A stretch of DNA of 64,000 nt from a virus. A model generated the notes under the pieces. The model was not told the origin of the DNA, searched no databases, and saw only the letters and a program-made list of their open reading frames with translations. The position numbers were made by a program, and so were the translations under genes. Location: IMG/VR virus record IMGVR_UViG_3300020165_002937, one strand, 5' to 3'. This document shows, in pieces, positions 1 to 64,000 of the stretch (within the stretch, counting starts at the first letter, position 1; the number at the start of each line of letters is the position of its first letter).

Positions 1-2
1 TT

Positions 3-140
3 ATATGCCAGCACCAACATGATGAACCGCTATTACAAAGCAAGTATAGTGATCCTAACTGGACAATAAATGTTAGGCCAAAATTGAAATTAGATAATTG
101 GAAAAAAGCACCCATAGTCTGGGAGAGGAGATTTAAATAA
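3..140 (+). CDS. 3' end of a GT2-like glycosyltransferase, paralog of the next gene (truncated by window edge)
   Basis: Frame from position 3 reads ICQHQHDEPLLQSKYSDPNWTINVRPKLKLDNWKKAPIVWERRFK*, matching the C-terminus of 140..916 (NDSPLFRQVY...YFNWMKSDPVWKRRF); TAATG coupling at 138-142. Confidence 0.7.
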   Translation: MCQHQHDEPLLQSKYSDPNWTINVRPKLKLDNWKKAPIVWERRFK

Positions 141-916
141 TGCAATATGACTTATCGATTTGTTTACCAGCCCACAGAACCCACCTGTGGGAGAGACTGT
201 ATAATACCGCAGCAGAAGCTGTAGGTGAGGAATATACGTGGGAGATGGTCTTGGTTGGGCCCAATGAGCCACCCGATAGTCTATCGGAGAAAAGCAATTT
301 TAAGTTTTTTAAGGATTTTGGCACTCCAGCTCGGTGTGGCCAGATCGCGACCACGTTAGCCGAAGGCGAGCTTATGATGTGGGCTTCTGACGATGGTTAT
401 TTTTTGAAAGATTCCATCAAAGAATGCATCCAAATGCACGAAGAATTACCATATAAAGATATTGTTATAGTAAAATACGCAGAAGGCCGCGGCATCTCTG
501 GAAATTGCCCAGAAGATAGTTATTGGACTGCCTGGACTCATCCAGATTTAAGATTGCCCGGTGTCCCACAAGACTATCAGATCCACCTTTTAGCAATGTA
601 TAAATTAGAATACTTTAGAGAGTTAGGGGGTTTTGACTGTCGTTGGGAACATCTCAATATGAATACACACGATTTGGCGTTTAGAGCGCAGCGTGATGGA
701 AGTAAGTTCCATTTTAGCCCCAATCTGGTACTAACTTGTGATTGGAACCCAAATGAAGGTGATCACATCCCAGTTCAACAAGCGTATCATGAAAATGATT
801 CTCCATTATTTAGGCAAGTATATATGCAGGACCAATCTGCGAGAGTCAAGATAGATTATTTTAATTGGATGAAAAGTGATCCAGTGTGGAAAAGAAGGTT
901 TGGAGATAAAAAATGA
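140..916 (+). CDS. GT-A fold (GT2-like) glycosyltransferase
   Basis: N-terminal LSICLPAHR strand, ASDDG acidic motif, and GGFDCRWE...HDLAFR segment typical of GT2 enzymes; sits in a sugar cluster. Confidence 0.75.
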   Translation: MQYDLSICLPAHRTHLWERLYNTAAEAVGEEYTWEMVLVGPNEPPDSLSEKSNFKFFKDFGTPARCGQIATTLAEGELMMWASDDGYFLKDSIKECIQMHEELPYKDIVIVKYAEGRGISGNCPEDSYWTAWTHPDLRLPGVPQDYQIHLLAMYKLEYFRELGGFDCRWEHLNMNTHDLAFRAQRDGSKFHFSPNLVLTCDWNPNEGDHIPVQQAYHENDSPLFRQVYMQDQSARVKIDYFNWMKSDPVWKRRFGDKK

Positions 917-1842
917 AAACTGTATTAGTAACTGGCGGAAAAGGTTTAGTCGGTTCTGCTATTAAATCTCTGCAGGGCCAATATGAGGATTTAAATTTTG
1001 TTTTTACTGGTCACCAAGAGCACGACCTAACTCGCGAGCAAGACGTGGAAAGACTATTTCAAGAAACAAAGCCTGATTATGTAATCCACACAGCTGCCAG
1101 AGTTGGGGGTATAGGTAGAAACCTTTCAACCCCAGCACAACAATATTATGCCAATATCCTAATGAATGCTTTTGTAATACATCATGCACACTTAAATAAT
1201 GTTGAAAAACTGTTGGCATTCTCTTCTGTTTGCGCCTTTCCGGCCGGCGCCCCTAGCATCCACGAAGACATCCTACACGATGGTGAGCCATACCCGGCGC
1301 ATTATTCATATGCATATTCCAAAAGAATGGTAGATGTTCAGATAAAAGCCTATAAGCAGCAGCACGGCGTAAATTATTGCTCAGTTATTCCAGGAAACAT
1401 TTTTGGAGAAAATGACAATTTCAACTTAGAAGATGGTCACGTAGTTCCATCCTTGGTACACAAGTGTTATAAGGCAAAAATGTCAGGAGAGCCGCTACAA
1501 GTTTGGGGCGACGGCACGCCCTATCGAGAATTTTTGTATGCTAAAGATGTAGCAAAAGCCTGTGTGCAGTTATTACAGCTTGATGAAGAATTACCTCAGC
1601 GTATTATTGTTTCAGGTCAAAAAGAAACCCAAATTAAAGACTTGGTAAAACTAGTATGTGACGCTTTTGACTACCATAACGTAGAATGGCTGACTGACAA
1701 GCCAAACGGACAGTTAAGAAGACCAACTAATAAGAGTATTTTTCTTGACACTTTACCAAAATTCGATTATACTGATTTACAAACTGCCATGAAAAATACG
1801 GTTGAATGGTTTAATAGCAGTTACCCCAATGTGAGATTATGA
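913..1842 (+). CDS. fcl: GDP-L-fucose synthase / ColC-like NADPH-dependent epimerase-reductase
   Basis: VTGGKGLVG Rossmann motif, AARVGGI, YAYSK catalytic YxxxK, GENDNF...HVVPSL, VWGDGTPYREFLY. Confidence 0.9.
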   Translation: MKTVLVTGGKGLVGSAIKSLQGQYEDLNFVFTGHQEHDLTREQDVERLFQETKPDYVIHTAARVGGIGRNLSTPAQQYYANILMNAFVIHHAHLNNVEKLLAFSSVCAFPAGAPSIHEDILHDGEPYPAHYSYAYSKRMVDVQIKAYKQQHGVNYCSVIPGNIFGENDNFNLEDGHVVPSLVHKCYKAKMSGEPLQVWGDGTPYREFLYAKDVAKACVQLLQLDEELPQRIIVSGQKETQIKDLVKLVCDAFDYHNVEWLTDKPNGQLRRPTNKSIFLDTLPKFDYTDLQTAMKNTVEWFNSSYPNVRL

Positions 1843-2813
1843 AAAAAGCCTTAATCACAGGAATCAACGGCCAAGACGGCTCTTACTTAGCTGAGCTTTT
1901 GCTTGAAAAAGGCTACGATGTACATGGGATAGTAAAAAGAAACTCAATTCCAGAAAATCAAACAGCCAGGATTCAGCATATTTATTCCGATATCAAGAAC
2001 AATCTATATCACGCTGATATGTGTGATATGTCCTCTCTGCTGTCAGTTGTATCAAAGATCCAACCTGACGAGATTTATAATTTAGCTGCCCAAAGTCATG
2101 TTAGAATAAGTTTTGACCAGCCAATATACACTTTAGATAGCATTGGTGGCGGCACGCTAAACTTACTAGAAGTTGTGCGCACTACGAGTAGCCATAGCAA
2201 AATTTATCAGGCTAGCAGCTCTGAAATGTTCGGAAACTGTATAGACCCAGATGGCTATCAAAGAGAAACTACTACTATGAAACCGGTCAGTCCGTATGCT
2301 TGTGCTAAACTTTTAGCTTATAATATGGTAAGATGTTATAGAGAATCATACGGACTCTTCACATCTAACGGAATTTTGTTTAATCACGAATCTCCACGCC
2401 GCGGCGAAAATTTTGTTACTAATAAGGTAGTTATTGGTGCGGTTAAGATAAAGAAAGGCCTTCAAGAAAACCTAGCATTAGGAAACTTAGATAGTACAAG
2501 GGACTGGGGACATGCAAAAGATTATGTTAAAATTATGTGGCAAATACTCCAACTGGATAAGTCGGATGACTTTGTTTGTGCAACCGGAGTATCTAATAGC
2601 GTTAGACATCTTTGTGAGTATACATTTAATAAGCTTGGATTAGATTACCGTGACTATGTTACACAAGATCCTAAGTTTTTAAGACCGACCGAACTCGATG
2701 CCTTAAAAGGTGATACTCGAAAGCTCAAAAACGCGATTGATCTAGATTTTGAATATACCTTTGAAACTATGATCGATGAAATGATAGAATATTGGATGGA
2801 AAGAATACAATGA
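1839..2813 (+). CDS. gmd: GDP-mannose 4,6-dehydratase
   Basis: KKALITGINGQDGSYLAELLL, YNLAAQSHV, QASSSEMFG, SPYACAK, FNHESPRRGENFVT, RDWGHAKDY. Confidence 0.97.
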   Translation: MKKALITGINGQDGSYLAELLLEKGYDVHGIVKRNSIPENQTARIQHIYSDIKNNLYHADMCDMSSLLSVVSKIQPDEIYNLAAQSHVRISFDQPIYTLDSIGGGTLNLLEVVRTTSSHSKIYQASSSEMFGNCIDPDGYQRETTTMKPVSPYACAKLLAYNMVRCYRESYGLFTSNGILFNHESPRRGENFVTNKVVIGAVKIKKGLQENLALGNLDSTRDWGHAKDYVKIMWQILQLDKSDDFVCATGVSNSVRHLCEYTFNKLGLDYRDYVTQDPKFLRPTELDALKGDTRKLKNAIDLDFEYTFETMIDEMIEYWMERIQ

Positions 2814-3361
2814 TAAAACTAAATTTAGGTTGTGGCGACAGGAAGATACATGGATTTGTAAACGTCGATGCACGCAACGACACAAACCCTGATGTTGTAT
2901 GCGACGTCACACTTATAAACGATAGATTCAAGAACGTTGATTTAATATATGCATGCCATGTCTTAGAACACTTCCCCAGCAAGTCATTTGAATATCAAAA
3001 GAGAACCTGGCAAGATGTTTTGACAAACTGGCACGCAACTTTAAAAGAAGGTGGTGTCCTTCGGTTATCTGTGCCCGACATTAAAGCTGCTTGCGAGTAT
3101 TACTTGTTGACTAATGACTTTGAATCGGTGAAAGCGTTCTTTTACGGAGGCCAGAAATATGATTTTGATTTTCATTACCATGGCTGGTCAGAAGAGACGC
3201 TCACTAAAGCGCTGATAGAAACAGGGTTTAAAACTGTTGAAAGATACGACTGGTCGGACACAGAACATTTCTATATTGATGATTACAGTCAAGCATATCT
3301 GCCACATATGGATAAAACAAATGGCAAACTTATGAGTTTAAATATTCAAGCTACCAAATAA
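2810..3361 (+). CDS. Class I SAM-dependent methyltransferase (sugar-cluster type)
   Basis: KLNLGCG motif I, IYACHVLEH, LKEGGVLRLSVPD; start placed at ATG 2810, overlapping the gmd stop (ATGA). Confidence 0.85.
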   Translation: MIKLNLGCGDRKIHGFVNVDARNDTNPDVVCDVTLINDRFKNVDLIYACHVLEHFPSKSFEYQKRTWQDVLTNWHATLKEGGVLRLSVPDIKAACEYYLLTNDFESVKAFFYGGQKYDFDFHYHGWSEETLTKALIETGFKTVERYDWSDTEHFYIDDYSQAYLPHMDKTNGKLMSLNIQATK

Positions 3362-3371
3362 AGGAAAAAAC

Positions 3372-4535
3372 ATGAAAATCAAATACCCACTCGCTAAAGA
3401 AACTATTAATGATGAAGACATCGATGCACTGTGCACGTGGCTTAAAAGCTACCCTCGATTGACCAAAGGGCAACTAACACTCGATGTGGAAGAAAAGTGG
3501 GCTGAATATATCGGAACCAGATATGCAGTTTTCAATAATTCTGGCTCATCTGCGAATTTACTAATGGTATATGCAGCAATTCAAGCTGGATACATCCCAA
3601 ATCACAAGATTGTGGTCCCTTCTGTTGGGTGGGTTACAACAATAGCCCCGGCAATGCAATTTGGTCTACAGCCAATAATGTGTGGTGCTGATCCAGATAC
3701 TTTTGGTATGGATTTAGATCAATTAGAACAAATCTGTGAAGAACACAATCCCGACGCTGTAGTATACGTACAAGTACTCGGAGTCCCCCACCACAGAGAA
3801 AGGTTGCTTGAGTTGAAGAAGAAGTACAAGTTTCTGCTTCTTGAGGACGCATGCGCTGCCCTTGGTGCTGAGTATGCAGATGGAAAAAAAGTCGGGACTG
3901 TTGGCGACATGTCAACCTTTTCTTTTTATTTTGGCCACCAATTATCCACCATTGAAGGTGGTATGGTCAATACGAGTATCAAGGAGCTAAACGATATGTT
4001 ACTAATGCTCCGTAGCCATGGCTGGGCAAAAGATCTAGATACAAGAACCACCAATAGATTGATGAAAGATAATGAAATAGATACGTTTCATGAACCATTT
4101 ACATTCTTCGTGCCAGGATTCAATCTTAGATCTACAGATCTGCAAGCATTTTTGGGCATCAGACAAATAGATAAAGCAGATTGGTGCGCTGATAGGAGAT
4201 ATGAAAACCACAAACTGTACGCTGAAAAATTAGCGGGTACCGTGGGCTTTCAAAATTGGGGTGATAACAAACCAGTGTCAATCTCGTTTGGCGCTATAGC
4301 GACATGTAAAACACATAGAACAGAAATAGTCACAAGATTGGTAGAAGCCGGCGTCGAAACAAGAATATTCAGCGCTGGCAACCTCGGCCGCCACCCGTTC
4401 TGGACCGAAGACAACGAAGTTTTTGTTGACGAAGTTAGTGACATGATTCACTCAAGAGGCTTTTTCTTACCGAACTACCCTGAAATGACTGAAGACGATA
4501 TTGAATTCATCTGTAACATTGTGAAGGATACATAA
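3372..4535 (+). CDS. DegT/DnrJ/EryC1-family PLP enzyme, ColD-type GDP-4-keto-6-deoxymannose 3-dehydratase
   Basis: NSGSSANLL, LLEDACAALG, and SFYFGHQLSTIEGGM with His (codon 3936-3938) at the usual Schiff-base Lys position; LRSHGW; no E1-type Cys cluster. Confidence 0.85.
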   Translation: MKIKYPLAKETINDEDIDALCTWLKSYPRLTKGQLTLDVEEKWAEYIGTRYAVFNNSGSSANLLMVYAAIQAGYIPNHKIVVPSVGWVTTIAPAMQFGLQPIMCGADPDTFGMDLDQLEQICEEHNPDAVVYVQVLGVPHHRERLLELKKKYKFLLLEDACAALGAEYADGKKVGTVGDMSTFSFYFGHQLSTIEGGMVNTSIKELNDMLLMLRSHGWAKDLDTRTTNRLMKDNEIDTFHEPFTFFVPGFNLRSTDLQAFLGIRQIDKADWCADRRYENHKLYAEKLAGTVGFQNWGDNKPVSISFGAIATCKTHRTEIVTRLVEAGVETRIFSAGNLGRHPFWTEDNEVFVDEVSDMIHSRGFFLPNYPEMTEDDIEFICNIVKDT

Positions 4536-5275
4536 TGAAGGTCTTGGTTGTTGGCGAAAGTTGTAAAGATATATACCAATACGGAGACTGTGTACGATTG
4601 TGCCCCGAAGCACCAGTTCCAGTTTTTAAATCAAGCGGCGATAAAAAACAAAATCCCGGCATGGCCATGAATGTTTGGCGCAATATAATAACAATGCATC
4701 GCGATGCCGAAGTAGATATTGAAACCAATGATAACTGGACAACAATAACCAAAACCAGATGTGTAGATAACCGGACAAATTATATCATAGTGCGCATTGA
4801 CGATAACGAAAATGACTACAAGAGATGTAACGTCAAATCTATAGAGTATGAGCAATATGATGTGATAGTAATCTCTGACTACAATAAAGGCTTTCTGACC
4901 GAAAGCGATATTGAATACATAGCGAAAAACCATTCTACAACATTTTTAGATACTAAAAAGATACTTGGTGATTGGTGCAAGGATATAAAATTCATCAAGA
5001 TTAATGAGTTTGAATATGATAGAACAAAGCATAAACTAACTCCAGAGCTTATAGAAAAAATGATTATTACTTTGGGACCCAAAGGCGCCCGCCACCGCGG
5101 CGTAACCTTTGCAGTACCAGAAGTAGAGATAAAAGATACTTCGGGCGCTGGAGACACCTTTGTGGCGTCGTTAGCCGCAAATTATGCACTAACCCAAGAT
5201 ATATTCAAGGCTATTGAAAGCGCAAACGATAGTGCTACGAAGGTAGTGCAGAAAAAAGGTGTATCTGTGATATGA
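4535..5275 (+). CDS. PfkB-family sugar kinase, RfaE/HldE kinase domain-like (heptose-7-phosphate kinase)
   Basis: VLVVGE..D.Y.YG...RLCPEAPVPV, GMAMNV, ISDYNKG, DTSGAGDTF. Confidence 0.85.
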   Translation: MKVLVVGESCKDIYQYGDCVRLCPEAPVPVFKSSGDKKQNPGMAMNVWRNIITMHRDAEVDIETNDNWTTITKTRCVDNRTNYIIVRIDDNENDYKRCNVKSIEYEQYDVIVISDYNKGFLTESDIEYIAKNHSTTFLDTKKILGDWCKDIKFIKINEFEYDRTKHKLTPELIEKMIITLGPKGARHRGVTFAVPEVEIKDTSGAGDTFVASLAANYALTQDIFKAIESANDSATKVVQKKGVSVI

Positions 5276-5670
5276 TCAAGGTTGTATGGACGAACGGATG
5301 TTTTGATATACTACATCGCGGCCACTTTGAAATGTTAGAATACGCCAAGTCCTTGGGCGATTATCTTGTTGTTGGTATAGATACCGATCAGAAAGTAAAG
5401 CAAGACAAGGGCCCTGCCCGCCCCTATAATAACTCCGAAGATCGCAAGTTTGCTTTAAAATCAACTAAGTATGTGGACGAGGTGGTGAAGTTTAGCACCG
5501 CAGCACAACTTGAGATGATAATTAAAAGTGTTTCGCCATCTATCATGGTTGTGGGTTCTGATTGGAAAGGAAAGCCGATTATTGGCTCCCAACATGTTGA
5601 TAAGGTAGAATACTTTGAAAGAATCGAAGGCTACTCAACAACAAATATTTTAGATGGAATAAAAAGATGA
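5272..5670 (+). CDS. Sugar-phosphate nucleotidyltransferase, RfaE/HldE domain II-like
   Basis: WTNGCFDILHRGH (HIGH-like), KGPARP, VGSDW, GYSTT. Confidence 0.88.
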   Translation: MIKVVWTNGCFDILHRGHFEMLEYAKSLGDYLVVGIDTDQKVKQDKGPARPYNNSEDRKFALKSTKYVDEVVKFSTAAQLEMIIKSVSPSIMVVGSDWKGKPIIGSQHVDKVEYFERIEGYSTTNILDGIKR

Positions 5671-6002
5671 ATTATGTGTTTGACATTGATGGTACTATTT
5701 GTACGAAAGCTGAAAACTTTGATTATGAGTCGTCTGAACCAATTAAAGAAAGAATAGAAATTATTAATTCATTATATGATTCTGGGAATATAATAATTAT
5801 GCAGACTGCTAGAGGTATGGGTAGGCACAACAATAACCCACAAAAAGCAATAGAAGAGTTTTATGCTATGACTACTCAGCAATTAAAGGAATGGGGTGTA
5901 AAATACCATTCTTTGTTCTTGGGCAAGCCCGCTGGCGATATATATGTCGATGACAAAGGAATAAAAGATGAAGACTTCTTTAGAAATGAATTACGTCCCT
6001 AA
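5667..6002 (+). CDS. Small HAD-family phosphatase (capsule-biosynthesis type)
   Basis: FDIDGTIC motif I, TARG, GKP..DIYVDDK. Confidence 0.85.
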   Translation: MNYVFDIDGTICTKAENFDYESSEPIKERIEIINSLYDSGNIIIMQTARGMGRHNNNPQKAIEEFYAMTTQQLKEWGVKYHSLFLGKPAGDIYVDDKGIKDEDFFRNELRP

Positions 6003-6327
6003 AGGATGGGGATTCGAAAAATGGATAGTAAACTGCGATGAATATTGTGGAAAATTACTATATTTTGTAAAAGGAAAAATGTGCTCATGGCACTACCACA
6101 AGTTAAAGGATGAAGTGTTTTATATACAATCTGGCAAAATTCTGGTAAAATACTCAGATGAGGATGAATTAGAAAACGCTAAAGAAGTAGTATTAGGTAG
6201 AGGAGATAACTTTCATGTTTATAGAGGCTTACGTCACCGGATGATAGCTCTAGAAGACACAGAGCTATTTGAATTTTCTACTCAACATTTTGATAGTGAT
6301 AGCTATAGAATAGAAAAAGGAGATTAA
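5968..6327 (+). CDS. Cupin protein, mannose-6-phosphate isomerase-like
   Basis: VPKGWGFEKW, SWHYHKLKDEVF and HRMIALED cupin metal ligands. Confidence 0.8.
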   Translation: MKTSLEMNYVPKGWGFEKWIVNCDEYCGKLLYFVKGKMCSWHYHKLKDEVFYIQSGKILVKYSDEDELENAKEVVLGRGDNFHVYRGLRHRMIALEDTELFEFSTQHFDSDSYRIEKGD

Positions 6328-6328
6328 T

Positions 6329-6535
6329 ATGAATTTATCAAACCAAGCGCTCGGCGCGATCATGATGGCACTCCAGGAGTCGCTCTTAAATGAATTGGAC
6401 ATAGTTCCAATTTTGAAGAGTTTTGAGCTTGAAGAGTCCAAAGAAGGTCTTGTTGTTAAAAATCCACCCACGGTGAGATTTACAGATGATAGCGAGATTA
6501 CCAAAGAACAACTTGAGAGCCTGGCAAAAGCATAA
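6329..6535 (+). CDS. Hypothetical protein
   Basis: 68-aa ORF with GGAG RBS, coupled to neighbours. Confidence 0.7.
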   Translation: MNLSNQALGAIMMALQESLLNELDIVPILKSFELEESKEGLVVKNPPTVRFTDDSEITKEQLESLAKA

Positions 6536-6780
6536 TGCCAAGATATAATTACTTTTGTACCTATTGTGAGTCGGAATTTATGACCGCTCACGGCATGAAC
6601 GAAGTAAAACAAGAATGCGACTTATGTAACATGACCGGCTCGATAAATAAGATTTTATCAAAACCAATTATGATAAGTAACAAAACTAAAACAAACAATA
6701 AAAAAGTTGGTGAGTTAACCAATGAATTTATTGAAAAAAATAGAGAATTATTGAAGAGTATGAAAAATGACAAGACTTGA
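6535..6780 (+). CDS. FmdB-like zinc-ribbon protein
   Basis: MPRYNYFCTYC...CDLC pattern (MPxYxYxCxxC...CxxC). Confidence 0.75.
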   Translation: MPRYNYFCTYCESEFMTAHGMNEVKQECDLCNMTGSINKILSKPIMISNKTKTNNKKVGELTNEFIEKNRELLKSMKNDKT

Positions 6781-7132
6781 AATTATCCTATCGGTAATAT
6801 TATTTATATCAACCATATTAAATGTAGGGCTGGTGCTATATGCTAGAACAGCAATAGTACAATTATTATCGATTTCCGACGAACTAAACGATCTATCGCA
6901 GATGACTAATTCTTTGGCGATACATTTACAGAGCGTATATGAATTAGAATCTTTTTATGGAGATGAAACCTTGCAAAACCTGCTAGCACATGCTGTATCC
7001 TTTAACGAACAACTGGATACCTTCGAATATATCTATTCTTTAACACAAGAAGAAAAAAAGGAAGCTAAAGAGCTAGATACGGATTTTAATGACAACAACC
7101 CAGAAGCCGAGACAGAGACGGAAGAAACGTAA
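6767..7132 (+). CDS. Hypothetical membrane-anchored coiled-coil protein
   Basis: N-terminal hydrophobic helix (IILSVILFISTILNVGLVLY), heptad region, acidic tail. Confidence 0.65.
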   Translation: MTRLEIILSVILFISTILNVGLVLYARTAIVQLLSISDELNDLSQMTNSLAIHLQSVYELESFYGDETLQNLLAHAVSFNEQLDTFEYIYSLTQEEKKEAKELDTDFNDNNPEAETETEET

Positions 7133-7796
7133 AAATTTATATTTTACGCAAGTACATGAAGATGCAATAGTAAGATACTGTAAGACAACGTGTAACATAG
7201 AAAGAACACAATTGTATGTGGCGTATATTCAGCCAGCGTTTGACCAAATGGTTGACAAAATTGTTTACACATACAAGTTTACCAATTTGCCAAATATCGA
7301 TTATTTGCGCGATGAATGTAAAGTATGGCTAATGACTATACTAGGCAAGTACGACCCGAGTAAAGGCTCGAAAGCATTTTCCTATTTTTCAGTTATAACC
7401 AAAAATTGGTTCATTCATAAAGTTAAAAAACAACAAAAGCGAAATAGAAGAGAAGTCGATCTTCTTAACATTTCCAAAACCTATGAAGAAGAATTCTTAT
7501 CTACAAATGAATCGTATTTGACCGATAGACAAGAGAAAGAATTCTGGGAAAATTTCTATAAGCATTTAGGCGCATGGGACGAATCCCAAATGAAAGAAAA
7601 CGATCTTAAAGTGTATCGAGCCATCAATATCCTGTTTGAATCAAAAGATGAAATAGAGATTTTTAACAAAAAAGCTATTTACCTATACCTGAGAGAGATA
7701 ACAGGCCTGAACACGAAGCAGATTGTAAATTCTTTAAAGAAATTTAGAAAAAAATATTTTATGTTCAAGCAAGATTGGGAAAATGGGGAATTATGA
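7089..7796 (+). CDS. Phage sigma factor, T4 gp55-like (late transcription)
   Basis: KYDPSKGSKAFSYFSVITKNWF resembles sigma region 2 / gp55 (FDPEK..NPFAYFTQI); C-terminal HTH-like LYLREITGLNTKQIVNSL. Confidence 0.7.
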   Translation: MTTTQKPRQRRKKRKNLYFTQVHEDAIVRYCKTTCNIERTQLYVAYIQPAFDQMVDKIVYTYKFTNLPNIDYLRDECKVWLMTILGKYDPSKGSKAFSYFSVITKNWFIHKVKKQQKRNRREVDLLNISKTYEEEFLSTNESYLTDRQEKEFWENFYKHLGAWDESQMKENDLKVYRAINILFESKDEIEIFNKKAIYLYLREITGLNTKQIVNSLKKFRKKYFMFKQDWENGEL

Positions 7797-8089
7797 GCAA
7801 ACGCAGCAACATCGATACTCTTATTAACGAAGCACTAGGGAACATCAGAGATGATCGCAAGTCTGCTCAAGAATTCTTAAATGAAATAGCAAACATTATA
7901 TCTTCGGACACTGACCAGAACAAGTATCTTAGTCCAGTTGCTGCAAAGCATGTTGAAACAATGCAACGCTCAAACGAACAATTAGTAAAGCTAATTTCTT
8001 TGCAACTAAAAGAAAAGAAAGAGACTCTAGAATTGTCAGAAGAGGACAAAAACAGCCTTTTTGACATAATACAGCAGGAGAATAAGTAG
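7793..8089 (+). CDS. Hypothetical helical protein
   Basis: ATG 7793 overlaps the previous stop (ATGA); about 98 aa, coiled-coil-like. Confidence 0.65.
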   Translation: MSKRSNIDTLINEALGNIRDDRKSAQEFLNEIANIISSDTDQNKYLSPVAAKHVETMQRSNEQLVKLISLQLKEKKETLELSEEDKNSLFDIIQQENK

Positions 8090-9669
8090 TGGGTGAGGTT
8101 TACACAGGCCTTGATCCCGCCATGTTCACAACTCATGACGAAGCTTTGGGCCTGTTATGGAACTCGCTGCGTAGCTCACTAAATTTTAGTTTATATGGAA
8201 ACAGAAGTAGATTTACCGCACAGGTTTTAAGCCCCTGTGTCAATATTGACGCCTCAGCTGCCCTAGCCGTGCGCTCGGGTCAAGCAGATCCTGCAAGCCC
8301 AGAGACTAAGCCATGGTCCGGCCGCAAAATATTTAAAGGCAGGATAATCGGCCCAGAATCTCCTCATAAGCATCTACCTGATCCTTGTAAGCTTGCTAAA
8401 GCTGCTAAACCACATGTTGTTATTAGTCAGATTGCTATGCATACAACTTTCATCATAGAAGACGAAGAATTGTCGGCGCCAAATGTTAATGATTACGTAA
8501 CAGTTGAGTTATATCCAGGCTTCGGTAAAGGCCGTTACAATCTGCAAATGGGGGCGTGTATCAGTATTGCTAATTCGAATGCAGATAAGCCAGATACATA
8601 TACATGTATCGACTCTCCAAGCGATTTATTCACCGGCGACAATATGAGTACAGTCGGTGCCAACGGCCCGGGCCCACGATCTAGTAACTATAATGCCCGG
8701 AAAGGCTCTGGTAAGGAATCGAAAGGCCAGGGCCGAAACATATCCGCCGGCGCCGCGGCCCTCCCAAGACCCAAGTATGATCCAAGTGAAACCAAAAAAG
8801 TAGATTTTGCAGCCATGGCAGCTGCGTTTGATGGCGCTTGTTCGGTTAGTGATTTAGGCGGAGATATCAACGAGTTGAAAAAGGCCAAACCCGATCCTTC
8901 CAAATATTTTGGTAAAGAAGGATGGAAAATATATAAAGAGGCCTTGTCTTATTTTGAAGGAAGTACTAACTCCACAAATCCGTATGGTTATTACGGCCGG
9001 TGGCAGTTTGGTGTACCAGCCATGGTTTCAGGCGGTGCTATCAAGGAAACCGAAGTAAAAGCCGCGCTCATAAAAAGCTTTAATGACATGAACAAAAAAG
9101 GCGGTAAGTATGAAGGTTTTTTCACAGGAAAAGATGTACAAGCACAGATCGAAGCACGCGCCAATTGGTGTTACAAGAAAAACTCAGATGGCACCACCGG
9201 ACAAAAGTTCTGTAAGGCTCAGCGCGCCGGCGGTACTGAAAATAGCAATATTCGTTGTTGCGGACAACATATACAAAATGCATATGCTGACCCCAACGTT
9301 TGGACCAAAGATGCACACGACAACAACGTAAAAAGCGGCGCCGAGTTTTTAAAATCATCAGATTACCAACATAAAATTTTAATACCATTTACCGCTGGAA
9401 AGTTCCGTGATATTAAAGCTTTGGGTGCCCTCACAAACGTTAAAAATCCAGCAGCTGTTGCCGGACTTTTAGCTGCAGCACACATTGCCGGCCAAGGCGC
9501 CGCCGCAGAGTTGGCGGCGAAGGGACTTGACATAGCCGACGCCAATGGTACCCCAGCTAGTTATTATTTTCAAGCCATCGGGCAAACAATGTTTGACAAA
9601 AATAATGGCTGCAAAAAAGCATCAGCCTCGACCGTAGATCCAAACGATATGCCAGATCCATCGATATAA
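8089..9669 (+). CDS. Baseplate hub-associated protein with C-terminal lysozyme-like peptidoglycan hydrolase domain
   Basis: LSYFEG...NPYGYYGRWQFG and GLLAAAHIAGQG...DANGT..SYY are lysozyme/SLT-like motifs; N-terminal P.VNDYVTV resembles a gp5 OB fold; first gene of the baseplate block. Confidence 0.6.
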   Translation: MGEVYTGLDPAMFTTHDEALGLLWNSLRSSLNFSLYGNRSRFTAQVLSPCVNIDASAALAVRSGQADPASPETKPWSGRKIFKGRIIGPESPHKHLPDPCKLAKAAKPHVVISQIAMHTTFIIEDEELSAPNVNDYVTVELYPGFGKGRYNLQMGACISIANSNADKPDTYTCIDSPSDLFTGDNMSTVGANGPGPRSSNYNARKGSGKESKGQGRNISAGAAALPRPKYDPSETKKVDFAAMAAAFDGACSVSDLGGDINELKKAKPDPSKYFGKEGWKIYKEALSYFEGSTNSTNPYGYYGRWQFGVPAMVSGGAIKETEVKAALIKSFNDMNKKGGKYEGFFTGKDVQAQIEARANWCYKKNSDGTTGQKFCKAQRAGGTENSNIRCCGQHIQNAYADPNVWTKDAHDNNVKSGAEFLKSSDYQHKILIPFTAGKFRDIKALGALTNVKNPAAVAGLLAAAHIAGQGAAAELAAKGLDIADANGTPASYYFQAIGQTMFDKNNGCKKASASTVDPNDMPDPSI

Positions 9670-9747
9670 GAAAACAAGAGTATTTTAAAACTATGATTAA
9701 AAATGTACATTTTTTTCTGTTAGAATTAATTAGTAGCAGGAGAAACT

Positions 9748-10857
9748 ATGAACGAATATGACGGGATTATTAAAAAGACCCCACTTAATACCACAAAGAA
9801 TAATAAGGACCCAGATAGGCCCAAAACGGTTTATGAGCAACAAGCTGAATTAGCATCGGGCGCCCCCCCTGCTAGTGGCACCGGCGGCTCATATGATTTT
9901 GGAGATGATGGAGATGTAAATCCGGGCCTCAAAGAAGTACCTCCAGGCGGAGGAGTTATGAACACTCCGGTGGACGAATACCCGAAAGTTAACTTTTTTG
10001 CTTCTGATAACGCAAAAGTTATTCAAGGTAAGCGCAATGCTAACTGTTATATCGTCTTGGGTGGAGACAGACCAAGCCACGAAAAAAGTGGATACTCTGG
10101 CAAAGGCGGAAATAGGGCAAACTCAATCGATATGGTGGTGGGTCGTATGTCCTCGGCCAGAAAGGGCAAAGGCGCCTCAGATGACGCAACAGTCCACAAT
10201 AGTTTTTCTGCTGATTCTGCTAGAATCTATATGTCCCAAATGACTGACCTCGATAAAAACTTTGGACTCGCTGAAGGCAATTGGGAGTATCTTGGTCCAC
10301 GATCTGGTATCGGAATGAAAGCTGATCAAATCCGGATTGTTGGTCGTGAATCGGTAAAGATAGTTACAGGTAAATGCAGAGGTTGTGAAGGCTATGGCTG
10401 GCGAGGAGAAACTAACTCTCTTGGTGGTAAACTACCGCCCGCGGGCCCTATTGAATTAATAGCTGGTAACAATACTGCTGATCGGTGGGTTATAAACATG
10501 AAGCCTGGAACTCTAGTCCCCAAGATCGAGTTTGTTGACAGACTGCAGCCTATCCCGATGGGCAAGAATTTAAGAGACGCTCTATCTGATTTGTGGCAAA
10601 TTGTATCGTCGATTTGGCAATGTTTACAGACATTCTTGTTAACACAGGGCCTTACCAACATTGCCTCAACAACAACTACATGGCCCCTTGATGCACCGTC
10701 TCATATGATTATAGGAAATATAATGAATCTGATGCAACAAATATTCTCAGCTAATCCGCAGTACCATAATAGAACTAATGGGACTATGTGGGAACAGAAC
10801 TACTTAAAGCCAACTGGCAACAAGTACATATGTAGCAGAAATGTTAGGACGACATAG
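9748..10857 (+). CDS. Putative baseplate spike (gp5 C-terminal-like) protein
   Basis: Short beta-strand repeats (YIVLGGDR, SIDMVVGR, ARIYMSQ, GMKADQIRIVGRESVKIVTG, IELIAG); follows the lysozyme-bearing gene and precedes gp25. Confidence 0.5.
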   Translation: MNEYDGIIKKTPLNTTKNNKDPDRPKTVYEQQAELASGAPPASGTGGSYDFGDDGDVNPGLKEVPPGGGVMNTPVDEYPKVNFFASDNAKVIQGKRNANCYIVLGGDRPSHEKSGYSGKGGNRANSIDMVVGRMSSARKGKGASDDATVHNSFSADSARIYMSQMTDLDKNFGLAEGNWEYLGPRSGIGMKADQIRIVGRESVKIVTGKCRGCEGYGWRGETNSLGGKLPPAGPIELIAGNNTADRWVINMKPGTLVPKIEFVDRLQPIPMGKNLRDALSDLWQIVSSIWQCLQTFLLTQGLTNIASTTTTWPLDAPSHMIIGNIMNLMQQIFSANPQYHNRTNGTMWEQNYLKPTGNKYICSRNVRTT

Positions 10858-10868
10858 GACAACAACAA

Positions 10869-13800
10869 ATGGCTGAATCTAAATTTTTAAAATGGCAAGA
10901 TAAGAATAATGACAAGATACATGATGACTGCCCGGAAGAGATAATACCTCCGGAGCCGAATCGTTGTCCTACGTGCATTCCAAATCCAGATGCCCCCGTC
11001 CCTGATTGGCGTACAAGAGCGTTCACAGAGCCGTATTTAAATGAAAAAACCTGTGAGTATAATATCACCGCTACAACTGGTTATAAGACCACTATACCAG
11101 TAAGTGTTTTAGAAGAATACGAACCGGAGGGCGGCTGGCAAAATAGTGAACAATATGGTAAGCGAAAAGTTAGATATATCAGAAACGAACAGATCGAAGA
11201 AGAGAAATATATGGCTCGTCAATCTGATGAAGAAGAAGCCTTTTTAACAAGAACCGCATCTTGGCTGAATCCGGATAGTGACAAAGCTGACGCCGCGCTA
11301 AACGCAAGATTCCACATTTATTCTGATGAAGTGGCTGATATGATCTTGTTTACACTTAAAAGAAAAAATACCCCGGAAACAAGAAGAATAGTTCTAGAAT
11401 CACTGATATATAAAGATTATGAGTTAGACCCCCGTGCTTCATCAACACTTAAGCTATTGTATGCAGTACCTGTCGAAGTTATCGAAGGTATAGCTGAAGA
11501 TGAGGCAAGAGACTTGGAAGAGCCTCCCGAAAGAGGAGATACTAAAAGAGTCATGCGCGCCGGAGAAATCAAAGCAAGAAACATTAAAGTTAGAAAAGGC
11601 CTCGATCTATATAACAGATATTTAAAAGTTTTTCGTGCGCTCGAAAGAGGGAATGTGCTTTTTAAAGAAACAAAAGCAGTATTTAATTTAGAAGATTATG
11701 GTGACAGCGGTGTTTTCCCTGGTGGATTGTTAGCGGAAGCTATGCTGCAATTGGACGAGTATCTCAACACTCAAGGCTACAACTTAGCTGGAATCGGCAG
11801 TATGTGGCCGCTGTTTAATGGAAATGAAAAAGTAGTAAAGCTAGGATTTACTTGGGACAAAAATTACAAAATTAAAAAAATGAAAGTTTGGACGGAAGAG
11901 TGTCCACGCTTTGCAAAAATTATAGGCAGAAAACGCTTAAGTTCTCTCCGCGCTAAATCGGCTTGGAGAGATAAAACAGCTATGAACTACTTTGCTAATA
12001 TGGCAGAAATGGATAACGATTTGTCGGCAAGACAACCAATGCCATGGCTTGAGTTTATTAAAAAACACACTTATCCGGAAGTTATTGATACTATTGCTGA
12101 CTGGCAAGAAAATGAAGATATGAATTCTAGAAATGTAGGTAGTTGTATTGCCGGCGCTCTAGAAGCCGAAACAAAAGAGTTAGCACAAGATATCTTGGAT
12201 GATGTATTCAGCATCGGAGATGCAGTAGCATACATGTGGCATAAATCTATATGCCGCGGCAACACTGACGAAACGTTAGAAGATTTAAAAAAATCTGGAT
12301 TGAGGTTCGATCCGGCCGGCGGCGGAGGTCCAACGTCAATGATGGCCATGGCCTCCGAGCAGGCGTTCAAAAAGTTACAGTCTGAAAATCAGCCGTTTCT
12401 AATGTTATGTGCCAGTCTTTTGGGCATTAAAGTCTTCGCCGGCAGCGATGACATTTTGGATGCTCTATGGGAAGGTGGGCTTGACAAGATCAAAATTTGT
12501 GGCCTATTCGATATCATGTCAGATGCAATAAGATGTCTGTTAGGTGGGCTCACTCTAGAACAAGCATTAGCAGTCATGTTAAAAAATGCTCTCAAAACGA
12601 TGGGAGTTGATAATTTTGGACAGCTCTTTATCGGCTTACCAGAAGAAAAGCAAGCTGAGTTAGATAAAGCTGTACAGAAAAAGCTCGATGAGGGAGATAT
12701 CTTCCCAGATTATTCGGGCGGCCAGCAATTGTCAAATAGAGTCGAAGGGGATAAAAGCCCGGGCAAGACTCCACTTATTGGAAAAGTCAAGTGGGTCAAG
12801 CCTTGGGAACAAACTCGTGAAGACCAAGACAAGGGTTTATATCAAGGGGATTATGGTGCTACAATGGAATCGGGACCCGGAGATGGAGGAAATCCCATCG
12901 GCCGCGCCGGCCAACCGCCGGCTTCTCAAATGTCTGAAAGGTCAGAAAGAACTTTAGCTCAGCAGTTTGATCAAATGGCAGACAGCAGTGATCAAATACC
13001 ACCAAATACAATAATGCAATTGTATATTGCTGCGTTAATAGAACATTATTCCGGTAACTTATTGGAATTGGTTGACAAGCTCAATAGGTTCCCCGGCGCA
13101 CCCGTTGTTGCTTTCATGTTAGCGGCAATTGACTGCCCGCGCCCTCCAATGTTTAATCCTACTATAATGGATTTTATTAAAGATCTGGCGATGCCCTTCT
13201 GTAGAAATACTCAAGATATCACATTGCCAATGCTGTTTAATCCGTTTGGTTGGATCACACATTGGACGGATCCATTTAAGATATTGTGGGAGATTTTAAA
13301 ACAAGTATTGATGATGATAGTTATGCAGATCTTAATTAGACTGCTGGTTAAACTATGTGAGATTATTGGTAATGCGATTTGTCGAGCGTTAGGTACAGTA
13401 GGCGCTCTCGCCGCGGCCATACCTTCGGTGATTGCTGGCAGCACAACTTTTGGAGACGTTCTGAAAGACTCTATTTGTGGCCCCGAAGCAGATCAAGAGC
13501 AGATTGGTGTGACCATGCAAGAGTTGTATAACACTCTAGGTTCAGGCGGAGCGGCCTTGGCAAACAAAGACGCAGTTGTCTCCTTCGCTGAAGAGTTATC
13601 TGCGTCAGTCACTAGAAGAGAGCTATTAGAAGCTATAGCTGGTGAACCCACAGAAACATTCCTTTCGGCAGTTGACAATTTGGTAGAATTTGATCATCCA
13701 GAGCTTCGGGATGGGTTAAGAAATAGGCATGCGATATCTAGCTTCTTTAAAAATGTTGGAAACCTTATGCCGCTTGAATTTAGAGATCAAATGGAAAATG

Positions 13801-16800
13801 CACTTTTCGACCTGGATCCTGACGATGAAATGCCGGCTAACCCCACTCTTTGCGCTACCCCAGAAGACCTTGAAAACTTTAAAGATTTACGTTGCAGCTT
13901 GTTAGAAGGCCGAGCAACAAAAGAAGATTGCGAAAGGTTATTTGATAACTTTCAAAATAAATCGTTAGAAGATTTAGACGAACTAAGCTCGATTATGCAA
14001 GAAGGTATTCCACAGTATATACAAAGACAGCTGCCGCCTATTGTATCTGAGCCGGGCTGCGATGATGGGATACTTCCATATGAATCACAAGATTTGCTAG
14101 ATTTAGCTCGCAGAAATTTTGAAGGCGACTATAAGAAGATAAAAATTAGTTATACAAACGACATGCTTAGCCGCGGCGGATTCTTAGATATGGTTTTGTC
14201 GGATACCATGGGTAACCCATTATCAGCACACTACAGAAAAGCATATAGCAGCGATAACTATGTAGACTTTTACATCGACATCGCAAACAACAACGATGAT
14301 TACAGTCCTGAAGATCTGGTTGGTGACTTTGGGCCAATGAGAAAGCAAAGAGGGTCATTCCCGGTCCGCGTTGCTGGATGGCTCCAGGATGATCTAGTTA
14401 AAAAGTCGACCGCTCTAGAACCAATAAGATTTAGTAGTAACAACTTTTTTGTTGGGCCGATAAGTCATAGAAAAACATTTGATGAAATGGGCTGGGGAAC
14501 AGGCCTGTTTGGCTGGTTTGATGCTGGCGATCTAATCGATGTTGACAACCCTGACTATAATATAAAGGTGAGAGCAAACTACGAAGATGAGCTAATAACT
14601 TTTGAGAGAGCCGGTAGGAAGGTGATGCCAGAGTGCATATTTAAATTTAGAGATAATAACCGCGGAAACGGTACCTGGAGTCGACTTGACCCGGGCGAAT
14701 TTTCTTATGGATTTGATGTTAACTTGTATATTTCTGATCTAATGTCTTCTCCTGGAACGACAGGTACCCAGAAAACAGGAATTTATAACAATGTCCCGAG
14801 TGATAATGCCAGAATTAAGATTTATAATGTATTCAATCCGGGCGCCAGACAGTATGGCCCAGAATATCAATTATTAACAGAAGAACAGAAAGAGGAGATT
14901 GAAGATAACAATACTCAGGATAACACTGAAATGAAATCTTTGGCCTATGAGTTTTTGGGAGTAGATAATGGAATGGACCATATTGACATGCAGAGGTTTC
15001 CCGAATTTAGAAAAACTTTTGAACAAAAACAAAGTTATACCCCACAAGTGGTACTCTTGGGCGAGTGGCTGGGATTGCCAGCCTCGTCGATCAAGCCAGT
15101 ATACGACAAATTTGGCGAAGACTTTTTAAATAATGTAATCTCTAGCGTAGCGAATAATGACCCGGGCTTCAACTATGGGGCAGAGTTTGATAATATATCG
15201 GGCGCTGATATTGAATACGTCGTTCCCGATGGGGTGTGCGAGTCTCCTGGCGGAACTCCGTACTGGGAAGCCGAAATAAGGCATTACGATTCAGATGGTG
15301 ATTATGAAATTGAAAGATTGCATGAAGCTGATCGTATTTTAGGAGTCAGTAGAATGCAATATAGGATTGAGAAGGGCCAGCAAGCTGGTGTAAACCGAGT
15401 ATTTTACTTGGATCCACAAAAATTTGGCGGCCGCTACTTTAACCCACCTGTATACATAAGCCCGTCGCCCAATAAAGGCTGGCTTGGGATGATCGATGTA
15501 CTATTCCCTGAGTCAAGCCCGTGTAAACCATCTAGAAGCGACCTAGTAGGCTTCGGTGATATAGCTGACAAAGTTTCGCAGAAGTATCAAGGTATTCCTG
15601 AAGATCAGAGACTTAAGAATCTTCAAGAATGTGTCGTTGAAAAACCTTATCACCGAATATTAACTAGAAACGGAAAAGCTAATATTGAGGGTCTGATATA
15701 TGCGGCTATGAGAACTTTTTCTAGTGTGCATGTGATGAAGGCCATAGCAACTTTTACCACGTTTAAGCCTGACTTCAATAATGTATATAGCAATATATTC
15801 GCGTCCTATATTCTTGAAAAAATGGAAGATTCGTTTAAAGATGCCCAGGGCGACTTTGCCGAATGGTTTAATCCCTTTAAGGATGTGGAATTTTGGTATG
15901 CTTTTCTTGAGCAGTGTGTACAGCTTTATGGCCGCCGTTGCGATGAAGACGACATTCCGAATGGGTACCCCGAACCGCCCCCGCATGTCCAAGAAGCACT
16001 TGACCGCCTAAACGACAGGCAAGAAAAATATCGATACCCATATGAAAACGATCTAGATATAGCAGCAGAAACTGGCGAAGCCGGCAATTTCCAGAGCTTA
16101 AAAAATTACAGAGAAGAAAAGAATTTAGAATTTGTTCAAAAAACCCAGGAGCATGCAAAAACTATTGCTAAAGAATTTATTATAGAACAACTTGGAGTGA
16201 TCTCAGGCTATCTAATTGAGAACCTTGAAGTGTTAGGGATGACACCGGCTGTATCAGATATAGATTATTACTTTATTGAAAATCTTTGTTATAATGGAGA
16301 TGGTCTAGATATAGATAAAAAAATCGAGTATCAAGTGGTGGACCTGCCCAATGAAGGAGAGGGCTATTATACCGGTGGTAACGAGTTTGCGTACGGAACT
16401 GGAATGAATATTGGGAAAGAATTTATTGGCGAATATCATGTACACTACAGCGAAGATCGCGAAGCTAATATATATATGGAGGGCTCTCGACACACCGCTG
16501 AAGCTCATGCCGAGTTGAAGCCTTTAGCTCATAAGCTTGCGGTACCAATCGGAGATTTGCCCGGATATGGAGAAACTAGCCTAGCGGCACTATCAAGTGG
16601 AAAGTCATTTATGATAGAAAAATATATCAGAGTTAACGGGCAGAAACATGAACCAATATATGGTAGAGAATTGGTCCGCACCCACGGCACTGCTTTGATT
16701 TCTGAAGTCTATCCCGGCGATCTTGAGATAGCAAGAGACGATAAAGGCCGCGCTGTCGGTTTAACTGGAAACTTGGGAGTACAATATGGTGTACAATTAT

Positions 16801-17483
16801 CAATGCTGGTTAATAATCAAAAACATGAAATTGCACACGGCGAGATCGACGCCCTAGATCTGCCCTGTAATCAAATGGCACCTATGCAGGCTAACAGCAT
16901 GCTACTATATTGCACGCTGAAGCTGTTAAAAGAATCTGCGGATTTCAAAATGTTAACTCGTTATATATTGCCAATGAAAAAAATAATATCAACAACTGCA
17001 ATTTATAACGATATGGGCCTTTTCGCTTCTATAGGCCAGAATACTGTAGCTCCAGGAAAAGAGGGGGTGTGGGATAAAGATTGGTCAAACAAGCCAGGCC
17101 GCCAAGCACAAATAAGTTTATTGGGTGATGGGAGCATAAGTGTTGAAACTGCAGGTGTCGACGGCTGGGCTTATATCGGGAATAGAATCCCAGGTCCTTT
17201 TAGCGGGTGGGGAGTAACTGAGTGGGACAATTGGGATCAGGTTACCCTGCGGAATACTTCGTCGATTATCAAAAGAATGTTTAAATCCGCATACAATACC
17301 AGAAGTTTTGATCTTAGTCAGGTTGATGATGCTCCCAGTGCAGCTTCAACGTTTGTAAAAGGGATGCGTGAATCACTTCGCCCAAGCCCGGGCCAAAAAC
17401 TACTTAGTGTGTGGCAGAAGCCAATGTTGCGCTCAAACCCCTTCGACAAGAACGGTAAGATGTGTGATAGAGGCAAAAAATAA
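10869..17483 (+). CDS. Very large (2204 aa) putative virion/baseplate protein
   Basis: Uninterrupted ORF between spike-like and gp25-like genes; Cys-rich helical middle; no recognisable enzyme motif. Confidence 0.6.
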   Translation: MAESKFLKWQDKNNDKIHDDCPEEIIPPEPNRCPTCIPNPDAPVPDWRTRAFTEPYLNEKTCEYNITATTGYKTTIPVSVLEEYEPEGGWQNSEQYGKRKVRYIRNEQIEEEKYMARQSDEEEAFLTRTASWLNPDSDKADAALNARFHIYSDEVADMILFTLKRKNTPETRRIVLESLIYKDYELDPRASSTLKLLYAVPVEVIEGIAEDEARDLEEPPERGDTKRVMRAGEIKARNIKVRKGLDLYNRYLKVFRALERGNVLFKETKAVFNLEDYGDSGVFPGGLLAEAMLQLDEYLNTQGYNLAGIGSMWPLFNGNEKVVKLGFTWDKNYKIKKMKVWTEECPRFAKIIGRKRLSSLRAKSAWRDKTAMNYFANMAEMDNDLSARQPMPWLEFIKKHTYPEVIDTIADWQENEDMNSRNVGSCIAGALEAETKELAQDILDDVFSIGDAVAYMWHKSICRGNTDETLEDLKKSGLRFDPAGGGGPTSMMAMASEQAFKKLQSENQPFLMLCASLLGIKVFAGSDDILDALWEGGLDKIKICGLFDIMSDAIRCLLGGLTLEQALAVMLKNALKTMGVDNFGQLFIGLPEEKQAELDKAVQKKLDEGDIFPDYSGGQQLSNRVEGDKSPGKTPLIGKVKWVKPWEQTREDQDKGLYQGDYGATMESGPGDGGNPIGRAGQPPASQMSERSERTLAQQFDQMADSSDQIPPNTIMQLYIAALIEHYSGNLLELVDKLNRFPGAPVVAFMLAAIDCPRPPMFNPTIMDFIKDLAMPFCRNTQDITLPMLFNPFGWITHWTDPFKILWEILKQVLMMIVMQILIRLLVKLCEIIGNAICRALGTVGALAAAIPSVIAGSTTFGDVLKDSICGPEADQEQIGVTMQELYNTLGSGGAALANKDAVVSFAEELSASVTRRELLEAIAGEPTETFLSAVDNLVEFDHPELRDGLRNRHAISSFFKNVGNLMPLEFRDQMENALFDLDPDDEMPANPTLCATPEDLENFKDLRCSLLEGRATKEDCERLFDNFQNKSLEDLDELSSIMQEGIPQYIQRQLPPIVSEPGCDDGILPYESQDLLDLARRNFEGDYKKIKISYTNDMLSRGGFLDMVLSDTMGNPLSAHYRKAYSSDNYVDFYIDIANNNDDYSPEDLVGDFGPMRKQRGSFPVRVAGWLQDDLVKKSTALEPIRFSSNNFFVGPISHRKTFDEMGWGTGLFGWFDAGDLIDVDNPDYNIKVRANYEDELITFERAGRKVMPECIFKFRDNNRGNGTWSRLDPGEFSYGFDVNLYISDLMSSPGTTGTQKTGIYNNVPSDNARIKIYNVFNPGARQYGPEYQLLTEEQKEEIEDNNTQDNTEMKSLAYEFLGVDNGMDHIDMQRFPEFRKTFEQKQSYTPQVVLLGEWLGLPASSIKPVYDKFGEDFLNNVISSVANNDPGFNYGAEFDNISGADIEYVVPDGVCESPGGTPYWEAEIRHYDSDGDYEIERLHEADRILGVSRMQYRIEKGQQAGVNRVFYLDPQKFGGRYFNPPVYISPSPNKGWLGMIDVLFPESSPCKPSRSDLVGFGDIADKVSQKYQGIPEDQRLKNLQECVVEKPYHRILTRNGKANIEGLIYAAMRTFSSVHVMKAIATFTTFKPDFNNVYSNIFASYILEKMEDSFKDAQGDFAEWFNPFKDVEFWYAFLEQCVQLYGRRCDEDDIPNGYPEPPPHVQEALDRLNDRQEKYRYPYENDLDIAAETGEAGNFQSLKNYREEKNLEFVQKTQEHAKTIAKEFIIEQLGVISGYLIENLEVLGMTPAVSDIDYYFIENLCYNGDGLDIDKKIEYQVVDLPNEGEGYYTGGNEFAYGTGMNIGKEFIGEYHVHYSEDREANIYMEGSRHTAEAHAELKPLAHKLAVPIGDLPGYGETSLAALSSGKSFMIEKYIRVNGQKHEPIYGRELVRTHGTALISEVYPGDLEIARDDKGRAVGLTGNLGVQYGVQLSMLVNNQKHEIAHGEIDALDLPCNQMAPMQANSMLLYCTLKLLKESADFKMLTRYILPMKKIISTTAIYNDMGLFASIGQNTVAPGKEGVWDKDWSNKPGRQAQISLLGDGSISVETAGVDGWAYIGNRIPGPFSGWGVTEWDNWDQVTLRNTSSIIKRMFKSAYNTRSFDLSQVDDAPSAASTFVKGMRESLRPSPGQKLLSVWQKPMLRSNPFDKNGKMCDRGKK

Positions 17484-17510
17484 GAAATAGCAAGAAATAT
17501 AATTAGCGCA

Positions 17511-17518
17511 TATTTATA
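17511..17518 (+). promoter_or_regulatory. Putative late promoter element TATTTA(TA)
   Basis: Starts 22 nt before ATG 17533; same hexamer and spacing recur at 32372 and 43560. Confidence 0.5.
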
Positions 17519-17532
17519 CAAGAGGTAAAAAA

Positions 17533-17907
17533 ATGGCTTCGCTGGGTGTGAAACTACCATTGATGTTAGATGATACTAATGGGTTTGCAATGATTAGCAA
17601 CCTGAAGGCTCTATTGCGCCAAAATCTCAAAATGTTGATTTTAACCGCCCCGGGCGAAAGAGTAATGGAACCGGACTTCGGGGTTGGCCTTAGAAATTAT
17701 TTATTTACCAACTTTGGGGAAGACGTTCCAGTGGTCATCAGCACAAAAATCAGAGAGCAAGTAAGAATATTTATGCCAATTATTGATTTGATAGATATTC
17801 AATTCGACACGTCTAGCACTGCGCAAGATACAAATTCATTAGGCATCAGAATCATATATTCTGTACCCGATGTAGGAGTAGAAGATTTGCTGGACTTAAC
17901 TATATAA
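17533..17907 (+). CDS. Baseplate wedge subunit, gp25/GPW family
   Basis: RQNLKMLILTAPGERVMEPDFGVGLRNYLF is the gp25 signature (LxTxxGERxxxPxFG). Confidence 0.92.
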   Translation: MASLGVKLPLMLDDTNGFAMISNLKALLRQNLKMLILTAPGERVMEPDFGVGLRNYLFTNFGEDVPVVISTKIREQVRIFMPIIDLIDIQFDTSSTAQDTNSLGIRIIYSVPDVGVEDLLDLTI

Positions 17908-17921
17908 CATGAGGGCCTTCA

Positions 17922-19718
17922 ATGAGTGATCAACAAAAAAAGATTGTACCAATAAATTATACTAATAGAGAATTTGAAACCATCCGTGACGATTTGCTAG
18001 ATATAGCAGAAAGGTTTTATCCGGATACGTTTCAAGATTTTAGTGAAGCCTCTTTCGGCTCGCTTATGATAGATTCAGTCGCATATGTGGCAGATCAGCT
18101 TTCATTTTATTTAGATTATAACGTTAATGAATCATTTTTAGACACGGCCTACCAATACTCAAACGTGATAAGGCAGGGTAGAACGCTTGGCTATAAGTCC
18201 CAAGGCCGACCCTCAACATACGGCTCTGTGGCTTTATACGTAGTAGTGCCTGCGTCGTCAACGGGTATTGGCCCGGACTCAGGATATATTCCAGTTTTAA
18301 AAAGAGGCTCCTCTTTCACAAGCACAACCGGACTAAACTATGTGTTAACAGAAAATGTTGATTTTTCAAAACCCGAAAATGTTACAATAGTAGCACGCGT
18401 AGACACTGATACCGGCGCCCCAACATACTATGCGATTAAGGCTTATGGCAACGTTGTATCAGGAAAATTCAAAAGAAAAGAAATTAATGTTGGAGGCTAC
18501 GAGAGATTTAAAAAAGTCGTGATAGGGGATTCAAACGTGAGCGAGGTTGTCTCTGTTTACGACTCAGAAGGTAAAGAATATTTTGAAGTTGACTATCTCG
18601 CACAAGACATAGTTTTCAAAGAATTATCAAACACAAATTTTGCTAACGATAATGTTCCATCGATATTAAAGCCAATGATAGTATCTAGAAAATATGTTGT
18701 TGAATATGACTCATTCGGTACTTCATTACAATTTGGTAGCGGCCGCTCTGGCGAAACTGGGGTTATCGCTGACCCGCAGTCGGTAGCAGCAGAAATTTAT
18801 TCGAAAACATACACTAGCGACGTGACCTTTGATCCTTCTAGGCTGTCTAAAAATAGAAACCTTGGTGTAGTGCCGGAGAACACTACGCTGTCTATTGTTT
18901 ATCGTACGACTAATCCTGCTAATTCTAACTTAAGTGTTAGTAAGCTAAACTCAGTTTCAAGCGCGCTAATGGATTTTGTAAATCGTCAAGATCTAGTGTC
19001 GTCAAAAGTGAATGAGGTAATCGCGTCTGTTGAGGTTGAAAATGAACGACCTATAATGGGTGATGTATCATTGCCATCAACGGGCGAAATCAAAAGAAGA
19101 ATTTTTGATACTTTTCCAACACAGAATCGCGCCGTAACCCAATCAGATTATGAAAATATAGCATACAGAATGCCAGCAAAGTTTGGTTCTATTAAGAGAT
19201 GTAGCGTGCAACAAGACCAAAACTCTGCTAAAAGAAATTTAAATATGTATGTTGTATCGGAAGATGAATTTGGAAAATTACTTAAAACTAACAATACAAT
19301 AAAAAATAATTTAAAAACTTGGCTAAATCATTATAGAATGATGAATGATACGGTAGATATAATAGATCCGTATATTATAAACCTTGGAATTAGTTTTATA
19401 ATTCGACCCAATGTTGGTGTCGACCGATATACACTCCTGGACACAGCTATCGCTGCTTTAAAACAAAAATATTCAACTCCGTACTTTATTGGAGAGCCCC
19501 TGTATATAACTGACGTTTTTGACACTTTAAAATCAGTCACTGGCGTCTTAGACGTCGTGAAAGTAAAAGTGACTAATCAGTCGGGCCCGAATTATTCAGG
19601 AACAGAAATAGAAATAAACAAAAACATGTCTCCTGACGGAACATACTTGATCGCGCCAAAAAATGCAATTTTTGAAATCAAGTTTCCGGACGTCGACATA
19701 GTAGGAAAAATTAGATAA
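17922..19718 (+). CDS. Baseplate wedge subunit, T4 gp6 / baseplate-J-like
   Basis: YTNREFETIR, DFSEASFGSLMID..AY..D.LSFYLD....ESFLDTA, LQFGSG, QNRAVTQSDYE. Confidence 0.9.
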   Translation: MSDQQKKIVPINYTNREFETIRDDLLDIAERFYPDTFQDFSEASFGSLMIDSVAYVADQLSFYLDYNVNESFLDTAYQYSNVIRQGRTLGYKSQGRPSTYGSVALYVVVPASSTGIGPDSGYIPVLKRGSSFTSTTGLNYVLTENVDFSKPENVTIVARVDTDTGAPTYYAIKAYGNVVSGKFKRKEINVGGYERFKKVVIGDSNVSEVVSVYDSEGKEYFEVDYLAQDIVFKELSNTNFANDNVPSILKPMIVSRKYVVEYDSFGTSLQFGSGRSGETGVIADPQSVAAEIYSKTYTSDVTFDPSRLSKNRNLGVVPENTTLSIVYRTTNPANSNLSVSKLNSVSSALMDFVNRQDLVSSKVNEVIASVEVENERPIMGDVSLPSTGEIKRRIFDTFPTQNRAVTQSDYENIAYRMPAKFGSIKRCSVQQDQNSAKRNLNMYVVSEDEFGKLLKTNNTIKNNLKTWLNHYRMMNDTVDIIDPYIINLGISFIIRPNVGVDRYTLLDTAIAALKQKYSTPYFIGEPLYITDVFDTLKSVTGVLDVVKVKVTNQSGPNYSGTEIEINKNMSPDGTYLIAPKNAIFEIKFPDVDIVGKIR

Positions 19719-21340
19719 TGGCCATTAAGAAGTATGTTGCAACTGCTGATAACACTATAGTTAATGCATATCAAGAAAATTTAACGACGAGAGGAACCGG
19801 CTCAAATGCTGGTGCAGCAGACGTGATTGAGACTTTTTCTATCTACGGCCGCCAAAGCTCTGGTTCGGCAGAGCTTTCTAGGATTCTAATTAAGTTCCCG
19901 ATTTCACAAATAACAAGTGATAGAAGCAGTAATAAAATACCCGGTAGCGGCAGTGTTAAGTTCTATTTAAAATTATACAACGCAGCCAATTCTAAAACTG
20001 TACCTTCTGGTACCTTTAGCTTGGTAGCTGAGCCACTTTCAAAAAATTGGCAAGAAGGATTTGGATTAGATTTAGAATCTTATTCTGATTTAACACACGG
20101 CAACATAGGTTCTAATTGGATGTCAGCCAGCAATGCTGCTGCATGGACACAGCCTGGCGGCGATTACATCACGGCAGCTAACGCAGCATATCCCTATAGA
20201 TGGTTTAGTCAAACTTTCTACACCGGATTGGAAGATTTCGAAATAGATATTACACAAATGGTGGAGCTTTGGAGCGCGGAAACACTTGACAATTATGGTT
20301 TAGGCATTCATTTTTCCGGCGCCTACGAAGCTCACTATGATCCCTCAGATGGTAACTATGATACCGGAGTCTTGAAAAACACGACCGGATCAACTATCTC
20401 GTACTACACTAAAAGATTCTTCGCCAGAGGCACTCAATATTTTTTCAAAAGGCCTGTTATAGAAGCGCGCTGGGATTCAACTCGAAAAGATGAGCGCGGC
20501 GAAGTTATGTACAGTAGCTCGCTAGCGGGAGTAAACGATAATTTAAATACAATATACTTATATAACTATGTCCGCGGCCGGCTGTCAGATATTCCATCAA
20601 TCGGCACGAACGCGATATATGTCAGCTTTTATTCTGGCTCCGACGATAACTCTGAGCCTAGCGGCCAAGCAGCTTCGTCTAGCGCCACCACCCGCGCGGC
20701 TATACAGCTCCCAACCACACTTCCGCACACCCACGTTTCAAGTATCAACCCATATGTAGTCACCGGTGCCCATGTCTCAACAGGCATCTATAAAGCTACA
20801 TTTGCTATAACTGGTGCTAGAGCACCCCTTACAAAGATTTTTGATGTATGGCATGATGGTACGGGTAAAAACAAGCCCTGGACAGGTGTTGAATATGTAA
20901 CAGCTTCTATCCTACCCACCAACCTAAGCGCGTCCCAAACTGTTGCAAAGCCGGTCTATTATATTAATATTACAAATCTGAGAGGACAGTACGTTACCAA
21001 CGAGACAGCAAGATTTAACTTGTTTGTTAGAAACAAAGATTGGTCACCAACAATATATACGGTAGCGAACTCAACAGTTGAAACAACAACGATCCACAGC
21101 GCATCTTATAGAGTGTTTAGAGTAATTGACGCCTTGGAAGCTGTATCATACGGCACCGGCTCCGACGCTCACACGGTTTTATCACACGATGTTTCGGGCA
21201 ATTATTTTGATTTTGATATGTCACTATTGGATCCTGGATATGAATATGCATTTAAATTTTCATTCTATGATAGTGCAATGTCATCTTGGAGCGAGCAGCC
21301 AGAACTATTCAAGTTCAGAGTTATAGATAATGAGTATTAA
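19718..21340 (+). CDS. Virion structural protein with DNRLRE-like carbohydrate-binding domain
   Basis: ADNTI...SRILIKF...FYLKLYNA...WQEG...W..PGGD...DITQMVELW...NYGL...RPVIEARWD pattern; baseplate context. Confidence 0.6.
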   Translation: MAIKKYVATADNTIVNAYQENLTTRGTGSNAGAADVIETFSIYGRQSSGSAELSRILIKFPISQITSDRSSNKIPGSGSVKFYLKLYNAANSKTVPSGTFSLVAEPLSKNWQEGFGLDLESYSDLTHGNIGSNWMSASNAAAWTQPGGDYITAANAAYPYRWFSQTFYTGLEDFEIDITQMVELWSAETLDNYGLGIHFSGAYEAHYDPSDGNYDTGVLKNTTGSTISYYTKRFFARGTQYFFKRPVIEARWDSTRKDERGEVMYSSSLAGVNDNLNTIYLYNYVRGRLSDIPSIGTNAIYVSFYSGSDDNSEPSGQAASSSATTRAAIQLPTTLPHTHVSSINPYVVTGAHVSTGIYKATFAITGARAPLTKIFDVWHDGTGKNKPWTGVEYVTASILPTNLSASQTVAKPVYYINITNLRGQYVTNETARFNLFVRNKDWSPTIYTVANSTVETTTIHSASYRVFRVIDALEAVSYGTGSDAHTVLSHDVSGNYFDFDMSLLDPGYEYAFKFSFYDSAMSSWSEQPELFKFRVIDNEY

Positions 21341-24300
21341 AAAACTTTTTGATTCAGAAAATAATAGAAATTACCTAACCGACAAAAATGTAAAAGAAGC
21401 GTTTAAGAGTGTTGAGTCGCAGAGGAATGTCGCTGCTTTAAAAGAAAAGCAAGACAGCTTTCTTCCGCAAATAGATTACTCTGATCCGGAGAAATTTGCT
21501 CGCTATGGCTCAGCCTACTTATATTATAAATCTGCGTTCGAGAGAGTCCACAACTACTATCCGTATGATGGCTCATCAGCAGAAAAAACAGAGTTCTATA
21601 ATAAGTCACTAGACATAGAAAAATACATATTTGAAAAAGTCTACCCATCTTCTACTGGTTACGTGACAATTAGTCAAACCGGTTGGGGTTCGCAAGCATC
21701 AGTTTCGGGCGGCTATGGAATCCCAGATAGTCAAGAATACATTACTTTTTTTGGTGGCCCGGGCACTGCATCCTCCCAATTAGGCCCGGATCCTTATTCT
21801 GATATACGGCAGTTCAACAATATTTATGATACTAGTATTTACACTACCGAGGGCCTACTACCAACGTATGGCTCTGGCTCGCGAGAGTCGAACTTAAAAT
21901 CTAATTTTGATACAGGGGTTACAGTTGAATTTTGGGCCAAGACAGGTTCCATGGACGGCGGCGACGATACCTTAAAACAAGTTGTTTTCGATATGTGGAA
22001 CAATGAAGCATCCTCTAGTCAAGCGTATGGCAGAATTACAATAGAGCTGACGGGAGCTGATCAAGGAGACGCATCCAGAACACATGTAAACGGCTGGAAT
22101 GATAGCCCGTTCTTATTAACGGTACAGTCAGGTAGTGGCATCGGCGCCACCGCTGGCATGAAAGCTGAAGGAGCCCCCGGAGCCTTTACAGCGTCAATTG
22201 GTAAAAACTTCAGTAGCTCGTCATTAGGTTCATGGGCCCATTATGCAGTCACTCTCTACAACTCAGGTTCAGATTTACGCGCAGACTTTTTTGTCAACGG
22301 CCTGATCAACGATAGAAAAACGTTTAATAGCCAAGGTATAGGCGCCCTAAACCCTAAAAATATGGTAGGCCGAATTGGCTCTCTGTTGACACAGCCATCT
22401 GCCAGTTATGCCGGCGCTAGCGGCGGAGGCAAACTAAATGGTTCAATCGACGAATTTAGATTTTGGAAAGTAAGAAGAACACCAGAAGAAATTGGCCGCA
22501 ATTGGTTTGTGCCGGTCAATGGTGGTGTTAATACCGATGTTTCTAATGCTGAATTGGGAATGTATTACAAATTTAATGAAGGGATTACTGGAGAAAGCTA
22601 CATTGATGCTATTGTCCTTGATTACGGTGGTCGAGTCTGCAATGGTACATGGACGGGTTATTCTTCGACTTCCAGAAATACTGGCTCAGCCATGGTGTCG
22701 GCTAGCGCCGCGGCCTTCGAACCTCTTGAGCCGATTATTAGGTCGATCCACCCCGATGTTGTAGCTCGAAAAGCTAGTTTATTGTCTAGCGGCTCGTACC
22801 ACGATTCTCAAAATAATTCTAATTTGGCTAGTATGCTACCGGCTTGGGTTTTGGAAGAACACGAAAGTCAAGCTGAAAACCAGAAAACAGATAATAATCT
22901 TCAACTAATGTCTCACATAATGGGCACGTATTTTGATAAATTGTTTTTGCAAATCGAAGCAGTACCAAAATTCAAGCATGCTGGATATACAAGTGGCTCA
23001 CATAAGCCCGTTCCGTTTGCGCAACACTTACCGCAATCTCTAGGCTTAATAACTCCAGAAATATTTATCGACAGCACTATAATGGAGAAGTTTGGCAATA
23101 GAAATGAAAATTCTCAATTTGAAAGTGACCTAAACGATACTAAAAATCTAATTTACTCCAATTTATACAACAACATAGCTGGAATCTATAAAGCTAAAGG
23201 AACAGAAAAATCAATAAGAAACGCGCTTAGGTGTTTTAACGTAGACGATAGACTGATAAAGATGAATACCTATTCCAATAATCAAGTTTATACTGTAAAA
23301 AATAACTTAAAGCAAGTAATTTTAACCAAGAAGAGTTTGAACTTCGACAAATTAGAAAATACCGACGCAGTTCTATATCAAAAACAAAACCCCGAGAACA
23401 ACGAGAGTAGAGGCTATATCGCCGGCCAAGTCGACGGCCACCAATATAGATATGGATTTACTGCTGAGGCCAACGTATTCTTTCCTACTTTTACTAGCGA
23501 ATATGACGTCATAACAAGAACTTTCAAGAACGTCGCGATCTTTGGTATGCAAATGGTACACACTGGAAATGCCGGCGGTACTAATGCGGCTACAGTCGAG
23601 GCAGGTACCGTGCCGGCCGCGAACTCTATGACTGCCGCAGACACCTCTTGGCTGCTTAACGACGATGTTAACTTCCAAGTTTATGCAGTAAGAGACAACC
23701 CTACCTCCAGAAATGTAAAGTTTGTTTTAGATAGCCGACATAGTACTACTCGCCCGTTTCCAAAATTAGAGTCTGATACGTTTTTAGATGTATACGATAA
23801 CTCATCATGGAATCTGTCCGTTAGACTTAAGCCCAGCAACTACCCTTACTCACACATGGTCAGCGGCTCTGGAACTTATACTTTTGATCTTATATTCCAG
23901 GGCTATAACACAGAACTGGGAGCGGTAAAGAACACATTTGCAGTAACCGAATCAATTTCTCAAGTATCTGGCTCAAACTTTATCAAAGCGGGCAAGAGGC
24001 TTTCTACTGGTGCTTACAGAATAAACCTAACTGGCGCCACTGAGGCTTCATTCCGCCCCGCGGGTACGCCTCTTTCAACTCCAATGAAGAGCGATATTAA
24101 TGTGAGTAGCGTTAAGGTTTGGTCAAAATACGTAGATGATAACGCTCTGCTGCAGCACAGCGCTGACATAAATAATTTAGGAATAACAGGATCATACCAA
24201 AACATATCTCCAAAAGATGCAAATTCAGATCAGGTTGATATCTTAAACACAAACACGCTAGCCTTAGCCTGGAACTTTGATAATGTAAGTACCTCCGACG

Positions 24301-27300
24301 CAGCCGGCAATTTCTATACAATAGATGTAAGTTCCGGATCCGCCAATATTAGGAACAACAGAGGCTGGCTCGGCGCCATGGCTGGCTATCAGCACACTGG
24401 ATACGGATATGGATTTATAACTTCTTCGACTGAGGTTGTCGACGTCAGAGAGGTCAACGCTTTTGTGACGCAAGACCCCGAATTAGTGCAAGCCTCAGAT
24501 ATGGTTCAAATAGTTGATGATACTGACTATTACTTTGGTACTCCACAAGACGTTCCTAGCTTTTATTATACTTTCGAGAAAAGTATGTATGCTGCCATAT
24601 CCGAAGAGATGCTGCACTTTTTTGCTGGGATACTAGACTTCAATAACCTTATAGGTCACCCAGTAAACCGTTATCGCGGAAATTACAAAGAATTGGATAA
24701 CTTACGTAACATATTTTTTGAAAAAGTATCGAATGTGACTGAAGTTGAAAGGTATATTGAGTATTATAAATGGTTCGATGACGCAATTATCACCGTTATA
24801 GAACAATTAATGCCGGCTTCATCAGATACACGCCCGGATGTGACAGACACGATCGAAAGCCATGTACTCGAAAGAAACAAATATAAGACAAAATATCCCA
24901 CACTGAACATCTTATCTCAGCCACTTGAAGCTGTTTTATTAGGCTTGGGAGAAAAAATGACGGACTATCGGCTCATATCAACGCCGCTCCCAAGTTCGCC
25001 ACGTAAAGCGCACAAGAAAGAAGGTGTGGATATATACCCAGTCAGATATTGGAAAGAGCGCGCCGAAAGATCTTCGGAAGAGTTAACGTCTGGGGATCCC
25101 ATACTTGATGACATTCGAGATAAAATTAAAACAATTGTAGCGACAAGAGCCCACAAAAGTTCTTCCATCCCTACATTTAGGACATTAGCTGGAGCTTCGT
25201 ATAAAGCCCCAACATTTGCAATGAAATCTCTTTCAATGCCGTTTAATGTCACGGTAGATAACCCTCTAGGTACCGGAAGCTATTTGTATAAAGGCGGAAC
25301 GAACTTCCGTGAAAAGAAAAATATTCACTTTACTTATGATGCCTTACACCCTGCAGGGCCAATTAACCAAGATAACGGAGCTTTCGTTCCAAAAAATGTC
25401 TTGCTGGCTCATGCTTCTGAAATCGTAGAACTGCCTGAATATTTTAAAGCTACTTTAAATAAAAGAAAAAAAGTTAAAAGATACTTTAAGGTTCACCATG
25501 GAAGAAACTGGGAAGACGGTTTTGGATATATGAACACTAAATCTTCTTATGCATTCCCATTCAACATTATAAGCTCTTCGGTTAGTGGTGGTTTTAACGA
25601 TGAAATTAAAGCATATTTCACCGGTGGACTAGAACTTACAAACTTGCATCACGATACTTATGGCGATGATCAAGAGGTGCCACTGCAAGGTCCTTTTACA
25701 AATTATGCCGTAGGTGGCCACCAGTCTAGACATATTTCACTAAATACTGGCTCAGACAATTGGCTGAGCAGACCAGAAGCTTGGAAAATCTTAGTCGGAA
25801 GATGTGTTAATGGAATAAGGCAGACTGGCTCGTTAGGTATGGTAGGTCCAGATTATCCATATCCGGAGGCTAACGACGATCGAACATCGGTCACAAGAAT
25901 AGCGAGAGCTGGCTTAACTAATAATAAGGGCATTGTATGGCCCGATCCAGCCGGCGGAGATAACCGAGGAAACTGCCTAGTCATCCCGTCAACAGGCTCA
26001 GATTCGAACAATGCGTCGTGGGCTCTTCTTTTCGATAATAATATGACCGGCTCTGCGAACGAATTTCCAACTTGGACATTCTCCGGCTGGATTAATCCGA
26101 GCGCTTCGAATGCTGACCGTAATATCTGGGCTGCTGGTTGTTGCGGTGGTAGTGGAGATGAAATACATACAATCTCGATCGAAGGGGATGAAGCTCTTAG
26201 GTACCGGGTACGGACAAGCGACAACGCCGGCTCCGGCGCCGAACGGTCTACTTGGTGGGAAACACCAGCTAGTGCTTTAACAAATGGCAGTTGGAATCAT
26301 ATTGCAGTCTCGGTCACAGGCACTATAGGCTCTCTTACCACAACTATTAAACCAACGCTATATATTAATGGAGTTAGCCAATCTTGGAATGGTTCGACTA
26401 GTCCATCCAGTACACCAAAACAACATTTACCTTCAGCCCGCAGCACCGAGAATAATTTCCGCGGCCACGCCGATCTAGATTTAGCCGGCCCAATTATACT
26501 CGGAGGAACGATCGACTCAGCTAATTCGCATGAATATGGTGGCAACATGGATGAGGTTTCTGTGTGGAACACTCAATTAACTAACGATGAGGTTTATGCC
26601 ATTTACAATGGTGGTGTACCCACCAACTTATCACACAGCTCAACACCTCAGTACGAATATCTGGCAGCTTGGTGGAGAATGGGCGAAGGCACATCAGCTA
26701 CTGTTGACGCTGTAAATACTGGCGCCGCCTCAAGCGCAGTAATCTCAGCTAATAATATTGTAAGAGACTTAATTAGTACTGCATCACTTTTACCAGTAGC
26801 GTCTAGTGGCTATGATATAGAAATGTCAATAGGCTTTAGTTCGCTCACCGGCACCATTGAAATATCTGATGTTATAAAAGTAGGCCCAATGCCCTACCCA
26901 GTAAGCGCTTCTCAAAAAGCAGTATACTACCGTGATTATATAGCGAAGCGCCCGGTAAACTTTAAAAATATACAGCTTAAGCCAGGATCTCCGACAATTA
27001 GCAGCTTAGGGAATTATACAAAGAATTACGAAGTTGTGCAAAGCCATGGCGCTTTTATAAATAATAGAAGATTTGTAGATGAACAACCTTTAATTCCGTC
27101 AGCTAGCCGCAGATATGGAATGAATTATACAGATATAGTCAATTTCATACACAACATCCACCGCGGAGAAGCCGCCCATTTTGATTATGATATAGATTAC
27201 AAACCAAATCAATTTACTGGATCCGAAAACAAAAGTATATTTATCTCAAGATTCAGCGCACCGGGCGGGCCAGAAACACTGGCCCGAGGCTTCCAAGATT

Positions 27301-30300
27301 TAAGAGGCGCAGAATACTCCGTCTACAATACAGTTAATTATAGAAACCTTACCGTAATCCGCCCGGGCCAGGCCCCTAGTGGCACTTTATCCATTGGTGT
27401 AGGGGAACAAGGCTTCGGCGCCACAACGCAGGTAGCAGCCCAGGGTGTGCCCGGAATGAGAGTATATGATATACATACGAGAGATTACGGCCTCACTTCC
27501 CATTATGCCAGACATACAGCCAAATTCGGCCGTGATTCATTATTGCAAACAGGTACTTTAGCAGATCCCGGCATTGCTCAGGCACTTCAAGCCCCCGGCG
27601 CATCATATAACCAGTTGCCTGGTTTCCATAAAACACACAGAAATAATATAAGAAGGTTGAAGCTTTCGGGATCTACTATAATCTCTTCATCGCAATTTGA
27701 TAATTTCTTCGTTCAACATGCAATTCCAAGAAGCGACACCCAATATAGTTGGATTTCCGCGTCCTTACTATCGGATAACGATATCTATGGCCATCCCCCT
27801 GCCAACTTTATGGTCAGTCAATCACTTGGTAGGTTTGACGGTTACGATGAGGCGTACACGTTCATAACAGCAAGTGATACCGTATCATATAATAGTAGTG
27901 GGCTCCGCTTCTTTGGAAGGTCTAAGACGAACCCTCTCATAGCACCCGGCGGCCGCGATCAGCTTGTGCCCGTTGACTTCACTGGCTTAAACATTAATAT
28001 TCGAGAACCAGTCTCTGCCTCTACTAATACCCTGGGTTATGCTTCCCTTGACGTCGACTTTACCGCAACAGCCGCTAGCGGTTATGTAAATTATGTAAAT
28101 CACAAGTATGTATACCGGGCCCTTTCAACTCAAGGTGGAAAAATAAGCAGCCATGGCCAAGGCGTTGCGAGTATGCTAAATTCAATTATACTTCATCGCG
28201 ACGGACCATATGGGTACCCGACTTGGAAAGCTAATAGAAGGCAGAACCACCCAGTCTTAAGAGAAGAGCGCAAGAGAGGCGAAATTAGTATGATTACGTC
28301 GGGTAACCAAAACTTACGCCATTATGAGCTGCGTCCAGTATCTACGCGCGGCCGCCCAATGCTCATAAATCTCAGTCCATATAACAACGATCGTGGTGTA
28401 ATCAAGACAACTGGTGTGCCGTTTACTTTAAAGGCAACTCATGATAACGAACTAATTGGTTTCAATGATGTTGAACTTAATGATCAAGTCTTATATGGAA
28501 GCGTAAGACCGACTACTCCCTATGATCAGATAACGAGAATAGTCGGAGTTAATGGCAACAACTACTTGTTAAATTGGGTTGTATACACACAGAACATTTT
28601 CCCATCTTCTAGAAATGAGTATTCCGCGTCAGTTCGCGAGCGCTTAAACTATGATAACTTCTTTTGGAGGGATCAGCAAGATCAGAGAATAGCATTAACA
28701 AAGCCCCTGCATTGGTATTATGGTGGGGCCGCACCTGTTAATCCACCGTGGACACACACACCACGTAATGTTGCAAATAACATATCTTTTGATGTCTGGC
28801 CGCTGAGCGCTCCGCAGAGCTTTTTGACTAGAAGTCACGTAGCCCCCTTGCCGCACCTACATAATGGTGAAACCGGTGCAAAAAATCCGAATTTCACCGG
28901 AAAAGGCTCAGCATTTTTTAAAGGCAATCTATCTGGAACCGCCGCGGGAATACTACAAAATTCATTCAGCAGTTATATAACTGGCGCCTCAGAGTATTTG
29001 TCTGAATATACTGGCTATACATCTATTTCGCACAAGTATAAAAACTACTATGCTATACGTGCATTAATGCCAGTGCCGCTATACTCTAGAAAACACGCGG
29101 TTGCTGCTCCATGGTCCGTCGTCGCGCCTTCTGGGATTGACTTGTACCAGCAAATGGATGACGGTGGCTCACGCGCCGGAGTTTGGCCACAATACACGAA
29201 CTTCCACGACGCCGCCGCGGCTCCGCTTTATGCTGGTGAAGCTCACTGGGACGCCGCGGCCACAGCCGGCGTAGTAGAAAAAAATACGGCCGTTGGGCTG
29301 AGTGAGACCCTGAAGACTCTACCAGTATTCAGGAAAAAACCATCAGCACCTTGGTTCAACAACTACGATGATTTTAAGTATGATGTCAAACTACAAGCAA
29401 AAGATTATGCAATTGTACCAGAGTTTAGATTAAGCGAAAATGTAGAAGACTATGTTAAATATGGAATTAACAATCCATCCAAAACTGATACTTATGAGAT
29501 CCCAGGTACAATTTTAACCAGCGTGTCGTCGTCCTTTTATAAGGATTATTCAAATTCAGAATTCTTAGGAGAATTTTTGAGAGTTAAATCTCGAAATCAT
29601 CTAATTGGATCACAAATTAGGTTAGTCTGCAGTGCAGCAATAAAGCTCAACCCTTATAAGGGATTTTATCCAGCACAAAGAACAATTCAGCTTGTCACCC
29701 AATTCTCCAAATCATACGCTAGTGGTCTTCAGGCTTGGTGGGAATATTCTTTTCCGACTCCGGCTACCGGTGATTATACGAGACTTCAAGCTGATGGTCG
29801 AGAGATCTTATACAACAAAGGCGGCGCCGCGCGCCCTCTGATGCAAGCGCTTTTTGCGCCAGGCTTGATGTATAACACGATTAAATCTGGCATGGCTGTC
29901 GACTATCCGACCGTATTAGATTCTACACGTGTTTGGCGCGCCAAATATGGTGGTGCTGCCACATCCTCAATTCGAACATACCCAAATCCTTCACAAGCCG
30001 ATGGCCCCACCTTTAGTGAAAATAACTACGCCATAGTACCGAATCCAAGTACAGTTACCAGTAGTACCTTTGTTGCTACTAGCTTAGAAGGCTATTCTAG
30101 TGGACCGTATTTCGATTTTAGAATACCCTTTGAAACTTTAATAACGCCAACAAAATATATCGACAATGTAAAATTTATAGATTTGGAGCCCCATCCATCG
30201 ATGTCCTTGATGACTACCGCCTCTATGGTAGTAACAGACACTGATGATTTATACGAACTAATGGCCAAAAACTTTTTTGGCGAGGTTCCAAATTTCTTCC

Positions 30301-32354
30301 TTAAAGATGATAATTTTACAAGTTTAGAAAGCGATGTAGTGGCGAACGATCTAAAGTTCCCACCCAATACAGTCTTTGGCGCGCGCTTAACGCTGGGGCG
30401 TTCGATGCGGGGTCTCAAGACTTATGTATTTGAATCTGGATCAACTGGGAATAACTTACCGTTCACTCAATTTGGGGCAAGAGCAGTCAATAATGGTGCC
30501 TTTGGCCCTGATGCTGCATGGTTCCCACTCCCTCAAGACCCAGCCAAAGGGTATTTACTCGAAGCTTCTTCTTCGACATATGACTGGACATCAACACAGC
30601 AGGCGTATAGAGAGACTTTCACGATGTACAGTCGCCCTACAGCGTTTGGTCCTGAAATATCCGGCCGGCCAATGTCCGCCTCGAATGGCAATTTAAACAG
30701 CAGTCCGTGGCTGTCAGCTTCTATGTCAGGGACGATGGACTGCTTTACAGGTCACAACTGGGCCTATACCCCGCCATATTACCACGGGCAAGCTTGGTGT
30801 GACTTTATTTTCACCCCAGATCCAGGAAAGACTTATGATGTTGAGACAATTTTGTCAGAAATGAAAACCAAGTTCTGGCGCGTAGACCCAGGCCCAGTTT
30901 TAAATACGGGTATGAATTCGTTAATTGCCGGCGGCCCGCCACCAAGCGACAAAATATTGAAGGGGTTCCCCAAAACAGGATCATTTAATAAAGAACAGCC
31001 AGTGTATTCAGGTTTTAATATCAATAGTAATGCAATGCAATTAAGTGCAAGCTTCAACTTGTTCGGAGTCCAAAGAGTACTGAAACAGAAAAGAGACAAG
31101 TTTGGTAATCTTACTGAATCTGGCAACGAAACTGCCGGCATGAAGTGGGTTATACAACCAAAATTTGAAACTCCGATGTTGAACTTTAACGACAAGGGTA
31201 TTCACCCAATAGTGTCATCTTCTTCTGATAGTGCTCTGACACTACCATTATATGCAACGGCGTCGGTACCCCGAGGAATGTGGCATCAGTTTGGTGTTGT
31301 TCCACCAGATTCGAAAAAAGGCATTTTTCTTGACATTGGTGATATACCATCACAGTGGCTCAAATACCACTACGATGTCGTGTCGACTGGTTCAATATAC
31401 AATAACTTTAGCCCAGAAGCTACTGGTTCCACATTACATAAAACCATGCGCTCTCTTTCCGACTTATTTGGGTTCCAAAGGAAGACAAGCCGCAAGCGCC
31501 TAGGCGAACTTAAAGAAAAGAAAACAATTTATGAAGCAGTAATCGCAATTCCGTACGTGTTAGAAGATATTTATACTGCCCCCGGAATATCTTCTACAAC
31601 AATGTCTGATGGCATCCTGAAAACAAAGAAAAAATTCATAAGCATTCCGAAAGAAAAGGTCGATGCAACTCACCCATCAAAGATTGGCAGTCCTACTGCA
31701 GACAGCTTGACCGCAGCCGGCCTCTCAATCAGAAAGTTGATGAAAAAGGCACAAAGGTATGTGTTACCACCAGAAGTTGACTTTATGAATAATAAAAATA
31801 TTGACCCAATGGTTATGTATATGTTTGAATTTAGTTATGATTTAGATAAAGACGATTTGTCGTATATCTGGCAGAATGTGGCGCCTCGTAACTTTAGAGA
31901 ATTAAAATTCCAACATTCATCAACTGCTCATGCTCTAGGTTCGACTGAACTGCTGTCAGACGCTATATTAAGCGAAAATCCAAATTTAAGATGGATGGTC
32001 TTCAAGGTCAAACAAAAAGCTGAAGATAACTACTACAACAAGGTCCAAGACCAAGCCGGAGCTAGCGCCGGCGAAGCGATCTTTGATGATCTGAAAACGA
32101 AAGAGGGATATAATTTAGGCTATAACTGGCCGTATGATTACGTTTCAATTGTCGAAATGATCAAAATGGATGTAGAGATAATGCTTCAATCAAAAAGCAG
32201 CAGGCCCGGCGATACAATAGCTCCAAGCCCCGCCGATGCGCTGGCATCAGCAATCTCCGGCCTCGTGTCGACCACTTTGGCTACCGCCACCACTCCAACG
32301 CCTATGGCGACACCCGGGATGACCGGAATACCAACAGCGACTACTGGATACTAA
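21330..32354 (+). CDS. Giant (3674 aa) baseplate/tail protein with LamG (concanavalin A-like) domains and a gp7/P2-I-like wedge motif
   Basis: TVEFW...WAHYAVT...GSIDEFRFWK and TFSGWINP...WNHIAVS...GNMDEVSVWNTQLT LamG motifs; IYKAKGTEKSIRNALRCF wedge motif. Confidence 0.75.
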   Translation: MSIKKLFDSENNRNYLTDKNVKEAFKSVESQRNVAALKEKQDSFLPQIDYSDPEKFARYGSAYLYYKSAFERVHNYYPYDGSSAEKTEFYNKSLDIEKYIFEKVYPSSTGYVTISQTGWGSQASVSGGYGIPDSQEYITFFGGPGTASSQLGPDPYSDIRQFNNIYDTSIYTTEGLLPTYGSGSRESNLKSNFDTGVTVEFWAKTGSMDGGDDTLKQVVFDMWNNEASSSQAYGRITIELTGADQGDASRTHVNGWNDSPFLLTVQSGSGIGATAGMKAEGAPGAFTASIGKNFSSSSLGSWAHYAVTLYNSGSDLRADFFVNGLINDRKTFNSQGIGALNPKNMVGRIGSLLTQPSASYAGASGGGKLNGSIDEFRFWKVRRTPEEIGRNWFVPVNGGVNTDVSNAELGMYYKFNEGITGESYIDAIVLDYGGRVCNGTWTGYSSTSRNTGSAMVSASAAAFEPLEPIIRSIHPDVVARKASLLSSGSYHDSQNNSNLASMLPAWVLEEHESQAENQKTDNNLQLMSHIMGTYFDKLFLQIEAVPKFKHAGYTSGSHKPVPFAQHLPQSLGLITPEIFIDSTIMEKFGNRNENSQFESDLNDTKNLIYSNLYNNIAGIYKAKGTEKSIRNALRCFNVDDRLIKMNTYSNNQVYTVKNNLKQVILTKKSLNFDKLENTDAVLYQKQNPENNESRGYIAGQVDGHQYRYGFTAEANVFFPTFTSEYDVITRTFKNVAIFGMQMVHTGNAGGTNAATVEAGTVPAANSMTAADTSWLLNDDVNFQVYAVRDNPTSRNVKFVLDSRHSTTRPFPKLESDTFLDVYDNSSWNLSVRLKPSNYPYSHMVSGSGTYTFDLIFQGYNTELGAVKNTFAVTESISQVSGSNFIKAGKRLSTGAYRINLTGATEASFRPAGTPLSTPMKSDINVSSVKVWSKYVDDNALLQHSADINNLGITGSYQNISPKDANSDQVDILNTNTLALAWNFDNVSTSDAAGNFYTIDVSSGSANIRNNRGWLGAMAGYQHTGYGYGFITSSTEVVDVREVNAFVTQDPELVQASDMVQIVDDTDYYFGTPQDVPSFYYTFEKSMYAAISEEMLHFFAGILDFNNLIGHPVNRYRGNYKELDNLRNIFFEKVSNVTEVERYIEYYKWFDDAIITVIEQLMPASSDTRPDVTDTIESHVLERNKYKTKYPTLNILSQPLEAVLLGLGEKMTDYRLISTPLPSSPRKAHKKEGVDIYPVRYWKERAERSSEELTSGDPILDDIRDKIKTIVATRAHKSSSIPTFRTLAGASYKAPTFAMKSLSMPFNVTVDNPLGTGSYLYKGGTNFREKKNIHFTYDALHPAGPINQDNGAFVPKNVLLAHASEIVELPEYFKATLNKRKKVKRYFKVHHGRNWEDGFGYMNTKSSYAFPFNIISSSVSGGFNDEIKAYFTGGLELTNLHHDTYGDDQEVPLQGPFTNYAVGGHQSRHISLNTGSDNWLSRPEAWKILVGRCVNGIRQTGSLGMVGPDYPYPEANDDRTSVTRIARAGLTNNKGIVWPDPAGGDNRGNCLVIPSTGSDSNNASWALLFDNNMTGSANEFPTWTFSGWINPSASNADRNIWAAGCCGGSGDEIHTISIEGDEALRYRVRTSDNAGSGAERSTWWETPASALTNGSWNHIAVSVTGTIGSLTTTIKPTLYINGVSQSWNGSTSPSSTPKQHLPSARSTENNFRGHADLDLAGPIILGGTIDSANSHEYGGNMDEVSVWNTQLTNDEVYAIYNGGVPTNLSHSSTPQYEYLAAWWRMGEGTSATVDAVNTGAASSAVISANNIVRDLISTASLLPVASSGYDIEMSIGFSSLTGTIEISDVIKVGPMPYPVSASQKAVYYRDYIAKRPVNFKNIQLKPGSPTISSLGNYTKNYEVVQSHGAFINNRRFVDEQPLIPSASRRYGMNYTDIVNFIHNIHRGEAAHFDYDIDYKPNQFTGSENKSIFISRFSAPGGPETLARGFQDLRGAEYSVYNTVNYRNLTVIRPGQAPSGTLSIGVGEQGFGATTQVAAQGVPGMRVYDIHTRDYGLTSHYARHTAKFGRDSLLQTGTLADPGIAQALQAPGASYNQLPGFHKTHRNNIRRLKLSGSTIISSSQFDNFFVQHAIPRSDTQYSWISASLLSDNDIYGHPPANFMVSQSLGRFDGYDEAYTFITASDTVSYNSSGLRFFGRSKTNPLIAPGGRDQLVPVDFTGLNINIREPVSASTNTLGYASLDVDFTATAASGYVNYVNHKYVYRALSTQGGKISSHGQGVASMLNSIILHRDGPYGYPTWKANRRQNHPVLREERKRGEISMITSGNQNLRHYELRPVSTRGRPMLINLSPYNNDRGVIKTTGVPFTLKATHDNELIGFNDVELNDQVLYGSVRPTTPYDQITRIVGVNGNNYLLNWVVYTQNIFPSSRNEYSASVRERLNYDNFFWRDQQDQRIALTKPLHWYYGGAAPVNPPWTHTPRNVANNISFDVWPLSAPQSFLTRSHVAPLPHLHNGETGAKNPNFTGKGSAFFKGNLSGTAAGILQNSFSSYITGASEYLSEYTGYTSISHKYKNYYAIRALMPVPLYSRKHAVAAPWSVVAPSGIDLYQQMDDGGSRAGVWPQYTNFHDAAAAPLYAGEAHWDAAATAGVVEKNTAVGLSETLKTLPVFRKKPSAPWFNNYDDFKYDVKLQAKDYAIVPEFRLSENVEDYVKYGINNPSKTDTYEIPGTILTSVSSSFYKDYSNSEFLGEFLRVKSRNHLIGSQIRLVCSAAIKLNPYKGFYPAQRTIQLVTQFSKSYASGLQAWWEYSFPTPATGDYTRLQADGREILYNKGGAARPLMQALFAPGLMYNTIKSGMAVDYPTVLDSTRVWRAKYGGAATSSIRTYPNPSQADGPTFSENNYAIVPNPSTVTSSTFVATSLEGYSSGPYFDFRIPFETLITPTKYIDNVKFIDLEPHPSMSLMTTASMVVTDTDDLYELMAKNFFGEVPNFFLKDDNFTSLESDVVANDLKFPPNTVFGARLTLGRSMRGLKTYVFESGSTGNNLPFTQFGARAVNNGAFGPDAAWFPLPQDPAKGYLLEASSSTYDWTSTQQAYRETFTMYSRPTAFGPEISGRPMSASNGNLNSSPWLSASMSGTMDCFTGHNWAYTPPYYHGQAWCDFIFTPDPGKTYDVETILSEMKTKFWRVDPGPVLNTGMNSLIAGGPPPSDKILKGFPKTGSFNKEQPVYSGFNINSNAMQLSASFNLFGVQRVLKQKRDKFGNLTESGNETAGMKWVIQPKFETPMLNFNDKGIHPIVSSSSDSALTLPLYATASVPRGMWHQFGVVPPDSKKGIFLDIGDIPSQWLKYHYDVVSTGSIYNNFSPEATGSTLHKTMRSLSDLFGFQRKTSRKRLGELKEKKTIYEAVIAIPYVLEDIYTAPGISSTTMSDGILKTKKKFISIPKEKVDATHPSKIGSPTADSLTAAGLSIRKLMKKAQRYVLPPEVDFMNNKNIDPMVMYMFEFSYDLDKDDLSYIWQNVAPRNFRELKFQHSSTAHALGSTELLSDAILSENPNLRWMVFKVKQKAEDNYYNKVQDQAGASAGEAIFDDLKTKEGYNLGYNWPYDYVSIVEMIKMDVEIMLQSKSSRPGDTIAPSPADALASAISGLVSTTLATATTPTPMATPGMTGIPTATTGY

Positions 32355-32371
32355 CAAATTGTATTTGAGTC

Positions 32372-32379
32372 TATTTATA
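32372..32379 (+). promoter_or_regulatory. Putative late promoter element TATTTATA
   Basis: Intergenic; starts 21 nt before ATG 32393. Confidence 0.5.
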
Positions 32380-32392
32380 ACAGAGTTAAAAA

Positions 32393-33979
32393 ATGGCAAA
32401 ATTTTTAAATAAGAAAGAACAAGTTTATGATCTCCAGCTTACAAGCTATGGACATTATTTATTGTCTATAGGTTCTTTCAAACCAAAATATTATACTTTT
32501 TTAGACGATAATATTCTTTATGACAAAAGGTATGCCGAAGTATATTACAGGAATGATTCTCCAACAACAACCACAGAATCTTCTTTAAGTAATACCTCGG
32601 TAGTCGGAGAACAGCAGAATGAAATACACAAAAGAATTAAGCAAGAAACACAGTACCTTGAAACAATTACTCATTTCGATGACGTGGAAAGAGCAAAAGG
32701 TTCCACGGCCCCCGGCGACCCGACCAGTGACTTTACAGATACTGATCTGGCCGGCTTGACTGAAAACGGCAATGATCGTTGGTTCGCCATAGATGTTTTG
32801 CCAACCAAAATATATCCAGCAGTCGACAGATTTAGATTAAATTCTGTTATTGGTGACGCACGCTTTGAAGGCGCCTCAGAGGCTTTACCAGCTTGGAAAA
32901 TAGCCATGCTTGGCGGAGAAATACTAAGTTCCTCGTATAATAATCCACAAACAGATGAAACAATACCACAAGTGAATGTTGCTTTAAACTACACTAAAAA
33001 GACACAAGACTATACTACGCTTATCGATCCAAAAAACATCCAATCATTAAAATCGACAATAGGCACATTTATCGATCAAAAGCAAATAGTTTTAGACCGT
33101 CAAGACGGGGTTATTTATATTGAAGAAGTAAATACCGAATTGTTGAATGACAATTTTGAAATTGAAGTTTTTGAAGAAATTCAAAAAGTTGGGGCTACCA
33201 ACGCATCAATGATTATTTTACCAGTTAGCTCTACTGCATCGGATTATGATGAATTTATATTAGAGTTAACTGATGGAAACGGCAGTCTCGCGAGGATAAG
33301 CTTTGATTCATCCAGGCCCGGCCTGGCGGATATTCTTGGATCCAGTAGCAGCGATCTACCGCCGTATACTATAGCCATTAGAGTTAATACCGCGTCAATG
33401 GCTTCGAAGAGTGGCTCGAAGGCTAAAGAAGAGTTAGTAGAGCTTATCGAAAAAGCTTTTCAAAATGCGATAAAAGACTTTCTCGCAATATCAGCCGAAG
33501 GTCGTTCAGGCAAGCGCTTAGTCCTAAAGCAGCTTGTAAAAGGCGCCGCGGGAAACACTATTATTAGAAATGGGGCCGATGCCCGATTAGCTTCGAGGTC
33601 GGATTCATTGTTCGAATTTAAATCATCCCCATCGGCGGCTTTCAGTCAAAGCATTTTTGTTAACGGCAGAGATATACCACAAGTATGGGAAAGAAAGTAT
33701 TTTGAAAATAAAATCGAACAGATAGTAGATGGGTATATGATACACGACACCCCCCAAGAAAGATATAATAAAAATTATACTTCTGGCGCAGTAGAATATT
33801 ATTTTGATATACTGACTGACGAGCAAATCGATCCCACGTTAGCTTGTAAAGGTAATGAATTGTTTAATAAATCCTCGTATTATATCGACATTGATTTTGA
33901 ATGCGCTGAGGAAGACGATAGTATTACATTTTATGATATCTATGGAAAAGTTACGGAGCCTGAAATATGTCTGGATTAG
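32393..33979 (+). CDS. Virion structural protein; N-terminus paralogous to 43583..44575
   Basis: FLNKKEQVYDLQLTSYG..LLSIGSFKPKYYTFLDDNILY aligns with FLDNSGDIILDAVLTDLG..RMAQGRFRITKFALGDDEIDY. Confidence 0.6.
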   Translation: MAKFLNKKEQVYDLQLTSYGHYLLSIGSFKPKYYTFLDDNILYDKRYAEVYYRNDSPTTTTESSLSNTSVVGEQQNEIHKRIKQETQYLETITHFDDVERAKGSTAPGDPTSDFTDTDLAGLTENGNDRWFAIDVLPTKIYPAVDRFRLNSVIGDARFEGASEALPAWKIAMLGGEILSSSYNNPQTDETIPQVNVALNYTKKTQDYTTLIDPKNIQSLKSTIGTFIDQKQIVLDRQDGVIYIEEVNTELLNDNFEIEVFEEIQKVGATNASMIILPVSSTASDYDEFILELTDGNGSLARISFDSSRPGLADILGSSSSDLPPYTIAIRVNTASMASKSGSKAKEELVELIEKAFQNAIKDFLAISAEGRSGKRLVLKQLVKGAAGNTIIRNGADARLASRSDSLFEFKSSPSAAFSQSIFVNGRDIPQVWERKYFENKIEQIVDGYMIHDTPQERYNKNYTSGAVEYYFDILTDEQIDPTLACKGNELFNKSSYYIDIDFECAEEDDSITFYDIYGKVTEPEICLD

Positions 33980-36900
33980 TTTATAGAGGAGATACAATTG
34001 ATAATTTTGGAGAGCTACTGCCGTGCCCGTACATTGAAAAAGTATGGGTCCAGGAAAAGGGTTGGGTTGTCCAATTATCACTAATGATAAATACGTTATC
34101 AGCCGATCCGGATATCGACTTAATTGAAAATAATTTGCGCGCTTTAACGTATTATACATGTCCGGTTTGGGACGAGCCATCACACCGCATATTAAATAAT
34201 TACAAAAATGATGATATTTTTAGGCTTTTACCAATATTGGAAAAAGAGGCTATGCCCGTTCCAATAAACAATTCAGTGCTCAATGACGAATTTACATTTA
34301 CTTCGCGTACTTATCGCTTTGAAGACTTCCAAAAGCTTCCGGGCCCATTTTGGGATGATAGTGGAAACTTAATACTTAAATATACTGTGCCATATGATGA
34401 AAGTGAAATTTTTAGTGATTCCTACACTGGTGTACCAGCAACAGGGGCCGACTGGGATGATAGTAGCTCTGTGTCGGAAACAGATGATGGGAGATTAGCG
34501 GTTGTCAGTAAAAAGTTTGGTCCATTCCGACAAGCGCTTCCGAGTCTAGAGCAAAATTTAAAAAATGATGGATTCAGGTATGATAGCTTTAAACTGATTG
34601 CTTGGTCATCGCCAATTTATATAAATGCAGTTGAGTTAGCTGCACCGACGTCGTACGGCGAAGACTCAACGGTTCCTGGCAGCGTTATATATAGAAAATA
34701 TAATGCAGACACCGGAGTAATTGACGAGTTGCCCGTATCAAGAACGAAACCTGCCCATTACGTACAATTTCCAACCCGCTGTGGTTTCTCACCAGAGATG
34801 ATTTCTGGAGACATGAGAATTCCGACTGGTGTTTCCAGAGTGGATCTATATGGTACCACAGGTGGTGGCCTCAGCGAACGTATGGAATCATCGCGTGATG
34901 CTGACTTTTACGATATATCCGGAACTAGAATAGCGGAGTCGGGAGATTTGCTTGATAGGGGTGGCGCCGTATATACCGATGTATTCGGCGCAGTTACTAC
35001 CTCCCTCGCCGCCCGCCGAGCAAGCTTAAGACAACTGGTGGCGTTTCAAGAAGATACTGTGCTCGGCTACATGCCGCTTGAGTTAGATGATTATGTAACC
35101 GAAATGATGGAAGATTATACAGCAACTTATGACAGCAAAAACAATATGGGCGAAAAATGTATTGAACAATTTTCTGATTTTTATAACGAACTGACTCCGA
35201 TATACGATTACGATCCGGATAACTACAAAGATGAAAAGTTGCACTTAATAACTGATTTGTCTGCTGTGTTAGGCACGCAAAGTACAAAGGCCTCCAAAGT
35301 TCGAGTAGCTCCAGCAATTATAAAAAAAGCCTACACTTTTGATAATTTGCCCCCAGTGCTAGTTAATCAGTTTATTAGTGATATTGCTGTTGAAGATGTT
35401 TTTGTAAATGGGAATATAACAACTTCAGAACACCAAGTATATGTTCGAGAAGATGGTTCTATATGCTCAGCTCAACCAATTCAAAGCTTGGATGGCAATT
35501 TGTACGCGCCTGATGATGTTAGCCTCACAAACATTGTAGATGATATCAAAGCTTTGGTAGACTCGTACGAAGAAGCAGCAAAAAAAGATAGAGACCTGGC
35601 GGAAATAATAGCGCAAACATCAACATTATTACAAACCTATGGAGCGGATCAGTCCTTCCTGCCACATATGAATCGTCTGCGTCATACTTGGCCAGATAAA
35701 TCAACTTCCACTAGGGTCGGGCGCCTCTACGAAAGATTAAAAAGGCGTTTGTACAACGCAAACGTAACTGTACGTAATCAAGGCGCGAAATCAAAACTAT
35801 CTAGAAGATTCGTAGCAAACAACAAAGTCGTCAACTCAGTAGGCGCTGATTTTACGGATATTGGATATTTAAGCACGATCACTACACCCGGCAATACTGG
35901 CTACATAGCCGATAATCCCTATATCTTTAACAAGACCGGCCGCACTACCGCTGAAAACTTTCCTGAAGTTTTGATGACTCGGGCTTGGGTTGAAGGCTCT
36001 GGCACGGTAGATAATTTTATCCGCGCCTCTGGCTATTGGTTTTTTGATTTTGAAAAAGCCCTCCGGAATGAATCAGCAATTGCCCAAGTGCTCAACATTG
36101 ACAAGCTGTACAAATATTTTGGACGCCAGTTGGTGCATGCACAATTTAAATTTAAAAAAGTCAGAATGGATAGGCGATTTATCAACGAAGGCTTTTTTTC
36201 AGAAGATACTATGACGACCGTGGACCAGAGAGATGATTCAAAGTTATTAAAAAGATTTAATTTAAAATTTGATACAGGCACCAGTGTAGAAACCCCCACA
36301 GTAGATGAACTCGTTCAAACAACTAACAATGCATCAGGCTATAGTGACACCGGATACGAAAGTGTGAGAATTATGAAGCAAGTTGGAGTTGATGGGACCC
36401 CATATGAAGCTAGCGATTTGTCATATCTCACTTTGCGAGCCCTTGGCGGTCCTGTATCTGCAGCCGGCGCCATAGCTGATAACCTCTATAGAATCGCTGC
36501 ATTTGAATTTCAGGATTATTACAACATGGAAAGCTTAGTATTTCAGCCAGATCCTGATTTTTCAGATGTAAGAGAGTTTTATAGAATCGAAGTCACCATC
36601 AATGATGAAACTATGGAGGTATACAACTCTGTAAGATATCAGATGAAGGAAACAAAAGATGATCTATGGAATTATCTGCAAGCTGCACGAGAAGCCTGTT
36701 CCTACAATAATTGGGAATTCGTGTTTAATGATTTCTTCTCAAATGGAATGGATGCGTTATACGCTGGAAATCCCCAGTCTGCTCCGTGGATCAGGGCGCC
36801 TTTGGTCTATGAAATACAAAGAGACTTATTAGGAAATTCTCATGCCGGAGACGTAGACAGACTTATGGCAACTGCCAAAAAGCATGCGAACAACATAAAC

Positions 36901-38562
36901 CCTTACAATGGCAACTTACCAGATCTGGAAGCTTTTTGGCTTGACTTCCGCACCTTGTGGGGCGAGATGTATGATGCGCCAAATTTCAATGGCACTGAGA
37001 CTGCTCCCACTGAAGGTGGCGCTTGGATAGGCTCAATTTTTGATACCGATAACGATGCAATAGAAGCCGGAGGATTTTCAACTGATAAACCAAAAGACAT
37101 CCAAGCCAGATATGGCCGAAATCGAGATTTAGTATTTGGAACAGATATTTCAGAATTGCCAAAAATAGAAAACATGGATTTCGATCCAGACGGTACCGGT
37201 ATCGATGACATATTAGGTTGGGTTAGAATGGATCTAGCAGAATACTTTGAATTAATTCACCGGGAAGCCGGCATCTTCGACGGCGTCACCGGGTTTACGG
37301 ATTGGTCGGTATTGAAGGCCGGTGATCTAATGCCCGGAATTATTTGGCGCGCCGCAGGCGCCGCAGAACAGACCTTCGCCCCGGCCGGAAGTTCAGAAAC
37401 GGTTTGGCAATATCTCGGAAAGCTTCAAATTTCGGACGTTCCGGATTACGTATTAAGGAATCTGATTCGAGCTTCGGGCACCGGCAACGATATTCGAACT
37501 TCAGCCGGATACGATAATTATTGTTTAGGAGATCTGTGGGTAATGTCAATAATTTCTTTGGCAGAGTTGGGAATGAACGTAGATGATGCAGTTCAATTAG
37601 TTGTTTACGATTACCCTAGTTTAGCTGAACTAGAGACGTACCGCGAACGGGATGGTACTGATGACGGCTATATCTACGAAGACACCGGTGGGGAGCGCCG
37701 GGTTATTGGGCTAGCACCCGTCTGGCAGAGTTACAAGTGGTCTTTAATCGATGAGGCTTATGGGGGCATCTTGGATAGAGCTTCTGATGGCGGCGCTAAA
37801 TTGTTAAGAGCGCTAAACTCTCCGGAACAGATGGTCCGCGGCAAGGCAATTCTGAATATGGCGAAACTATATAACATGTCACAAAACTATATGGTAAATG
37901 ACGATAGCACGCTTATGGATGTCGATGCAAGAATAGCTGAAGCAGGCACCACTGGCGGCGGCGGCTACGTCGCCTCCTCCGTTTACGATCGCATTCAAGA
38001 ACAAACCGGCCAGGATATTCAAATTATAAGCGTGTCACCCGCCGATGCCGACAGCGCCGTCGCGATCGATGGCAAATACTATCAATTCAGTCAGCGTTCT
38101 TGGTGGGATTGGAGAGATAGGATTCAAGCTACGTACGACAATACGTCAGGCACTGCTGAAGCAGAAGGCCTCTTAATGTCGCGTCTGATTGGCAGAACAC
38201 CAGCCCAGGTTGCGTATTATGCCGCGGCCATACGACACATCTATGCAAACTATAGTTTTGGAGGAGGATTTTCGGATGCTGGATCCAGAAACAGACTGAT
38301 AATCACCAACACTCGCGGCGGAACTCCAGCCACGGCGGCAGAGCTGGGTCTAGAAGTTGAAGGATTCAGGGGTATGGAGTCTCTGGTATATGCAACCAAT
38401 GCCCTAGCCGGCTCCGTATTTGACGAAACATACGAATCTGAAGGAGCAGAAGTTACTAGTGCCGATGTTGTCTACCAAGGCTTAAGCCAATTTGACGGTG
38501 TATCTTACTTAGAGCTTATCGCACAAACTGGTGGGGAGTATGATCCAACAACAGGATCTTAA
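33967..38562 (+). CDS. Large (1531 aa) acidic putative virion protein
   Basis: Long uninterrupted ORF in the structural block; no recognisable motif. Confidence 0.55.
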   Translation: MSGLVYRGDTIDNFGELLPCPYIEKVWVQEKGWVVQLSLMINTLSADPDIDLIENNLRALTYYTCPVWDEPSHRILNNYKNDDIFRLLPILEKEAMPVPINNSVLNDEFTFTSRTYRFEDFQKLPGPFWDDSGNLILKYTVPYDESEIFSDSYTGVPATGADWDDSSSVSETDDGRLAVVSKKFGPFRQALPSLEQNLKNDGFRYDSFKLIAWSSPIYINAVELAAPTSYGEDSTVPGSVIYRKYNADTGVIDELPVSRTKPAHYVQFPTRCGFSPEMISGDMRIPTGVSRVDLYGTTGGGLSERMESSRDADFYDISGTRIAESGDLLDRGGAVYTDVFGAVTTSLAARRASLRQLVAFQEDTVLGYMPLELDDYVTEMMEDYTATYDSKNNMGEKCIEQFSDFYNELTPIYDYDPDNYKDEKLHLITDLSAVLGTQSTKASKVRVAPAIIKKAYTFDNLPPVLVNQFISDIAVEDVFVNGNITTSEHQVYVREDGSICSAQPIQSLDGNLYAPDDVSLTNIVDDIKALVDSYEEAAKKDRDLAEIIAQTSTLLQTYGADQSFLPHMNRLRHTWPDKSTSTRVGRLYERLKRRLYNANVTVRNQGAKSKLSRRFVANNKVVNSVGADFTDIGYLSTITTPGNTGYIADNPYIFNKTGRTTAENFPEVLMTRAWVEGSGTVDNFIRASGYWFFDFEKALRNESAIAQVLNIDKLYKYFGRQLVHAQFKFKKVRMDRRFINEGFFSEDTMTTVDQRDDSKLLKRFNLKFDTGTSVETPTVDELVQTTNNASGYSDTGYESVRIMKQVGVDGTPYEASDLSYLTLRALGGPVSAAGAIADNLYRIAAFEFQDYYNMESLVFQPDPDFSDVREFYRIEVTINDETMEVYNSVRYQMKETKDDLWNYLQAAREACSYNNWEFVFNDFFSNGMDALYAGNPQSAPWIRAPLVYEIQRDLLGNSHAGDVDRLMATAKKHANNINPYNGNLPDLEAFWLDFRTLWGEMYDAPNFNGTETAPTEGGAWIGSIFDTDNDAIEAGGFSTDKPKDIQARYGRNRDLVFGTDISELPKIENMDFDPDGTGIDDILGWVRMDLAEYFELIHREAGIFDGVTGFTDWSVLKAGDLMPGIIWRAAGAAEQTFAPAGSSETVWQYLGKLQISDVPDYVLRNLIRASGTGNDIRTSAGYDNYCLGDLWVMSIISLAELGMNVDDAVQLVVYDYPSLAELETYRERDGTDDGYIYEDTGGERRVIGLAPVWQSYKWSLIDEAYGGILDRASDGGAKLLRALNSPEQMVRGKAILNMAKLYNMSQNYMVNDDSTLMDVDARIAEAGTTGGGGYVASSVYDRIQEQTGQDIQIISVSPADADSAVAIDGKYYQFSQRSWWDWRDRIQATYDNTSGTAEAEGLLMSRLIGRTPAQVAYYAAAIRHIYANYSFGGGFSDAGSRNRLIITNTRGGTPATAAELGLEVEGFRGMESLVYATNALAGSVFDETYESEGAEVTSADVVYQGLSQFDGVSYLELIAQTGGEYDPTTGS

Positions 38563-38600
38563 TTCTACGCAACAAATCATTTTAAAGGAATATATAGGAT

Positions 38601-39152
38601 ATGCAAAAATATAAAAAATCTGATCTCGTCGACGGCCGGACCAGAGCAAAAATCTTAAGAAGAAACATTAAACGCTCCAATTCAACTATCATTGGCGGCA
38701 TCCAGACTGACCTTGGCAATTCTAATGGCCTAACATCCATTCTACGTTCTTACAAGAAAATAAGAACAGCTACAAGCGGAGATACTGATCCAAAATTTGC
38801 AGTGAACAACATCAATCGAATATCCGAAGTTATGTTGAATGAAATGGGGTGTTCGATAGTCAATATTCCAACAAGCTATTCGCTTTTACAAGATCAAACT
38901 GATAAAGAACCACTGACTAACCCGAATATACAGGACCCACAACTTTCTATTGCAAAGGCAGAAAAAATATCACCGACTATTCAATATGGAGAAGGTGACC
39001 CATTTTATGTTCATGATGATCAGATCTCAAGATATAAAAGCTATTCTAGCCCAGTGCCTTCTGTAGTTCGCACACCAACTTTGGCTGAACTTTCTAGTCT
39101 GGTAACCGGAATGTCTACATCGAGATCTCGCTCAAGCTCGAAATATATTTAA
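38601..39152 (+). CDS. Hypothetical protein (structural block)
   Basis: 183-aa ORF with AGGA RBS; Ser/Arg-rich tail. Confidence 0.6.
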   Translation: MQKYKKSDLVDGRTRAKILRRNIKRSNSTIIGGIQTDLGNSNGLTSILRSYKKIRTATSGDTDPKFAVNNINRISEVMLNEMGCSIVNIPTSYSLLQDQTDKEPLTNPNIQDPQLSIAKAEKISPTIQYGEGDPFYVHDDQISRYKSYSSPVPSVVRTPTLAELSSLVTGMSTSRSRSSSKYI

Positions 39153-39184
39153 AATGCAACTTATAATTTTAGGAAATATAAATA

Positions 39185-40714
39185 ATGTCTACTGATGGAA
39201 ATCCAATTGCAACAGCCTGTGAAGTAAACTCTGGCACGTTTGCTTCATTTTCGGATCACCCAGCATCTGCATGCAATTCGGGTAACTTTTGGCCAATAGA
39301 AAAATGCCAAACGAGCCCGAACACACTGTCAGCCGCTGGTACCAGCGGCTTAATCGCAGCTACGACAGGCCATGGCCGGCATGACCTGATGGGCAACACG
39401 TTTTTGCGATTTGAAAATTTGTTTGAATTCCTAGGCGCCTCAGATGCGAGCGATGCCTTCGGGAAGGTGATGATGCCCCCGTCCGGCGATGTTGTCTCGC
39501 CCGGAGTCAGGAGCTTTGTACGCGACATCTTTGCAGCGGCCAGGACCGCAACCGGCGGACTCACCATTCCAGACTATTTCTTTCACATGGACCTGACAAT
39601 CGGATCCGGGTACACGGAAGGCTCTGAGTTTGGTTCTTGGATGTGGAACCCGTATATAAACATGTGGGTCATGGAGAATACCGATCTAAGTCCTCGTCGC
39701 TCGTTTTACTGTGATGTTGACGGCGATGGCTACTCTGATACCGGTACTGGTGCAACGGAACGGGCGATGACCGAAGAAGAAGCTGAAGTGTTGGCAGAAA
39801 TTTTAGAAACTTACGATCCTACATATCGAGCGGTCCATGGTATTTCAGACATGTCATCTGGTGTAAGAACAACCACTCACACTATTGGTGAAAAGAACGG
39901 CCAACCCTATGTGGAACAAATGAAACATAGGTTTACCACCAATGCTTCGCTCATAGCAAAGTTGCAGCCTAATTTTATGTCTATCACAAGAGAGCCTTAC
40001 GAGACTGAAGGCGGAGATGATTTTTGGCTATACGGCTCAATTTCTGATTTTATAGCGCCCACAGTATCTACAACTAACACTGATTTTAGTTATACATATC
40101 GAGGAGACGCAGCCGCAGCCATTGGAGTAGATGCCGGCCGAACTTTCCAAGGTAAAAAATTCAGCGTCTCTTATAGTGAACAAGAAGCTGCAGGTCTCCG
40201 ATATCTTTTTGGATTTCCAGCAGAATATACAGGAAACCAGCGCCGCTTTAACTATATAAACGATAAAATAGACGCGCTTGGCGAAGACTTGTTAGTTTCT
40301 AATTTAATCTATTCATTTACATATAATAGAAAAAGAACCCCAATACTCGAAAGAAATTCTTTTGAGGCTTTCCCCGCACAAATAAGTTCTGAAAACTTAA
40401 AAATCAACACTATTGCTGCCTCTTCGATTACGCCTGACGATGCGTCAGCAGATACTATGATTTCAGCATTGGCCACAGCCCTCACTCGCTTGCGACCGGG
40501 CGATGATTATTCTGGGCTAGCAGACACTGGCCGTAGAGGTGAGGGCATAGTTGCCATCGGCGGCGGCGGTACGGTGGAAGGCTCATCTAGAGGTGAGTAC
40601 GCTGCGCCACCTGCAGGTACTACTGCCACCGCCGATGGTGGCGGCCCGGGTACCGGCGGCGGCACCGGTGGAATGAGTAGCGACGGCGATGGCGGTGGAG
40701 GGGATAGCTACTGA
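39185..40714 (+). CDS. Hypothetical virion protein with DxDxDG motif and Gly-rich tail
   Basis: CDVDGDGYSD; C-terminus GGGPGTGGGTGGMSSDGDGGGGDSY. Confidence 0.55.
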   Translation: MSTDGNPIATACEVNSGTFASFSDHPASACNSGNFWPIEKCQTSPNTLSAAGTSGLIAATTGHGRHDLMGNTFLRFENLFEFLGASDASDAFGKVMMPPSGDVVSPGVRSFVRDIFAAARTATGGLTIPDYFFHMDLTIGSGYTEGSEFGSWMWNPYINMWVMENTDLSPRRSFYCDVDGDGYSDTGTGATERAMTEEEAEVLAEILETYDPTYRAVHGISDMSSGVRTTTHTIGEKNGQPYVEQMKHRFTTNASLIAKLQPNFMSITREPYETEGGDDFWLYGSISDFIAPTVSTTNTDFSYTYRGDAAAAIGVDAGRTFQGKKFSVSYSEQEAAGLRYLFGFPAEYTGNQRRFNYINDKIDALGEDLLVSNLIYSFTYNRKRTPILERNSFEAFPAQISSENLKINTIAASSITPDDASADTMISALATALTRLRPGDDYSGLADTGRRGEGIVAIGGGGTVEGSSRGEYAAPPAGTTATADGGGPGTGGGTGGMSSDGDGGGGDSY

Positions 40715-43545
40715 TGTCTAAGAAAATAACAATATCATTTAGAGACACAAATTTATTTTCGGGATCTTCCGACACCTTGCGTACATCTCTAGGCGGCGGA
40801 TATTATGATGTGGCAACAACTGATAGCGGCCAAACCGTTAATTTTGTTGATATCAACCCCCCAACCGTGCCCGGTACTACCAGCGATGACTATATCGTCT
40901 ACAAGCGCCGTGACGTCGACGAATCAAGCGCCTTTAAGCATGTCCAAATGAGAAAAGCATATGCCGATGTACCAATCATTGTCCCAATAAGAGAGGATAT
41001 CGTATCATATAATCGAAAGTACCCAATTAGGCTGGCGGGCAATTCAAACAAGATACAAGATGATACACAGTGGCGTTCTCTGCTAATCGGTGGAGTACAC
41101 AAAGGTGTAGCTTACCCGGGTATATTTACAGAAAAAGAATTTGCAGATTATGCTTTTACTTACGAAGCACCTTATTCAAGAAGATCAGCCAAACTGATTT
41201 CAACTGAAGACATTGACCAAATTATAGATATAAACTATAAATATAAATTTTATTTGCCACTGTATGAAAATTTTATAAGTACGAAAAGCGAACTATTAAT
41301 TCCCAATGGCTATATGATGAGCACTTTTAGCGATTCTGATGACGAGACCACAACTTTTGAACACGACACTGATGAATATCCCGCTGGTGTAGAAAATTAT
41401 GTATGGGATTTTATAACGCTCGAAAGAAAAATAGATCCGAATCCGCTTTTAGATACGACTTATTCGGATGATCCAACAAAAGGCGGCTCCTTCACACCTT
41501 ATACGGATGATTCAGGGGAATTTTTTGAAAACCCGTCAGAGCTGGAACTACCTTCTAAAAATTTAAATGAATACCTGACGTCTTCGTTGTTGACAAACCG
41601 TTTGTCATCCGAGACCGAAGGTCAGATAACTTATGCACTACAAAATATATTTTTTGATGAGAAGGCAAACGAAAGGTACATAAAAAGTAACCCTTTTCCA
41701 AGAGGGAACAAATTTCCTTTTTATGTGGAGATTAGCTTTCCTACTGATAATGGCCGCAACACCATTGTTACCAAAGCCGATCGAATGAGCGATCCCGAAA
41801 TGTTAACAACGTTTGATGCCGGCACCAATCCCGAGCAGAGAAAAAAAGCGCTCCCTTTGACTGAGACAATAATCAACGGAGACTTTTCTAGGAAATTTCT
41901 AAAAGTCTTAAAAGAAACTTTTGTGGATAATGTCCCAGAAGTTCCAATCTATAATCACGAATTTATAAAAACTACTGAATATTTTAGTGGCTCCGCTAGC
42001 AATGTTGACACCTTGCTTGAACAATCAGCAAATTCTTATTTAAGGTGCTGTGAATTTTCAGATTTAATGTTGTATGCGTACAGAGATTATACTTCTTTCA
42101 ACAACAATTTATATTTTGTGGGAGACAAGACTAAACTAAACGATGTTGTAAAAGACGGACTGGGAGTGTATAGATATCTAAACACTGACAATTCATTGTT
42201 GTTATTAAAAAAATATCTTCATACGCTCAGAGAAGATTATACTGAGCGCACCGGAACAGACCTGATAGACTATGTTAACTTTTGTAATAGCGCACAAGAC
42301 CCAAAGAGCAACGAAACAATAGCCTATCGAATACAAAAAATAGCTTCCAATCCGGCAGCAGCCGATGCATCTCGCGCCGCATTACAAAACTTCTTTTTTA
42401 TTAATTCAAAGGAACTTGATACACAATTCGGCGGCCGCGGAATCCATTTTACTGACACGCAAGTAAAATACGGCGAGGACTATACTTATATAGTCTATGC
42501 GTATGTGGCAGTGACTGGGTATCGCTACAAAGTAGATAATTTAAAAATATCAAGAATAATTGGCACTACGTTAACCGATGAAGGTGAGCATGACAGATAT
42601 TGTATTGAGTTTTTCGATCCTCTAAGCAATGAGGCGAAAGGAAGCGATTTTCAAATTAATGATGATATGGGCAACGAATTTAGAACGAGCGCCCAGATTA
42701 AAGACTATAACCAGTTTCTTGCAGACTGTAGTTTTAACGTACAGCCTTCAGTGCGAATTAAAGAAATTCCTATTTTTGCTAAAAAAATAAGAGTGCAAGA
42801 TAACCCAGCTACTATATTGGACGTCTCACCTTTTCAAGTAATGGACGATTCTCAAAGAATTGGCTTCTTTATAAATTACGAAACTCAGCTTGAATCAGCA
42901 TATCCAAAAATAATTTTAGAATCAGACGCACAACAAAAAGAATCATATTTATCTTCCAACGATCTTTTAGAGAATGAGGTCGTGACACCCGAGCCAATCT
43001 CAAGAATAAGATACTTTCAGGTATTTAGAACCGAAACACGTCCAACCTCGTATAGAGATTTTGCTGATAAACTTCACCAGACGGTAGATTTAAAAATAGA
43101 AAATACAAAACAAACCTACTCATCTGAGAATTTTTATGATAAGATTAAAACGAATCAAAAATATTATTATTTGTTTAGAGCGATTACAGAGCAAAACACC
43201 TTTGGCCATGTATCAGAAGTTTATGCTGCTGAATTAGTTGATGACGGTGGGTATAAGTATGCAGTATTTAACACCTTGTATGAAGAAGATTTATCAGAAG
43301 ATATATATATTAATACTTCAAAGAATATAAAGAAGTTGATACACATCCAACCCAATTTATCCCAAATCGCCCTAGATACTGAAAATATAGATTTTAACAA
43401 AGATGCATATTCACAATTAAGAAATTTAAATATTGGAACTGCGGAAAGTTTAATTTGGGGCAAGACCTTCAAGCTTAGGTTAACTTCCAAGAAAACTAGC
43501 AAAAAAATAGATTTGAACATTACTTATAACTTGAACAGTGAATAA
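40714..43545 (+). CDS. Putative virion structural protein with FN3/Ig-like C-terminal segments
   Basis: AYRIQK...FTDTQVKYGEDYTYIVYA and FQVFR...FYDKIKTNQKYYYLFRA resemble FN3 strand signatures. Confidence 0.55.
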   Translation: MSKKITISFRDTNLFSGSSDTLRTSLGGGYYDVATTDSGQTVNFVDINPPTVPGTTSDDYIVYKRRDVDESSAFKHVQMRKAYADVPIIVPIREDIVSYNRKYPIRLAGNSNKIQDDTQWRSLLIGGVHKGVAYPGIFTEKEFADYAFTYEAPYSRRSAKLISTEDIDQIIDINYKYKFYLPLYENFISTKSELLIPNGYMMSTFSDSDDETTTFEHDTDEYPAGVENYVWDFITLERKIDPNPLLDTTYSDDPTKGGSFTPYTDDSGEFFENPSELELPSKNLNEYLTSSLLTNRLSSETEGQITYALQNIFFDEKANERYIKSNPFPRGNKFPFYVEISFPTDNGRNTIVTKADRMSDPEMLTTFDAGTNPEQRKKALPLTETIINGDFSRKFLKVLKETFVDNVPEVPIYNHEFIKTTEYFSGSASNVDTLLEQSANSYLRCCEFSDLMLYAYRDYTSFNNNLYFVGDKTKLNDVVKDGLGVYRYLNTDNSLLLLKKYLHTLREDYTERTGTDLIDYVNFCNSAQDPKSNETIAYRIQKIASNPAAADASRAALQNFFFINSKELDTQFGGRGIHFTDTQVKYGEDYTYIVYAYVAVTGYRYKVDNLKISRIIGTTLTDEGEHDRYCIEFFDPLSNEAKGSDFQINDDMGNEFRTSAQIKDYNQFLADCSFNVQPSVRIKEIPIFAKKIRVQDNPATILDVSPFQVMDDSQRIGFFINYETQLESAYPKIILESDAQQKESYLSSNDLLENEVVTPEPISRIRYFQVFRTETRPTSYRDFADKLHQTVDLKIENTKQTYSSENFYDKIKTNQKYYYLFRAITEQNTFGHVSEVYAAELVDDGGYKYAVFNTLYEEDLSEDIYINTSKNIKKLIHIQPNLSQIALDTENIDFNKDAYSQLRNLNIGTAESLIWGKTFKLRLTSKKTSKKIDLNITYNLNSE

Positions 43546-43559
43546 ACAAAAAATATAAC

Positions 43560-43567
43560 TATTTAAT
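43560..43567 (+). promoter_or_regulatory. Putative late promoter element TATTTA
   Basis: Intergenic; starts 23 nt before ATG 43583, upstream of an AGGAGAGG RBS. Confidence 0.5.
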
Positions 43568-43582
43568 AGGAGAGGACAATTA

Positions 43583-44575
43583 ATGGCTTTTTTAGATAAT
43601 TCCGGTGACATCATTCTCGACGCCGTATTAACCGATTTAGGGCGCAGAAGAATGGCCCAAGGAAGATTCAGAATAACAAAATTCGCACTTGGTGATGACG
43701 AGATTGACTATGGGTTATACACCCTTAACACAGGCTCAGCTTACACTGATTTAGAAATCATGCAAACGCCCGTATTTGAAGCATTCACTCAAACGAACGC
43801 AAATATCAACTACGGACTTTTATCGTATACTCGGACGGACTTACTATATCTGCCAGAGCTGGAGATCAACAACAAAGTTAAAAACGCCGTGCACGCAACC
43901 GGGAGTGTCTACTATCTTGCAGCGAACAGCGAAACGACTTCCAAGCTTAGCACGACGTTTGGAGATACAAAGTATCGCATGGAATCGGGAGCAACGTCAG
44001 ACAACGCAATTATCGTTGAGTCTGGCTTGAACACAGTCGACTTGAAAGGCGACTCAACCAACAGAGCTACTTATATAATCAACACTAACCTTCTAGACCA
44101 GAATTATCAGATATATGCTGATAATCGTTTTGTCGGTGGCATCTCAAGCAACAATCCAAGTGGTTTTTTCAGAAACAACACCGCCGGCGCTTTAGAATCT
44201 AACTTGTTTCCGTTGAGAACCGGAACCAGCGTTAGTACCACAGCCGTGCTTGACAACTATAGCACCTTTAATGCCCGGGCCTTGGCGAACTTAATCTACT
44301 TTTACGATACAGCTACCTCTGACACCGCGCTTTCGGCCATTTCAGGCCCCCGCGGTACCGTAATCGCTTTGGGCCTAACAGTCACAGGGGAGTTGGCCGC
44401 TACATCTACTGGTACAAGAAGTACTAAATACAGCTTATTTGGCTCGACTGATCAGACTATTTTTGGTGGCTCGGACAAGTATGATTACATTGACACACAA
44501 GTGTATGTCATCGGCTCAGCAACTACAGCTCAGCTGCAAATACCAGTAAGAATCATAAGATACGCAGGATCATAA
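43583..44575 (+). CDS. Tail/baseplate structural protein (tail-collar-fibre-like N-terminus)
   Basis: ILDAVLTDLGRRRMAQG..RITKFALGDDEIDY resembles the LTxxG...ITxxAxGD start of tail-collar fibre domains. Confidence 0.6.
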   Translation: MAFLDNSGDIILDAVLTDLGRRRMAQGRFRITKFALGDDEIDYGLYTLNTGSAYTDLEIMQTPVFEAFTQTNANINYGLLSYTRTDLLYLPELEINNKVKNAVHATGSVYYLAANSETTSKLSTTFGDTKYRMESGATSDNAIIVESGLNTVDLKGDSTNRATYIINTNLLDQNYQIYADNRFVGGISSNNPSGFFRNNTAGALESNLFPLRTGTSVSTTAVLDNYSTFNARALANLIYFYDTATSDTALSAISGPRGTVIALGLTVTGELAATSTGTRSTKYSLFGSTDQTIFGGSDKYDYIDTQVYVIGSATTAQLQIPVRIIRYAGS

Positions 44576-44588
44576 TCGGAGTAAATAA

Positions 44589-45719
44589 ATGCCAGTAATT
44601 AACTATGAACCCTTAAACACAACTACAGATATCACAACTACCCGTACTGTTTTACATGAAGCTCTCCCTCTAACCGGAACAATTGTAAGCGGCACGTATG
44701 GGACATATAGAAGCGAACACAATATTAAAAACTATTCGCACGGTATGTTTCAGTCGGTATACGATTATCCTTACTTGAGTTCATCCGCTAACCACATTTT
44801 TGATATTACGGTTGGCTACGACGAATCGTCAGCTTTTTCTGCTTCAGCAGTTGCAGGCGGCTTAAACCCTGGAGTCCAAAACTCTAAAAAGATAAATATG
44901 TACAATCAATTTGCACAAGTTTTATTAGGTTATACAGGGAGTGCTAACACAGTAGAAATTTTTGAATCTGATTTAAATTTTGCTGATAACAACAACCAAA
45001 TGAAAGAAGTAGTGTTTGTTAACTTCTCAAGATTACTTGTAAAAGACCAAATCAAGAAAGGTTCATTTAGCATGATTCTTGGTACCGGTTCCTGGACGGA
45101 TCCTTTCGGGGTTGTCGGCGGAGGTGCTTTTACATCTTCGATGACACTATCCGATGTCTCGGCTTCGTCAGCCGAAACCGGAACTGGTAATTCCAACGGT
45201 GGAGACTATGGTGTACTTTTCCAGACTGCCGGCGGAGGTACCGCCCAAACCGGCTTAGGCACGGGATCTATCGCCAAGGGTGTTGTATTCTATCAAGCTG
45301 GTATTGTTGTATTAACCGCGTCTGTTTTCTCGAACAAAGATTCTGATTTCTTTATTGAATCGAATGGAACAAAAAGAGGAATCGGTAACGCATATGTCTC
45401 AGCCTCGATTAGTGGCAGTTGCAATGCGATAAGGCGCAGAATTAGAAATATTTCCTTCAACAACAACACAGAAATTAATTCAACAATTTACTTCTGTCGT
45501 GCGCCACACAACAAGTTTAATTATACGTCTAATCCGACATACGTGAGTGGCAGCAAGATTGTAGTTAAGAATGTCGCGGCCGATGAGCCCAAAACTTATA
45601 TAACGACTGTTGGCCTTTATAGTTCTGCTAACGAACTATTAGCGATTGCTAAGCTTTCTGAACCTCTGAAGAAAGATCCTTCGAATGAGATTACGCTGAG
45701 AGTCAGACTGGACTATTAA
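44589..45719 (+). CDS. Tail/baseplate structural protein (tail-collar-fibre-like C-terminus)
   Basis: FNYTSNPTY...TYITTVGLYSSANELLAIAKLSEPLKK...LRVRLDY. Confidence 0.6.
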   Translation: MPVINYEPLNTTTDITTTRTVLHEALPLTGTIVSGTYGTYRSEHNIKNYSHGMFQSVYDYPYLSSSANHIFDITVGYDESSAFSASAVAGGLNPGVQNSKKINMYNQFAQVLLGYTGSANTVEIFESDLNFADNNNQMKEVVFVNFSRLLVKDQIKKGSFSMILGTGSWTDPFGVVGGGAFTSSMTLSDVSASSAETGTGNSNGGDYGVLFQTAGGGTAQTGLGTGSIAKGVVFYQAGIVVLTASVFSNKDSDFFIESNGTKRGIGNAYVSASISGSCNAIRRRIRNISFNNNTEINSTIYFCRAPHNKFNYTSNPTYVSGSKIVVKNVAADEPKTYITTVGLYSSANELLAIAKLSEPLKKDPSNEITLRVRLDY

Positions 45720-45721
45720 AA

Positions 45722-47128
45722 ATGTCCTACAAGAAGTTCAAGAATAAAGACATAATAATAAACACGATGAGGACTCACCCCAAAAGTGAGTTCTTTATTT
45801 ATGACGCAAAAGTTTATTACAATAATACGCCAACGAGAGCAGGCCAGTTCAACCCAGAAACGATATTGTCCGTTGGTCGACATAACGAAAAGTACACTGG
45901 TTATATTAGCCTTTACGAATACAACATAGATCGTAATGGATCAAGCAACCCTTTTATGTTCCCATACATAAACAAGAACACATCAAGGACTAGCTTCAAG
46001 ACAGCTGGCGATGCCTCAGCGCCAAATGAATGGTCAGGCGCTGATGTCGGGGCGATACTTACGAGTAACTACCCCTTGTCGGCATCGATTACGAGAGAAT
46101 GGATGCCCGATCCGATTGCAAAAGTTGTCGGCCCCGGGTGTAAAAAAGTTGATGAAGCTTTAGACAGCTCTGAGTTAGAAGCCTGCGCCCCTAAACACCG
46201 TCACTTTTACTCTTTAAAAAACAAACTTGAATACAATTCGATAAGAAGCTACCATTACAAAGTTAGTTCGTCAGTTACACCAAGCGACCCTACTTCAAAT
46301 GGTTGTCGCGGCCGCGGCGCAGTAGGTAGCCTAGGCGCCCACGATTGTAATGGGTTTAATAAAGAGGGCCAAAAATTAAATTTAATATCCATTCCTTCAA
46401 TTTTTTATGGCAAGACCATAAAGCCCGGTTCAGTCTCACTCAAGTGGTATTATACTGGAAGTCTTCTGGGAGAACTTAGGGACACGAAAAGAAATGGTGA
46501 GCTAATACAGGTCTCGGGCGCATTTTCGTCCTCTCAAGGCGGCATGTTAGGTGGCAACCACATTGGCGCGGTTGCTGGAACCATACTCTATGATCAAGGG
46601 TTTGTGATGTTAACCGGTTCATGGAACCTGGCTGAATCTGATACGGTCGGTGTTTTACCAGCTGCCGCCAGAGATTATCCAAAATGGATTTACTGGGCCG
46701 CCGGCGCCAACGAAACGGGTGCTGCCGCAGATATAGTTAACAAGAGCACTGCTCATTCATCACTGTTTAACGCTGCCTTTTCTATGAATTTTGAAGGTTC
46801 TACTGATACCCAAGTCATGACTATGTTTGCCCGAACTGGCAAGGGAGAATCGAATTATTCGAACAACCCCACATATGCACAGTTTGGCCAAGAACTCACA
46901 AGAGTTACGTCTTCTTTCTTGTACGAAGAGAACCCAGAAAGAATGACCTTTAACACAGTTAGTTCAAGTTACGCGGCCCACTCAGCTTCTTTTGAACGCC
47001 AAGTTTATATATCTAAAGTTGCAATTTACGATGATTCTAAAAACTTAATTGGAATTGCCTCTTTGGCGACACCGGTTTTGAAAAAAGAAACACAAGACAT
47101 GACGTTTAAGATTAAATTAGATATTTAG
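45722..47128 (+). CDS. Tail/baseplate structural protein, paralog of 44589..45719
   Basis: IKPGS, GTILYDQGFVMLT, NYSNNPTY...VYISKVAIYDDSKNLIGIASLATPVLK...FKIKLDI mirror the upstream gene. Confidence 0.6.
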   Translation: MSYKKFKNKDIIINTMRTHPKSEFFIYDAKVYYNNTPTRAGQFNPETILSVGRHNEKYTGYISLYEYNIDRNGSSNPFMFPYINKNTSRTSFKTAGDASAPNEWSGADVGAILTSNYPLSASITREWMPDPIAKVVGPGCKKVDEALDSSELEACAPKHRHFYSLKNKLEYNSIRSYHYKVSSSVTPSDPTSNGCRGRGAVGSLGAHDCNGFNKEGQKLNLISIPSIFYGKTIKPGSVSLKWYYTGSLLGELRDTKRNGELIQVSGAFSSSQGGMLGGNHIGAVAGTILYDQGFVMLTGSWNLAESDTVGVLPAAARDYPKWIYWAAGANETGAAADIVNKSTAHSSLFNAAFSMNFEGSTDTQVMTMFARTGKGESNYSNNPTYAQFGQELTRVTSSFLYEENPERMTFNTVSSSYAAHSASFERQVYISKVAIYDDSKNLIGIASLATPVLKKETQDMTFKIKLDI

Positions 47129-47132
47129 TATC

Positions 47133-47474
47133 ATGAATCCGATACTTATAAAGTCAAAATTTATCACTAAGATGGCTTCGTGGGTGATAAGTGTTTACGC
47201 AATTACCTTATTCCCGTTTATAGTTTCTTCTGAGGACTTAGATGAATTAACGATGAATCACGAATTAATTCACTTTGAGCAACAAAAAGAATTATATTTA
47301 GTTGGATTTTATTTTTTATACGTATACGATTACCTAAAAGGTGTGGTAAAATATAAAGACAAAGAAGAAGCTTATCGAAAAATCAGGTTCGAGCAGGAGG
47401 CTTACTCAAATGAAGATGATTTGGGATATATCCAAACAAGAGACAGAAACAACTGGAAAAAATATAGTGTGTAA
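47133..47474 (+). CDS. Small HExxH zincin-like protein
   Basis: AITLFPFI, NHELIHFEQ, FEQEAY. Confidence 0.65.
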   Translation: MNPILIKSKFITKMASWVISVYAITLFPFIVSSEDLDELTMNHELIHFEQQKELYLVGFYFLYVYDYLKGVVKYKDKEEAYRKIRFEQEAYSNEDDLGYIQTRDRNNWKKYSV

Positions 47475-48049
47475 TGATCCTAGGAGTTGATGTATCTACA
47501 AGTATTACAGGATTTGCAGTGGTAGCGGATGGCCAGTTACTGCACTACAGTTCGATTGATCTTCGCAAACACAAGAATATCTTTAAGAAAGCTGAAGTAC
47601 TGAGCGAATATCTTTTAGACCTTTATGAGAATTACCAATTAGATCAGTCAGATAGTGACTTTCGTTTCGGGCACTCTGATTTTCCAATTAGTAAAATATA
47701 CATTGAACAACCGTTTACGTTTTTTAACTCAGGGGGTTCTTCAGCAAAAACTATGGCTACCCTTCAGAGGTTTAACGGGATAGTTTCTTGGATTATTTAT
47801 GAAATGTTCTCAATTGAGCCACAATACGTTCTAGCAACCCAGGCACGGAAACACTGCGGAATAAAGATTCCACGCGGCCAGAAGGCGAAAGAAGTGGTTT
47901 TAAAGCACCTTTTAGATACTGAGAGTGCATTCAAAGTAGAATACACCAAGTTTGGCAACCCGAAGCCAGAATCTTACGATCGAGCCGACGCAATAATTGT
48001 TGCAAAAGCTGGTGATATAATAGAAAAACAATTTGACATGCAAGAATGA
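47474..48049 (+). CDS. ruvC: RuvC-like Holliday junction resolvase
   Basis: ILGVDVSTSITG, IYIEQP and DRADA RNase H-fold acidic residues. Confidence 0.8.
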   Translation: MILGVDVSTSITGFAVVADGQLLHYSSIDLRKHKNIFKKAEVLSEYLLDLYENYQLDQSDSDFRFGHSDFPISKIYIEQPFTFFNSGGSSAKTMATLQRFNGIVSWIIYEMFSIEPQYVLATQARKHCGIKIPRGQKAKEVVLKHLLDTESAFKVEYTKFGNPKPESYDRADAIIVAKAGDIIEKQFDMQE

Positions 48050-48061
48050 GCATGTTATAGT
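48033..48061 (+). promoter_or_regulatory. Sigma70-type promoter for the FKBP gene
   Basis: TTGACA (48033-38), 17-nt spacer, TATAGT (48056-61), extended -10 TG. Confidence 0.75.
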
Positions 48062-48106
48062 ACTGTTGTTAATCAACAACATCTTTCATAATTAACAGGA
48101 GAAATA

Positions 48107-48676
48107 ATGAGAGTAGAAACTGGCACCAATGTAAAGGTGCATTATAAAGGTACTTTAGAGGATGGTACCGAATTTGACAATTCTCGCACGCGTGGACACA
48201 CTTTAGATTTTGAGGTTGGTTCACCGCGCATCATTAGAGGTTTTACCGACGCGCTTTTTGGTATGACTGAGGGTGATAGCAAAACTATCACTCTACAGCC
48301 AGAGGAAGCATATGGGCCGGTCGACCCGGAGGGCGTACGCCCAGTTCCAAAGGATGCATTCGGCGAAGACTTTGTTTTTGAAGCCGGCTTAATGGTACAA
48401 GGAAATGGCCCGCGCGGCCCGTTTGTTGCCAAGATTGATTCAGTTGAAGAGGATATTGTAAACTTAGATTTCAATCACCCCTTAGCTGGCCAGGTCTTGA
48501 ATTTCGAAATTGAGCTAGTTTCAATCGAAGGGGCCACAACCGATGCAGCACCGGTGAATGCCAATTGGAGTGCTTCAATGAAGAAGGCAGAGTTACTTAA
48601 GCTAGCAAAAGAGCAGGGCCTCCCAGTAAACACAAAGTCTACTAAAGCCCAAATTATAGACGCACTTAGTGTTTAA
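48107..48676 (+). CDS. FKBP-type peptidyl-prolyl isomerase (SlyD/FkpB-like) fused to a C-terminal HeH/Rho-N-like domain
   Basis: VKVHYKGTLEDGTEFDNS, PEEAYG, LDFNHPLAGQVLNFEIEL; tail SMKKAELLKLAKEQGLPVNTKSTKAQIIDAL. Confidence 0.9.
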   Translation: MRVETGTNVKVHYKGTLEDGTEFDNSRTRGHTLDFEVGSPRIIRGFTDALFGMTEGDSKTITLQPEEAYGPVDPEGVRPVPKDAFGEDFVFEAGLMVQGNGPRGPFVAKIDSVEEDIVNLDFNHPLAGQVLNFEIELVSIEGATTDAAPVNANWSASMKKAELLKLAKEQGLPVNTKSTKAQIIDALSV

Positions 48677-48687
48677 TTAAAACTAAC

Positions 48688-48731
48688 AGTCAACAATTAA
48701 CGATCGCTTAAATGATCGTTTTTTGTTGACT
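48688..48731 (+). terminator. Extended inverted repeat / probable intrinsic terminator
   Basis: AGTCAACAA-TT-AACGATC-(GCTTAAAT)-GATCGTT-TT-TTGTTGACT just after the FKBP stop; inner stem followed by a T run. Confidence 0.6.
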
Positions 48732-48754
48732 TTGTGGTTTTGATCTATTATACT
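48726..48754 (+). promoter_or_regulatory. Sigma70-type promoter for primase
   Basis: TTGACT (48726-31), 17-nt spacer, TATACT (48749-54). Confidence 0.75.
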
Positions 48755-48768
48755 ATCACTGAGGTCTT

Positions 48769-49710
48769 GTGAACAAGAAAGAAGCGATAAAGATTTTAAA
48801 TGAAGTTATTGGGGACTACCGGCAAACAGGCAAAAGTGAACTTTATTTCAGGTGCCCTGCGTGCAATCACAGAAAGTATAAGCTCGCTGTTAACTTGGAT
48901 AAAAATGCTTTTCATTGTTGGATTTGTGATTATCGCAGTCGCAATATTAGGCGCCTTGTTAGACGTTTTGGTTCGTATTCACAATTACAAAAATGGGACG
49001 GAACTTCAGACCGGGCTGATCTTGAGAGATTTGCTGATCTCTTTATGGAGCCAGTCCGTAGAGAAGACAAGACGAAACTTGAACTCCCGGAAGAATTCAT
49101 AAGCCTGACTAACAAAGATATTCCGGCCACCGGAATATATGCCCATAGATATCTTTCAGGCAGGAGAATTTCCAAAGAAGATATACTTAAATGGAAAATT
49201 GGGTACTGTTTCAGTGGCGAATATAGGAACAGGATCATTATACCGTCTTTTGATGATGACGGAGATTGTAACTACTTTGTAGCCCGCACGTATAACGGTG
49301 ACACATATAAATACAAGAACCCAAAAGCCTCAAAAGATATTATATTTAATGAACTATTTATTGATTGGAACACTGATTTGGTTCTAGTAGAGGGGATATT
49401 TGATGCACTGGTCGCCGGAAATTCCGTTCCTATACTGGGCTCAACCTTGCGCCCGGGCTCCAAATTACTGCGGAAAATCGTACGAAACGATACACCCGTC
49501 TACATCGCACTTGACCCTGACGCCGCAACGAAAGAACGCAGGATTATTCAGATGCTTCTTAAATACGATATTGAGCTTTATAAAATAGATGTTGAAGGCT
49601 ATGAAGATGTCGGAACAATGCCAAGAAATATCTTTCAACAAAGAAAAGAACAAGCTATTTATATCGACAGAGACGACTATATTTTAAGGGATATGATAGA
49701 ATCAATATGA
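48769..49710 (+). CDS. DNA primase (zinc finger + TOPRIM)
   Basis: CPAC...FHCWIC zinc finger, YLSGRRI, RIIIP, KYKNP, VEGIFDAL, ALDPDA; GTG start with GAGG RBS. Confidence 0.88.
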   Translation: MNKKEAIKILNEVIGDYRQTGKSELYFRCPACNHRKYKLAVNLDKNAFHCWICDYRSRNIRRLVRRFGSYSQLQKWDGTSDRADLERFADLFMEPVRREDKTKLELPEEFISLTNKDIPATGIYAHRYLSGRRISKEDILKWKIGYCFSGEYRNRIIIPSFDDDGDCNYFVARTYNGDTYKYKNPKASKDIIFNELFIDWNTDLVLVEGIFDALVAGNSVPILGSTLRPGSKLLRKIVRNDTPVYIALDPDAATKERRIIQMLLKYDIELYKIDVEGYEDVGTMPRNIFQQRKEQAIYIDRDDYILRDMIESI

Positions 49711-49991
49711 GCCAGAAATACACCATCCAGGGAATAGATTTTGAAGAGTACAACTTACGCCTGTTATACCGGATTATGATGGTCGATCAGCAATTTATTT
49801 CAGATGTATCTGACGTCGATAACCAACCACCAGATTTTAGAAGCACTCTGAGTTATTTAACTGATATTCAATTTTTAAAAAAAACAACGCAAGATGAACA
49901 GCCAAGTACGATAACTTGGTCTGCGACTGACACAATGAAAGATTTTTGGTCTGAGTCACAAAGCGAAATCGAAGTTATATTGGGACTTTAA
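49707..49991 (+). CDS. Hypothetical protein
   Basis: 94-aa ORF coupled to primase by ATGA. Confidence 0.6.
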   Translation: MSQKYTIQGIDFEEYNLRLLYRIMMVDQQFISDVSDVDNQPPDFRSTLSYLTDIQFLKKTTQDEQPSTITWSATDTMKDFWSESQSEIEVILGL

Positions 49992-50000
49992 AGTTTCCTC

Positions 50001-50029
50001 TTGACAGCACCGCTCATACTTGATATAAT
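50001..50029 (+). promoter_or_regulatory. Perfect-consensus sigma70 promoter for the SbcD-SbcC fusion
   Basis: TTGACA (50001-06), 17-nt spacer, TATAAT (50024-29), extended -10 TG. Confidence 0.85.
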
Positions 50030-50055
50030 ATAATATAACACACACCGGAGGACAC

Positions 50056-53000
50056 GTGAGGTTTGCACACATAAGTGATACTCATATTAAAAATTTAAAG
50101 TATCATTACGAATATAAGGTCATTTTTGAACAATTATATGATACGTTACGAGAGAAAGAGGTGGATTATATAATCCACTGCGGAGATATAGCACATACCA
50201 AAACACAGATCTCTCCAGAGTTCGTGGAGATGTGCTCTGATTTCTTTCGCAACTTAGCTGAAATCGCACCCACATATATTATTTTGGGCAACCACGACGG
50301 CAATTTAAAAAACAGCAGCCGTCAAGACGCTCTCACTCCTATCGCTGAAGCACTAAACCTACCAGATTTGCACATGCTCAAGGACTCTGGTGAAACACAT
50401 ATCGATGATAAGTTTTGCCTTAACGTACTTTCTGTGTTCGATCGCGACAATTGGATCAAGCCAGTAGACACAAGTAAAATTAATATTGCCTTGTATCACG
50501 GTTCTATTTCCAATTGCAAGACTGATATGAACTGGACCATGACGAATGGAGAAGACAGTCTATCTATTTTTGATGATTTCGACTTTGCGATGCTTGGTGA
50601 CATCCACCGACGCCAGTTCCTGGACGAGCACGGCCGTGTATGGTACGCAGGCTCAACAGTTCAGCAGAATCACGGAGAAACAAACGATAAAGGAATTTTA
50701 ATATGGGACATCGAAGACAAAGATGAATGGGAAATTGATCCGATTGTATTTGAAAATCCAAAGCCTTTTATTACGATTGAGCTTACACAGAAAGGAAGAA
50801 TGCCAAAGAATATTTCTATTCCGACTGGTGCTCGTCTTCGTCTCGTTAGCAATAACAATTTGCCGTTAGACACCATGAAGCGCGCTGTCGATATAGCAAA
50901 GCACCGGTTTGTACCTGAGAGTATTTCGTTTTTAAATCGTGCTGCAGGCCAAAGGGGCTCTGTCGAGGCACTGACCGAAGGGTTGAAAGTAGATAATTTA
51001 AGAGACATAGGCATTCAAGAAGAGTTGATTGATGAGTATCTTGTAGGATATGAAATACAACATGAAACCTTAGAAAAGGTCTATGATTTAAATAAGAAAT
51101 ATAACAAACTTGTCGAGAATGACGAAGACATTTCAAGAAATGTCAATTGGAAATTGAAGAATTTTGAGTTTGATAACTTATTTAACTATGGAGAAAAGAA
51201 CAATGTTAACTTTGGTGAACTTGGGGGGATTGTCGGGATCTTTGGTAAAAACTTTTCTGGGAAGAGTAGCATTGTTGACGGCGTGTTGTGGACTCTTTTT
51301 AATTCAACCTCAAAAAATGAACGCAAGAATCTCAATGTTATTAACCAGAACCAAGGGTACGCCCGCGGCAAAGTAGAAATTCAGATTGGTGAAAGAGTTT
51401 TTACAGTTGAAAGAAGGGCAGACAAGTATATCAAGAGGCTGAAGGGTGAAGAGACCCTGGAAGCAAAGACCGATTTAAATTTTGAAGTATATGATATGGT
51501 TTCGGATGAAATAATTTCTCTGAATGGCCTGACCCGGATGCAAACTGACGCCAATATTCGTAAGCAGTTTGGCTCGATTGAAGACTTTTCGGTATCCTCT
51601 CTGTCCTCACAACATGGGGCTCTGTCGTTTATCGATGAAGGCTCAACCCGTAGAAAAGAAATAATTGCCAAATTCTTAGACCTTGAATTGTTCGAAAAGA
51701 AATTTAAATTAGCCAAAGAAGATTCGGTGGATCTCAAGGGCGCCCTCAAGAGGCTAGAAGAAAAAAACTATGACGATGACCTAGTAACAGCTACAGAGAA
51801 TCTATCTGACGTCCGCTCAAACATGCGCGCCAAAAAGCGCACATGCGATAAACTAAAAAGTAATTTAGCGTCTCTTGAGATGGACTGTATCGAAACAGAA
51901 GCAAAGATCGATTCAATCCCGGCTGAAATTATTGACATCTCTAAGATTAATAAAAACATTAGGACTCAAGAGAACCAGATCACATCCTTAAATCTGAAGA
52001 TATTTGAAGATGAAGAGACGTTAAAGACAAAGCAAGGTTTGTATAAAAAAATAGTTGATTTTCTGGATGGCTTTGAGCTTGATGAATTTGAGTTGGCAAG
52101 TCAGAGAATCGCTGATAAAAGAAGGTTCTTGAAGACAAACGAAGCTGAACTAAACAAATTGTTAGACAAGCACAATGAAATAATTAAAAAAGAAAAGCTG
52201 TTGGAAGATCATGAATATGATCCAAATTGTAACTATTGTTGTGAAAATGAGTTCGTCAAAGAAGCGCATTCTGCAGTCGCCCTAAAGAGCGCAGTTGAAT
52301 CAGACCAGAGGATTGCCCTGGAAATGATAAGCTTAATTTCACAGGAAATAAATGAACTTAACCCTGAAGAAGTGGAAACACAATTAAGCAAATATTATAA
52401 AGTAGAAAAGAATAAACATGCTGTCTCCTCTGCGATTGCCGACTTGAACTTGGAGGTTGAAAGAAACAAGAACATGATTCACGTTACAACTACAGAGTTA
52501 GCCGAGTTGGTAGCAAAACGAAACGAATATGAAGAAAACAAAGAAGCAATAGAAAACTTAGAATCTCTGATAGCTCAGCTGAACAAGTTTAATGTTGAAA
52601 TTAAACAAACCAAGAATAAAATTAATTCATGTGAGCAATCGGTACTAGAGTTTGTTAAGTTGGTAGGTTCATACGAACAAAAAATTGAGGGGGTTAATGA
52701 ACAAAAGCAAGAATATAGAGATCTCCAGAGAGAATATGCTGCCTACGATCTATATATGCGAGCTATGCATCCGAACGGAATTGCTTATGATATTATCAAA
52801 AAGAAAATACCGGTTATTAATCAAGAAATAGCGAAGGTATTGGCTAATGTTGTAGATTTTGAAGTTTTCTTTGAAGCTACTGGAAATAAATTTGATATTT
52901 TTATTAAGCATCCTCGGTACGATGAGAGGCCAATAGAAATGGCTTCGGGTGCAGAAAAATCATTAGCAGCTATTGCTATCCGTCTAGCACTTTTAGGTGT

Positions 53001-53214
53001 CTCATCTCTGCCAACCAGCGATATTTTCATACTTGACGAACCTGGCACTGCGCTAGACGAAGATAATATGTCGGGTTTTATTCAGATTTTGGAACTAATT
53101 AAGGTATATTTCAAGAACGTTTTGTTGATCTCTCACCTTGATTCACTCAAAGATTGTGTTGATATGCAAATCGTAATCGAAAAGAAAGACGGATACGCAA
53201 GAGTAAATCAATAG
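50056..53214 (+). CDS. Fused Mre11/SbcD nuclease - Rad50/SbcC ATPase (T4 gp47-gp46-like)
   Basis: HISDTH, HCGDIAH, GNHD, LGDIH metallophosphoesterase motifs; Walker A GKNFSGKSS; coiled coil with CNYC hook; ASGAE signature; FILDEP Walker B; ISH. Confidence 0.92.
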   Translation: MRFAHISDTHIKNLKYHYEYKVIFEQLYDTLREKEVDYIIHCGDIAHTKTQISPEFVEMCSDFFRNLAEIAPTYIILGNHDGNLKNSSRQDALTPIAEALNLPDLHMLKDSGETHIDDKFCLNVLSVFDRDNWIKPVDTSKINIALYHGSISNCKTDMNWTMTNGEDSLSIFDDFDFAMLGDIHRRQFLDEHGRVWYAGSTVQQNHGETNDKGILIWDIEDKDEWEIDPIVFENPKPFITIELTQKGRMPKNISIPTGARLRLVSNNNLPLDTMKRAVDIAKHRFVPESISFLNRAAGQRGSVEALTEGLKVDNLRDIGIQEELIDEYLVGYEIQHETLEKVYDLNKKYNKLVENDEDISRNVNWKLKNFEFDNLFNYGEKNNVNFGELGGIVGIFGKNFSGKSSIVDGVLWTLFNSTSKNERKNLNVINQNQGYARGKVEIQIGERVFTVERRADKYIKRLKGEETLEAKTDLNFEVYDMVSDEIISLNGLTRMQTDANIRKQFGSIEDFSVSSLSSQHGALSFIDEGSTRRKEIIAKFLDLELFEKKFKLAKEDSVDLKGALKRLEEKNYDDDLVTATENLSDVRSNMRAKKRTCDKLKSNLASLEMDCIETEAKIDSIPAEIIDISKINKNIRTQENQITSLNLKIFEDEETLKTKQGLYKKIVDFLDGFELDEFELASQRIADKRRFLKTNEAELNKLLDKHNEIIKKEKLLEDHEYDPNCNYCCENEFVKEAHSAVALKSAVESDQRIALEMISLISQEINELNPEEVETQLSKYYKVEKNKHAVSSAIADLNLEVERNKNMIHVTTTELAELVAKRNEYEENKEAIENLESLIAQLNKFNVEIKQTKNKINSCEQSVLEFVKLVGSYEQKIEGVNEQKQEYRDLQREYAAYDLYMRAMHPNGIAYDIIKKKIPVINQEIAKVLANVVDFEVFFEATGNKFDIFIKHPRYDERPIEMASGAEKSLAAIAIRLALLGVSSLPTSDIFILDEPGTALDEDNMSGFIQILELIKVYFKNVLLISHLDSLKDCVDMQIVIEKKDGYARVNQ

Positions 53215-53225
53215 GAGAAGCTGCT

Positions 53226-54620
53226 GTGAAAATCAAAAAGTTAGAACTTACGGAGATTATTAAAGAAGAAATCAATAAATTTATCACTGAAGATGATTTT
53301 GATGATTACATGCAGTCGATCACGACAACGTCTAAGGCCGCCCAACGCACCCAAGGCGCCGCAAACAAAGCAACTGCACCTATGAGGGCAACTCGCCAAT
53401 TCCTAATTAACGAATGTGGAAATCAAAAGATACTCCGCGCTATGTTCGGACACGAGAATGAGCGAGATATTGATTTTAATCTTGCTGAAAAAGATTGGCC
53501 AGAATATGGACCTGTATCGGAACAGGCTGAAGATTTTTATTTCGCTGTCAGTAATCTCGTTACCGACTGGGTTGGTGATGACGAGTATGATGGTCGCTAC
53601 AATCCCAATACCACATTTCAATATTTAGCTCCAACGCGCGCAAGGTCGTCTTATGGTTCAATGATTGTGAACTCGGACGGTAACGGCCCACTGCTTGTCA
53701 AATGTAAGCTTACAATAGACAAATACATCGGACTAAACCCGGATTCTGGACTCAAGCCGCTTGAAGAAAGACAGCCAAATTTATATACAGAAGGAATTGC
53801 TAAAATGAAGATTAGAAGGTCACAACTTGAAGATATTATCAAAGAAGAAGTATCAGCCATGGTAGAGGAGTTTGGAGACGACTCACCCTTCCGAATGCGC
53901 GACATGGTGCCACCAAAGGTTCGTGGAAAATTTAAAGATACATTTACCAAGATACCCCACCCCGGACGCGCGCACTTGATGGGTAAAGAAAGAAGACCTA
54001 ACGCTCAAGAAAAAGCTGCATGGAAAGCAGCCGGTGGCTATCTTAGTGTATTCGATAAGCCGGCGATAGCTCAATTTCTTGAAGACGCAGGACTGTATGA
54101 CCCCGAATTCGGGACCAGCTCTCTCGAAAAATATATGGATAATGTAAAATACGCTATCAAGGGTGATCGCTTGGGCCGCCAAATTAACTCTCTCGTCGAT
54201 GCACTGGCGTTGGCTAATAAGACAGGCTCTCGACGCGGCCACTTAAAAACCGCCAAGAAAAAATCCAATAAGCCGCCACAATTTACAAGAGAGTCGATTG
54301 AACGAATCACCAAAGAAGAGCTTTCGAGTGTGCTCCATGAGCGCTCTAAAAGTTTCACATATAAAGTTATCGAAGATGAATTTGATGGCGGACCAAAGGT
54401 AGAAGTCGAGGGAATTGATAAAACTTTTGAGCAAATGATAGAGGAATTAGAAGGCAAAACCTTAGACTTTGGTGACGAACCACCCTTTAAATTTAGTATC
54501 GATTTGTTTGATGGTGAGCCATGGAAGATGATCGTCAACGGCCAGGCACCGGCATATATTGAAATGTGGGCAGAAATGAACGGATTCGAAGCAGAGGAAA
54601 CCGGAAAGGCATATTACTAA
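53226..54620 (+). CDS. Hypothetical multi-module protein with three leader-like motifs; putative internal head protein
   Basis: MKIKKLELTEIIKEE (start), MKIRRSQLEDIIKEE (53805), FTRESIERITKEE (about 54282). Confidence 0.6.
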   Translation: MKIKKLELTEIIKEEINKFITEDDFDDYMQSITTTSKAAQRTQGAANKATAPMRATRQFLINECGNQKILRAMFGHENERDIDFNLAEKDWPEYGPVSEQAEDFYFAVSNLVTDWVGDDEYDGRYNPNTTFQYLAPTRARSSYGSMIVNSDGNGPLLVKCKLTIDKYIGLNPDSGLKPLEERQPNLYTEGIAKMKIRRSQLEDIIKEEVSAMVEEFGDDSPFRMRDMVPPKVRGKFKDTFTKIPHPGRAHLMGKERRPNAQEKAAWKAAGGYLSVFDKPAIAQFLEDAGLYDPEFGTSSLEKYMDNVKYAIKGDRLGRQINSLVDALALANKTGSRRGHLKTAKKKSNKPPQFTRESIERITKEELSSVLHERSKSFTYKVIEDEFDGGPKVEVEGIDKTFEQMIEELEGKTLDFGDEPPFKFSIDLFDGEPWKMIVNGQAPAYIEMWAEMNGFEAEETGKAYY

Positions 54621-54621
54621 A

Positions 54622-55260
54622 ATGAAACTGTTAATAGAAAATTGGAACAAGTTTTTGAACGAGAAACAAAATGCCGCATCGATGGTAGCTTCCGCTTTTC
54701 AGAATACAGATCCGAAATATCTAGAAGACACTCTGTCGACCCGCACAGCCGGCCCCGGCGCCGCTGGTAGCACTTTTTCCGGTCCAACTTCTATCCAAGA
54801 TTTAATACAAGCCGGTTGGCAACCACACCCTCATCCGGCAATAAACACATCTATTGGAGCCATTGGGTTTAAGGCCGCAATTCCCGGTGTGTTAGGAATC
54901 GCTGATATTGACGAAGCACCAGACGAAGTTGTGTTTCAACCAGCACACGGTGGCAAAGCAATGACTAAAGAGCCAAATCCGCAAACTGGTGAACCAGAAG
55001 TTTTGGCAGAGGTTGTTGCAGATATTCCTGCTGCGGCCCGTGAAGTCAGGCACACAACTTTAATCATTGGGCCATCTAGAGAAGATAAAGAAAAACTGCA
55101 AGTTTGGACTTTTCACCCCGGTGATCCAACGCCGCAACTTCCCGAAATAACAATGCGAGAAGTTAAAGAAAGATACAACACTACCGAAGATCGCATTCGT
55201 GGCAGTAAACAAGATGCTGTTGATATGGGATACGGCTTTGTAAAGCACGGTAAAATTTAA
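54622..55260 (+). CDS. Hypothetical protein with MKLLIENWNKFLNE leader
   Basis: Leader shared with 56411..56848; body contains VWTFHPGDP. Confidence 0.65.
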   Translation: MKLLIENWNKFLNEKQNAASMVASAFQNTDPKYLEDTLSTRTAGPGAAGSTFSGPTSIQDLIQAGWQPHPHPAINTSIGAIGFKAAIPGVLGIADIDEAPDEVVFQPAHGGKAMTKEPNPQTGEPEVLAEVVADIPAAAREVRHTTLIIGPSREDKEKLQVWTFHPGDPTPQLPEITMREVKERYNTTEDRIRGSKQDAVDMGYGFVKHGKI

Positions 55261-55271
55261 GGAAACTAACA

Positions 55272-56414
55272 ATGTCAGACGAAAAAGAAGATAAAAACGA
55301 ATTTGATTTTCTGCCTCCCGCAGAACCACCTCCCGCGTTTGCGCAGGAAAAAGACAGTTACCACGAAGAAGTAGATGCAGAAGATTTCGGTATGGTTGAA
55401 GACTTCGGATTACAGATGGAATACTCTGATGAAGATTTACTCCCCGAGAATACAGCACCCTCATCTATCAATGTTGGTTTTGTCGGTGTCGGCGGTGGAG
55501 GCAATAAAATGGCTAATGCTTTTATTGAGCTTGGCTTCAACAAAACATTGCTTGTCAATACAACAGGCAAAGACATTCCAAAGAATGTCGAAGAGGACCA
55601 CGTTGTCCTTATCCCCGATTCTGATGGAATCGGCAAGAACACTGAATATGGAAAAGAGGTTTTAAGTCAAAATGGCGCGATTGTTGAAGATGCCCTGCGT
55701 ATCAAACTCGGTAAAGTTGATTGGTTATTCGTCCTTGCTGGCGGCGGCGGCGGTACCGGTAGTAGTGTTACCGCTCTGCATCCTGTCTTTGAGCGTTACA
55801 TGCGCTCTGTGCAATCGAGTGGCAAGGTCGTTTACATAGTCTCTTGGCCAACAGCACAAGAAAATCTTAACCCCACAATCGCTCGTAATGCGTTGACGCT
55901 GGCAAATGACGTCACCAAGTATCCGCATATCATTTTAGACAATGAACGAGCCACACGATTACTGCGCGGCCGCATTGGCATGCTTGGCATGTACCCAGTC
56001 GCCAACACAACTTTTGCTAAGTCACTTGCCCAAGTGTTAAAGCTCTCCACCGAGGATTCACCGATTCAATCTTTTGACAGCAAGGATTTGGAAACATGTT
56101 TGGGCAATGACGGTCGTGCCTTCTTAGGCTCAACTATGATAAAGGATCCAAATACTGCTAAGCTTGGATCGGTGATTCTCCATAACTGTATGAATAGGTC
56201 AGCGTGCCCCCCACCGAAAGGTAAGGCCGCGGCAGGTTCATTGGTTTTGGTAGTCTCGGAAGAGATGGTGGCTGACCCTAAAGTCAGTAAGAATATTGAG
56301 TCGGCAATCGCTTATGTCGGCGGTCGATGCGAGACACTTTTCTCTGGCGTTTACGTCCGAAAGAATGTGCCTGGATTGATTGCGATACTAAGTATGAATG
56401 GATTAGCGACATGA
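55272..56414 (+). CDS. Tubulin/FtsZ-family GTPase (phage tubulin) with acidic N-terminal extension
   Basis: VGVGGGGNKMA (T1), LLVNTT, DGIGKN, AGGGGGTGSS tubulin signature, LDNE, FDSKDL T7-like loop. Confidence 0.9.
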   Translation: MSDEKEDKNEFDFLPPAEPPPAFAQEKDSYHEEVDAEDFGMVEDFGLQMEYSDEDLLPENTAPSSINVGFVGVGGGGNKMANAFIELGFNKTLLVNTTGKDIPKNVEEDHVVLIPDSDGIGKNTEYGKEVLSQNGAIVEDALRIKLGKVDWLFVLAGGGGGTGSSVTALHPVFERYMRSVQSSGKVVYIVSWPTAQENLNPTIARNALTLANDVTKYPHIILDNERATRLLRGRIGMLGMYPVANTTFAKSLAQVLKLSTEDSPIQSFDSKDLETCLGNDGRAFLGSTMIKDPNTAKLGSVILHNCMNRSACPPPKGKAAAGSLVLVVSEEMVADPKVSKNIESAIAYVGGRCETLFSGVYVRKNVPGLIAILSMNGLAT

Positions 56415-56848
56415 AACAACTATTTGAAAATTGGAACAGGTATTTGAAAGAAGATGAGCAGCAATCGCTAGCGATTGACATGTCTCCTGCGCGCTCGCCT
56501 GAAGAAGTAGCGGAATTAAAATTTAATACATTCCTTGAAAAACACGGCGATGAACTTAAGCAAGAATTTGAAGATTCAATCGATGGACCTGAAGCTTCAG
56601 GAACATTCGGCTATATGGAAGAAATTTTCGATGATTATTTTCTTCGATCCGCCGGCGATTATCACAAAGATGAGGCGTATAGAAAACTGATTCAAGTCAT
56701 TGATCATGAAATCAACGACTTTTACAGTTATATGGAAAAAGGACGAACCACTTTTGACAAGGGTTTGAAATTTTTATTTATGAGAGTATTAGAAGCGCAT
56801 GATGAATTGAACTGGGACAAAACAAATAAAATACCAACAGAAAACTAA
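56411..56848 (+). CDS. Cassette 1: hypothetical acidic protein with MKQLFENWNRYLKE leader
   Basis: ATG 56411 overlaps the tubulin stop (ATGA); its stop TAA is part of repeat copy 2. Confidence 0.75.
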   Translation: MKQLFENWNRYLKEDEQQSLAIDMSPARSPEEVAELKFNTFLEKHGDELKQEFEDSIDGPEASGTFGYMEEIFDDYFLRSAGDYHKDEAYRKLIQVIDHEINDFYSYMEKGRTTFDKGLKFLFMRVLEAHDELNWDKTNKIPTEN

Positions 56849-56877
56849 GTATGAATGGATTAGCAACATAGGAGATT

Positions 56878-57120
56878 ATGATGAAAATTACAAAACAACA
56901 GCTTAAACAAATTATCAAAGAAGAATTAGCCGAGGTAGGTCAATATGGATTAGGGGTGCCGGGAGGTTCCACAAGTTCCGTAGCAGATCCACACACCGCC
57001 GCAATAGAAGCTCTTGCAGATTACATACGCAACAGACTACCGTACAGAGAAGATCAAAAGCTTTTAGAACTTTTACAAACTGCTGAAGAAGCGGTTATTG
57101 ACTTTGAGAACGAACTATAA
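56878..57120 (+). CDS. Cassette 2: small protein with MKITKQQLKQIIKEE leader
   Basis: AGGAG RBS; stop TAA is part of repeat copy 3. Confidence 0.75.
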   Translation: MMKITKQQLKQIIKEELAEVGQYGLGVPGGSTSSVADPHTAAIEALADYIRNRLPYREDQKLLELLQTAEEAVIDFENEL

Positions 57121-57139
57121 GTATGAATGGATTAGCAAC

Positions 57140-57373
57140 ATGAAGATTACAAAACAACAACTTAAACAGATTATTAAGGAAGAGATAGAAGGACTACCGG
57201 AAGCCGGCAGCTTTACGCGCCGATCTACAATCACCAAAATCATCCGCGACGAAATCATCGGTCTTATGGAGGATCAGGGGTTTTTCGAGATGGGGGCGAT
57301 TCCGCAATCCGTTATTAAAGCTGTTGAAAATACCTCCTTACGTATCGCCGACACAGTGGAAGGAATGGATTAA
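57140..57373 (+). CDS. Cassette 3: small protein with MKITKQQLKQIIKEE leader
   Basis: ATG at the end of repeat copy 3. Confidence 0.75.
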   Translation: MKITKQQLKQIIKEEIEGLPEAGSFTRRSTITKIIRDEIIGLMEDQGFFEMGAIPQSVIKAVENTSLRIADTVEGMD

Positions 57374-57377
57374 CAAC

Positions 57378-57791
57378 ATGAAGATTACAAAACAACAACT
57401 TAAGCAGATTATTAAGGAAGAGTTAAAGGATTACACGCGCGGCGAAGCCCGCAGTCCTGAAATTCAGATCCCGGGCTATGGCATTATGACTGTTGAGGGG
57501 GTTAAAAGAAAATTAGCTGTTATGTTACAAGAGGCTGCCGATGATGCAACCAAAGACCCACCAAGCTACTCGCACCTCAATGGCGGCGTCATCCAGGCGC
57601 TCCACCAAGCATTAAGAGATCACTATCAAAATTCCGAAGAATCCCTTGAAGAAAAGATCAAGGAAGTTGAAGGTGGATATAAGGCGACCACTAAGAGCGG
57701 TAGACCATTATCAAAAAAGCCAAAGACAAAGAAAGGCGCTCAAGCCCAACTCGCAGCAGTGGAGATATCAAAAGCCAAGAGAGGTAAGTGA
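57378..57791 (+). CDS. Cassette 4: protein with MKITKQQLKQIIKEE leader and basic C-terminal module
   Basis: ATG at the end of partial repeat copy 4; C-terminus GGYKATTKSGRPLSKKPKTKKGAQAQLAAVEISKAKRGK. Confidence 0.75.
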   Translation: MKITKQQLKQIIKEELKDYTRGEARSPEIQIPGYGIMTVEGVKRKLAVMLQEAADDATKDPPSYSHLNGGVIQALHQALRDHYQNSEESLEEKIKEVEGGYKATTKSGRPLSKKPKTKKGAQAQLAAVEISKAKRGK

Positions 57792-57991
57792 TGGCAGCTG
57801 CAACAAAAGCTTTCGTGGATACATGGTTGGCAAAACTTACTTCCCGCAAGCTGATGGTGTGGCTTACAGCGACCGGCCTAACCTTTACGGGGCATGTTAC
57901 TAGCGAAGACTGGGTGTTAATCTCCGCTATATATATTGGGGGCCAAACTGTTATTGATGGGTTGGCTCGTTTAAAAGGGTACAATGATTAA
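57788..57991 (+). CDS. Putative holin
   Basis: 67 aa, KLTSRKLMVW motif, two hydrophobic segments, charged C-terminus. Confidence 0.6.
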   Translation: MMAAATKAFVDTWLAKLTSRKLMVWLTATGLTFTGHVTSEDWVLISAIYIGGQTVIDGLARLKGYND

Positions 57992-58367
57992 ACAAAAGAT
58001 ACTAGAATTTACTCTGAAGAATTGGAAGGCAATACTAATAGTGTTGCTTTTGGCTGTTATAGCCCTCAAGAATACACGCGATTATAGGCTGATGCAAGAT
58101 GCCTATGAGACCCAACTAGAATCCCATGAAGCACAAATTGAAGGCTTGAAAGAAATACATAAGCAAGAAATTCGTGAAAAACAAAAACTAATGGAAGAAC
58201 ACATGGAGTCAATAGCAGCAATCGAAGAAGATTATGAGAATGCCCTTGAAATGATTCAACAATTGAGAGAGGATAAAAAGGGCGAATATAGAAATAAATT
58301 CAATCAAGATAGAGAGCAGCTAATTAAAGACATAGAAAGCCGATTTGGTATTCAATATGCTCCTTAA
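57984..58367 (+). CDS. Putative inner-membrane spanin-like protein
   Basis: N-terminal TM (AILIVLLLAVIAL) followed by a long coiled coil; directly after the holin-like gene. Confidence 0.5.
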   Translation: MIKQKILEFTLKNWKAILIVLLLAVIALKNTRDYRLMQDAYETQLESHEAQIEGLKEIHKQEIREKQKLMEEHMESIAAIEEDYENALEMIQQLREDKKGEYRNKFNQDREQLIKDIESRFGIQYAP

Positions 58368-58773
58368 ACTGCTTTTAGTGCTTAGTCTTTCAGCGAATGC
58401 AGTTGAGCCGGCCAAGTTTACCATCTTGGAATATAAGGCGCCAGCACCATTCGCAGGAGTTTTGTTCGACGAAAAGGCCATGGCTAAAATGCTGGCAGAT
58501 TATGATATATACAAGTATTCATGCGATATAAAAACTGATTATCAATTAAAGATCCAAAGAGAAGAATATGACTTTAAGTTGAAAAACTTAAAAATAGAAC
58601 ATAAATCCTTAACAGATGAGTATGATTTGTTTATAATGCAGAAGGATAAAGAAATTAATCTTTTATCTAGCGCCTTAAAAAAAACCTCCCCCCGCCACAA
58701 ATGGTTGTATTTTGCTGGTGGAATCCTCATTGGCACTGCCGCCTCGTATGGCGCTTATAAGACTCTACAATGA
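58357..58773 (+). CDS. Exported coiled-coil protein with C-terminal TM (spanin-partner candidate)
   Basis: Signal peptide MLLKLLLVLSLSANA, APFAGVLF, coiled coil, C-terminal WLYFAGGILIGTAASYGAY. Confidence 0.5.
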   Translation: MLLKLLLVLSLSANAVEPAKFTILEYKAPAPFAGVLFDEKAMAKMLADYDIYKYSCDIKTDYQLKIQREEYDFKLKNLKIEHKSLTDEYDLFIMQKDKEINLLSSALKKTSPRHKWLYFAGGILIGTAASYGAYKTLQ

Positions 58774-59162
58774 CCAACAAAAATTTAAATAAAATAGCAG
58801 CTATAGAAAAAGCCATCAGCGAAAAGTATGGAGATGAAGCAATTCAAAATCCTCACACAAATTGGTCAGAGGAAAAAGAGAAAATGTATTTAGAACAGCT
58901 AGGTGTGTTTTATAGTAAAAGTCGCAAGTCCGATGCTTGGGAAGAAAAAATAGACATTGATGGCGTTAAAGTGTCAAAAAAACTACTTAGTAGAGAATCT
59001 TTAGCAAATTGTCCTGTCTGCGGAAATCTTCCTAAGAAATCACTGGATGATGTGTGTCTTGTAAAATTTGAATGTTGCAGTTATTGTTACTACAAATATG
59101 TTGAAGACAGAGAAAAAAGATGGTCAACCGGTTGGCGCCCCGAAATTAAAAAGGATAAATAA
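58770..59162 (+). CDS. Hypothetical zinc-finger protein
   Basis: CPVC...CCSYC. Confidence 0.65.
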   Translation: MTNKNLNKIAAIEKAISEKYGDEAIQNPHTNWSEEKEKMYLEQLGVFYSKSRKSDAWEEKIDIDGVKVSKKLLSRESLANCPVCGNLPKKSLDDVCLVKFECCSYCYYKYVEDREKRWSTGWRPEIKKDK

Positions 59163-59166
59163 AAAA

Positions 59167-59712
59167 ATGGCTACAGTATATGAAATTATTCAAGGTCTCT
59201 CGCAAGCAGCAGCAAATGCTTATGACGGAGCTTTAAACGAAGAAGGTGAGTCTGTGTTAGCCGGCTTGAACCGGGAGGATGGAAATCCCCTTATTGATCG
59301 CCGGGTAATAGATGGATTTAATGTCAGGTTTTTCGGAAACAAAATGATTCTGGCATATCATTCGGAGACCAAATTAAAAGAAGTCTACAGGGGCGGCTTT
59401 GAAGATAATATTGACAGTACGTTAAACGATGTAGCCTCTTTTTTAAAGAAAGAATATAAAAAGATTACTAAAAATGGTGTCTCACTGAAGCAGGAAGGTG
59501 AGACCGATATTCGTGTGGAAGCCACCAGCCGAGTAAGAACTTGGGTGACAGCCGTTCGCACTTATATCATTGAGGATGTGAGTACCGAAACAACAGTTCC
59601 TCAATATTCCTCTGATTCTTTGCAAGATGGATACAAAAAGTTTCTTGAACTTGGCGACTGGAAGGGTAAGCGCCCCGACAACGATACGCGAACTAAGAAC
59701 GGCGATCAATAA
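59167..59712 (+). CDS. Hypothetical protein
   Basis: Start placed at ATG 59167 (MATVYEIIQGLSQAAANAYDG), just after the previous stop. Confidence 0.65.
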   Translation: MATVYEIIQGLSQAAANAYDGALNEEGESVLAGLNREDGNPLIDRRVIDGFNVRFFGNKMILAYHSETKLKEVYRGGFEDNIDSTLNDVASFLKKEYKKITKNGVSLKQEGETDIRVEATSRVRTWVTAVRTYIIEDVSTETTVPQYSSDSLQDGYKKFLELGDWKGKRPDNDTRTKNGDQ

Positions 59713-59714
59713 TA

Positions 59715-60263
59715 ATGAAAATTTCTAAGCAAGAATTGAGACGCATTGTCTTAGAAGAGTTTATGTTAGAAGAGGGTATCGAGACAGAGGCCCTTTCTCC
59801 CGAAAAATTTGATCAGATGATGAAGAATATCAAAAGTAATCGTAAAGGTAGTAGGCCAATTCCGCCTCCACCAGAAGTACCCCGACCAAAAGGAAAAGGT
59901 CTCCCCCACGAAGATACAATGCCTATGGATATCCCAGCAGACGATGCCCCAGAAAGTGAATATTCCGGCTTCCAAGATCGCCCGGGCGCACATCTAGAAG
60001 ATCAGATATTCTCCCTAATAAAAGGTATGTCACCGGAGGACGTCCAGGGGTTATTCCAGGATGTGTTTGAAATGTTGCCTGGGATTGAAATGCAGCAACA
60101 AGAGCCCGACGCAAAACCTTCTACGGAATATGGCGGCGAAGAATTTGAACTCCGTCAACGACAAGGTAGAATTGCCGGTATCAGAGAGGTACTTGAACTT
60201 GGTGACCTGATGGCCCTTATTCGCGAAGTGATCAAAGAGGAAGATAACCTTAAAAATGTATGA
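59715..60263 (+). CDS. Hypothetical protein with MKISKQELRRIVLEE leader
   Basis: Same leader family as the cassette genes; C-terminal LIREVIKEE. Confidence 0.65.
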   Translation: MKISKQELRRIVLEEFMLEEGIETEALSPEKFDQMMKNIKSNRKGSRPIPPPPEVPRPKGKGLPHEDTMPMDIPADDAPESEYSGFQDRPGAHLEDQIFSLIKGMSPEDVQGLFQDVFEMLPGIEMQQQEPDAKPSTEYGGEEFELRQRQGRIAGIREVLELGDLMALIREVIKEEDNLKNV

Positions 60264-61843
60264 GCTTTCAACTAGACAAAAAACAAAAGGTCAAAGAAAT
60301 ATTAAAATGCGGTAAAGACCCATCTTATTTTTTGAAGACATACGCCCGTATATCCCACCCGATGCACGGGTTAATTCTTTTCGACACATATGAGTTTCAA
60401 GATGACCTATTGAAAGACTTCAATGATTACCGGTTCAATGTTATCCTTAAGGCAAGGCAGCTAGGGATTTCAACGATTACGGCCGGGTATGTTGTTTGGA
60501 TGATGTTATTCCATCGGGATAAAGCCATCTTAGTTATGGCCACAAAGTTTGCAACAGCAGGAAACTTAGTTAAAAAAGTCAAGAACATCATGAGAAACCT
60601 TCCTGACTGGCTTAAGATTGCGACCATTAGTGTCGACAACCGGACTTCTTTTGAGCTGTCGAATGGATCTTCGATAAAAGCCACTTCCACCTCTGGCGAT
60701 GCCGGCCGTTCTGAGGCTCTGTCGTTGTTGGTGCTTGATGAGGCCGCCCACATTGATGGTCTAGAAGAACTGTGGACCGGCCTGTATCCTACGCTATCTA
60801 CCGGTGGCCGCTGCATTGCCCTTTCAACTCCAAATGGGGTAGGTAACTGGTTTCACAAGACGTGCACCGACGCCGATGCATCCGCGAATAATTTTAATTT
60901 AACTACGTTACCTTGGGATGTGCACCCAGATAGAGATGAAGAGTGGTACAAGAAAGAAACCAGAAATATGTCGAAACGGCAAATTGCTCAAGAGTTACAG
61001 TGCAATTTCAATACTTCTGGTGAGACTGTTGTAGATCCCGAGTGTCTGGAGTGGTTATTTTCTGGTGTAAAAGAGCCCAAGTATCGAACCGGATTCGATA
61101 GAAATTTCTGGATCTGGGAAGAGTATGACCCGACATGCAATTATTTGTTAGTTGCCGATGTTGCCCGCGGCGATGGTGCTGATTACTCCACATTTCATGT
61201 TATAAAATTAGAAACCTTAGAAGCGGTGGCCGAATATCAGGGCAAGCCAGCCCTGGATATGTATGCGACAATACTTAATCAAGCCGGCCACGAGTTTGGC
61301 AACGCGTTGTTAGTCGTAGAAAACAACAATATTGGGTATTCGGTCTTAAATAAACTAATAGAGTTGGCATATCCTAATTTGTATTACTCCATAAAAACTT
61401 CTCATGAATTTGTAGAGCAACATCAAGCAGAATATCTTTCAAATTCGGTTCCAGGATTCACTACATCTATGAAGACGCGCCCATTAATAGTTGCCAAGTT
61501 GGAAGAGTTTATCAGAAATAAACTAATTACCATATATTCTTCTCGTTTAACTAACGAGATGAAGACCTTTATTTGGAAAAACGGAAAACCACAGGCTATG
61601 AAAGGCTACCATGATGATCTCATCATGGCGCTAGCAATCGCTTGTTGGGTGAGAGATACCGCAATACAAAACAGCGCCCGTGAGTTAAATTATAAAATGG
61701 CATATGCAAATTCAATTGTTACCTCTAAAACTTCCTTTAATACACAAATTAAAGGTCAAGAGGGCTACAAAAAAGATAATATATTTGATAAAATATCGGA
61801 AGCTAAGAATATGTATGACCAATACAAGTGGATTATTAAATAA
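60260..61843 (+). CDS. terL: Terminase large subunit (T4 gp17-like)
   Basis: LKARQLGIST Walker A, LLVLDEAAHI Walker B, LSTPNG, ADVARGDGADYS nuclease motif, VVENN, HDDLIMALAI. Confidence 0.95.
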   Translation: MSFQLDKKQKVKEILKCGKDPSYFLKTYARISHPMHGLILFDTYEFQDDLLKDFNDYRFNVILKARQLGISTITAGYVVWMMLFHRDKAILVMATKFATAGNLVKKVKNIMRNLPDWLKIATISVDNRTSFELSNGSSIKATSTSGDAGRSEALSLLVLDEAAHIDGLEELWTGLYPTLSTGGRCIALSTPNGVGNWFHKTCTDADASANNFNLTTLPWDVHPDRDEEWYKKETRNMSKRQIAQELQCNFNTSGETVVDPECLEWLFSGVKEPKYRTGFDRNFWIWEEYDPTCNYLLVADVARGDGADYSTFHVIKLETLEAVAEYQGKPALDMYATILNQAGHEFGNALLVVENNNIGYSVLNKLIELAYPNLYYSIKTSHEFVEQHQAEYLSNSVPGFTTSMKTRPLIVAKLEEFIRNKLITIYSSRLTNEMKTFIWKNGKPQAMKGYHDDLIMALAIACWVRDTAIQNSARELNYKMAYANSIVTSKTSFNTQIKGQEGYKKDNIFDKISEAKNMYDQYKWIIK

Positions 61844-61857
61844 TAAGAGAGAAGAAG

Positions 61858-63882
61858 ATGCCACCTACCAGTAACAAAAACAACCCAGCCAACAGACAAT
61901 CAGAGTTATTCAAAAGATTAACTAGGTTGTTCTCTGGCCCCATCATTAATTACCGCTCGCAGACCGGTCGGAAAATTAGAAGACAACACCTCGATAAATT
62001 TTCTGCTAGATTCAAGTCCGCCTCGGGCCAGCAATTTAAAAAGACCCTTTATAATCCATTAGACACAATTGCAACAAATGCAATCCAAAGTCAACGTAGA
62101 AACGAAAGATATGTCGATTTCGATCAAATGGAGTACATGCCGGAAATAGCTTCGGCCATGGACATCTATGCAGACGAGATGACAACCTTCTCAAGCCTTA
62201 GTCCGATGTTGAAGATTAAATGCGCAAACGAAGAGATACGAGCCGTGCTAGATATACTGTTTGACAACATTTTAAACTTACAGTATAACTTATTTGGCTG
62301 GGCGCGAACTATGTGCAAGTATGGGGACTTTTTCCTTTACCTCGACATTGACGAAAAGTTTGGTGTCAAATCTGTAATAGCACTTCCTCCACCAGAAATT
62401 GAGCGTTTAGAAGGCCAAGATTCCACCAACCCAAATTATGTACAATATCAGTGGAATTCTGCTGCCATGACTTTTGAAAATTGGCAGATAGCACACTTTA
62501 GAATATTAGGGCATGACAAATATGCGCCATATGGAACTTCGATTTTAGAGCCTGCCCGCCGCATTTGGCGCCAACTTACGTTGGCTGAAGATGCAATGAT
62601 GGCTTATCGAGTTGTGCGGTCTTCTGAGAGGCGCGTTTTCAAAATCGATGTTGGCGCCATACCACCCCAAGATGTTGAACAATATATGGAAAAAATTGTA
62701 ACCCAACTTAAGCGACATTCAGTTATTAACAAAGATACCGGTCGAGTTGACTTACGCTATAATCCAATGAGCATCGAGGAAGATTACTTTATTCCCGTAC
62801 GCCCGGGCTCTGTGACCGATATCCAAAACCTTGCCGGCGGCACTAACACTACCCAAATTGATGATGTCAAATATCTTCGAGATAAATTGTTTTCCGCTCT
62901 CAAGATTCCCCAGTCGTATTTAACAATGGGTGAAGGTGGGGAAGAAGATAAGACAACACTTGCACAAAAAGATATTAGGTTCGCACGCACCATCCAAAGA
63001 CTGCAGCGAGTGTTGGTTTCTGAGTTAACTAAGATCGGAATCATTCATTTGTATACTCTTGGATTCCGCGGCGATGATTTACTGAGTTTTAATTTGGCGC
63101 TCAATAACCCTTCCAAGATTGCTGAGCTTCAAGAACTTGAGCATTGGAAACAGAAATTTGATATTGCTGGCTCAGCGACGGAAGGATACTTTTCACGACG
63201 TTGGGTCGCAGATCATGTTTTTGGTATGTCAACCGAAGAGTTTGCAAGAAACCAGCGAGAAATGTATTACGACAGAAAACATGACGCATCACTCCAGGCA
63301 GTTGCAGAAGCTACCGCGATGGGCCCAGGCGGCGCCGACATGGGCTTAGGCTCCGACATGCCTCCCGCCGGCGGTGGAGGTCCAATGGAAATTACGCCCG
63401 GTGAGGCAGACACAGCGCTTCCCGATAATAGCGCCTCCGCGCCTGACGCAGCCGGCGCGCCTGCTGATTCGGGCAGTGACTCCGCACTGGTCGCTGTCCC
63501 TCCTGGAAACAGAGACTTTCGCCGTAAGAATAAGGCCCAAAGAACTCCCAATGATAAAGGGAAAGAATATTTTCCAAAGCGTGATGGTTCTAATTACAAT
63601 AACAAAGGCCGCCGGAAGGTATCCCTCAGTAGAGCTGCAGGAACCCATGATCCGAGAAAAACAGTGCCGGGTCTTAGTGACATAATGTCGCTAGTAAAAA
63701 CCACCGGCTATGCTAACGGTATAACTACGGAAAGTGATTATAACGAAGTTCCTTCTATTTATAATTTGAGGGAACGCACAGAAGAAGATAAACTTTTTGA
63801 AGTCAACCACTCAGTCAGAGATTTAATTTTGGAACTGGAAACCAAGACAAGCACAATAACGGAGCAAAAAAATGAAGACTAA
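61858..63882 (+). CDS. Portal protein (T4 gp20-like)
   Basis: MEYMPEIASAMDIYADE, LAEDAMMAYRVVRSSERRVFKIDVG, EEDYFIPVR, IDDVKYLRDKLFSALKIP, DIRFARTIQRLQ. Confidence 0.93.
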   Translation: MPPTSNKNNPANRQSELFKRLTRLFSGPIINYRSQTGRKIRRQHLDKFSARFKSASGQQFKKTLYNPLDTIATNAIQSQRRNERYVDFDQMEYMPEIASAMDIYADEMTTFSSLSPMLKIKCANEEIRAVLDILFDNILNLQYNLFGWARTMCKYGDFFLYLDIDEKFGVKSVIALPPPEIERLEGQDSTNPNYVQYQWNSAAMTFENWQIAHFRILGHDKYAPYGTSILEPARRIWRQLTLAEDAMMAYRVVRSSERRVFKIDVGAIPPQDVEQYMEKIVTQLKRHSVINKDTGRVDLRYNPMSIEEDYFIPVRPGSVTDIQNLAGGTNTTQIDDVKYLRDKLFSALKIPQSYLTMGEGGEEDKTTLAQKDIRFARTIQRLQRVLVSELTKIGIIHLYTLGFRGDDLLSFNLALNNPSKIAELQELEHWKQKFDIAGSATEGYFSRRWVADHVFGMSTEEFARNQREMYYDRKHDASLQAVAEATAMGPGGADMGLGSDMPPAGGGGPMEITPGEADTALPDNSASAPDAAGAPADSGSDSALVAVPPGNRDFRRKNKAQRTPNDKGKEYFPKRDGSNYNNKGRRKVSLSRAAGTHDPRKTVPGLSDIMSLVKTTGYANGITTESDYNEVPSIYNLRERTEEDKLFEVNHSVRDLILELETKTSTITEQKNED

Positions 63883-64000
63883 ACACAATAAAAAACGCAA
63901 CACCGCGTTTGTTTATGAAGCATTAATTAAAGAAGCTACTGTTGCTATATTAAAAAATGAAACCGATAAGCATACAAAAGTAGTAGATTTAATTAAAAAG
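63872..64000 (+). CDS. Start of a hypothetical protein downstream of portal (truncated by window edge)
   Basis: MKTKHNKKRNTAFVYEALIKEATVAILKNE... open to the window end; GGAG RBS. Confidence 0.65.
   Translation, partial: MKTKHNKKRNTAFVYEALIKEATVAILKNETDKHTKVVDLIKK

What the first reader, a model, noticed from the sequence alone, without database searches (positions are those of the whole stretch)
19718..47128. Dense [S/T]-[G/A/S]-S tripeptide in a subset of virion proteins: candidate O-glycosylation sequon for the phage's own sugar cluster
Seen: TGS/SGS/SAS/TAS/SSS, often after a hydrophobic residue, recurs roughly 40 or more times by eye in the 3674-aa protein (KTGS, YNSGS, NTGSAMVSAS, MVSGS, ITGS, FTGS, LSGS, ISAS, LSAS, VSTGS). 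It also recurs in 19718 (GTGS, MSAS, YSGS, VTAS, HSAS), 43583, 44589 (YTGS, VSASISGS, VSGS) and 45722 (LSAS, YTGS, LTGS, HSAS). It is scarce in the 2204-aa and 1531-aa proteins and in the enzymes. The occurrences are scattered and use varied codons, so this is not a DNA repeat. The same window encodes GT2 transferases and GDP-deoxyhexose and heptose-like pathways. Inference: a phage-encoded system that glycosylates exposed baseplate/tail surfaces at a defined Ser motif, giving a glycan shield or adhesion function.
Basis: partly seen in the sequence, partly recalled or inferred. Interest (0 to 1): 0.75.

Follow-up and report, generated by a model that had tools for sequence, protein, structure and literature searches.

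The report
Selected serine motif on phage tail proteins
A short serine motif (hydrophobic-[S/T]-[G/A/S]-S) is truly over-represented, and kept so by selection, on the outward-facing tail and baseplate proteins of an abundant family of ocean phages; it is most likely a tag read by a phage enzyme, probably for attaching sugars, but no sugar attachment has been shown.

Summary
[ST][GAS]S is 3-5 times over-represented in five proteins of the window: 19718, 21330, 32393, 44589 and 45722. The signal survives local shuffles, is directional (TGS 20 vs SGT 6) and uses mixed codons.

The same orthologous groups are enriched in complete relatives, in 76-80 orthologues per family, and in cultured Far-T4-like phages (Flavobacterium phage immuto, Microcystis phage Mel-JY01, Rhodothermus RM378). 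Adjacent structural proteins and T4, KVP40 and F336 show nothing. Sites sit at strand ends and loops and in lineage-specific outer domains of sheath and capsid. Positions turn over while density is kept.

One sublineage has lost the motif in all five proteins at once. Flanks are kept, but the third Ser is replaced by D/E/Q/N. This argues against a purely structural turn.

The link to glycosyltransferases is partial. Every motif-rich phage has a conserved soluble GT4 pair, with no export genes, and the only GT-less relative is motif-poor. But three motif-poor phages keep the GTs.

Glycosylation sequon: about 0.45. Purely structural: about 0.27. Other reader: about 0.22.

The scan had noted this motif on the next window of the same genome.

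The parts
19718..21340 (+). 540-aa baseplate-module protein directly after the gp6-like wedge gene; motif-rich
   Evidence: 12 motifs vs 3.4 expected. Orthologues 15/2.6, 15/4.9, 10/3.9, 8/2.4 in four relatives. 0/1.1 to 2/2.4 in the motif-poor lineage. No Pfam or PHROG hit.
21330..32354 (+). 3674-aa giant baseplate/fibre protein with a Laminin_G_3 (ConA-like) domain; main carrier of the motif
   Evidence: 52 vs 15.4, z=10. Pfam PF13385 4.5e-14 at residues 1581-1755. Orthologues keep 45-53 motifs each. 24 of the 52 window sites are unique and only 3 are shared by all four orthologues. No internal repeats by BLAST.
32393..33979 (+).
   Evidence: 6 vs 1.5, p=0.004. Orthologues 5/0.8, 2/1.0, 2/0.7, 2/0.2.
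44589..45719 (+). 376-aa conserved virion protein; densest motif carrier; paralogue of 45722
   Evidence: 11 vs 2.4. 80 orthologues average 8.7 vs 2.3, with class-preserving substitutions at conserved sites. 2.3x enrichment within variable columns. 110 diverse representatives total 725 vs 248. AF2 model pLDDT 67, with no site inside a beta-strand. No significant fold match.
45722..47128 (+). 468-aa paralogue sharing the C-terminal ~90-aa domain with 44589; motif-rich
   Evidence: 8 vs 2.6. 76 orthologues average 10.3 vs 2.3. 96 distinct sites and 4.0x enrichment in variable columns. Shared C-terminal domain. In the AF2 model, TGS 245 is a hairpin turn and L-TGS-W 298 is a strand cap.
43583..44575 (+).
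   Evidence: 2 vs 1.5. 89 orthologues at 0.99x. Variable-column ratio 0.68.
17533..19718 (+). gp25-like (17533-17907) and gp6-like (17922-19718) inner baseplate wedge genes; they anchor the module and are not motif-rich
   Evidence: PF04965 4.4e-13. phrog_219 baseplate wedge 1.1e-18. The gp6-like protein has 0 motifs vs 1.9 expected, and 0-1 in all relatives.
140..916 (+). 258-aa probable divergent GT2-like (GT-A) glycosyltransferase; the only candidate transferase inside the window
   Evidence: No Pfam hit. PDB TarS-like glycosyltransferase E=0.035. ESM Atlas 0.98 to GT2-like clusters, many viral. No TM segment.
913..6327 (+). Right-hand end of the variable glycan island: GDP-sugar and heptose-type activation genes
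   Evidence: Pfam: Epimerase 1.2e-51, GDP_Man_Dehyd 3.7e-113, methyltransferase, DegT 8.4e-67, pfkB 6.7e-16, CTP_transf_like 1.3e-18, HAD, cupin. All soluble. Contents differ between relatives.

Best explanation
The tripeptide is better written as hydrophobic-[S/T]-[G/A/S]-S. It is a short linear motif kept by selection on the outward-facing parts of virion proteins of Far-T4-like phages. These parts include peripheral baseplate proteins, the giant protein, fibres and spikes, and the outer domains of sheath and capsid. It most likely serves as an acceptor site (sequon) that a phage-encoded, soluble, cytoplasmic enzyme reads before or during virion assembly. The most likely enzyme is the strongly conserved GT4 glycosyltransferase and its adjacent GT partner. 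In relatives these lie at the head of the glycan island, upstream of this window's left edge. They would put a sugar on the third-position Ser, and the variable island, of which the window holds the right-hand end, would optionally elaborate it.

Shown: the enrichment, its directionality, its restriction to certain orthologous groups, its conservation across the clade, its positional turnover, its location in loops and outer domains, and its concerted loss in one sublineage.

For: (1) Real, directional, protein-level enrichment limited to five proteins.
(2) The same orthogroups are enriched in four complete relatives. Family averages: 44589 3.8x (n=80) and 45722 4.4x (n=76). Adjacent 43583 (0.99x, n=89) and 40714 (1.01x, n=38) are at the null.
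(3) Density is conserved while positions are fluid. 72 and 96 distinct aligned sites occur in the two families. Enrichment within variable columns is 2.3x and 4.0x, against 0.68x and 0.94x in controls. In the giant protein 24 of 52 sites are private, yet each orthologue holds 45-53 motifs.
(4) The enriched proteins share no domain except the 44589/45722 pair. So one fold cannot explain the pattern.
(5) In conserved-fold proteins the motifs avoid the core. Sheath outer part 41 vs 18.2 and conserved core 0 vs 3.3. Capsid lineage-specific segment 12 vs 5.3 and the rest 4 vs 4.0. In the two AF2 models no site lies inside a beta-strand.
(6) The signal is clade-specific. Cultured immuto, Mel-JY01 and RM378 show it. 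T4, KVP40 and F336 do not. P-SSM2 and HTVC008M show only non-directional Ser-rich proteins.
(7) Hosts span three phyla, so any reader must be phage-encoded. The GT4 orthologue is present in all motif-rich genomes tested. It is absent from five outgroups. It is far more conserved (71-92% identity among the top 120 of more than 7800 homologues) than the motif-bearing proteins.
(8) The eight clade genomes searched have no Bac_transf, Wzx or WecA/MraY gene. The island ORFs checked (G001, G003 and the window's own sugar genes) have no TM-like segment. The thymidylate-synthase/hydroxymethylase family is absent from 7 of 8 genomes. This favours a cytoplasmic, non-DNA acceptor.
(9) A sublineage lost the motif in all five proteins together: G011 0.53x, G006 0.65x, G010 1.3x, G008 1.3x. 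Flanks were retained and Ser3 was replaced by D/E/Q/N/H, for example L-TGS-W to L-TG[QDE]-W.
(10) The only phage with the GT pair deleted (G006) is motif-poor. It alone has mutated the otherwise invariant YL-SSS-AN site.
Against: There is no direct evidence of any modification.

Three motif-poor phages (G008, G010, G011) keep intact GT4 and second-GT genes. So the GTs have a function that does not need a high motif load, and GT presence does not predict the motif.

The co-occurrence rests on about one gain (the clade) and one loss lineage. G006 is a 27%-complete contig, so a GT elsewhere in its genome cannot be excluded.

The motif has hydrophobic residues on both sides and sits at strand ends. 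Phi-[ST][GA]S is mildly over-represented in all phage proteomes, including the GT4-less outgroups (1.45-1.69x). It is therefore also a natural turn element.

In immuto's spike, many copies lie in short periodic fibrous repeats.

Non-virion phage proteins show no avoidance of the motif (rest of proteome about 1.0x). A promiscuous linear-sequon enzyme might be expected to cause avoidance.

The GT4 has no specific similarity to known protein O-glycosyltransferases.

The window's own GT4 was not seen, because its expected position lies outside the window.
Confidence: 0.45

Rival explanations
1. The motif is purely structural and acts only in cis. Phi-[ST]-[GA]-S-Phi would be a favoured strand-cap or tight-turn building block of the beta-rich outer domains and fibres that this phage clade happens to use. 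Nothing reads or modifies it. The glycan island would do something unrelated, such as modifying a host surface glycan assembled on host carriers.
For: Sites sit right after beta-strands, in a hairpin turn (TGS 245 of 45722) or at helix N-caps. The pooled logo has aromatic residues at -2, V/I/L at -1 and Y/F/I/L at +1. Immuto's spike carries the motif in 6- and 9-residue periodic repeats and in GDGSxLTG and SHAEG units. The 4-mer is 1.45-1.69x over-represented in the unrelated GT4-less outgroups. Some sites lie in invariant blocks (YDYPYLSSSANH, LTGSW). Motif-poor phages keep the GT pair.
Against: The enriched proteins share no fold or domain. Beta-rich neighbours (gp6-like, 43583, 40714, 33967) and all T4, KVP40 and F336 virion proteins lack it. 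Enrichment persists in variable columns with rapid site turnover. Five unrelated proteins lost it together in one lineage while staying orthologous and of the same length. At conserved sites the flanks stay, but Ser3 becomes D/E/Q/N/H. So small size at that position is not required by the turn.
Confidence: 0.27
2. The motif is read in trans, but not by a glycosyltransferase. It could be the site of another modification, such as phosphorylation or acylation. It could also be a docking site for a phage chaperone, assembly factor or decoration protein. The gene for that reader would have been lost or changed in the motif-poor sublineage.
For: Concerted loss across five proteins while the GT pair is retained in three of four poor phages fits a reader other than the GTs. 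The sugar-nucleotide genes are dispensable for a high motif load (G013). No avoidance of the motif in cytoplasmic enzymes fits a reader that acts only in an assembly context. An FKBP-type isomerase gene lies next to the module (48107).
Against: No candidate kinase, acyltransferase or decoration gene was identified here. The only conserved clade-specific enzyme found that co-varies at all with the motif is the GT4. The GT-less phage is the one that lost the invariant SSS site. Export-less soluble glycan islands need some intracellular acceptor.
Confidence: 0.22
3. The pattern is a compositional or low-complexity artefact. Ser/Thr/Gly-rich stretches would inflate the count with no specific motif behind it.
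For: The five proteins are richer in Ser (9-11%) than most others. SSS runs contribute overlapping counts. Ser-rich large proteins of P-SSM2 and HTVC008M also score.
Against: Global and 30-aa local shuffles give the same z of about 13. Permuted orders of the same residues are far less enriched or not enriched ([GAS][ST]S 36 vs 25; [ST][GA]T 16 vs 11.5). TGS 20 vs SGT 6. Ser-rich 38601 (14% Ser, 1 vs 1.3) and 39185 (0 vs 2.8) are not enriched.
Confidence: 0.03

Closest known systems
Virion glycosylation of mycobacteriophages (Che8, Corndog, Myrna; Freeman et al. 2023, Cell Host Microbe). Recalled from my own knowledge; the paper is cited in the library but was not read here.
   Same: Phage-encoded glycosyltransferases near the structural genes would O-glycosylate the phage's own virion proteins in the cytoplasm.
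   Different: There the acceptors are Ser/Thr-rich C-terminal tails of capsid and tail-tube subunits, and glycans were shown experimentally. Here the candidate sites are a defined directional tripeptide scattered over many proteins (baseplate, giant protein, fibres, outer sheath and capsid domains). Nothing is shown experimentally, and the clade (Far-T4-like myophages of Bacteroidota, Rhodothermota and Cyanobacteria) is unrelated.
GtfA/GtfB O-GlcNAcylation of serine-rich-repeat adhesins in Gram-positive bacteria (PMC7661464)
   Same: It is a cytoplasmic system with a core pair of adjacent GT genes plus variable accessory GTs in a 'glycosylation island'. Ser in S-x-S-type repeats is the acceptor. 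The substrates are fibre-like. GtfA belonging to the GT4/Glycos_transf_1 family is my own knowledge.
   Different: The phage GT4 has no specific sequence similarity to GtfA; its best solved relatives are BshA and chlorovirus B736L. There is no accessory Sec system. Acceptor sites are mostly scattered rather than long SRR tracts. Whether the second GT is a non-catalytic partner is unknown.
Export-less 'glycan islands' or 'LPS gene clusters' of large marine T4-like phages (P-SSM2-type clusters, my own knowledge; earlier scan note e1-6017458)
   Same: It is the same kind of hypervariable, soluble sugar-building block at a fixed site next to the structural genes. The window's genes 140-6327 are the right-hand end of such an island.
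   Different: Those clusters have no known acceptor. This finding offers a concrete candidate acceptor motif and a defined set of target proteins. P-SSM2 itself lacks the GT4 orthologue and the directional motif.
Autonomous glycosylation of giant-virus capsids and fibrils (chloroviruses, Mimivirus; PMC4691112, listed but not read here)
   Same: Virus-encoded sugar pathways and soluble GTs decorate the virus's own surface proteins. One of the closest solved relatives of the phage GT4 is chlorovirus GT B736L (E=7e-7).
   Different: Those are eukaryotic viruses. From my own knowledge, chlorovirus capsid glycans are N-linked at atypical sequons.
Generic ST-turn or strand-cap motifs of beta-rich proteins
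   Same: Small polar residues follow a hydrophobic strand end. A mild baseline over-representation is seen in all phage proteomes tested (1.45-1.69x in the GT4-less outgroups).
   Different: The baseline is below 2x, against 5.4-9.6x in the enriched sets. A generic motif would not be clade-specific and protein-specific, directional, turning over under selection, and lost in concert.

Membership tests
Far-T4-like phages (RM378 group; PMC7198788) | T4-type head and packaging genes plus T4-type baseplate wedge genes, with RM378 and related phages as nearest cultured relatives | tested here: met
   Portal_T4 3.6e-76 and TerL. gp25-like. gp6-like phrog_219. The best cultured portal hits are immuto and Mel-JY01, with RM378 lower on the list. 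The 44589 C-terminal domain is found only in these phages and one uncultured record.
Phage-encoded virion protein O-glycosylation system | Soluble phage-encoded glycosyltransferase(s) conserved together with the acceptor proteins | tested here: inconclusive
   All motif-rich genomes have the GT4 pair. Five outgroups lack it. The only GT-less phage is motif-poor. But three motif-poor phages keep the GTs. The window itself holds only one probable GT2-like ORF.
Phage-encoded virion protein O-glycosylation system | No lipid-carrier initiation or export machinery, meaning a cytoplasmic acceptor | tested here: met
   No Bac_transf, Wzx or WecA/MraY in eight clade genomes. No TM-like segment in the island ORFs of G001, G003 and the window.
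Phage-encoded virion protein O-glycosylation system | A glycan covalently attached to the motif Ser | not testable with these tools
   Needs mass spectrometry or glycan staining of virions.
Phage-encoded virion protein O-glycosylation system | Acceptor sites on solvent-exposed surface of the assembled virion | tested here: inconclusive
   Sites lie in loops, turns and caps and in lineage-specific outer parts of sheath and capsid.
GtfA/GtfB-type serine-rich-repeat glycosylation | Priming enzyme specifically related to GtfA, with a GtfB-like partner | tested here: not met
   The phage GT4 hits Glycos_transf_1 and GT4-conflict generically. No GtfA structure appears among its 47 PDB matches. The nature of the partner GT was not resolved.
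Maf-type (flagellin) nonulosonic-acid O-glycosylation | Maf/MptE-like transferase (PF01973) | tested here: not met
   None in eight clade genomes. Earlier notes report Maf-like genes in islands of other genomes, which were not examined here.
Autotransporter heptosyltransferase (TibC/AAH) type Ser heptosylation | GT9-like heptosyltransferase alongside an ADP-heptose supply | tested here: not met
   PF01075 is absent; the only hit is one sub-threshold match in G003. The window does encode an HldE-like kinase, a nucleotidyltransferase and a HAD enzyme.
Bacteroidetes general O-glycosylation (D-[ST]-[AILVMT] sequon; my own knowledge) | Asp before the acceptor, with periplasmic en-bloc transfer | tested here: not met
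   Position -1 is enriched for V/I/L, and D does not appear among the enriched residues listed. No flippase or carrier enzymes are present. Hosts of the clade span three phyla.
Structural tight-turn or strand-cap motif | Residue identities dictated by the sterics of the turn and conserved with the fold | tested here: not met
   At conserved sites in the motif-poor lineage the flanks persist, but Ser3 becomes D/E/Q/N/H. Sites turn over rapidly within orthologues.

The most novel reading that the evidence does not exclude
An abundant clade of ocean and freshwater phages (Far-T4-like) carries a self-contained cytoplasmic Ser-O-glycosylation system with a minimal sequon, hydrophobic-[S/T]-[G/A/S]-S. 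A core GT4 pair writes it, and it sugar-coats the outer surface of the whole virion: peripheral baseplate, giant protein, fibres, and outer sheath and capsid domains. The glycans would be diversified by a hypervariable island. Natural lineages have abandoned the system and erased their sequons.
Probability: 0.4. Interest if true: 0.85.

Novelty: new variant of a known kind. Interest (0 to 1): 0.72.

Why it matters
Large marine T4-like phages carry big, hypervariable sugar-building gene islands whose acceptor has never been identified. This finding supplies a concrete, testable candidate: a defined serine motif on a defined set of virion proteins. It is conserved from a thermophile phage (RM378) to abundant ocean phages.

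Three cultured members (Flavobacterium phage immuto, Microcystis phage Mel-JY01, Rhodothermus phage RM378) carry both the motif and the conserved GT4. A single glycoproteomics experiment could therefore settle the question.

If confirmed, it would be the first defined sequon for phage virion glycosylation. It would also extend virion glycosylation from actinobacteriophages to a globally abundant myophage clade. That bears on adsorption, particle stability, grazing or enzymatic decay, and how phage 'auxiliary' sugar genes are read in metagenomes.

If it is instead a structural or docking motif, the concerted loss in one lineage still points to an unknown trans-acting partner.

Tried and rejected
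- PHROGs gave no hit for any of the ten proteins 19718-47128. Pfam gave only Laminin_G_3 plus two marginal hits.
- blastn of 44589-47128 against cultured phages found nothing.
- Fold searches of both AF2 models (Foldseek PDB for both, VIA-align wide for the 44589 model) gave no significant match. The best were T4 gp6 and phiKZ baseplate chains at E of 0.06 or worse and Z of 4.6 or less. The identity of the 44589/45722 family within the baseplate therefore stays open.
- A profile search of the 44589 family against PDB sequences gave nothing.
- tblastn with the immuto spike repeat region returned no match, not even to itself, presumably because of the low-complexity filter. It is uninformative.
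- No whole genome is held for the window. The window's own GT4 could therefore not be checked.
- A Maf-like transferase, a lead from earlier notes, was not found in eight genomes. GT9 was absent apart from one sub-threshold hit.
- T4-style DNA glucosylation as the role of the GT4 is considered unlikely. The thymidylate-synthase/hydroxymethylase family is absent from 7 of 8 genomes. Other DNA hypermodification routes were not excluded.
- A sequon switch in the motif-poor lineage was looked for and not found: no tripeptide stands out there.
- 'Island size predicts motif load' is rejected. G013, with only two GTs, is motif-rich.
- G006 and G010 are not true sisters. Their structural proteins are 46-75% identical although the nuclease is 98% identical. 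I therefore do not use them as a matched pair.
- Searches for further motif-poor phages with P0202 and P0262 found no IMG/VR relatives.
- The maximum-likelihood tree run timed out. The tree used is FastTree with SH-like support.
- Complex prediction was not used, because enzyme-substrate pairs are a poor use of it.
- Solvent accessibility could not be computed, because model coordinates are not exposed.

Full report
**Setting.** The window is one strand of a large phage. It carries a T4-type portal (Pfam 3.6e-76), TerL, a tubulin-like gene and an SbcCD-like nuclease. It also has a gp25-like wedge gene at 17533 and a gp6-like wedge gene at 17922 (phrog_219). The stretch 17533-47128 is therefore the baseplate/tail-appendage module. 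None of the ten proteins from 19718 to 47128 hits PHROGs. Pfam finds only a Laminin_G_3 domain in the 3674-aa protein, plus two marginal hits. The left end (913-6327) encodes Gmd, an SDR epimerase/reductase, a methyltransferase, a DegT-type enzyme, a pfkB kinase, a nucleotidyltransferase, a HAD enzyme and a cupin. The nearest cultured relatives are Flavobacterium phage immuto, Microcystis phage Mel-JY01 and Rhodothermus phage RM378. This is the 'Far-T4-like' group of PMC7198788.

| Protein | Observed | Expected |
|---|---|---|
| 19718 | 12 | 3.4 |
| 21330 | 52 | 15.4 (z=10) |
| 32393 | 6 | 1.5 |
| 44589 | 11 | 2.4 |
| 45722 | 8 | 2.6 |
| 43583 | 2 | 1.5 |

The 2204-aa and 1531-aa proteins and all enzymes are at expectation.

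Pooled over the five proteins, the count is 89 against 25 expected. The result is the same when residues are shuffled only within 30-aa blocks, so local composition is not the cause. With a hydrophobic residue in front, Phi-[ST][GA]S occurs 30 times against 4.8. The motif is directional: TGS 20 vs SGT 6, and TAS 10 vs SAT 2. Thr is not accepted at the third position. All codons are used. It is a protein-level motif, not a DNA repeat.

**Is it conserved?** The 376-aa protein has 181 relatives in IMG/VR.
- In 80 orthologues the motif averages 8.7 against 2.3 expected. Conserved sites keep the class while the residues change. For example, site 243 reads TAS/TSS/SSS/SAS/SGS in 73 of 80.
- In four complete or nearly complete relatives the same orthologous groups are enriched. 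The neighbours (gp6-like, 2204-aa, 33967, 40714, 43583) never are.
- Over the 80 loci, the 44589 family is 3.8x and the 45722 family 4.4x. The adjacent 43583 family (0.99x, n=89) and 40714 family (1.01x, n=38) sit exactly at the null.
- An exhaustive profile search finds 3407 representatives. The 110 full-length ones among the top 150 total 725 against 248 expected.
- The rest of each proteome is at about 1.0x.

**Selection on the class, not on fixed positions.**
- In the 44589 family the motif occupies 72 distinct aligned sites, only 5 of them in at least half the sequences. Within columns below 50% conservation it is still 2.3x enriched.
- In the 45722 family it occupies 96 sites and is 4.0x enriched in variable columns. 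The control families give 0.68x and 0.94x.
- In the giant protein, 24 of the 52 window sites are private and 3 are shared by all four orthologues. Yet each orthologue carries 45-53 motifs at about 40% identity.
- BLAST finds no shared domain among the enriched proteins, except that 44589 and 45722 are paralogues sharing a C-terminal domain.

**Where do the sites sit?** Both AF2 models are of moderate quality: 44589 at pLDDT 67 and 45722 at pLDDT 65. By my reading of their secondary-structure strings, none of the 19 sites lies inside a beta-strand. They follow strands (L-TGS-W at 298), form a hairpin turn (TGS at 245), cap short helices or lie in low-confidence loops.

In proteins with a conserved fold the motifs avoid the core, across five genomes:

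| Protein part | Observed | Expected |
|---|---|---|
| Sheath, variable part | 41 | 18.2 |
| Sheath, C-terminal core aligned to T4 gp18 | 0 | 3.3 |
| Capsid, segment not alignable to T4 gp23 | 12 | 5.3 |
| Capsid, the rest | 4 | 4.0 |

This partly checks an earlier first-reader note on the next window (e1-5834833).

**Specificity to the clade.**
- None of 27 T4 structural proteins is clearly enriched. The highest is gp48, 7 vs 2.9, p=0.024.
- KVP40 and F336 have no enriched protein. P-SSM2 and HTVC008M have one or two Ser-rich large proteins with modest, non-directional enrichment.
- All three cultured Far-T4-like phages have directional, multi-protein enrichment. The most extreme case is immuto's 1053-aa spike: 60 vs 20, with TGS 12 vs SGT 1.

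**The structural rival.**
- In that spike many copies lie in short periodic repeats: [ST][AG]S[YF] every 6 or 9 residues, plus GSFxGDGSxLTG and SHAEG units.
- The pooled logo has hydrophobic residues on both sides.
- Phi-[ST][GA]S is 1.45-1.69x over-represented in the GT4-less outgroup proteomes.

So the motif is also a natural strand-end element, and this reading cannot be dismissed.

**The glycosyltransferase link.**
- Inside the window there is no Pfam GT. ORF 140-916 is a probable divergent GT2-like protein.
- All five complete relatives carry an adjacent pair of GT1-family genes plus variable sugar genes. In G001, mapped in detail, the pair lies directly after a PhoH-like gene and a PD-(D/E)XK nuclease and heads a ~20-kb island. 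In this window that position would fall left of base 1.
- The first GT (GT4, 423 aa) has orthologues in immuto, RM378 and Mel-JY01. In Mel-JY01 it is split between its two halves into two annotated GT genes. Five outgroups lack it.
- It is very strongly conserved: 71-92% identity among the top 120 of more than 7800 homologues.
- The eight clade genomes have no initiating phosphoglycosyl transferase, Wzx or WecA/MraY. The island ORFs checked have no TM-like segment. The thymidylate-synthase/hydroxymethylase family is missing from 7 of 8 genomes.
- These results favour a cytoplasmic, non-DNA acceptor. They agree with an earlier follow-up on another genome (e1-6017458), which left the target open.
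- The GT4 is a generic GT4. Its best solved relatives are BshA and chlorovirus B736L, and no GtfA is among them. No Maf gene and no significant GT9 match were found.

**A natural experiment.** A tree of the 44589 family shows a supported subclade of 13 representatives with 0-3 motifs each (one has 5), against a family median of about 8. Contigs of this lineage show the loss is phage-wide. A junction search with the G006 nuclease found 27 loci. Twenty-six have nuclease-GT4-second GT, and only G006 has the nuclease followed directly by the 6767-like gene. G006 has no GT1- or GT2-family gene on its 48.6 kb.

| Phage | Island at the fixed site | Five-family load (obs/exp) | Ratio |
|---|---|---|---|
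| G011 | two GTs only | 6 / 11.3 | 0.53 |
| G006 | none | about 8 / 12 | 0.65 |
| G010 | two GTs only | 17 / 12.7 | 1.3 |
| G008 | two GTs only | about 26 / 19 | 1.3 |
| G012 | two GTs only (partial data) | 6 / 3.0 | 2.0 |
| G014 | about 7 kb (partial data) | 32 / 12.7 | 2.5 |
| G013 | two GTs only | 62 / 21.9 | 2.8 |

Three conclusions follow.
- The sugar-nucleotide genes are not needed for a high motif load.
- Every motif-rich phage examined has the GT pair, and the one GT-less phage is motif-poor.
- The GT pair is not sufficient, since three motif-poor phages keep it.

**What the loss lineage says about mechanism.** At sites conserved elsewhere, the poor lineage keeps the flanks but dismantles the motif:
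- L-TGS-W becomes L-TGQ-W, L-TGD-W or L-TGE-W.
- VL-TAS-VF becomes VL-SPH, VL-SAD, VL-SPN or VL-TTD.
- TV-SSS-YA becomes TV-YSP-Y.

The third Ser is therefore not a steric requirement of the turn. Five unrelated proteins gave the motif up together. That is what one expects when a common trans-acting reader stops mattering, and it is hard to explain by fold physics. No replacement tripeptide emerges. The otherwise invariant YL-SSS-AN site is retained in the GT-bearing poor phages and mutated (RSS) only in GT-less G006. This is suggestive but anecdotal. G006 and G010 are mosaic relatives rather than true sisters.

**Verdict.** The motif behaves like a selected, trans-read tag on outward-facing virion surfaces. 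A phage-encoded soluble GT4 pair is the best candidate reader, giving Ser O-glycosylation as the leading mechanism (about 0.45). A purely structural turn motif (about 0.27) and another reader or modification (about 0.22) remain open. The main reasons are that three motif-poor phages keep the GTs and that no modification has been observed.

**Caveats.**
- Counts include overlapping matches.
- ORFs were called mechanically.
- Orthologues are not phylogenetically independent.
- The co-occurrence rests on roughly one gain and one loss lineage.
- G006-G014 are genome fragments.
- The window's own GT4 lies outside the window.

Noticed in passing
window 44589-47128; Mel-JY01 (PP395634) 172489-181435: The 376-aa and 468-aa proteins are paralogues sharing a ~90-aa C-terminal domain. 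The family is expanded to at least five tandem copies in Microcystis phage Mel-JY01, most of them motif-rich. RM378's single copy is not enriched (1 vs 1.1).
   Followed up: partly
relatives: G001 42537-64072; L235-L261 (site left of window base 1): The glycan island sits at a fixed site between a PD-(D/E)XK nuclease and the orthologue of window gene 6767. It comes in size classes: absent (G006), two GTs only (G008, G010-G013), about 7 kb (G014) and about 20 kb (G001). G006 and G010 have 98%-identical nucleases but differ by presence of the GT pair. Their structural proteins are only 46-75% identical, which indicates mosaic recombination.
   Followed up: partly
Mel-JY01 (PP395634) 83441-84932 (L202:942-2433): The conserved GT4 is split between its two Rossmann-like halves into two adjacent annotated glycosyltransferase ORFs (190 and 302 aa), 10 bases apart and in different frames. 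It may be a functional two-chain GT-B enzyme, a frameshift or a sequencing error.
   Followed up: no
window 50056-53214: The SbcCD-like nuclease family (44 orthologues) has only 0.28x the expected number of [ST][GAS]S motifs. This is the lowest of any family tested. The proteome-wide background shows no avoidance, so the meaning is unclear.
   Followed up: no
window 44589-45719, residues 55-72: An invariant block, YDYPYLSSSANHIFDI, is identical in 80 of 80 orthologues. It falls in the lowest-confidence part of the AF2 model (pLDDT about 30). It is probably an interface that orders only in the assembled baseplate.
   Followed up: no
relatives: G001 139579-142509, G003 175894-179247: The tail sheath proteins are 976-1117 aa, against 659 aa in T4. 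Only the C-terminal ~300 aa align to gp18. The large N-terminal expansion carries all the motifs.
   Followed up: partly
immuto (MW353176) 97614-100775: The 1053-aa annotated tail spike is 16.7% Ser. It is built partly of short repeats: [ST][AG]S[YF] every 6 or 9 residues, [ST]GSF[ST]GSFxGDGSxLTG units and SHAEG-type units. It is the most extreme motif carrier seen (60 vs 20) and a good first target for mass spectrometry.
   Followed up: partly
P-SSM2 18953-20746; HTVC008M 33435-43923: Large Ser-rich proteins of these unrelated marine T4-like phages show modest [ST][GAS]S enrichment without directionality (TGS about equal to SGT). This shows that S-x-S richness alone is not specific to the Far-T4 clade.
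   Followed up: no
window 48107-48676: An FKBP-type peptidyl-prolyl isomerase gene (Pfam 8.5e-21) lies just downstream of the baseplate module. Orthologues exist in relatives, at varying positions.
   Followed up: no

Follow-up and report, generated by a model that had tools for sequence, protein, structure and literature searches.

The stretch of DNA analysed here (the window; 64,000 nt of IMG/VR virus record IMGVR_UViG_3300020165_002937) comes from an uncultured marine T4-like phage, a myovirus whose large terminase and portal are both encoded in the window. On the + strand, a gene for a 380-aa tubulin/FtsZ-family GTPase (55272..56414; C-terminus ...AILSMNGLAT*) is followed by four small genes and then by conserved genes for a small holin-like membrane protein (57788-57991, +) and a spanin-like protein (57984-58367, +). 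The initial annotation had called the first of these genes a tubulin, in agreement with its match to Pfam PF00091 (35.3 bits against a cut-off of 33) and with FtsZ as the nearest solved structures in a PDB sequence search (E 2e-11). The tubulin C-terminus, AIL(S/G)MNGL, is retained in the most distant relatives too. The holin-like and spanin-like genes were both detected by tblastn in 79 of 80 related loci; the one indication of their function is a weak Rz-like PHROG match, from which we infer that they are lysis genes. No cultured relative was found among 50,697 phage records by megablast of 10 kb or by tblastn of the tubulin. A tubulin search of IMG/VR returned 149 relatives, of which the best 80 (tubulin 86-98% identical) were used as loci for comparison, and genome-wide scans were made in five complete relatives of 187-196 kb.

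The gene junctions in this interval carry copies of the 3′ end of the tubulin-like gene, a repeat of about 24-28 nt that we call J. The window holds four copies, all at the tubulin-holin locus. The 24-mer TAAGTATGAATGGATTAGCAACAT matches with one mismatch at 56389, the tubulin 3′ end, and exactly at 56846 and 57118, with no match in 100 shuffles of the sequence; a 17-nt core, GAATGGATTARCRACAT, matches at 57363 as well. Copy 1 (56389..56413, +) is the original, coding tubulin 3′ end, and its ATG at 56411 overlaps the stop codon TGA and starts cassette 1. Copy 2 (56846..56874, +) is of an ATA form: its TAA, ending at 56848, is the stop codon of cassette 1, and it brings its own AGGAG (56870-56874), downstream of which lie ATGs at 56878 and 56881. 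Copy 3 (57118..57142, +), of the ATG form, provides both the TAA that stops cassette 2 (57120) and the ATG that starts cassette 3 (57140). Copy 4 (57363..57380, +) is partial (GAATGGATTAACAACATG); it encodes the end of cassette 3, ..GMD*, with its stop codon, and its ATG at 57378 starts cassette 4. This last, cargo-specific junction recurs in one relative (L002), and a related AAATGGATTAG form is present in two others (L046 and L064). The initial annotation had read the same arrangement from the letters, with the last tubulin codons recurring at gene junctions at 56846, 57118 and partly 57363, the TAA of copies 2 and 3 stopping the upstream gene, the ATG of copies 1, 3 and 4 starting the next one, and copy 2 running from ATA through AGGAG to a new ATG; all of this was confirmed.

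The four cassettes share short N-terminal leaders and little else. Cassette 1 (56411..56848, +) encodes a 145-aa ORFan with leader B (MKQLFENWNRYLKE), the body of which has no counterpart in the 80 related loci, no Pfam or PHROG match and no function in the ESM Atlas. Cassette 2 (56881..57120, +; alternative start 56878) encodes a 79-aa ORFan with leader A (MKITKQQLKQIIKEE), and cassette 3 (57140..57373, +) a 77-aa ORFan, also with leader A, whose cargo has homologues elsewhere in the array order in L002, L014, L046 and L064. The 137-aa product of cassette 4 (57378..57791, +) begins with leader A, and its last ~55 aa belong to a module that in relatives also forms a stand-alone small gene (MPYKRxGKCVYKK...) adjoining the holin-like gene. 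Pfam, PHROGs, a PDB sequence search, a large protein database and the ESM Atlas suggested no function for any of the four cargos; ten larger cargos from relatives, searched likewise, also yielded none, with the exception of an endonuclease in L074.

The homology that joins J to the leader (57125-57187 against 57363-57425, 63 nt at 95%) extends through the 15-codon leader and ends abruptly, as first described, and the cargo bodies behind it have no detectable mutual similarity (pairwise BLASTP E >= 0.13). This bears on a simple origin of the array, by tandem duplication and divergence of one small gene or as an assembly artefact of a repeat region, for which one can cite the uniformly small size of cassettes 2-4, their common J and leader at 95% identity, and the frequency with which contigs break at this locus. 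The initial annotation had named full-length paralogy of the cargos as an observation that would count against its cassette model; the bodies are not paralogous, and relatives carry these cargos on their own or in a different order. Assembly deserves caution, as most loci are contigs from short-read metagenomes in which ~65-nt repeats are able to create chimeric gene orders, and each of the ten contigs fetched with cassette 4 terminates within the array or the tubulin tail. Nevertheless, window positions 56299-58100 are 100% identical in two independent assemblies (L091 and L097), so the gene order of the window is not a one-off assembly artefact, and misassembly cannot yield the 103 cargo clusters described below. 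We consider duplication or artefact highly improbable.

Variation of the array among relatives

In 79 related IMG/VR loci, tubulin and holin are separated by 12 to 5179 nt, with anything from 0 to about 10 small genes between them. A census of the array in the best 80 of the 149 relatives gave 295 genes, 103 cargo clusters and 69 gene orders between conserved flanks; the cluster count is approximate, because single-linkage clustering merged 99 proteins into one cluster through a common C-terminal module. Some gene orders are identical between independent contigs (L043 and L073, L009 and L063, L046 and L064). The initial annotation had proposed an accordion-like locus anchored at the tubulin 3′ end, and had weighed against it the prospect that relatives would all carry the same four genes in a fixed order. 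Instead, with 69 orders in some 80 loci, relatives differ in the number, content and order of their cassettes, and the proposal of a hypervariable cassette locus at this anchor is borne out. The locus is a real, fast-changing hyperplastic cassette region.

One difference between the window and its relatives is delimited by J itself. The unit formed by J copy 2, cassette 2 and J copy 3 is 94% identical to L049 and 90% identical to L024, and in both it lies directly behind tubulin; in L049 it is the ATA form of J, with its Shine-Dalgarno sequence and cargo, that adjoins the tubulin end. The indel that separates these loci from the window is therefore cassette 1 plus one J.

J is nevertheless far from universal at the junctions. 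Most loci have it at the tubulin end; among the array genes that are not first in line, it marks 52 of 216 starts and is absent from 76%. Where present, it takes two forms, one with its own ATG and the other with ATA and a Shine-Dalgarno sequence, and precedes genes with six leader types (A, B, C, D, E and G). Within a locus, no repeats are commoner than the 16-mers derived from J, and in the five complete relatives all 12 J matches are confined to the tubulin-holin locus. Upstream of tubulin lies another hypervariable interval (2-2060 nt), which has leader genes with almost no J; this indicates that J is not needed for plasticity, and J may be mostly a scar. The leaders follow a distribution of their own: A (15-16 aa), B (14 aa) and C (18 aa) are each carried by many cargo clusters. 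The six leader types behind J, the non-first genes without it and the upstream leader genes together show that J and leader are separable. In the initial annotation, cargo was exchanged within a fixed promoter-plus-leader module; the sharing of leaders stood, and neither the fixed coupling to the repeat nor the promoter did.

Origin and candidate roles of the junction repeat

Several features identify the internal J copies as duplicates of the tubulin tail. Their left ends are ragged by 0-12 nt, with rare longer tubulin tails of 14, 21 and 36 nt, and they share the two main synonymous polymorphisms of tubulin. Changes in the internal copies concentrate at tubulin third-codon positions. In L074, an internal J has the canonical tubulin tail while the locus's own tubulin tail is divergent, which shows that the internal copy was imported. 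By this sequence evidence, copying is from tubulin into the array, with the tubulin C-terminus as the ancestral form. The within-genome matching of J variants that concerted evolution would produce is weak (p = 0.015 at one site and none at the other).

Internal J copies retain 82% nucleotide identity where the cargo behind them retains 60%. Such conservation could reflect a function of J's own rather than passive homology; the same figures also fit repeated re-seeding of J, or cargos that are older alleles, and do not separate these readings. We therefore considered whether J is under selection as a regulatory element that every junction requires and that is copied for this reason. It might then act as a late or other phage promoter, as a (re)initiation module or as the operator of a translational repressor; in the reinitiation variant, the mini-ORF ATG-AAT-GGA-TTA-GCA-ACA-stop would relay ribosomes to the next start. 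In keeping with such a role, J is far better conserved than the adjoining cargo and always ends either in a start codon or in ATA with a Shine-Dalgarno sequence 11-15 nt before an ATG. Its RNA is unstructured, as in good start regions: the four contexts fold no better than shuffles (z -1.15 to +1.6), and no inverted repeat was found in J. The hexamer TAAGTA lies 22 nt ahead of the ATG.

The promoter version fared poorly. A consensus scan of 53000-60500 placed no sigma-70-like site at any J copy, the total of such sites in that region is below shuffled expectation, and no terminator-like site was found at J junctions. TAAGTA and TATTTA, with 12 and 46 + strand copies, are ordinary AT-rich hexamers here and were rejected as promoters; counts of TATAAATA were likewise without signal. 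Within J, AATGGATTAGCAAC is the best-conserved part and conservation declines steadily leftwards; variation is greatest in the TAAGTA hexamer and peaks at its T, which 38 of 56 copies retain. Given the lack of a sigma-70-like site, the commonness of the hexamers, the variability of that T and the absence of J elsewhere, the initial claim of a promoter in J was not upheld. Other regulatory roles meet related objections. Across five complete genomes J keeps to a single locus, as a class of promoters or operators would hardly do; it is missing from most non-first array genes and from nearly all upstream-interval leader genes, and does not specially keep the mini-ORF ATG. For a RegA operator in particular, a search of three complete relatives gave no match to the RegA family (PF01818), a weak result in that the search had no positive control. 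Overall, we regard a selected regulatory role for J as unlikely.

Recombination at the tubulin-holin interval

The initial annotation had proposed scanning whole genomes for the 24-mer and for a recombinase. In the five complete relatives the 24-mer occurs at this locus only; a RecA/UvsX-family gene is present in all five, and no tyrosine (PF00589) or serine (PF00239) recombinase was detected in any, with positive controls responding. An integron-like site-specific system, in which J would be the attachment site of a dedicated recombinase acting on circular cassettes, might be suggested by the one-directional array, the short conserved boundary sequence and the fixed anchor alongside. It would require a recombinase of a kind that the five genomes lack and a structured, precise site at each boundary; J has no inverted repeat or hairpin, its left boundary is ragged and it is missing from most junctions. 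The absence of a site-specific recombinase and of a structured site, with the raggedness of J, largely refutes this system, which we find barely credible.

Homing presents a different route, in which endonuclease breaks at the tubulin 3′ end, repaired from co-infecting genomes, would duplicate the tail and drag cassettes along. L074 offers a suggestive case: an endonuclease VII/HNH-like gene (phrog_1035, E 1.5e-20) lies directly behind tubulin, the tubulin tail is recoded, and a canonical tail is left as a remnant just downstream. A recoded tail with a remnant is the classic footprint of free-standing homing endonucleases such as the T4 seg and mob genes. In L061 and L074, the upstream interval contains a Cys-rich ORF of 214 aa. 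However, an endonuclease gene at the site was found in one locus only (10 cargo proteins scanned) and in none of ten window genes scanned from 53226 to 60263, and homing leaves unexplained both the up to five further internal J copies per array and the shuffling far from the tubulin end. As a general account of the locus, it appears quite improbable.

The reading that we consider probable is that general and illegitimate recombination shuffles a hyperplastic locus, that J and the leaders serve as portable homology, and that leaders A, B and C are likely propeptides. The route of recombination is one we infer from the sequences compared. Small ORFans would be gained, lost, reordered and replaced between tubulin and the putative lysis genes by the phage's general recombination, through exchange between co-infecting relatives and without a dedicated cassette recombinase. 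A new J would be born when a tubulin tail with its downstream cassette or cassettes is joined behind a resident cassette, by illegitimate or microhomology recombination or by duplication. Once present, J, or J together with a 42-54-nt leader (~65 nt of near-identity in the window), would provide portable homology, and unequal crossovers at J or leader copies would delete, duplicate or swap cassettes. J also gives a newcomer gene a working boundary, with stop codons in two frames for the upstream gene and an unstructured start region that offers either its own ATG or ATA and a Shine-Dalgarno sequence.

Leaders, cargo and comparison with known systems

Conservation of leaders A, B and C spans 14-18 residues, the last of which read I-x-E-E in A, [LIV]-x-E in B and [ML]-x-E in C, with x variable. 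In leader A, I12 is kept in 85 of 89 sequences, E14 in 82 and E15 in 87, around a variable x13; leader B has [LIVT]12-x-E14 in 34/37 and leader C [ML]16-x-E18 in 19/19. No Glu-ended motif was seen among the N-termini listed for leader types D to H. The internal proteins of T4 carry 10-19-residue capsid-targeting propeptides that are removed by gp21, which cleaves after Glu (PMC9026906, PMC5694885). The window ends before the protease gene; in the relative G002, a head maturation protease of the T4 type (phrog_207, E 2.7e-54) is encoded along with a gp23-like major head protein (phrog_138). The hydrophobic-x-Glu ends of leaders A, B and C, together with the head protease of relatives, make it plausible that these leaders are T4-type capsid-targeting propeptides, which a T4-like head protease would cut after hydrophobic-x-Glu.

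If the leaders are cleaved propeptides, the locus would be a changeable repertoire of packaged or injected proteins. Its cargos would then amount to a list of candidates for injection, which may serve counter-defence or takeover, under at least three interchangeable tags, and the leaders might perhaps be usable as packaging tags. A bolder version makes J and the leaders an active landing pad: J-bounded cassettes would leave as small circles or pass between co-infecting phages, and UvsX-type recombination would re-insert them at any J. Such an 'integron without an integrase' would let a clade of abundant marine T4-like phages assemble, by means of several alternative targeting leaders, a rapidly changing set of proteins for packaging in the capsid and injection, with probable anti-defence or host-takeover roles; we hold this to be possible but doubtful. 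Independently of leader function, the 80 loci, 103 cargo families and 69 orders provide a population-scale view of ORFan turnover in an abundant uncultured marine T4-like lineage. Because J and leader break short-read assemblies at this locus, viral metagenomes capture its gene pool incompletely and sometimes with false joins.

PeSL cassettes, which mediate modular shuffling in T4-like phages (Arbiol et al. 2010; Comeau et al. 2014), are comparable in that ORFans occupy a hyperplastic region between conserved genes and a short junction sequence is the homologous exchange point for inserting, deleting and replacing cassettes. In both systems there is no dedicated recombinase and the repeat supplies the start region of the downstream gene, and in both the presence of an ORFan varies between close relatives, as in the J-bounded indel between the window and L049 or L024. 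PeSLs, found in several hyperplastic regions, are ~100-bp non-coding elements that combine a terminator stem-loop with a strong early promoter of the sigma-70-like kind (PMC2839356, PMC4122927). Mini-circles of PeSL cassettes have been assayed by outward-facing PCR. J, in contrast, is a ~25-28-nt copy of a coding 3′ end without promoter or stem-loop and is found in one locus rather than scattered over several regions, and homology at the tubulin locus runs on into coding leaders. A conserved gene's 3′ end, together with short coding leaders, can thus fill the role that promoter-terminator cassettes have in coliphages.

The T4 internal-protein locus, named as an analogue in the initial annotation, is a fair one. 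At the polymorphic ip loci of T-even phages, the one feature common to otherwise unrelated small proteins is the capsid-targeting sequence, an N-terminal leader of 10-19 residues with a Glu cleavage site at its end (Mullaney & Black 1996, reviewed in PMC9026906 and PMC3012670), and the tubulin locus appears to repeat this pattern. Both differ in content between close relatives and belong to phages that encode a T4-type prohead protease. At the tubulin locus, however, several leader classes coexist, at least three of them ending in hydrophobic-x-Glu, and the arrays are far larger, reaching ~10 genes and drawing on 103 cargo clusters; the packaging, cleavage and injection of their products are putative. 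To our knowledge, a duplicated tail of an anchor gene has not been described for T4 ip loci.

Bacterial arrays of orphan toxin/immunity cassettes downstream of rhs and cdiA genes, reportedly the subject of work by Poole et al. in 2011 and Koskiniemi et al. in 2014, resemble the tubulin locus in that displaced cassettes each stand behind a fragment of the 3′ end of the conserved upstream gene, which is homology for recombination that swaps the active cassette. In the bacterial arrays an in-frame fragment joins a new toxin tip onto the main gene, whereas tubulin is not remodelled and J copies lie between independent genes. Genomic accordions, which arise by short-homology recombination as at poxvirus K3L, and of which amplification in T4 is said to have been described by Srikant et al. 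in 2022, likewise expand and contract in copy number through short repeats under host pressure; one gene is amplified in those cases, whereas different genes accumulate at the tubulin locus. The locus extends the gene shuffling already described in T4-type phages.

The tubulin tail recurs between small genes

The array is anchored by a gene (55272-56414, plus strand) for a tubulin/FtsZ-superfamily GTPase (Pfam PF00091 match) whose nearest solved structures, by structure sequence search, are those of FtsZ. By sequence the protein is nearer FtsZ than TubZ, and it carries an acidic N-terminal extension of ~65 residues. At least 80 contigs, from a lineage of T4-like marine myoviruses, keep it at 86-98% identity; a literature search turned up no T4-like phage described as having such a gene, and we know of none. 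Behind it, on the same strand, lie cassette 1 (56411-56848; 145 aa), which begins with leader B (MKQLFENWNRYLKE), and cassettes 2 (56881-57120; 79 aa), 3 (57140-57373; 77 aa) and 4 (57378-57791; 137 aa), which begin with leader A (MKITKQQLKQIIKEE). A small holin-like gene (from 57788, plus strand) and a spanin-like gene (from 57984, plus strand) follow, and large terminase and portal genes lie in the window just downstream.

The last 24 nt of the tubulin gene recur exactly at 56846 and 57118, with a 17-nt core again at 57363, where chance would yield no match in the window. The initial annotation described this repeat, here called J, as supplying the upstream stop by its TAA and the downstream start by its ATG, with an ATA plus AGGAG variant in copy 2, and the window sequence confirms these features. 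The similarity that it reported through the leader also holds, at ~95% identity, and ends there: past the leader, no similarity connects the four cargo bodies (BLASTP E of at least 0.13), which are not full-length paralogs.

The proposal of a fixed promoter-plus-leader module is not supported. Among relatives J precedes leader types A, B, C, D, E and G, indicating that J and leader are independent modules, and neither a sigma-70-like promoter nor a terminator was found at J junctions. TAAGTA and TATTTA, suggested as promoter elements, are both unremarkable hexamers here. The least conserved position of J is the T of TAAGTA, and its most conserved part is AATGGATTAGCAAC. RNA folding of J gave no fold, and a search for a RegA homologue, run without a positive control, returned none.

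Gene content varies between conserved flanks

No cultured relative was present among 50,697 phage records, and every comparison is based on metagenome assemblies. This tubulin occurs in 149 IMG/VR contigs, of which the best 80 (86-98% protein identity, ~190-kb complete genomes among them) were compared, with flanks placed by tblastn locus by locus. Conservation across loci extends to tubulin, the holin- and spanin-like genes and the gene after them, but between tubulin stop and holin start there are anywhere from 12 to 5179 nt, with 0 to ~10 small genes. Comparison through these flanks, as the initial annotation had suggested, revealed 69 gene orders among 80 loci and 295 genes in ~103 cargo clusters, counts that rest on simple ORF calling and single-linkage clustering. 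Since several orders are shared by independent contigs and the window's order is 100% identical in two further assemblies, the variation cannot be dismissed as misassembly, although some orders may be chimeric. All ten fetched cassette-4 contigs terminate within the array or tubulin tail (window positions 56299, 56925, 56932, 57130, 57132, ~57148, 57200, 57206 and 57225); short-read assemblies are broken here by the J and leader repeats or by strain variation.

The tubulin-proximal part is the most variable, and the right end is semi-conserved, with a D or G gene followed by a gene with an MPYKRxGKCVYKK module. This ~55-aa module, C-terminal in the window (57620-57791), is in relatives a stand-alone small gene starting MPYKRxGKCVYKK, and such modules are also fused C-terminally to proteins of differing leaders. 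Either this module or a D-type gene (MNWLKxLW...) usually fills the final places ahead of the holin-like gene.

Most loci have J at the tubulin end, and it lies internally at 56 distinct junctions (52 of 216 non-first gene starts). Form 1 ends ...ACATG, its ATG being the next start and overlapping the TGA stop at the tubulin end; form 2 ends ...ACATA, followed by GGAG or AAGGA and an ATG 11-15 nt on. Both forms occur internally and at tubulin ends. In an unbiased k-mer count, J-derived 16-mers are the commonest within-locus repeats, ahead of leader sequences, and all 12 J copies in five complete relatives fall in this one locus.

The most distant relatives, in which no J is recognizable downstream, still keep the tubulin C-terminus AIL(S/G)MNGL, indicating that it is ancestral coding sequence from which the internal copies derive. 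Internal copies share both main synonymous polymorphisms of the tubulin tail (AGT/AGC and GCA/GCG), and their changes fall preferentially at tubulin third-codon positions. Their left ends are ragged, mostly 0-12 nt past the core and usually just keeping the upstream gene's TAA stop, with a tubulin tail longer by 14, 21 or 36 nt in rare copies; such boundaries argue for repeated, independent seeding events. In locus L074, whose own tubulin tail is recoded (..AIVTMTGLSDG*), an internal copy has the canonical tail and must thus have been imported along with the cassettes behind it. A J-bounded indel separates the window from loci L049 and L024: there the unit from J copy 2 through cassette 2 to J copy 3 (94% and 90% identical) adjoins tubulin, and the window has cassette 1 and one extra J ahead. 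Internal J is better conserved than cargo (82% versus 60%), which leaves room for a function of its own.

A second hypervariable interval lies between a nuclease-like gene (50056-53214; 1052 aa), its left border, and the tubulin start (window 53215-55271), spanning 2-2060 nt in 63 loci among the best relatives. Its 0-3 genes mostly begin with leader A or B, and J is almost absent, so J is not required for plasticity. The nuclease-like gene's 3' tail (..AGAGTAAATCAATAGGAG) is duplicated in two loci, L004 (42, 892) and L047 (5483, 5974). Anchor-gene tail duplication is therefore not unique to tubulin, which suggests a general process. Immediately ahead of the tubulin start in L047, the second tail copy is joined to a left-hand portion of J. 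The window interval also contains a 464-aa ORF (53226-54620) with a GTG start, a leader-A-like N-terminus (KIKKLELTEIIKEE) and a second leader A (MKIRRSQLEDIIKEE) in the same frame at 53805; it may have arisen by in-frame fusion of two cassettes, or be arranged like a polyprotein.

Leaders as putative capsid-targeting tags

Leader A begins 103 genes, leader B (MK(K/Q)LFENWRKHLNE) 42, leader C (MA(I/R)RKNxKRxDPRYFxxE) 29 and leader D (MNWLKxLWxKLV) 27, with fewer for each of E, F, G and H. In A, B and C, 14-18 residues are conserved before conservation stops, and each terminates in hydrophobic-x-Glu, where x varies freely. T4 internal proteins, otherwise diverse, carry 10-19-residue capsid-targeting propeptides removed by the head protease gp21, which cleaves after Glu, as do all studied giant-phage head proteases (PMC9026906, PMC5694885, PMC3012670). 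In one complete relative, genes for both a T4-type head maturation protease and a gp23-like capsid protein are present. At the sequence level the leaders match T4-type capsid-targeting tags in every respect; packaging and cleavage are putative.

Strict leader A, B and C genes in the complete relative G002 lie, with one exception, within ~10 kb around tubulin. Leader-B-like motifs also occur past the portal in its head module (L081, L090), in ORFs near the protease gene, hinting that the leaders may resemble motifs of prohead core proteins. The leader-like motifs around that gene include those of a 395-aa protein (..MDAWRKFLTE..), a 61-aa ORF (..IMDNWDAFLEE..) and a 136-aa protein beginning MKKNDLKHLIKP...LLEE.

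Probable recombination at the array and comparison with known systems

The recombinase scan proposed in the initial annotation found no tyrosine or serine type in five complete relatives; all five carry a RecA/UvsX-family gene. General homologous recombination, with occasional illegitimate joins or duplications and unequal J exchange, is probably the mechanism. Co-infecting relatives would recombine through conserved flanks, leaders and J, and new J copies would arise when an illegitimate join or duplication sets a segment of tubulin tail plus cassette behind a resident cassette. Unequal exchange between copies of J, or of J plus leader (~65 nt of near-identity), could then delete, duplicate or reorder cassettes. 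Two frames of J are closed by stops (one by TAA, or by the TAG in GATTAG; the other by a terminal TGA, TAG or TAA), and its third frame leads into the downstream start; J offers newcomers a ready-made gene boundary. Homing-endonuclease insertion at the tubulin end could be another route. Directly behind the recoded tubulin tail of L074 sits an endonuclease VII/HNH-like gene (7136-7860; phrog_1035, E = 1.5e-20), with a canonical-tail remnant (CATTGATTGCGATACTAAGTATGAATGG...) downstream, in what looks like a homing-endonuclease footprint. This arrangement is seen in one locus, and we regard it as a contributor to, rather than the main cause of, an array shaped chiefly by general recombination.

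J lacks the defining features of integron attachment sites, and also those of the PeSLs of T4-type phages (promoter and stem-loop/terminator), yet the locus resembles PeSL-mediated modular shuffling (PMC2839356, PMC4122927). T4-type phages are already known for hyperplastic regions, for exchange at repeated junctions and for internal proteins that share a tag. The tubulin-tail cassette array is real, and what is new is the re-use of the coding 3' end of a conserved tubulin/FtsZ-like gene as an inter-cassette junction, the presence of several alternative leaders side by side in one array, and the scale of variation in an abundant marine lineage.
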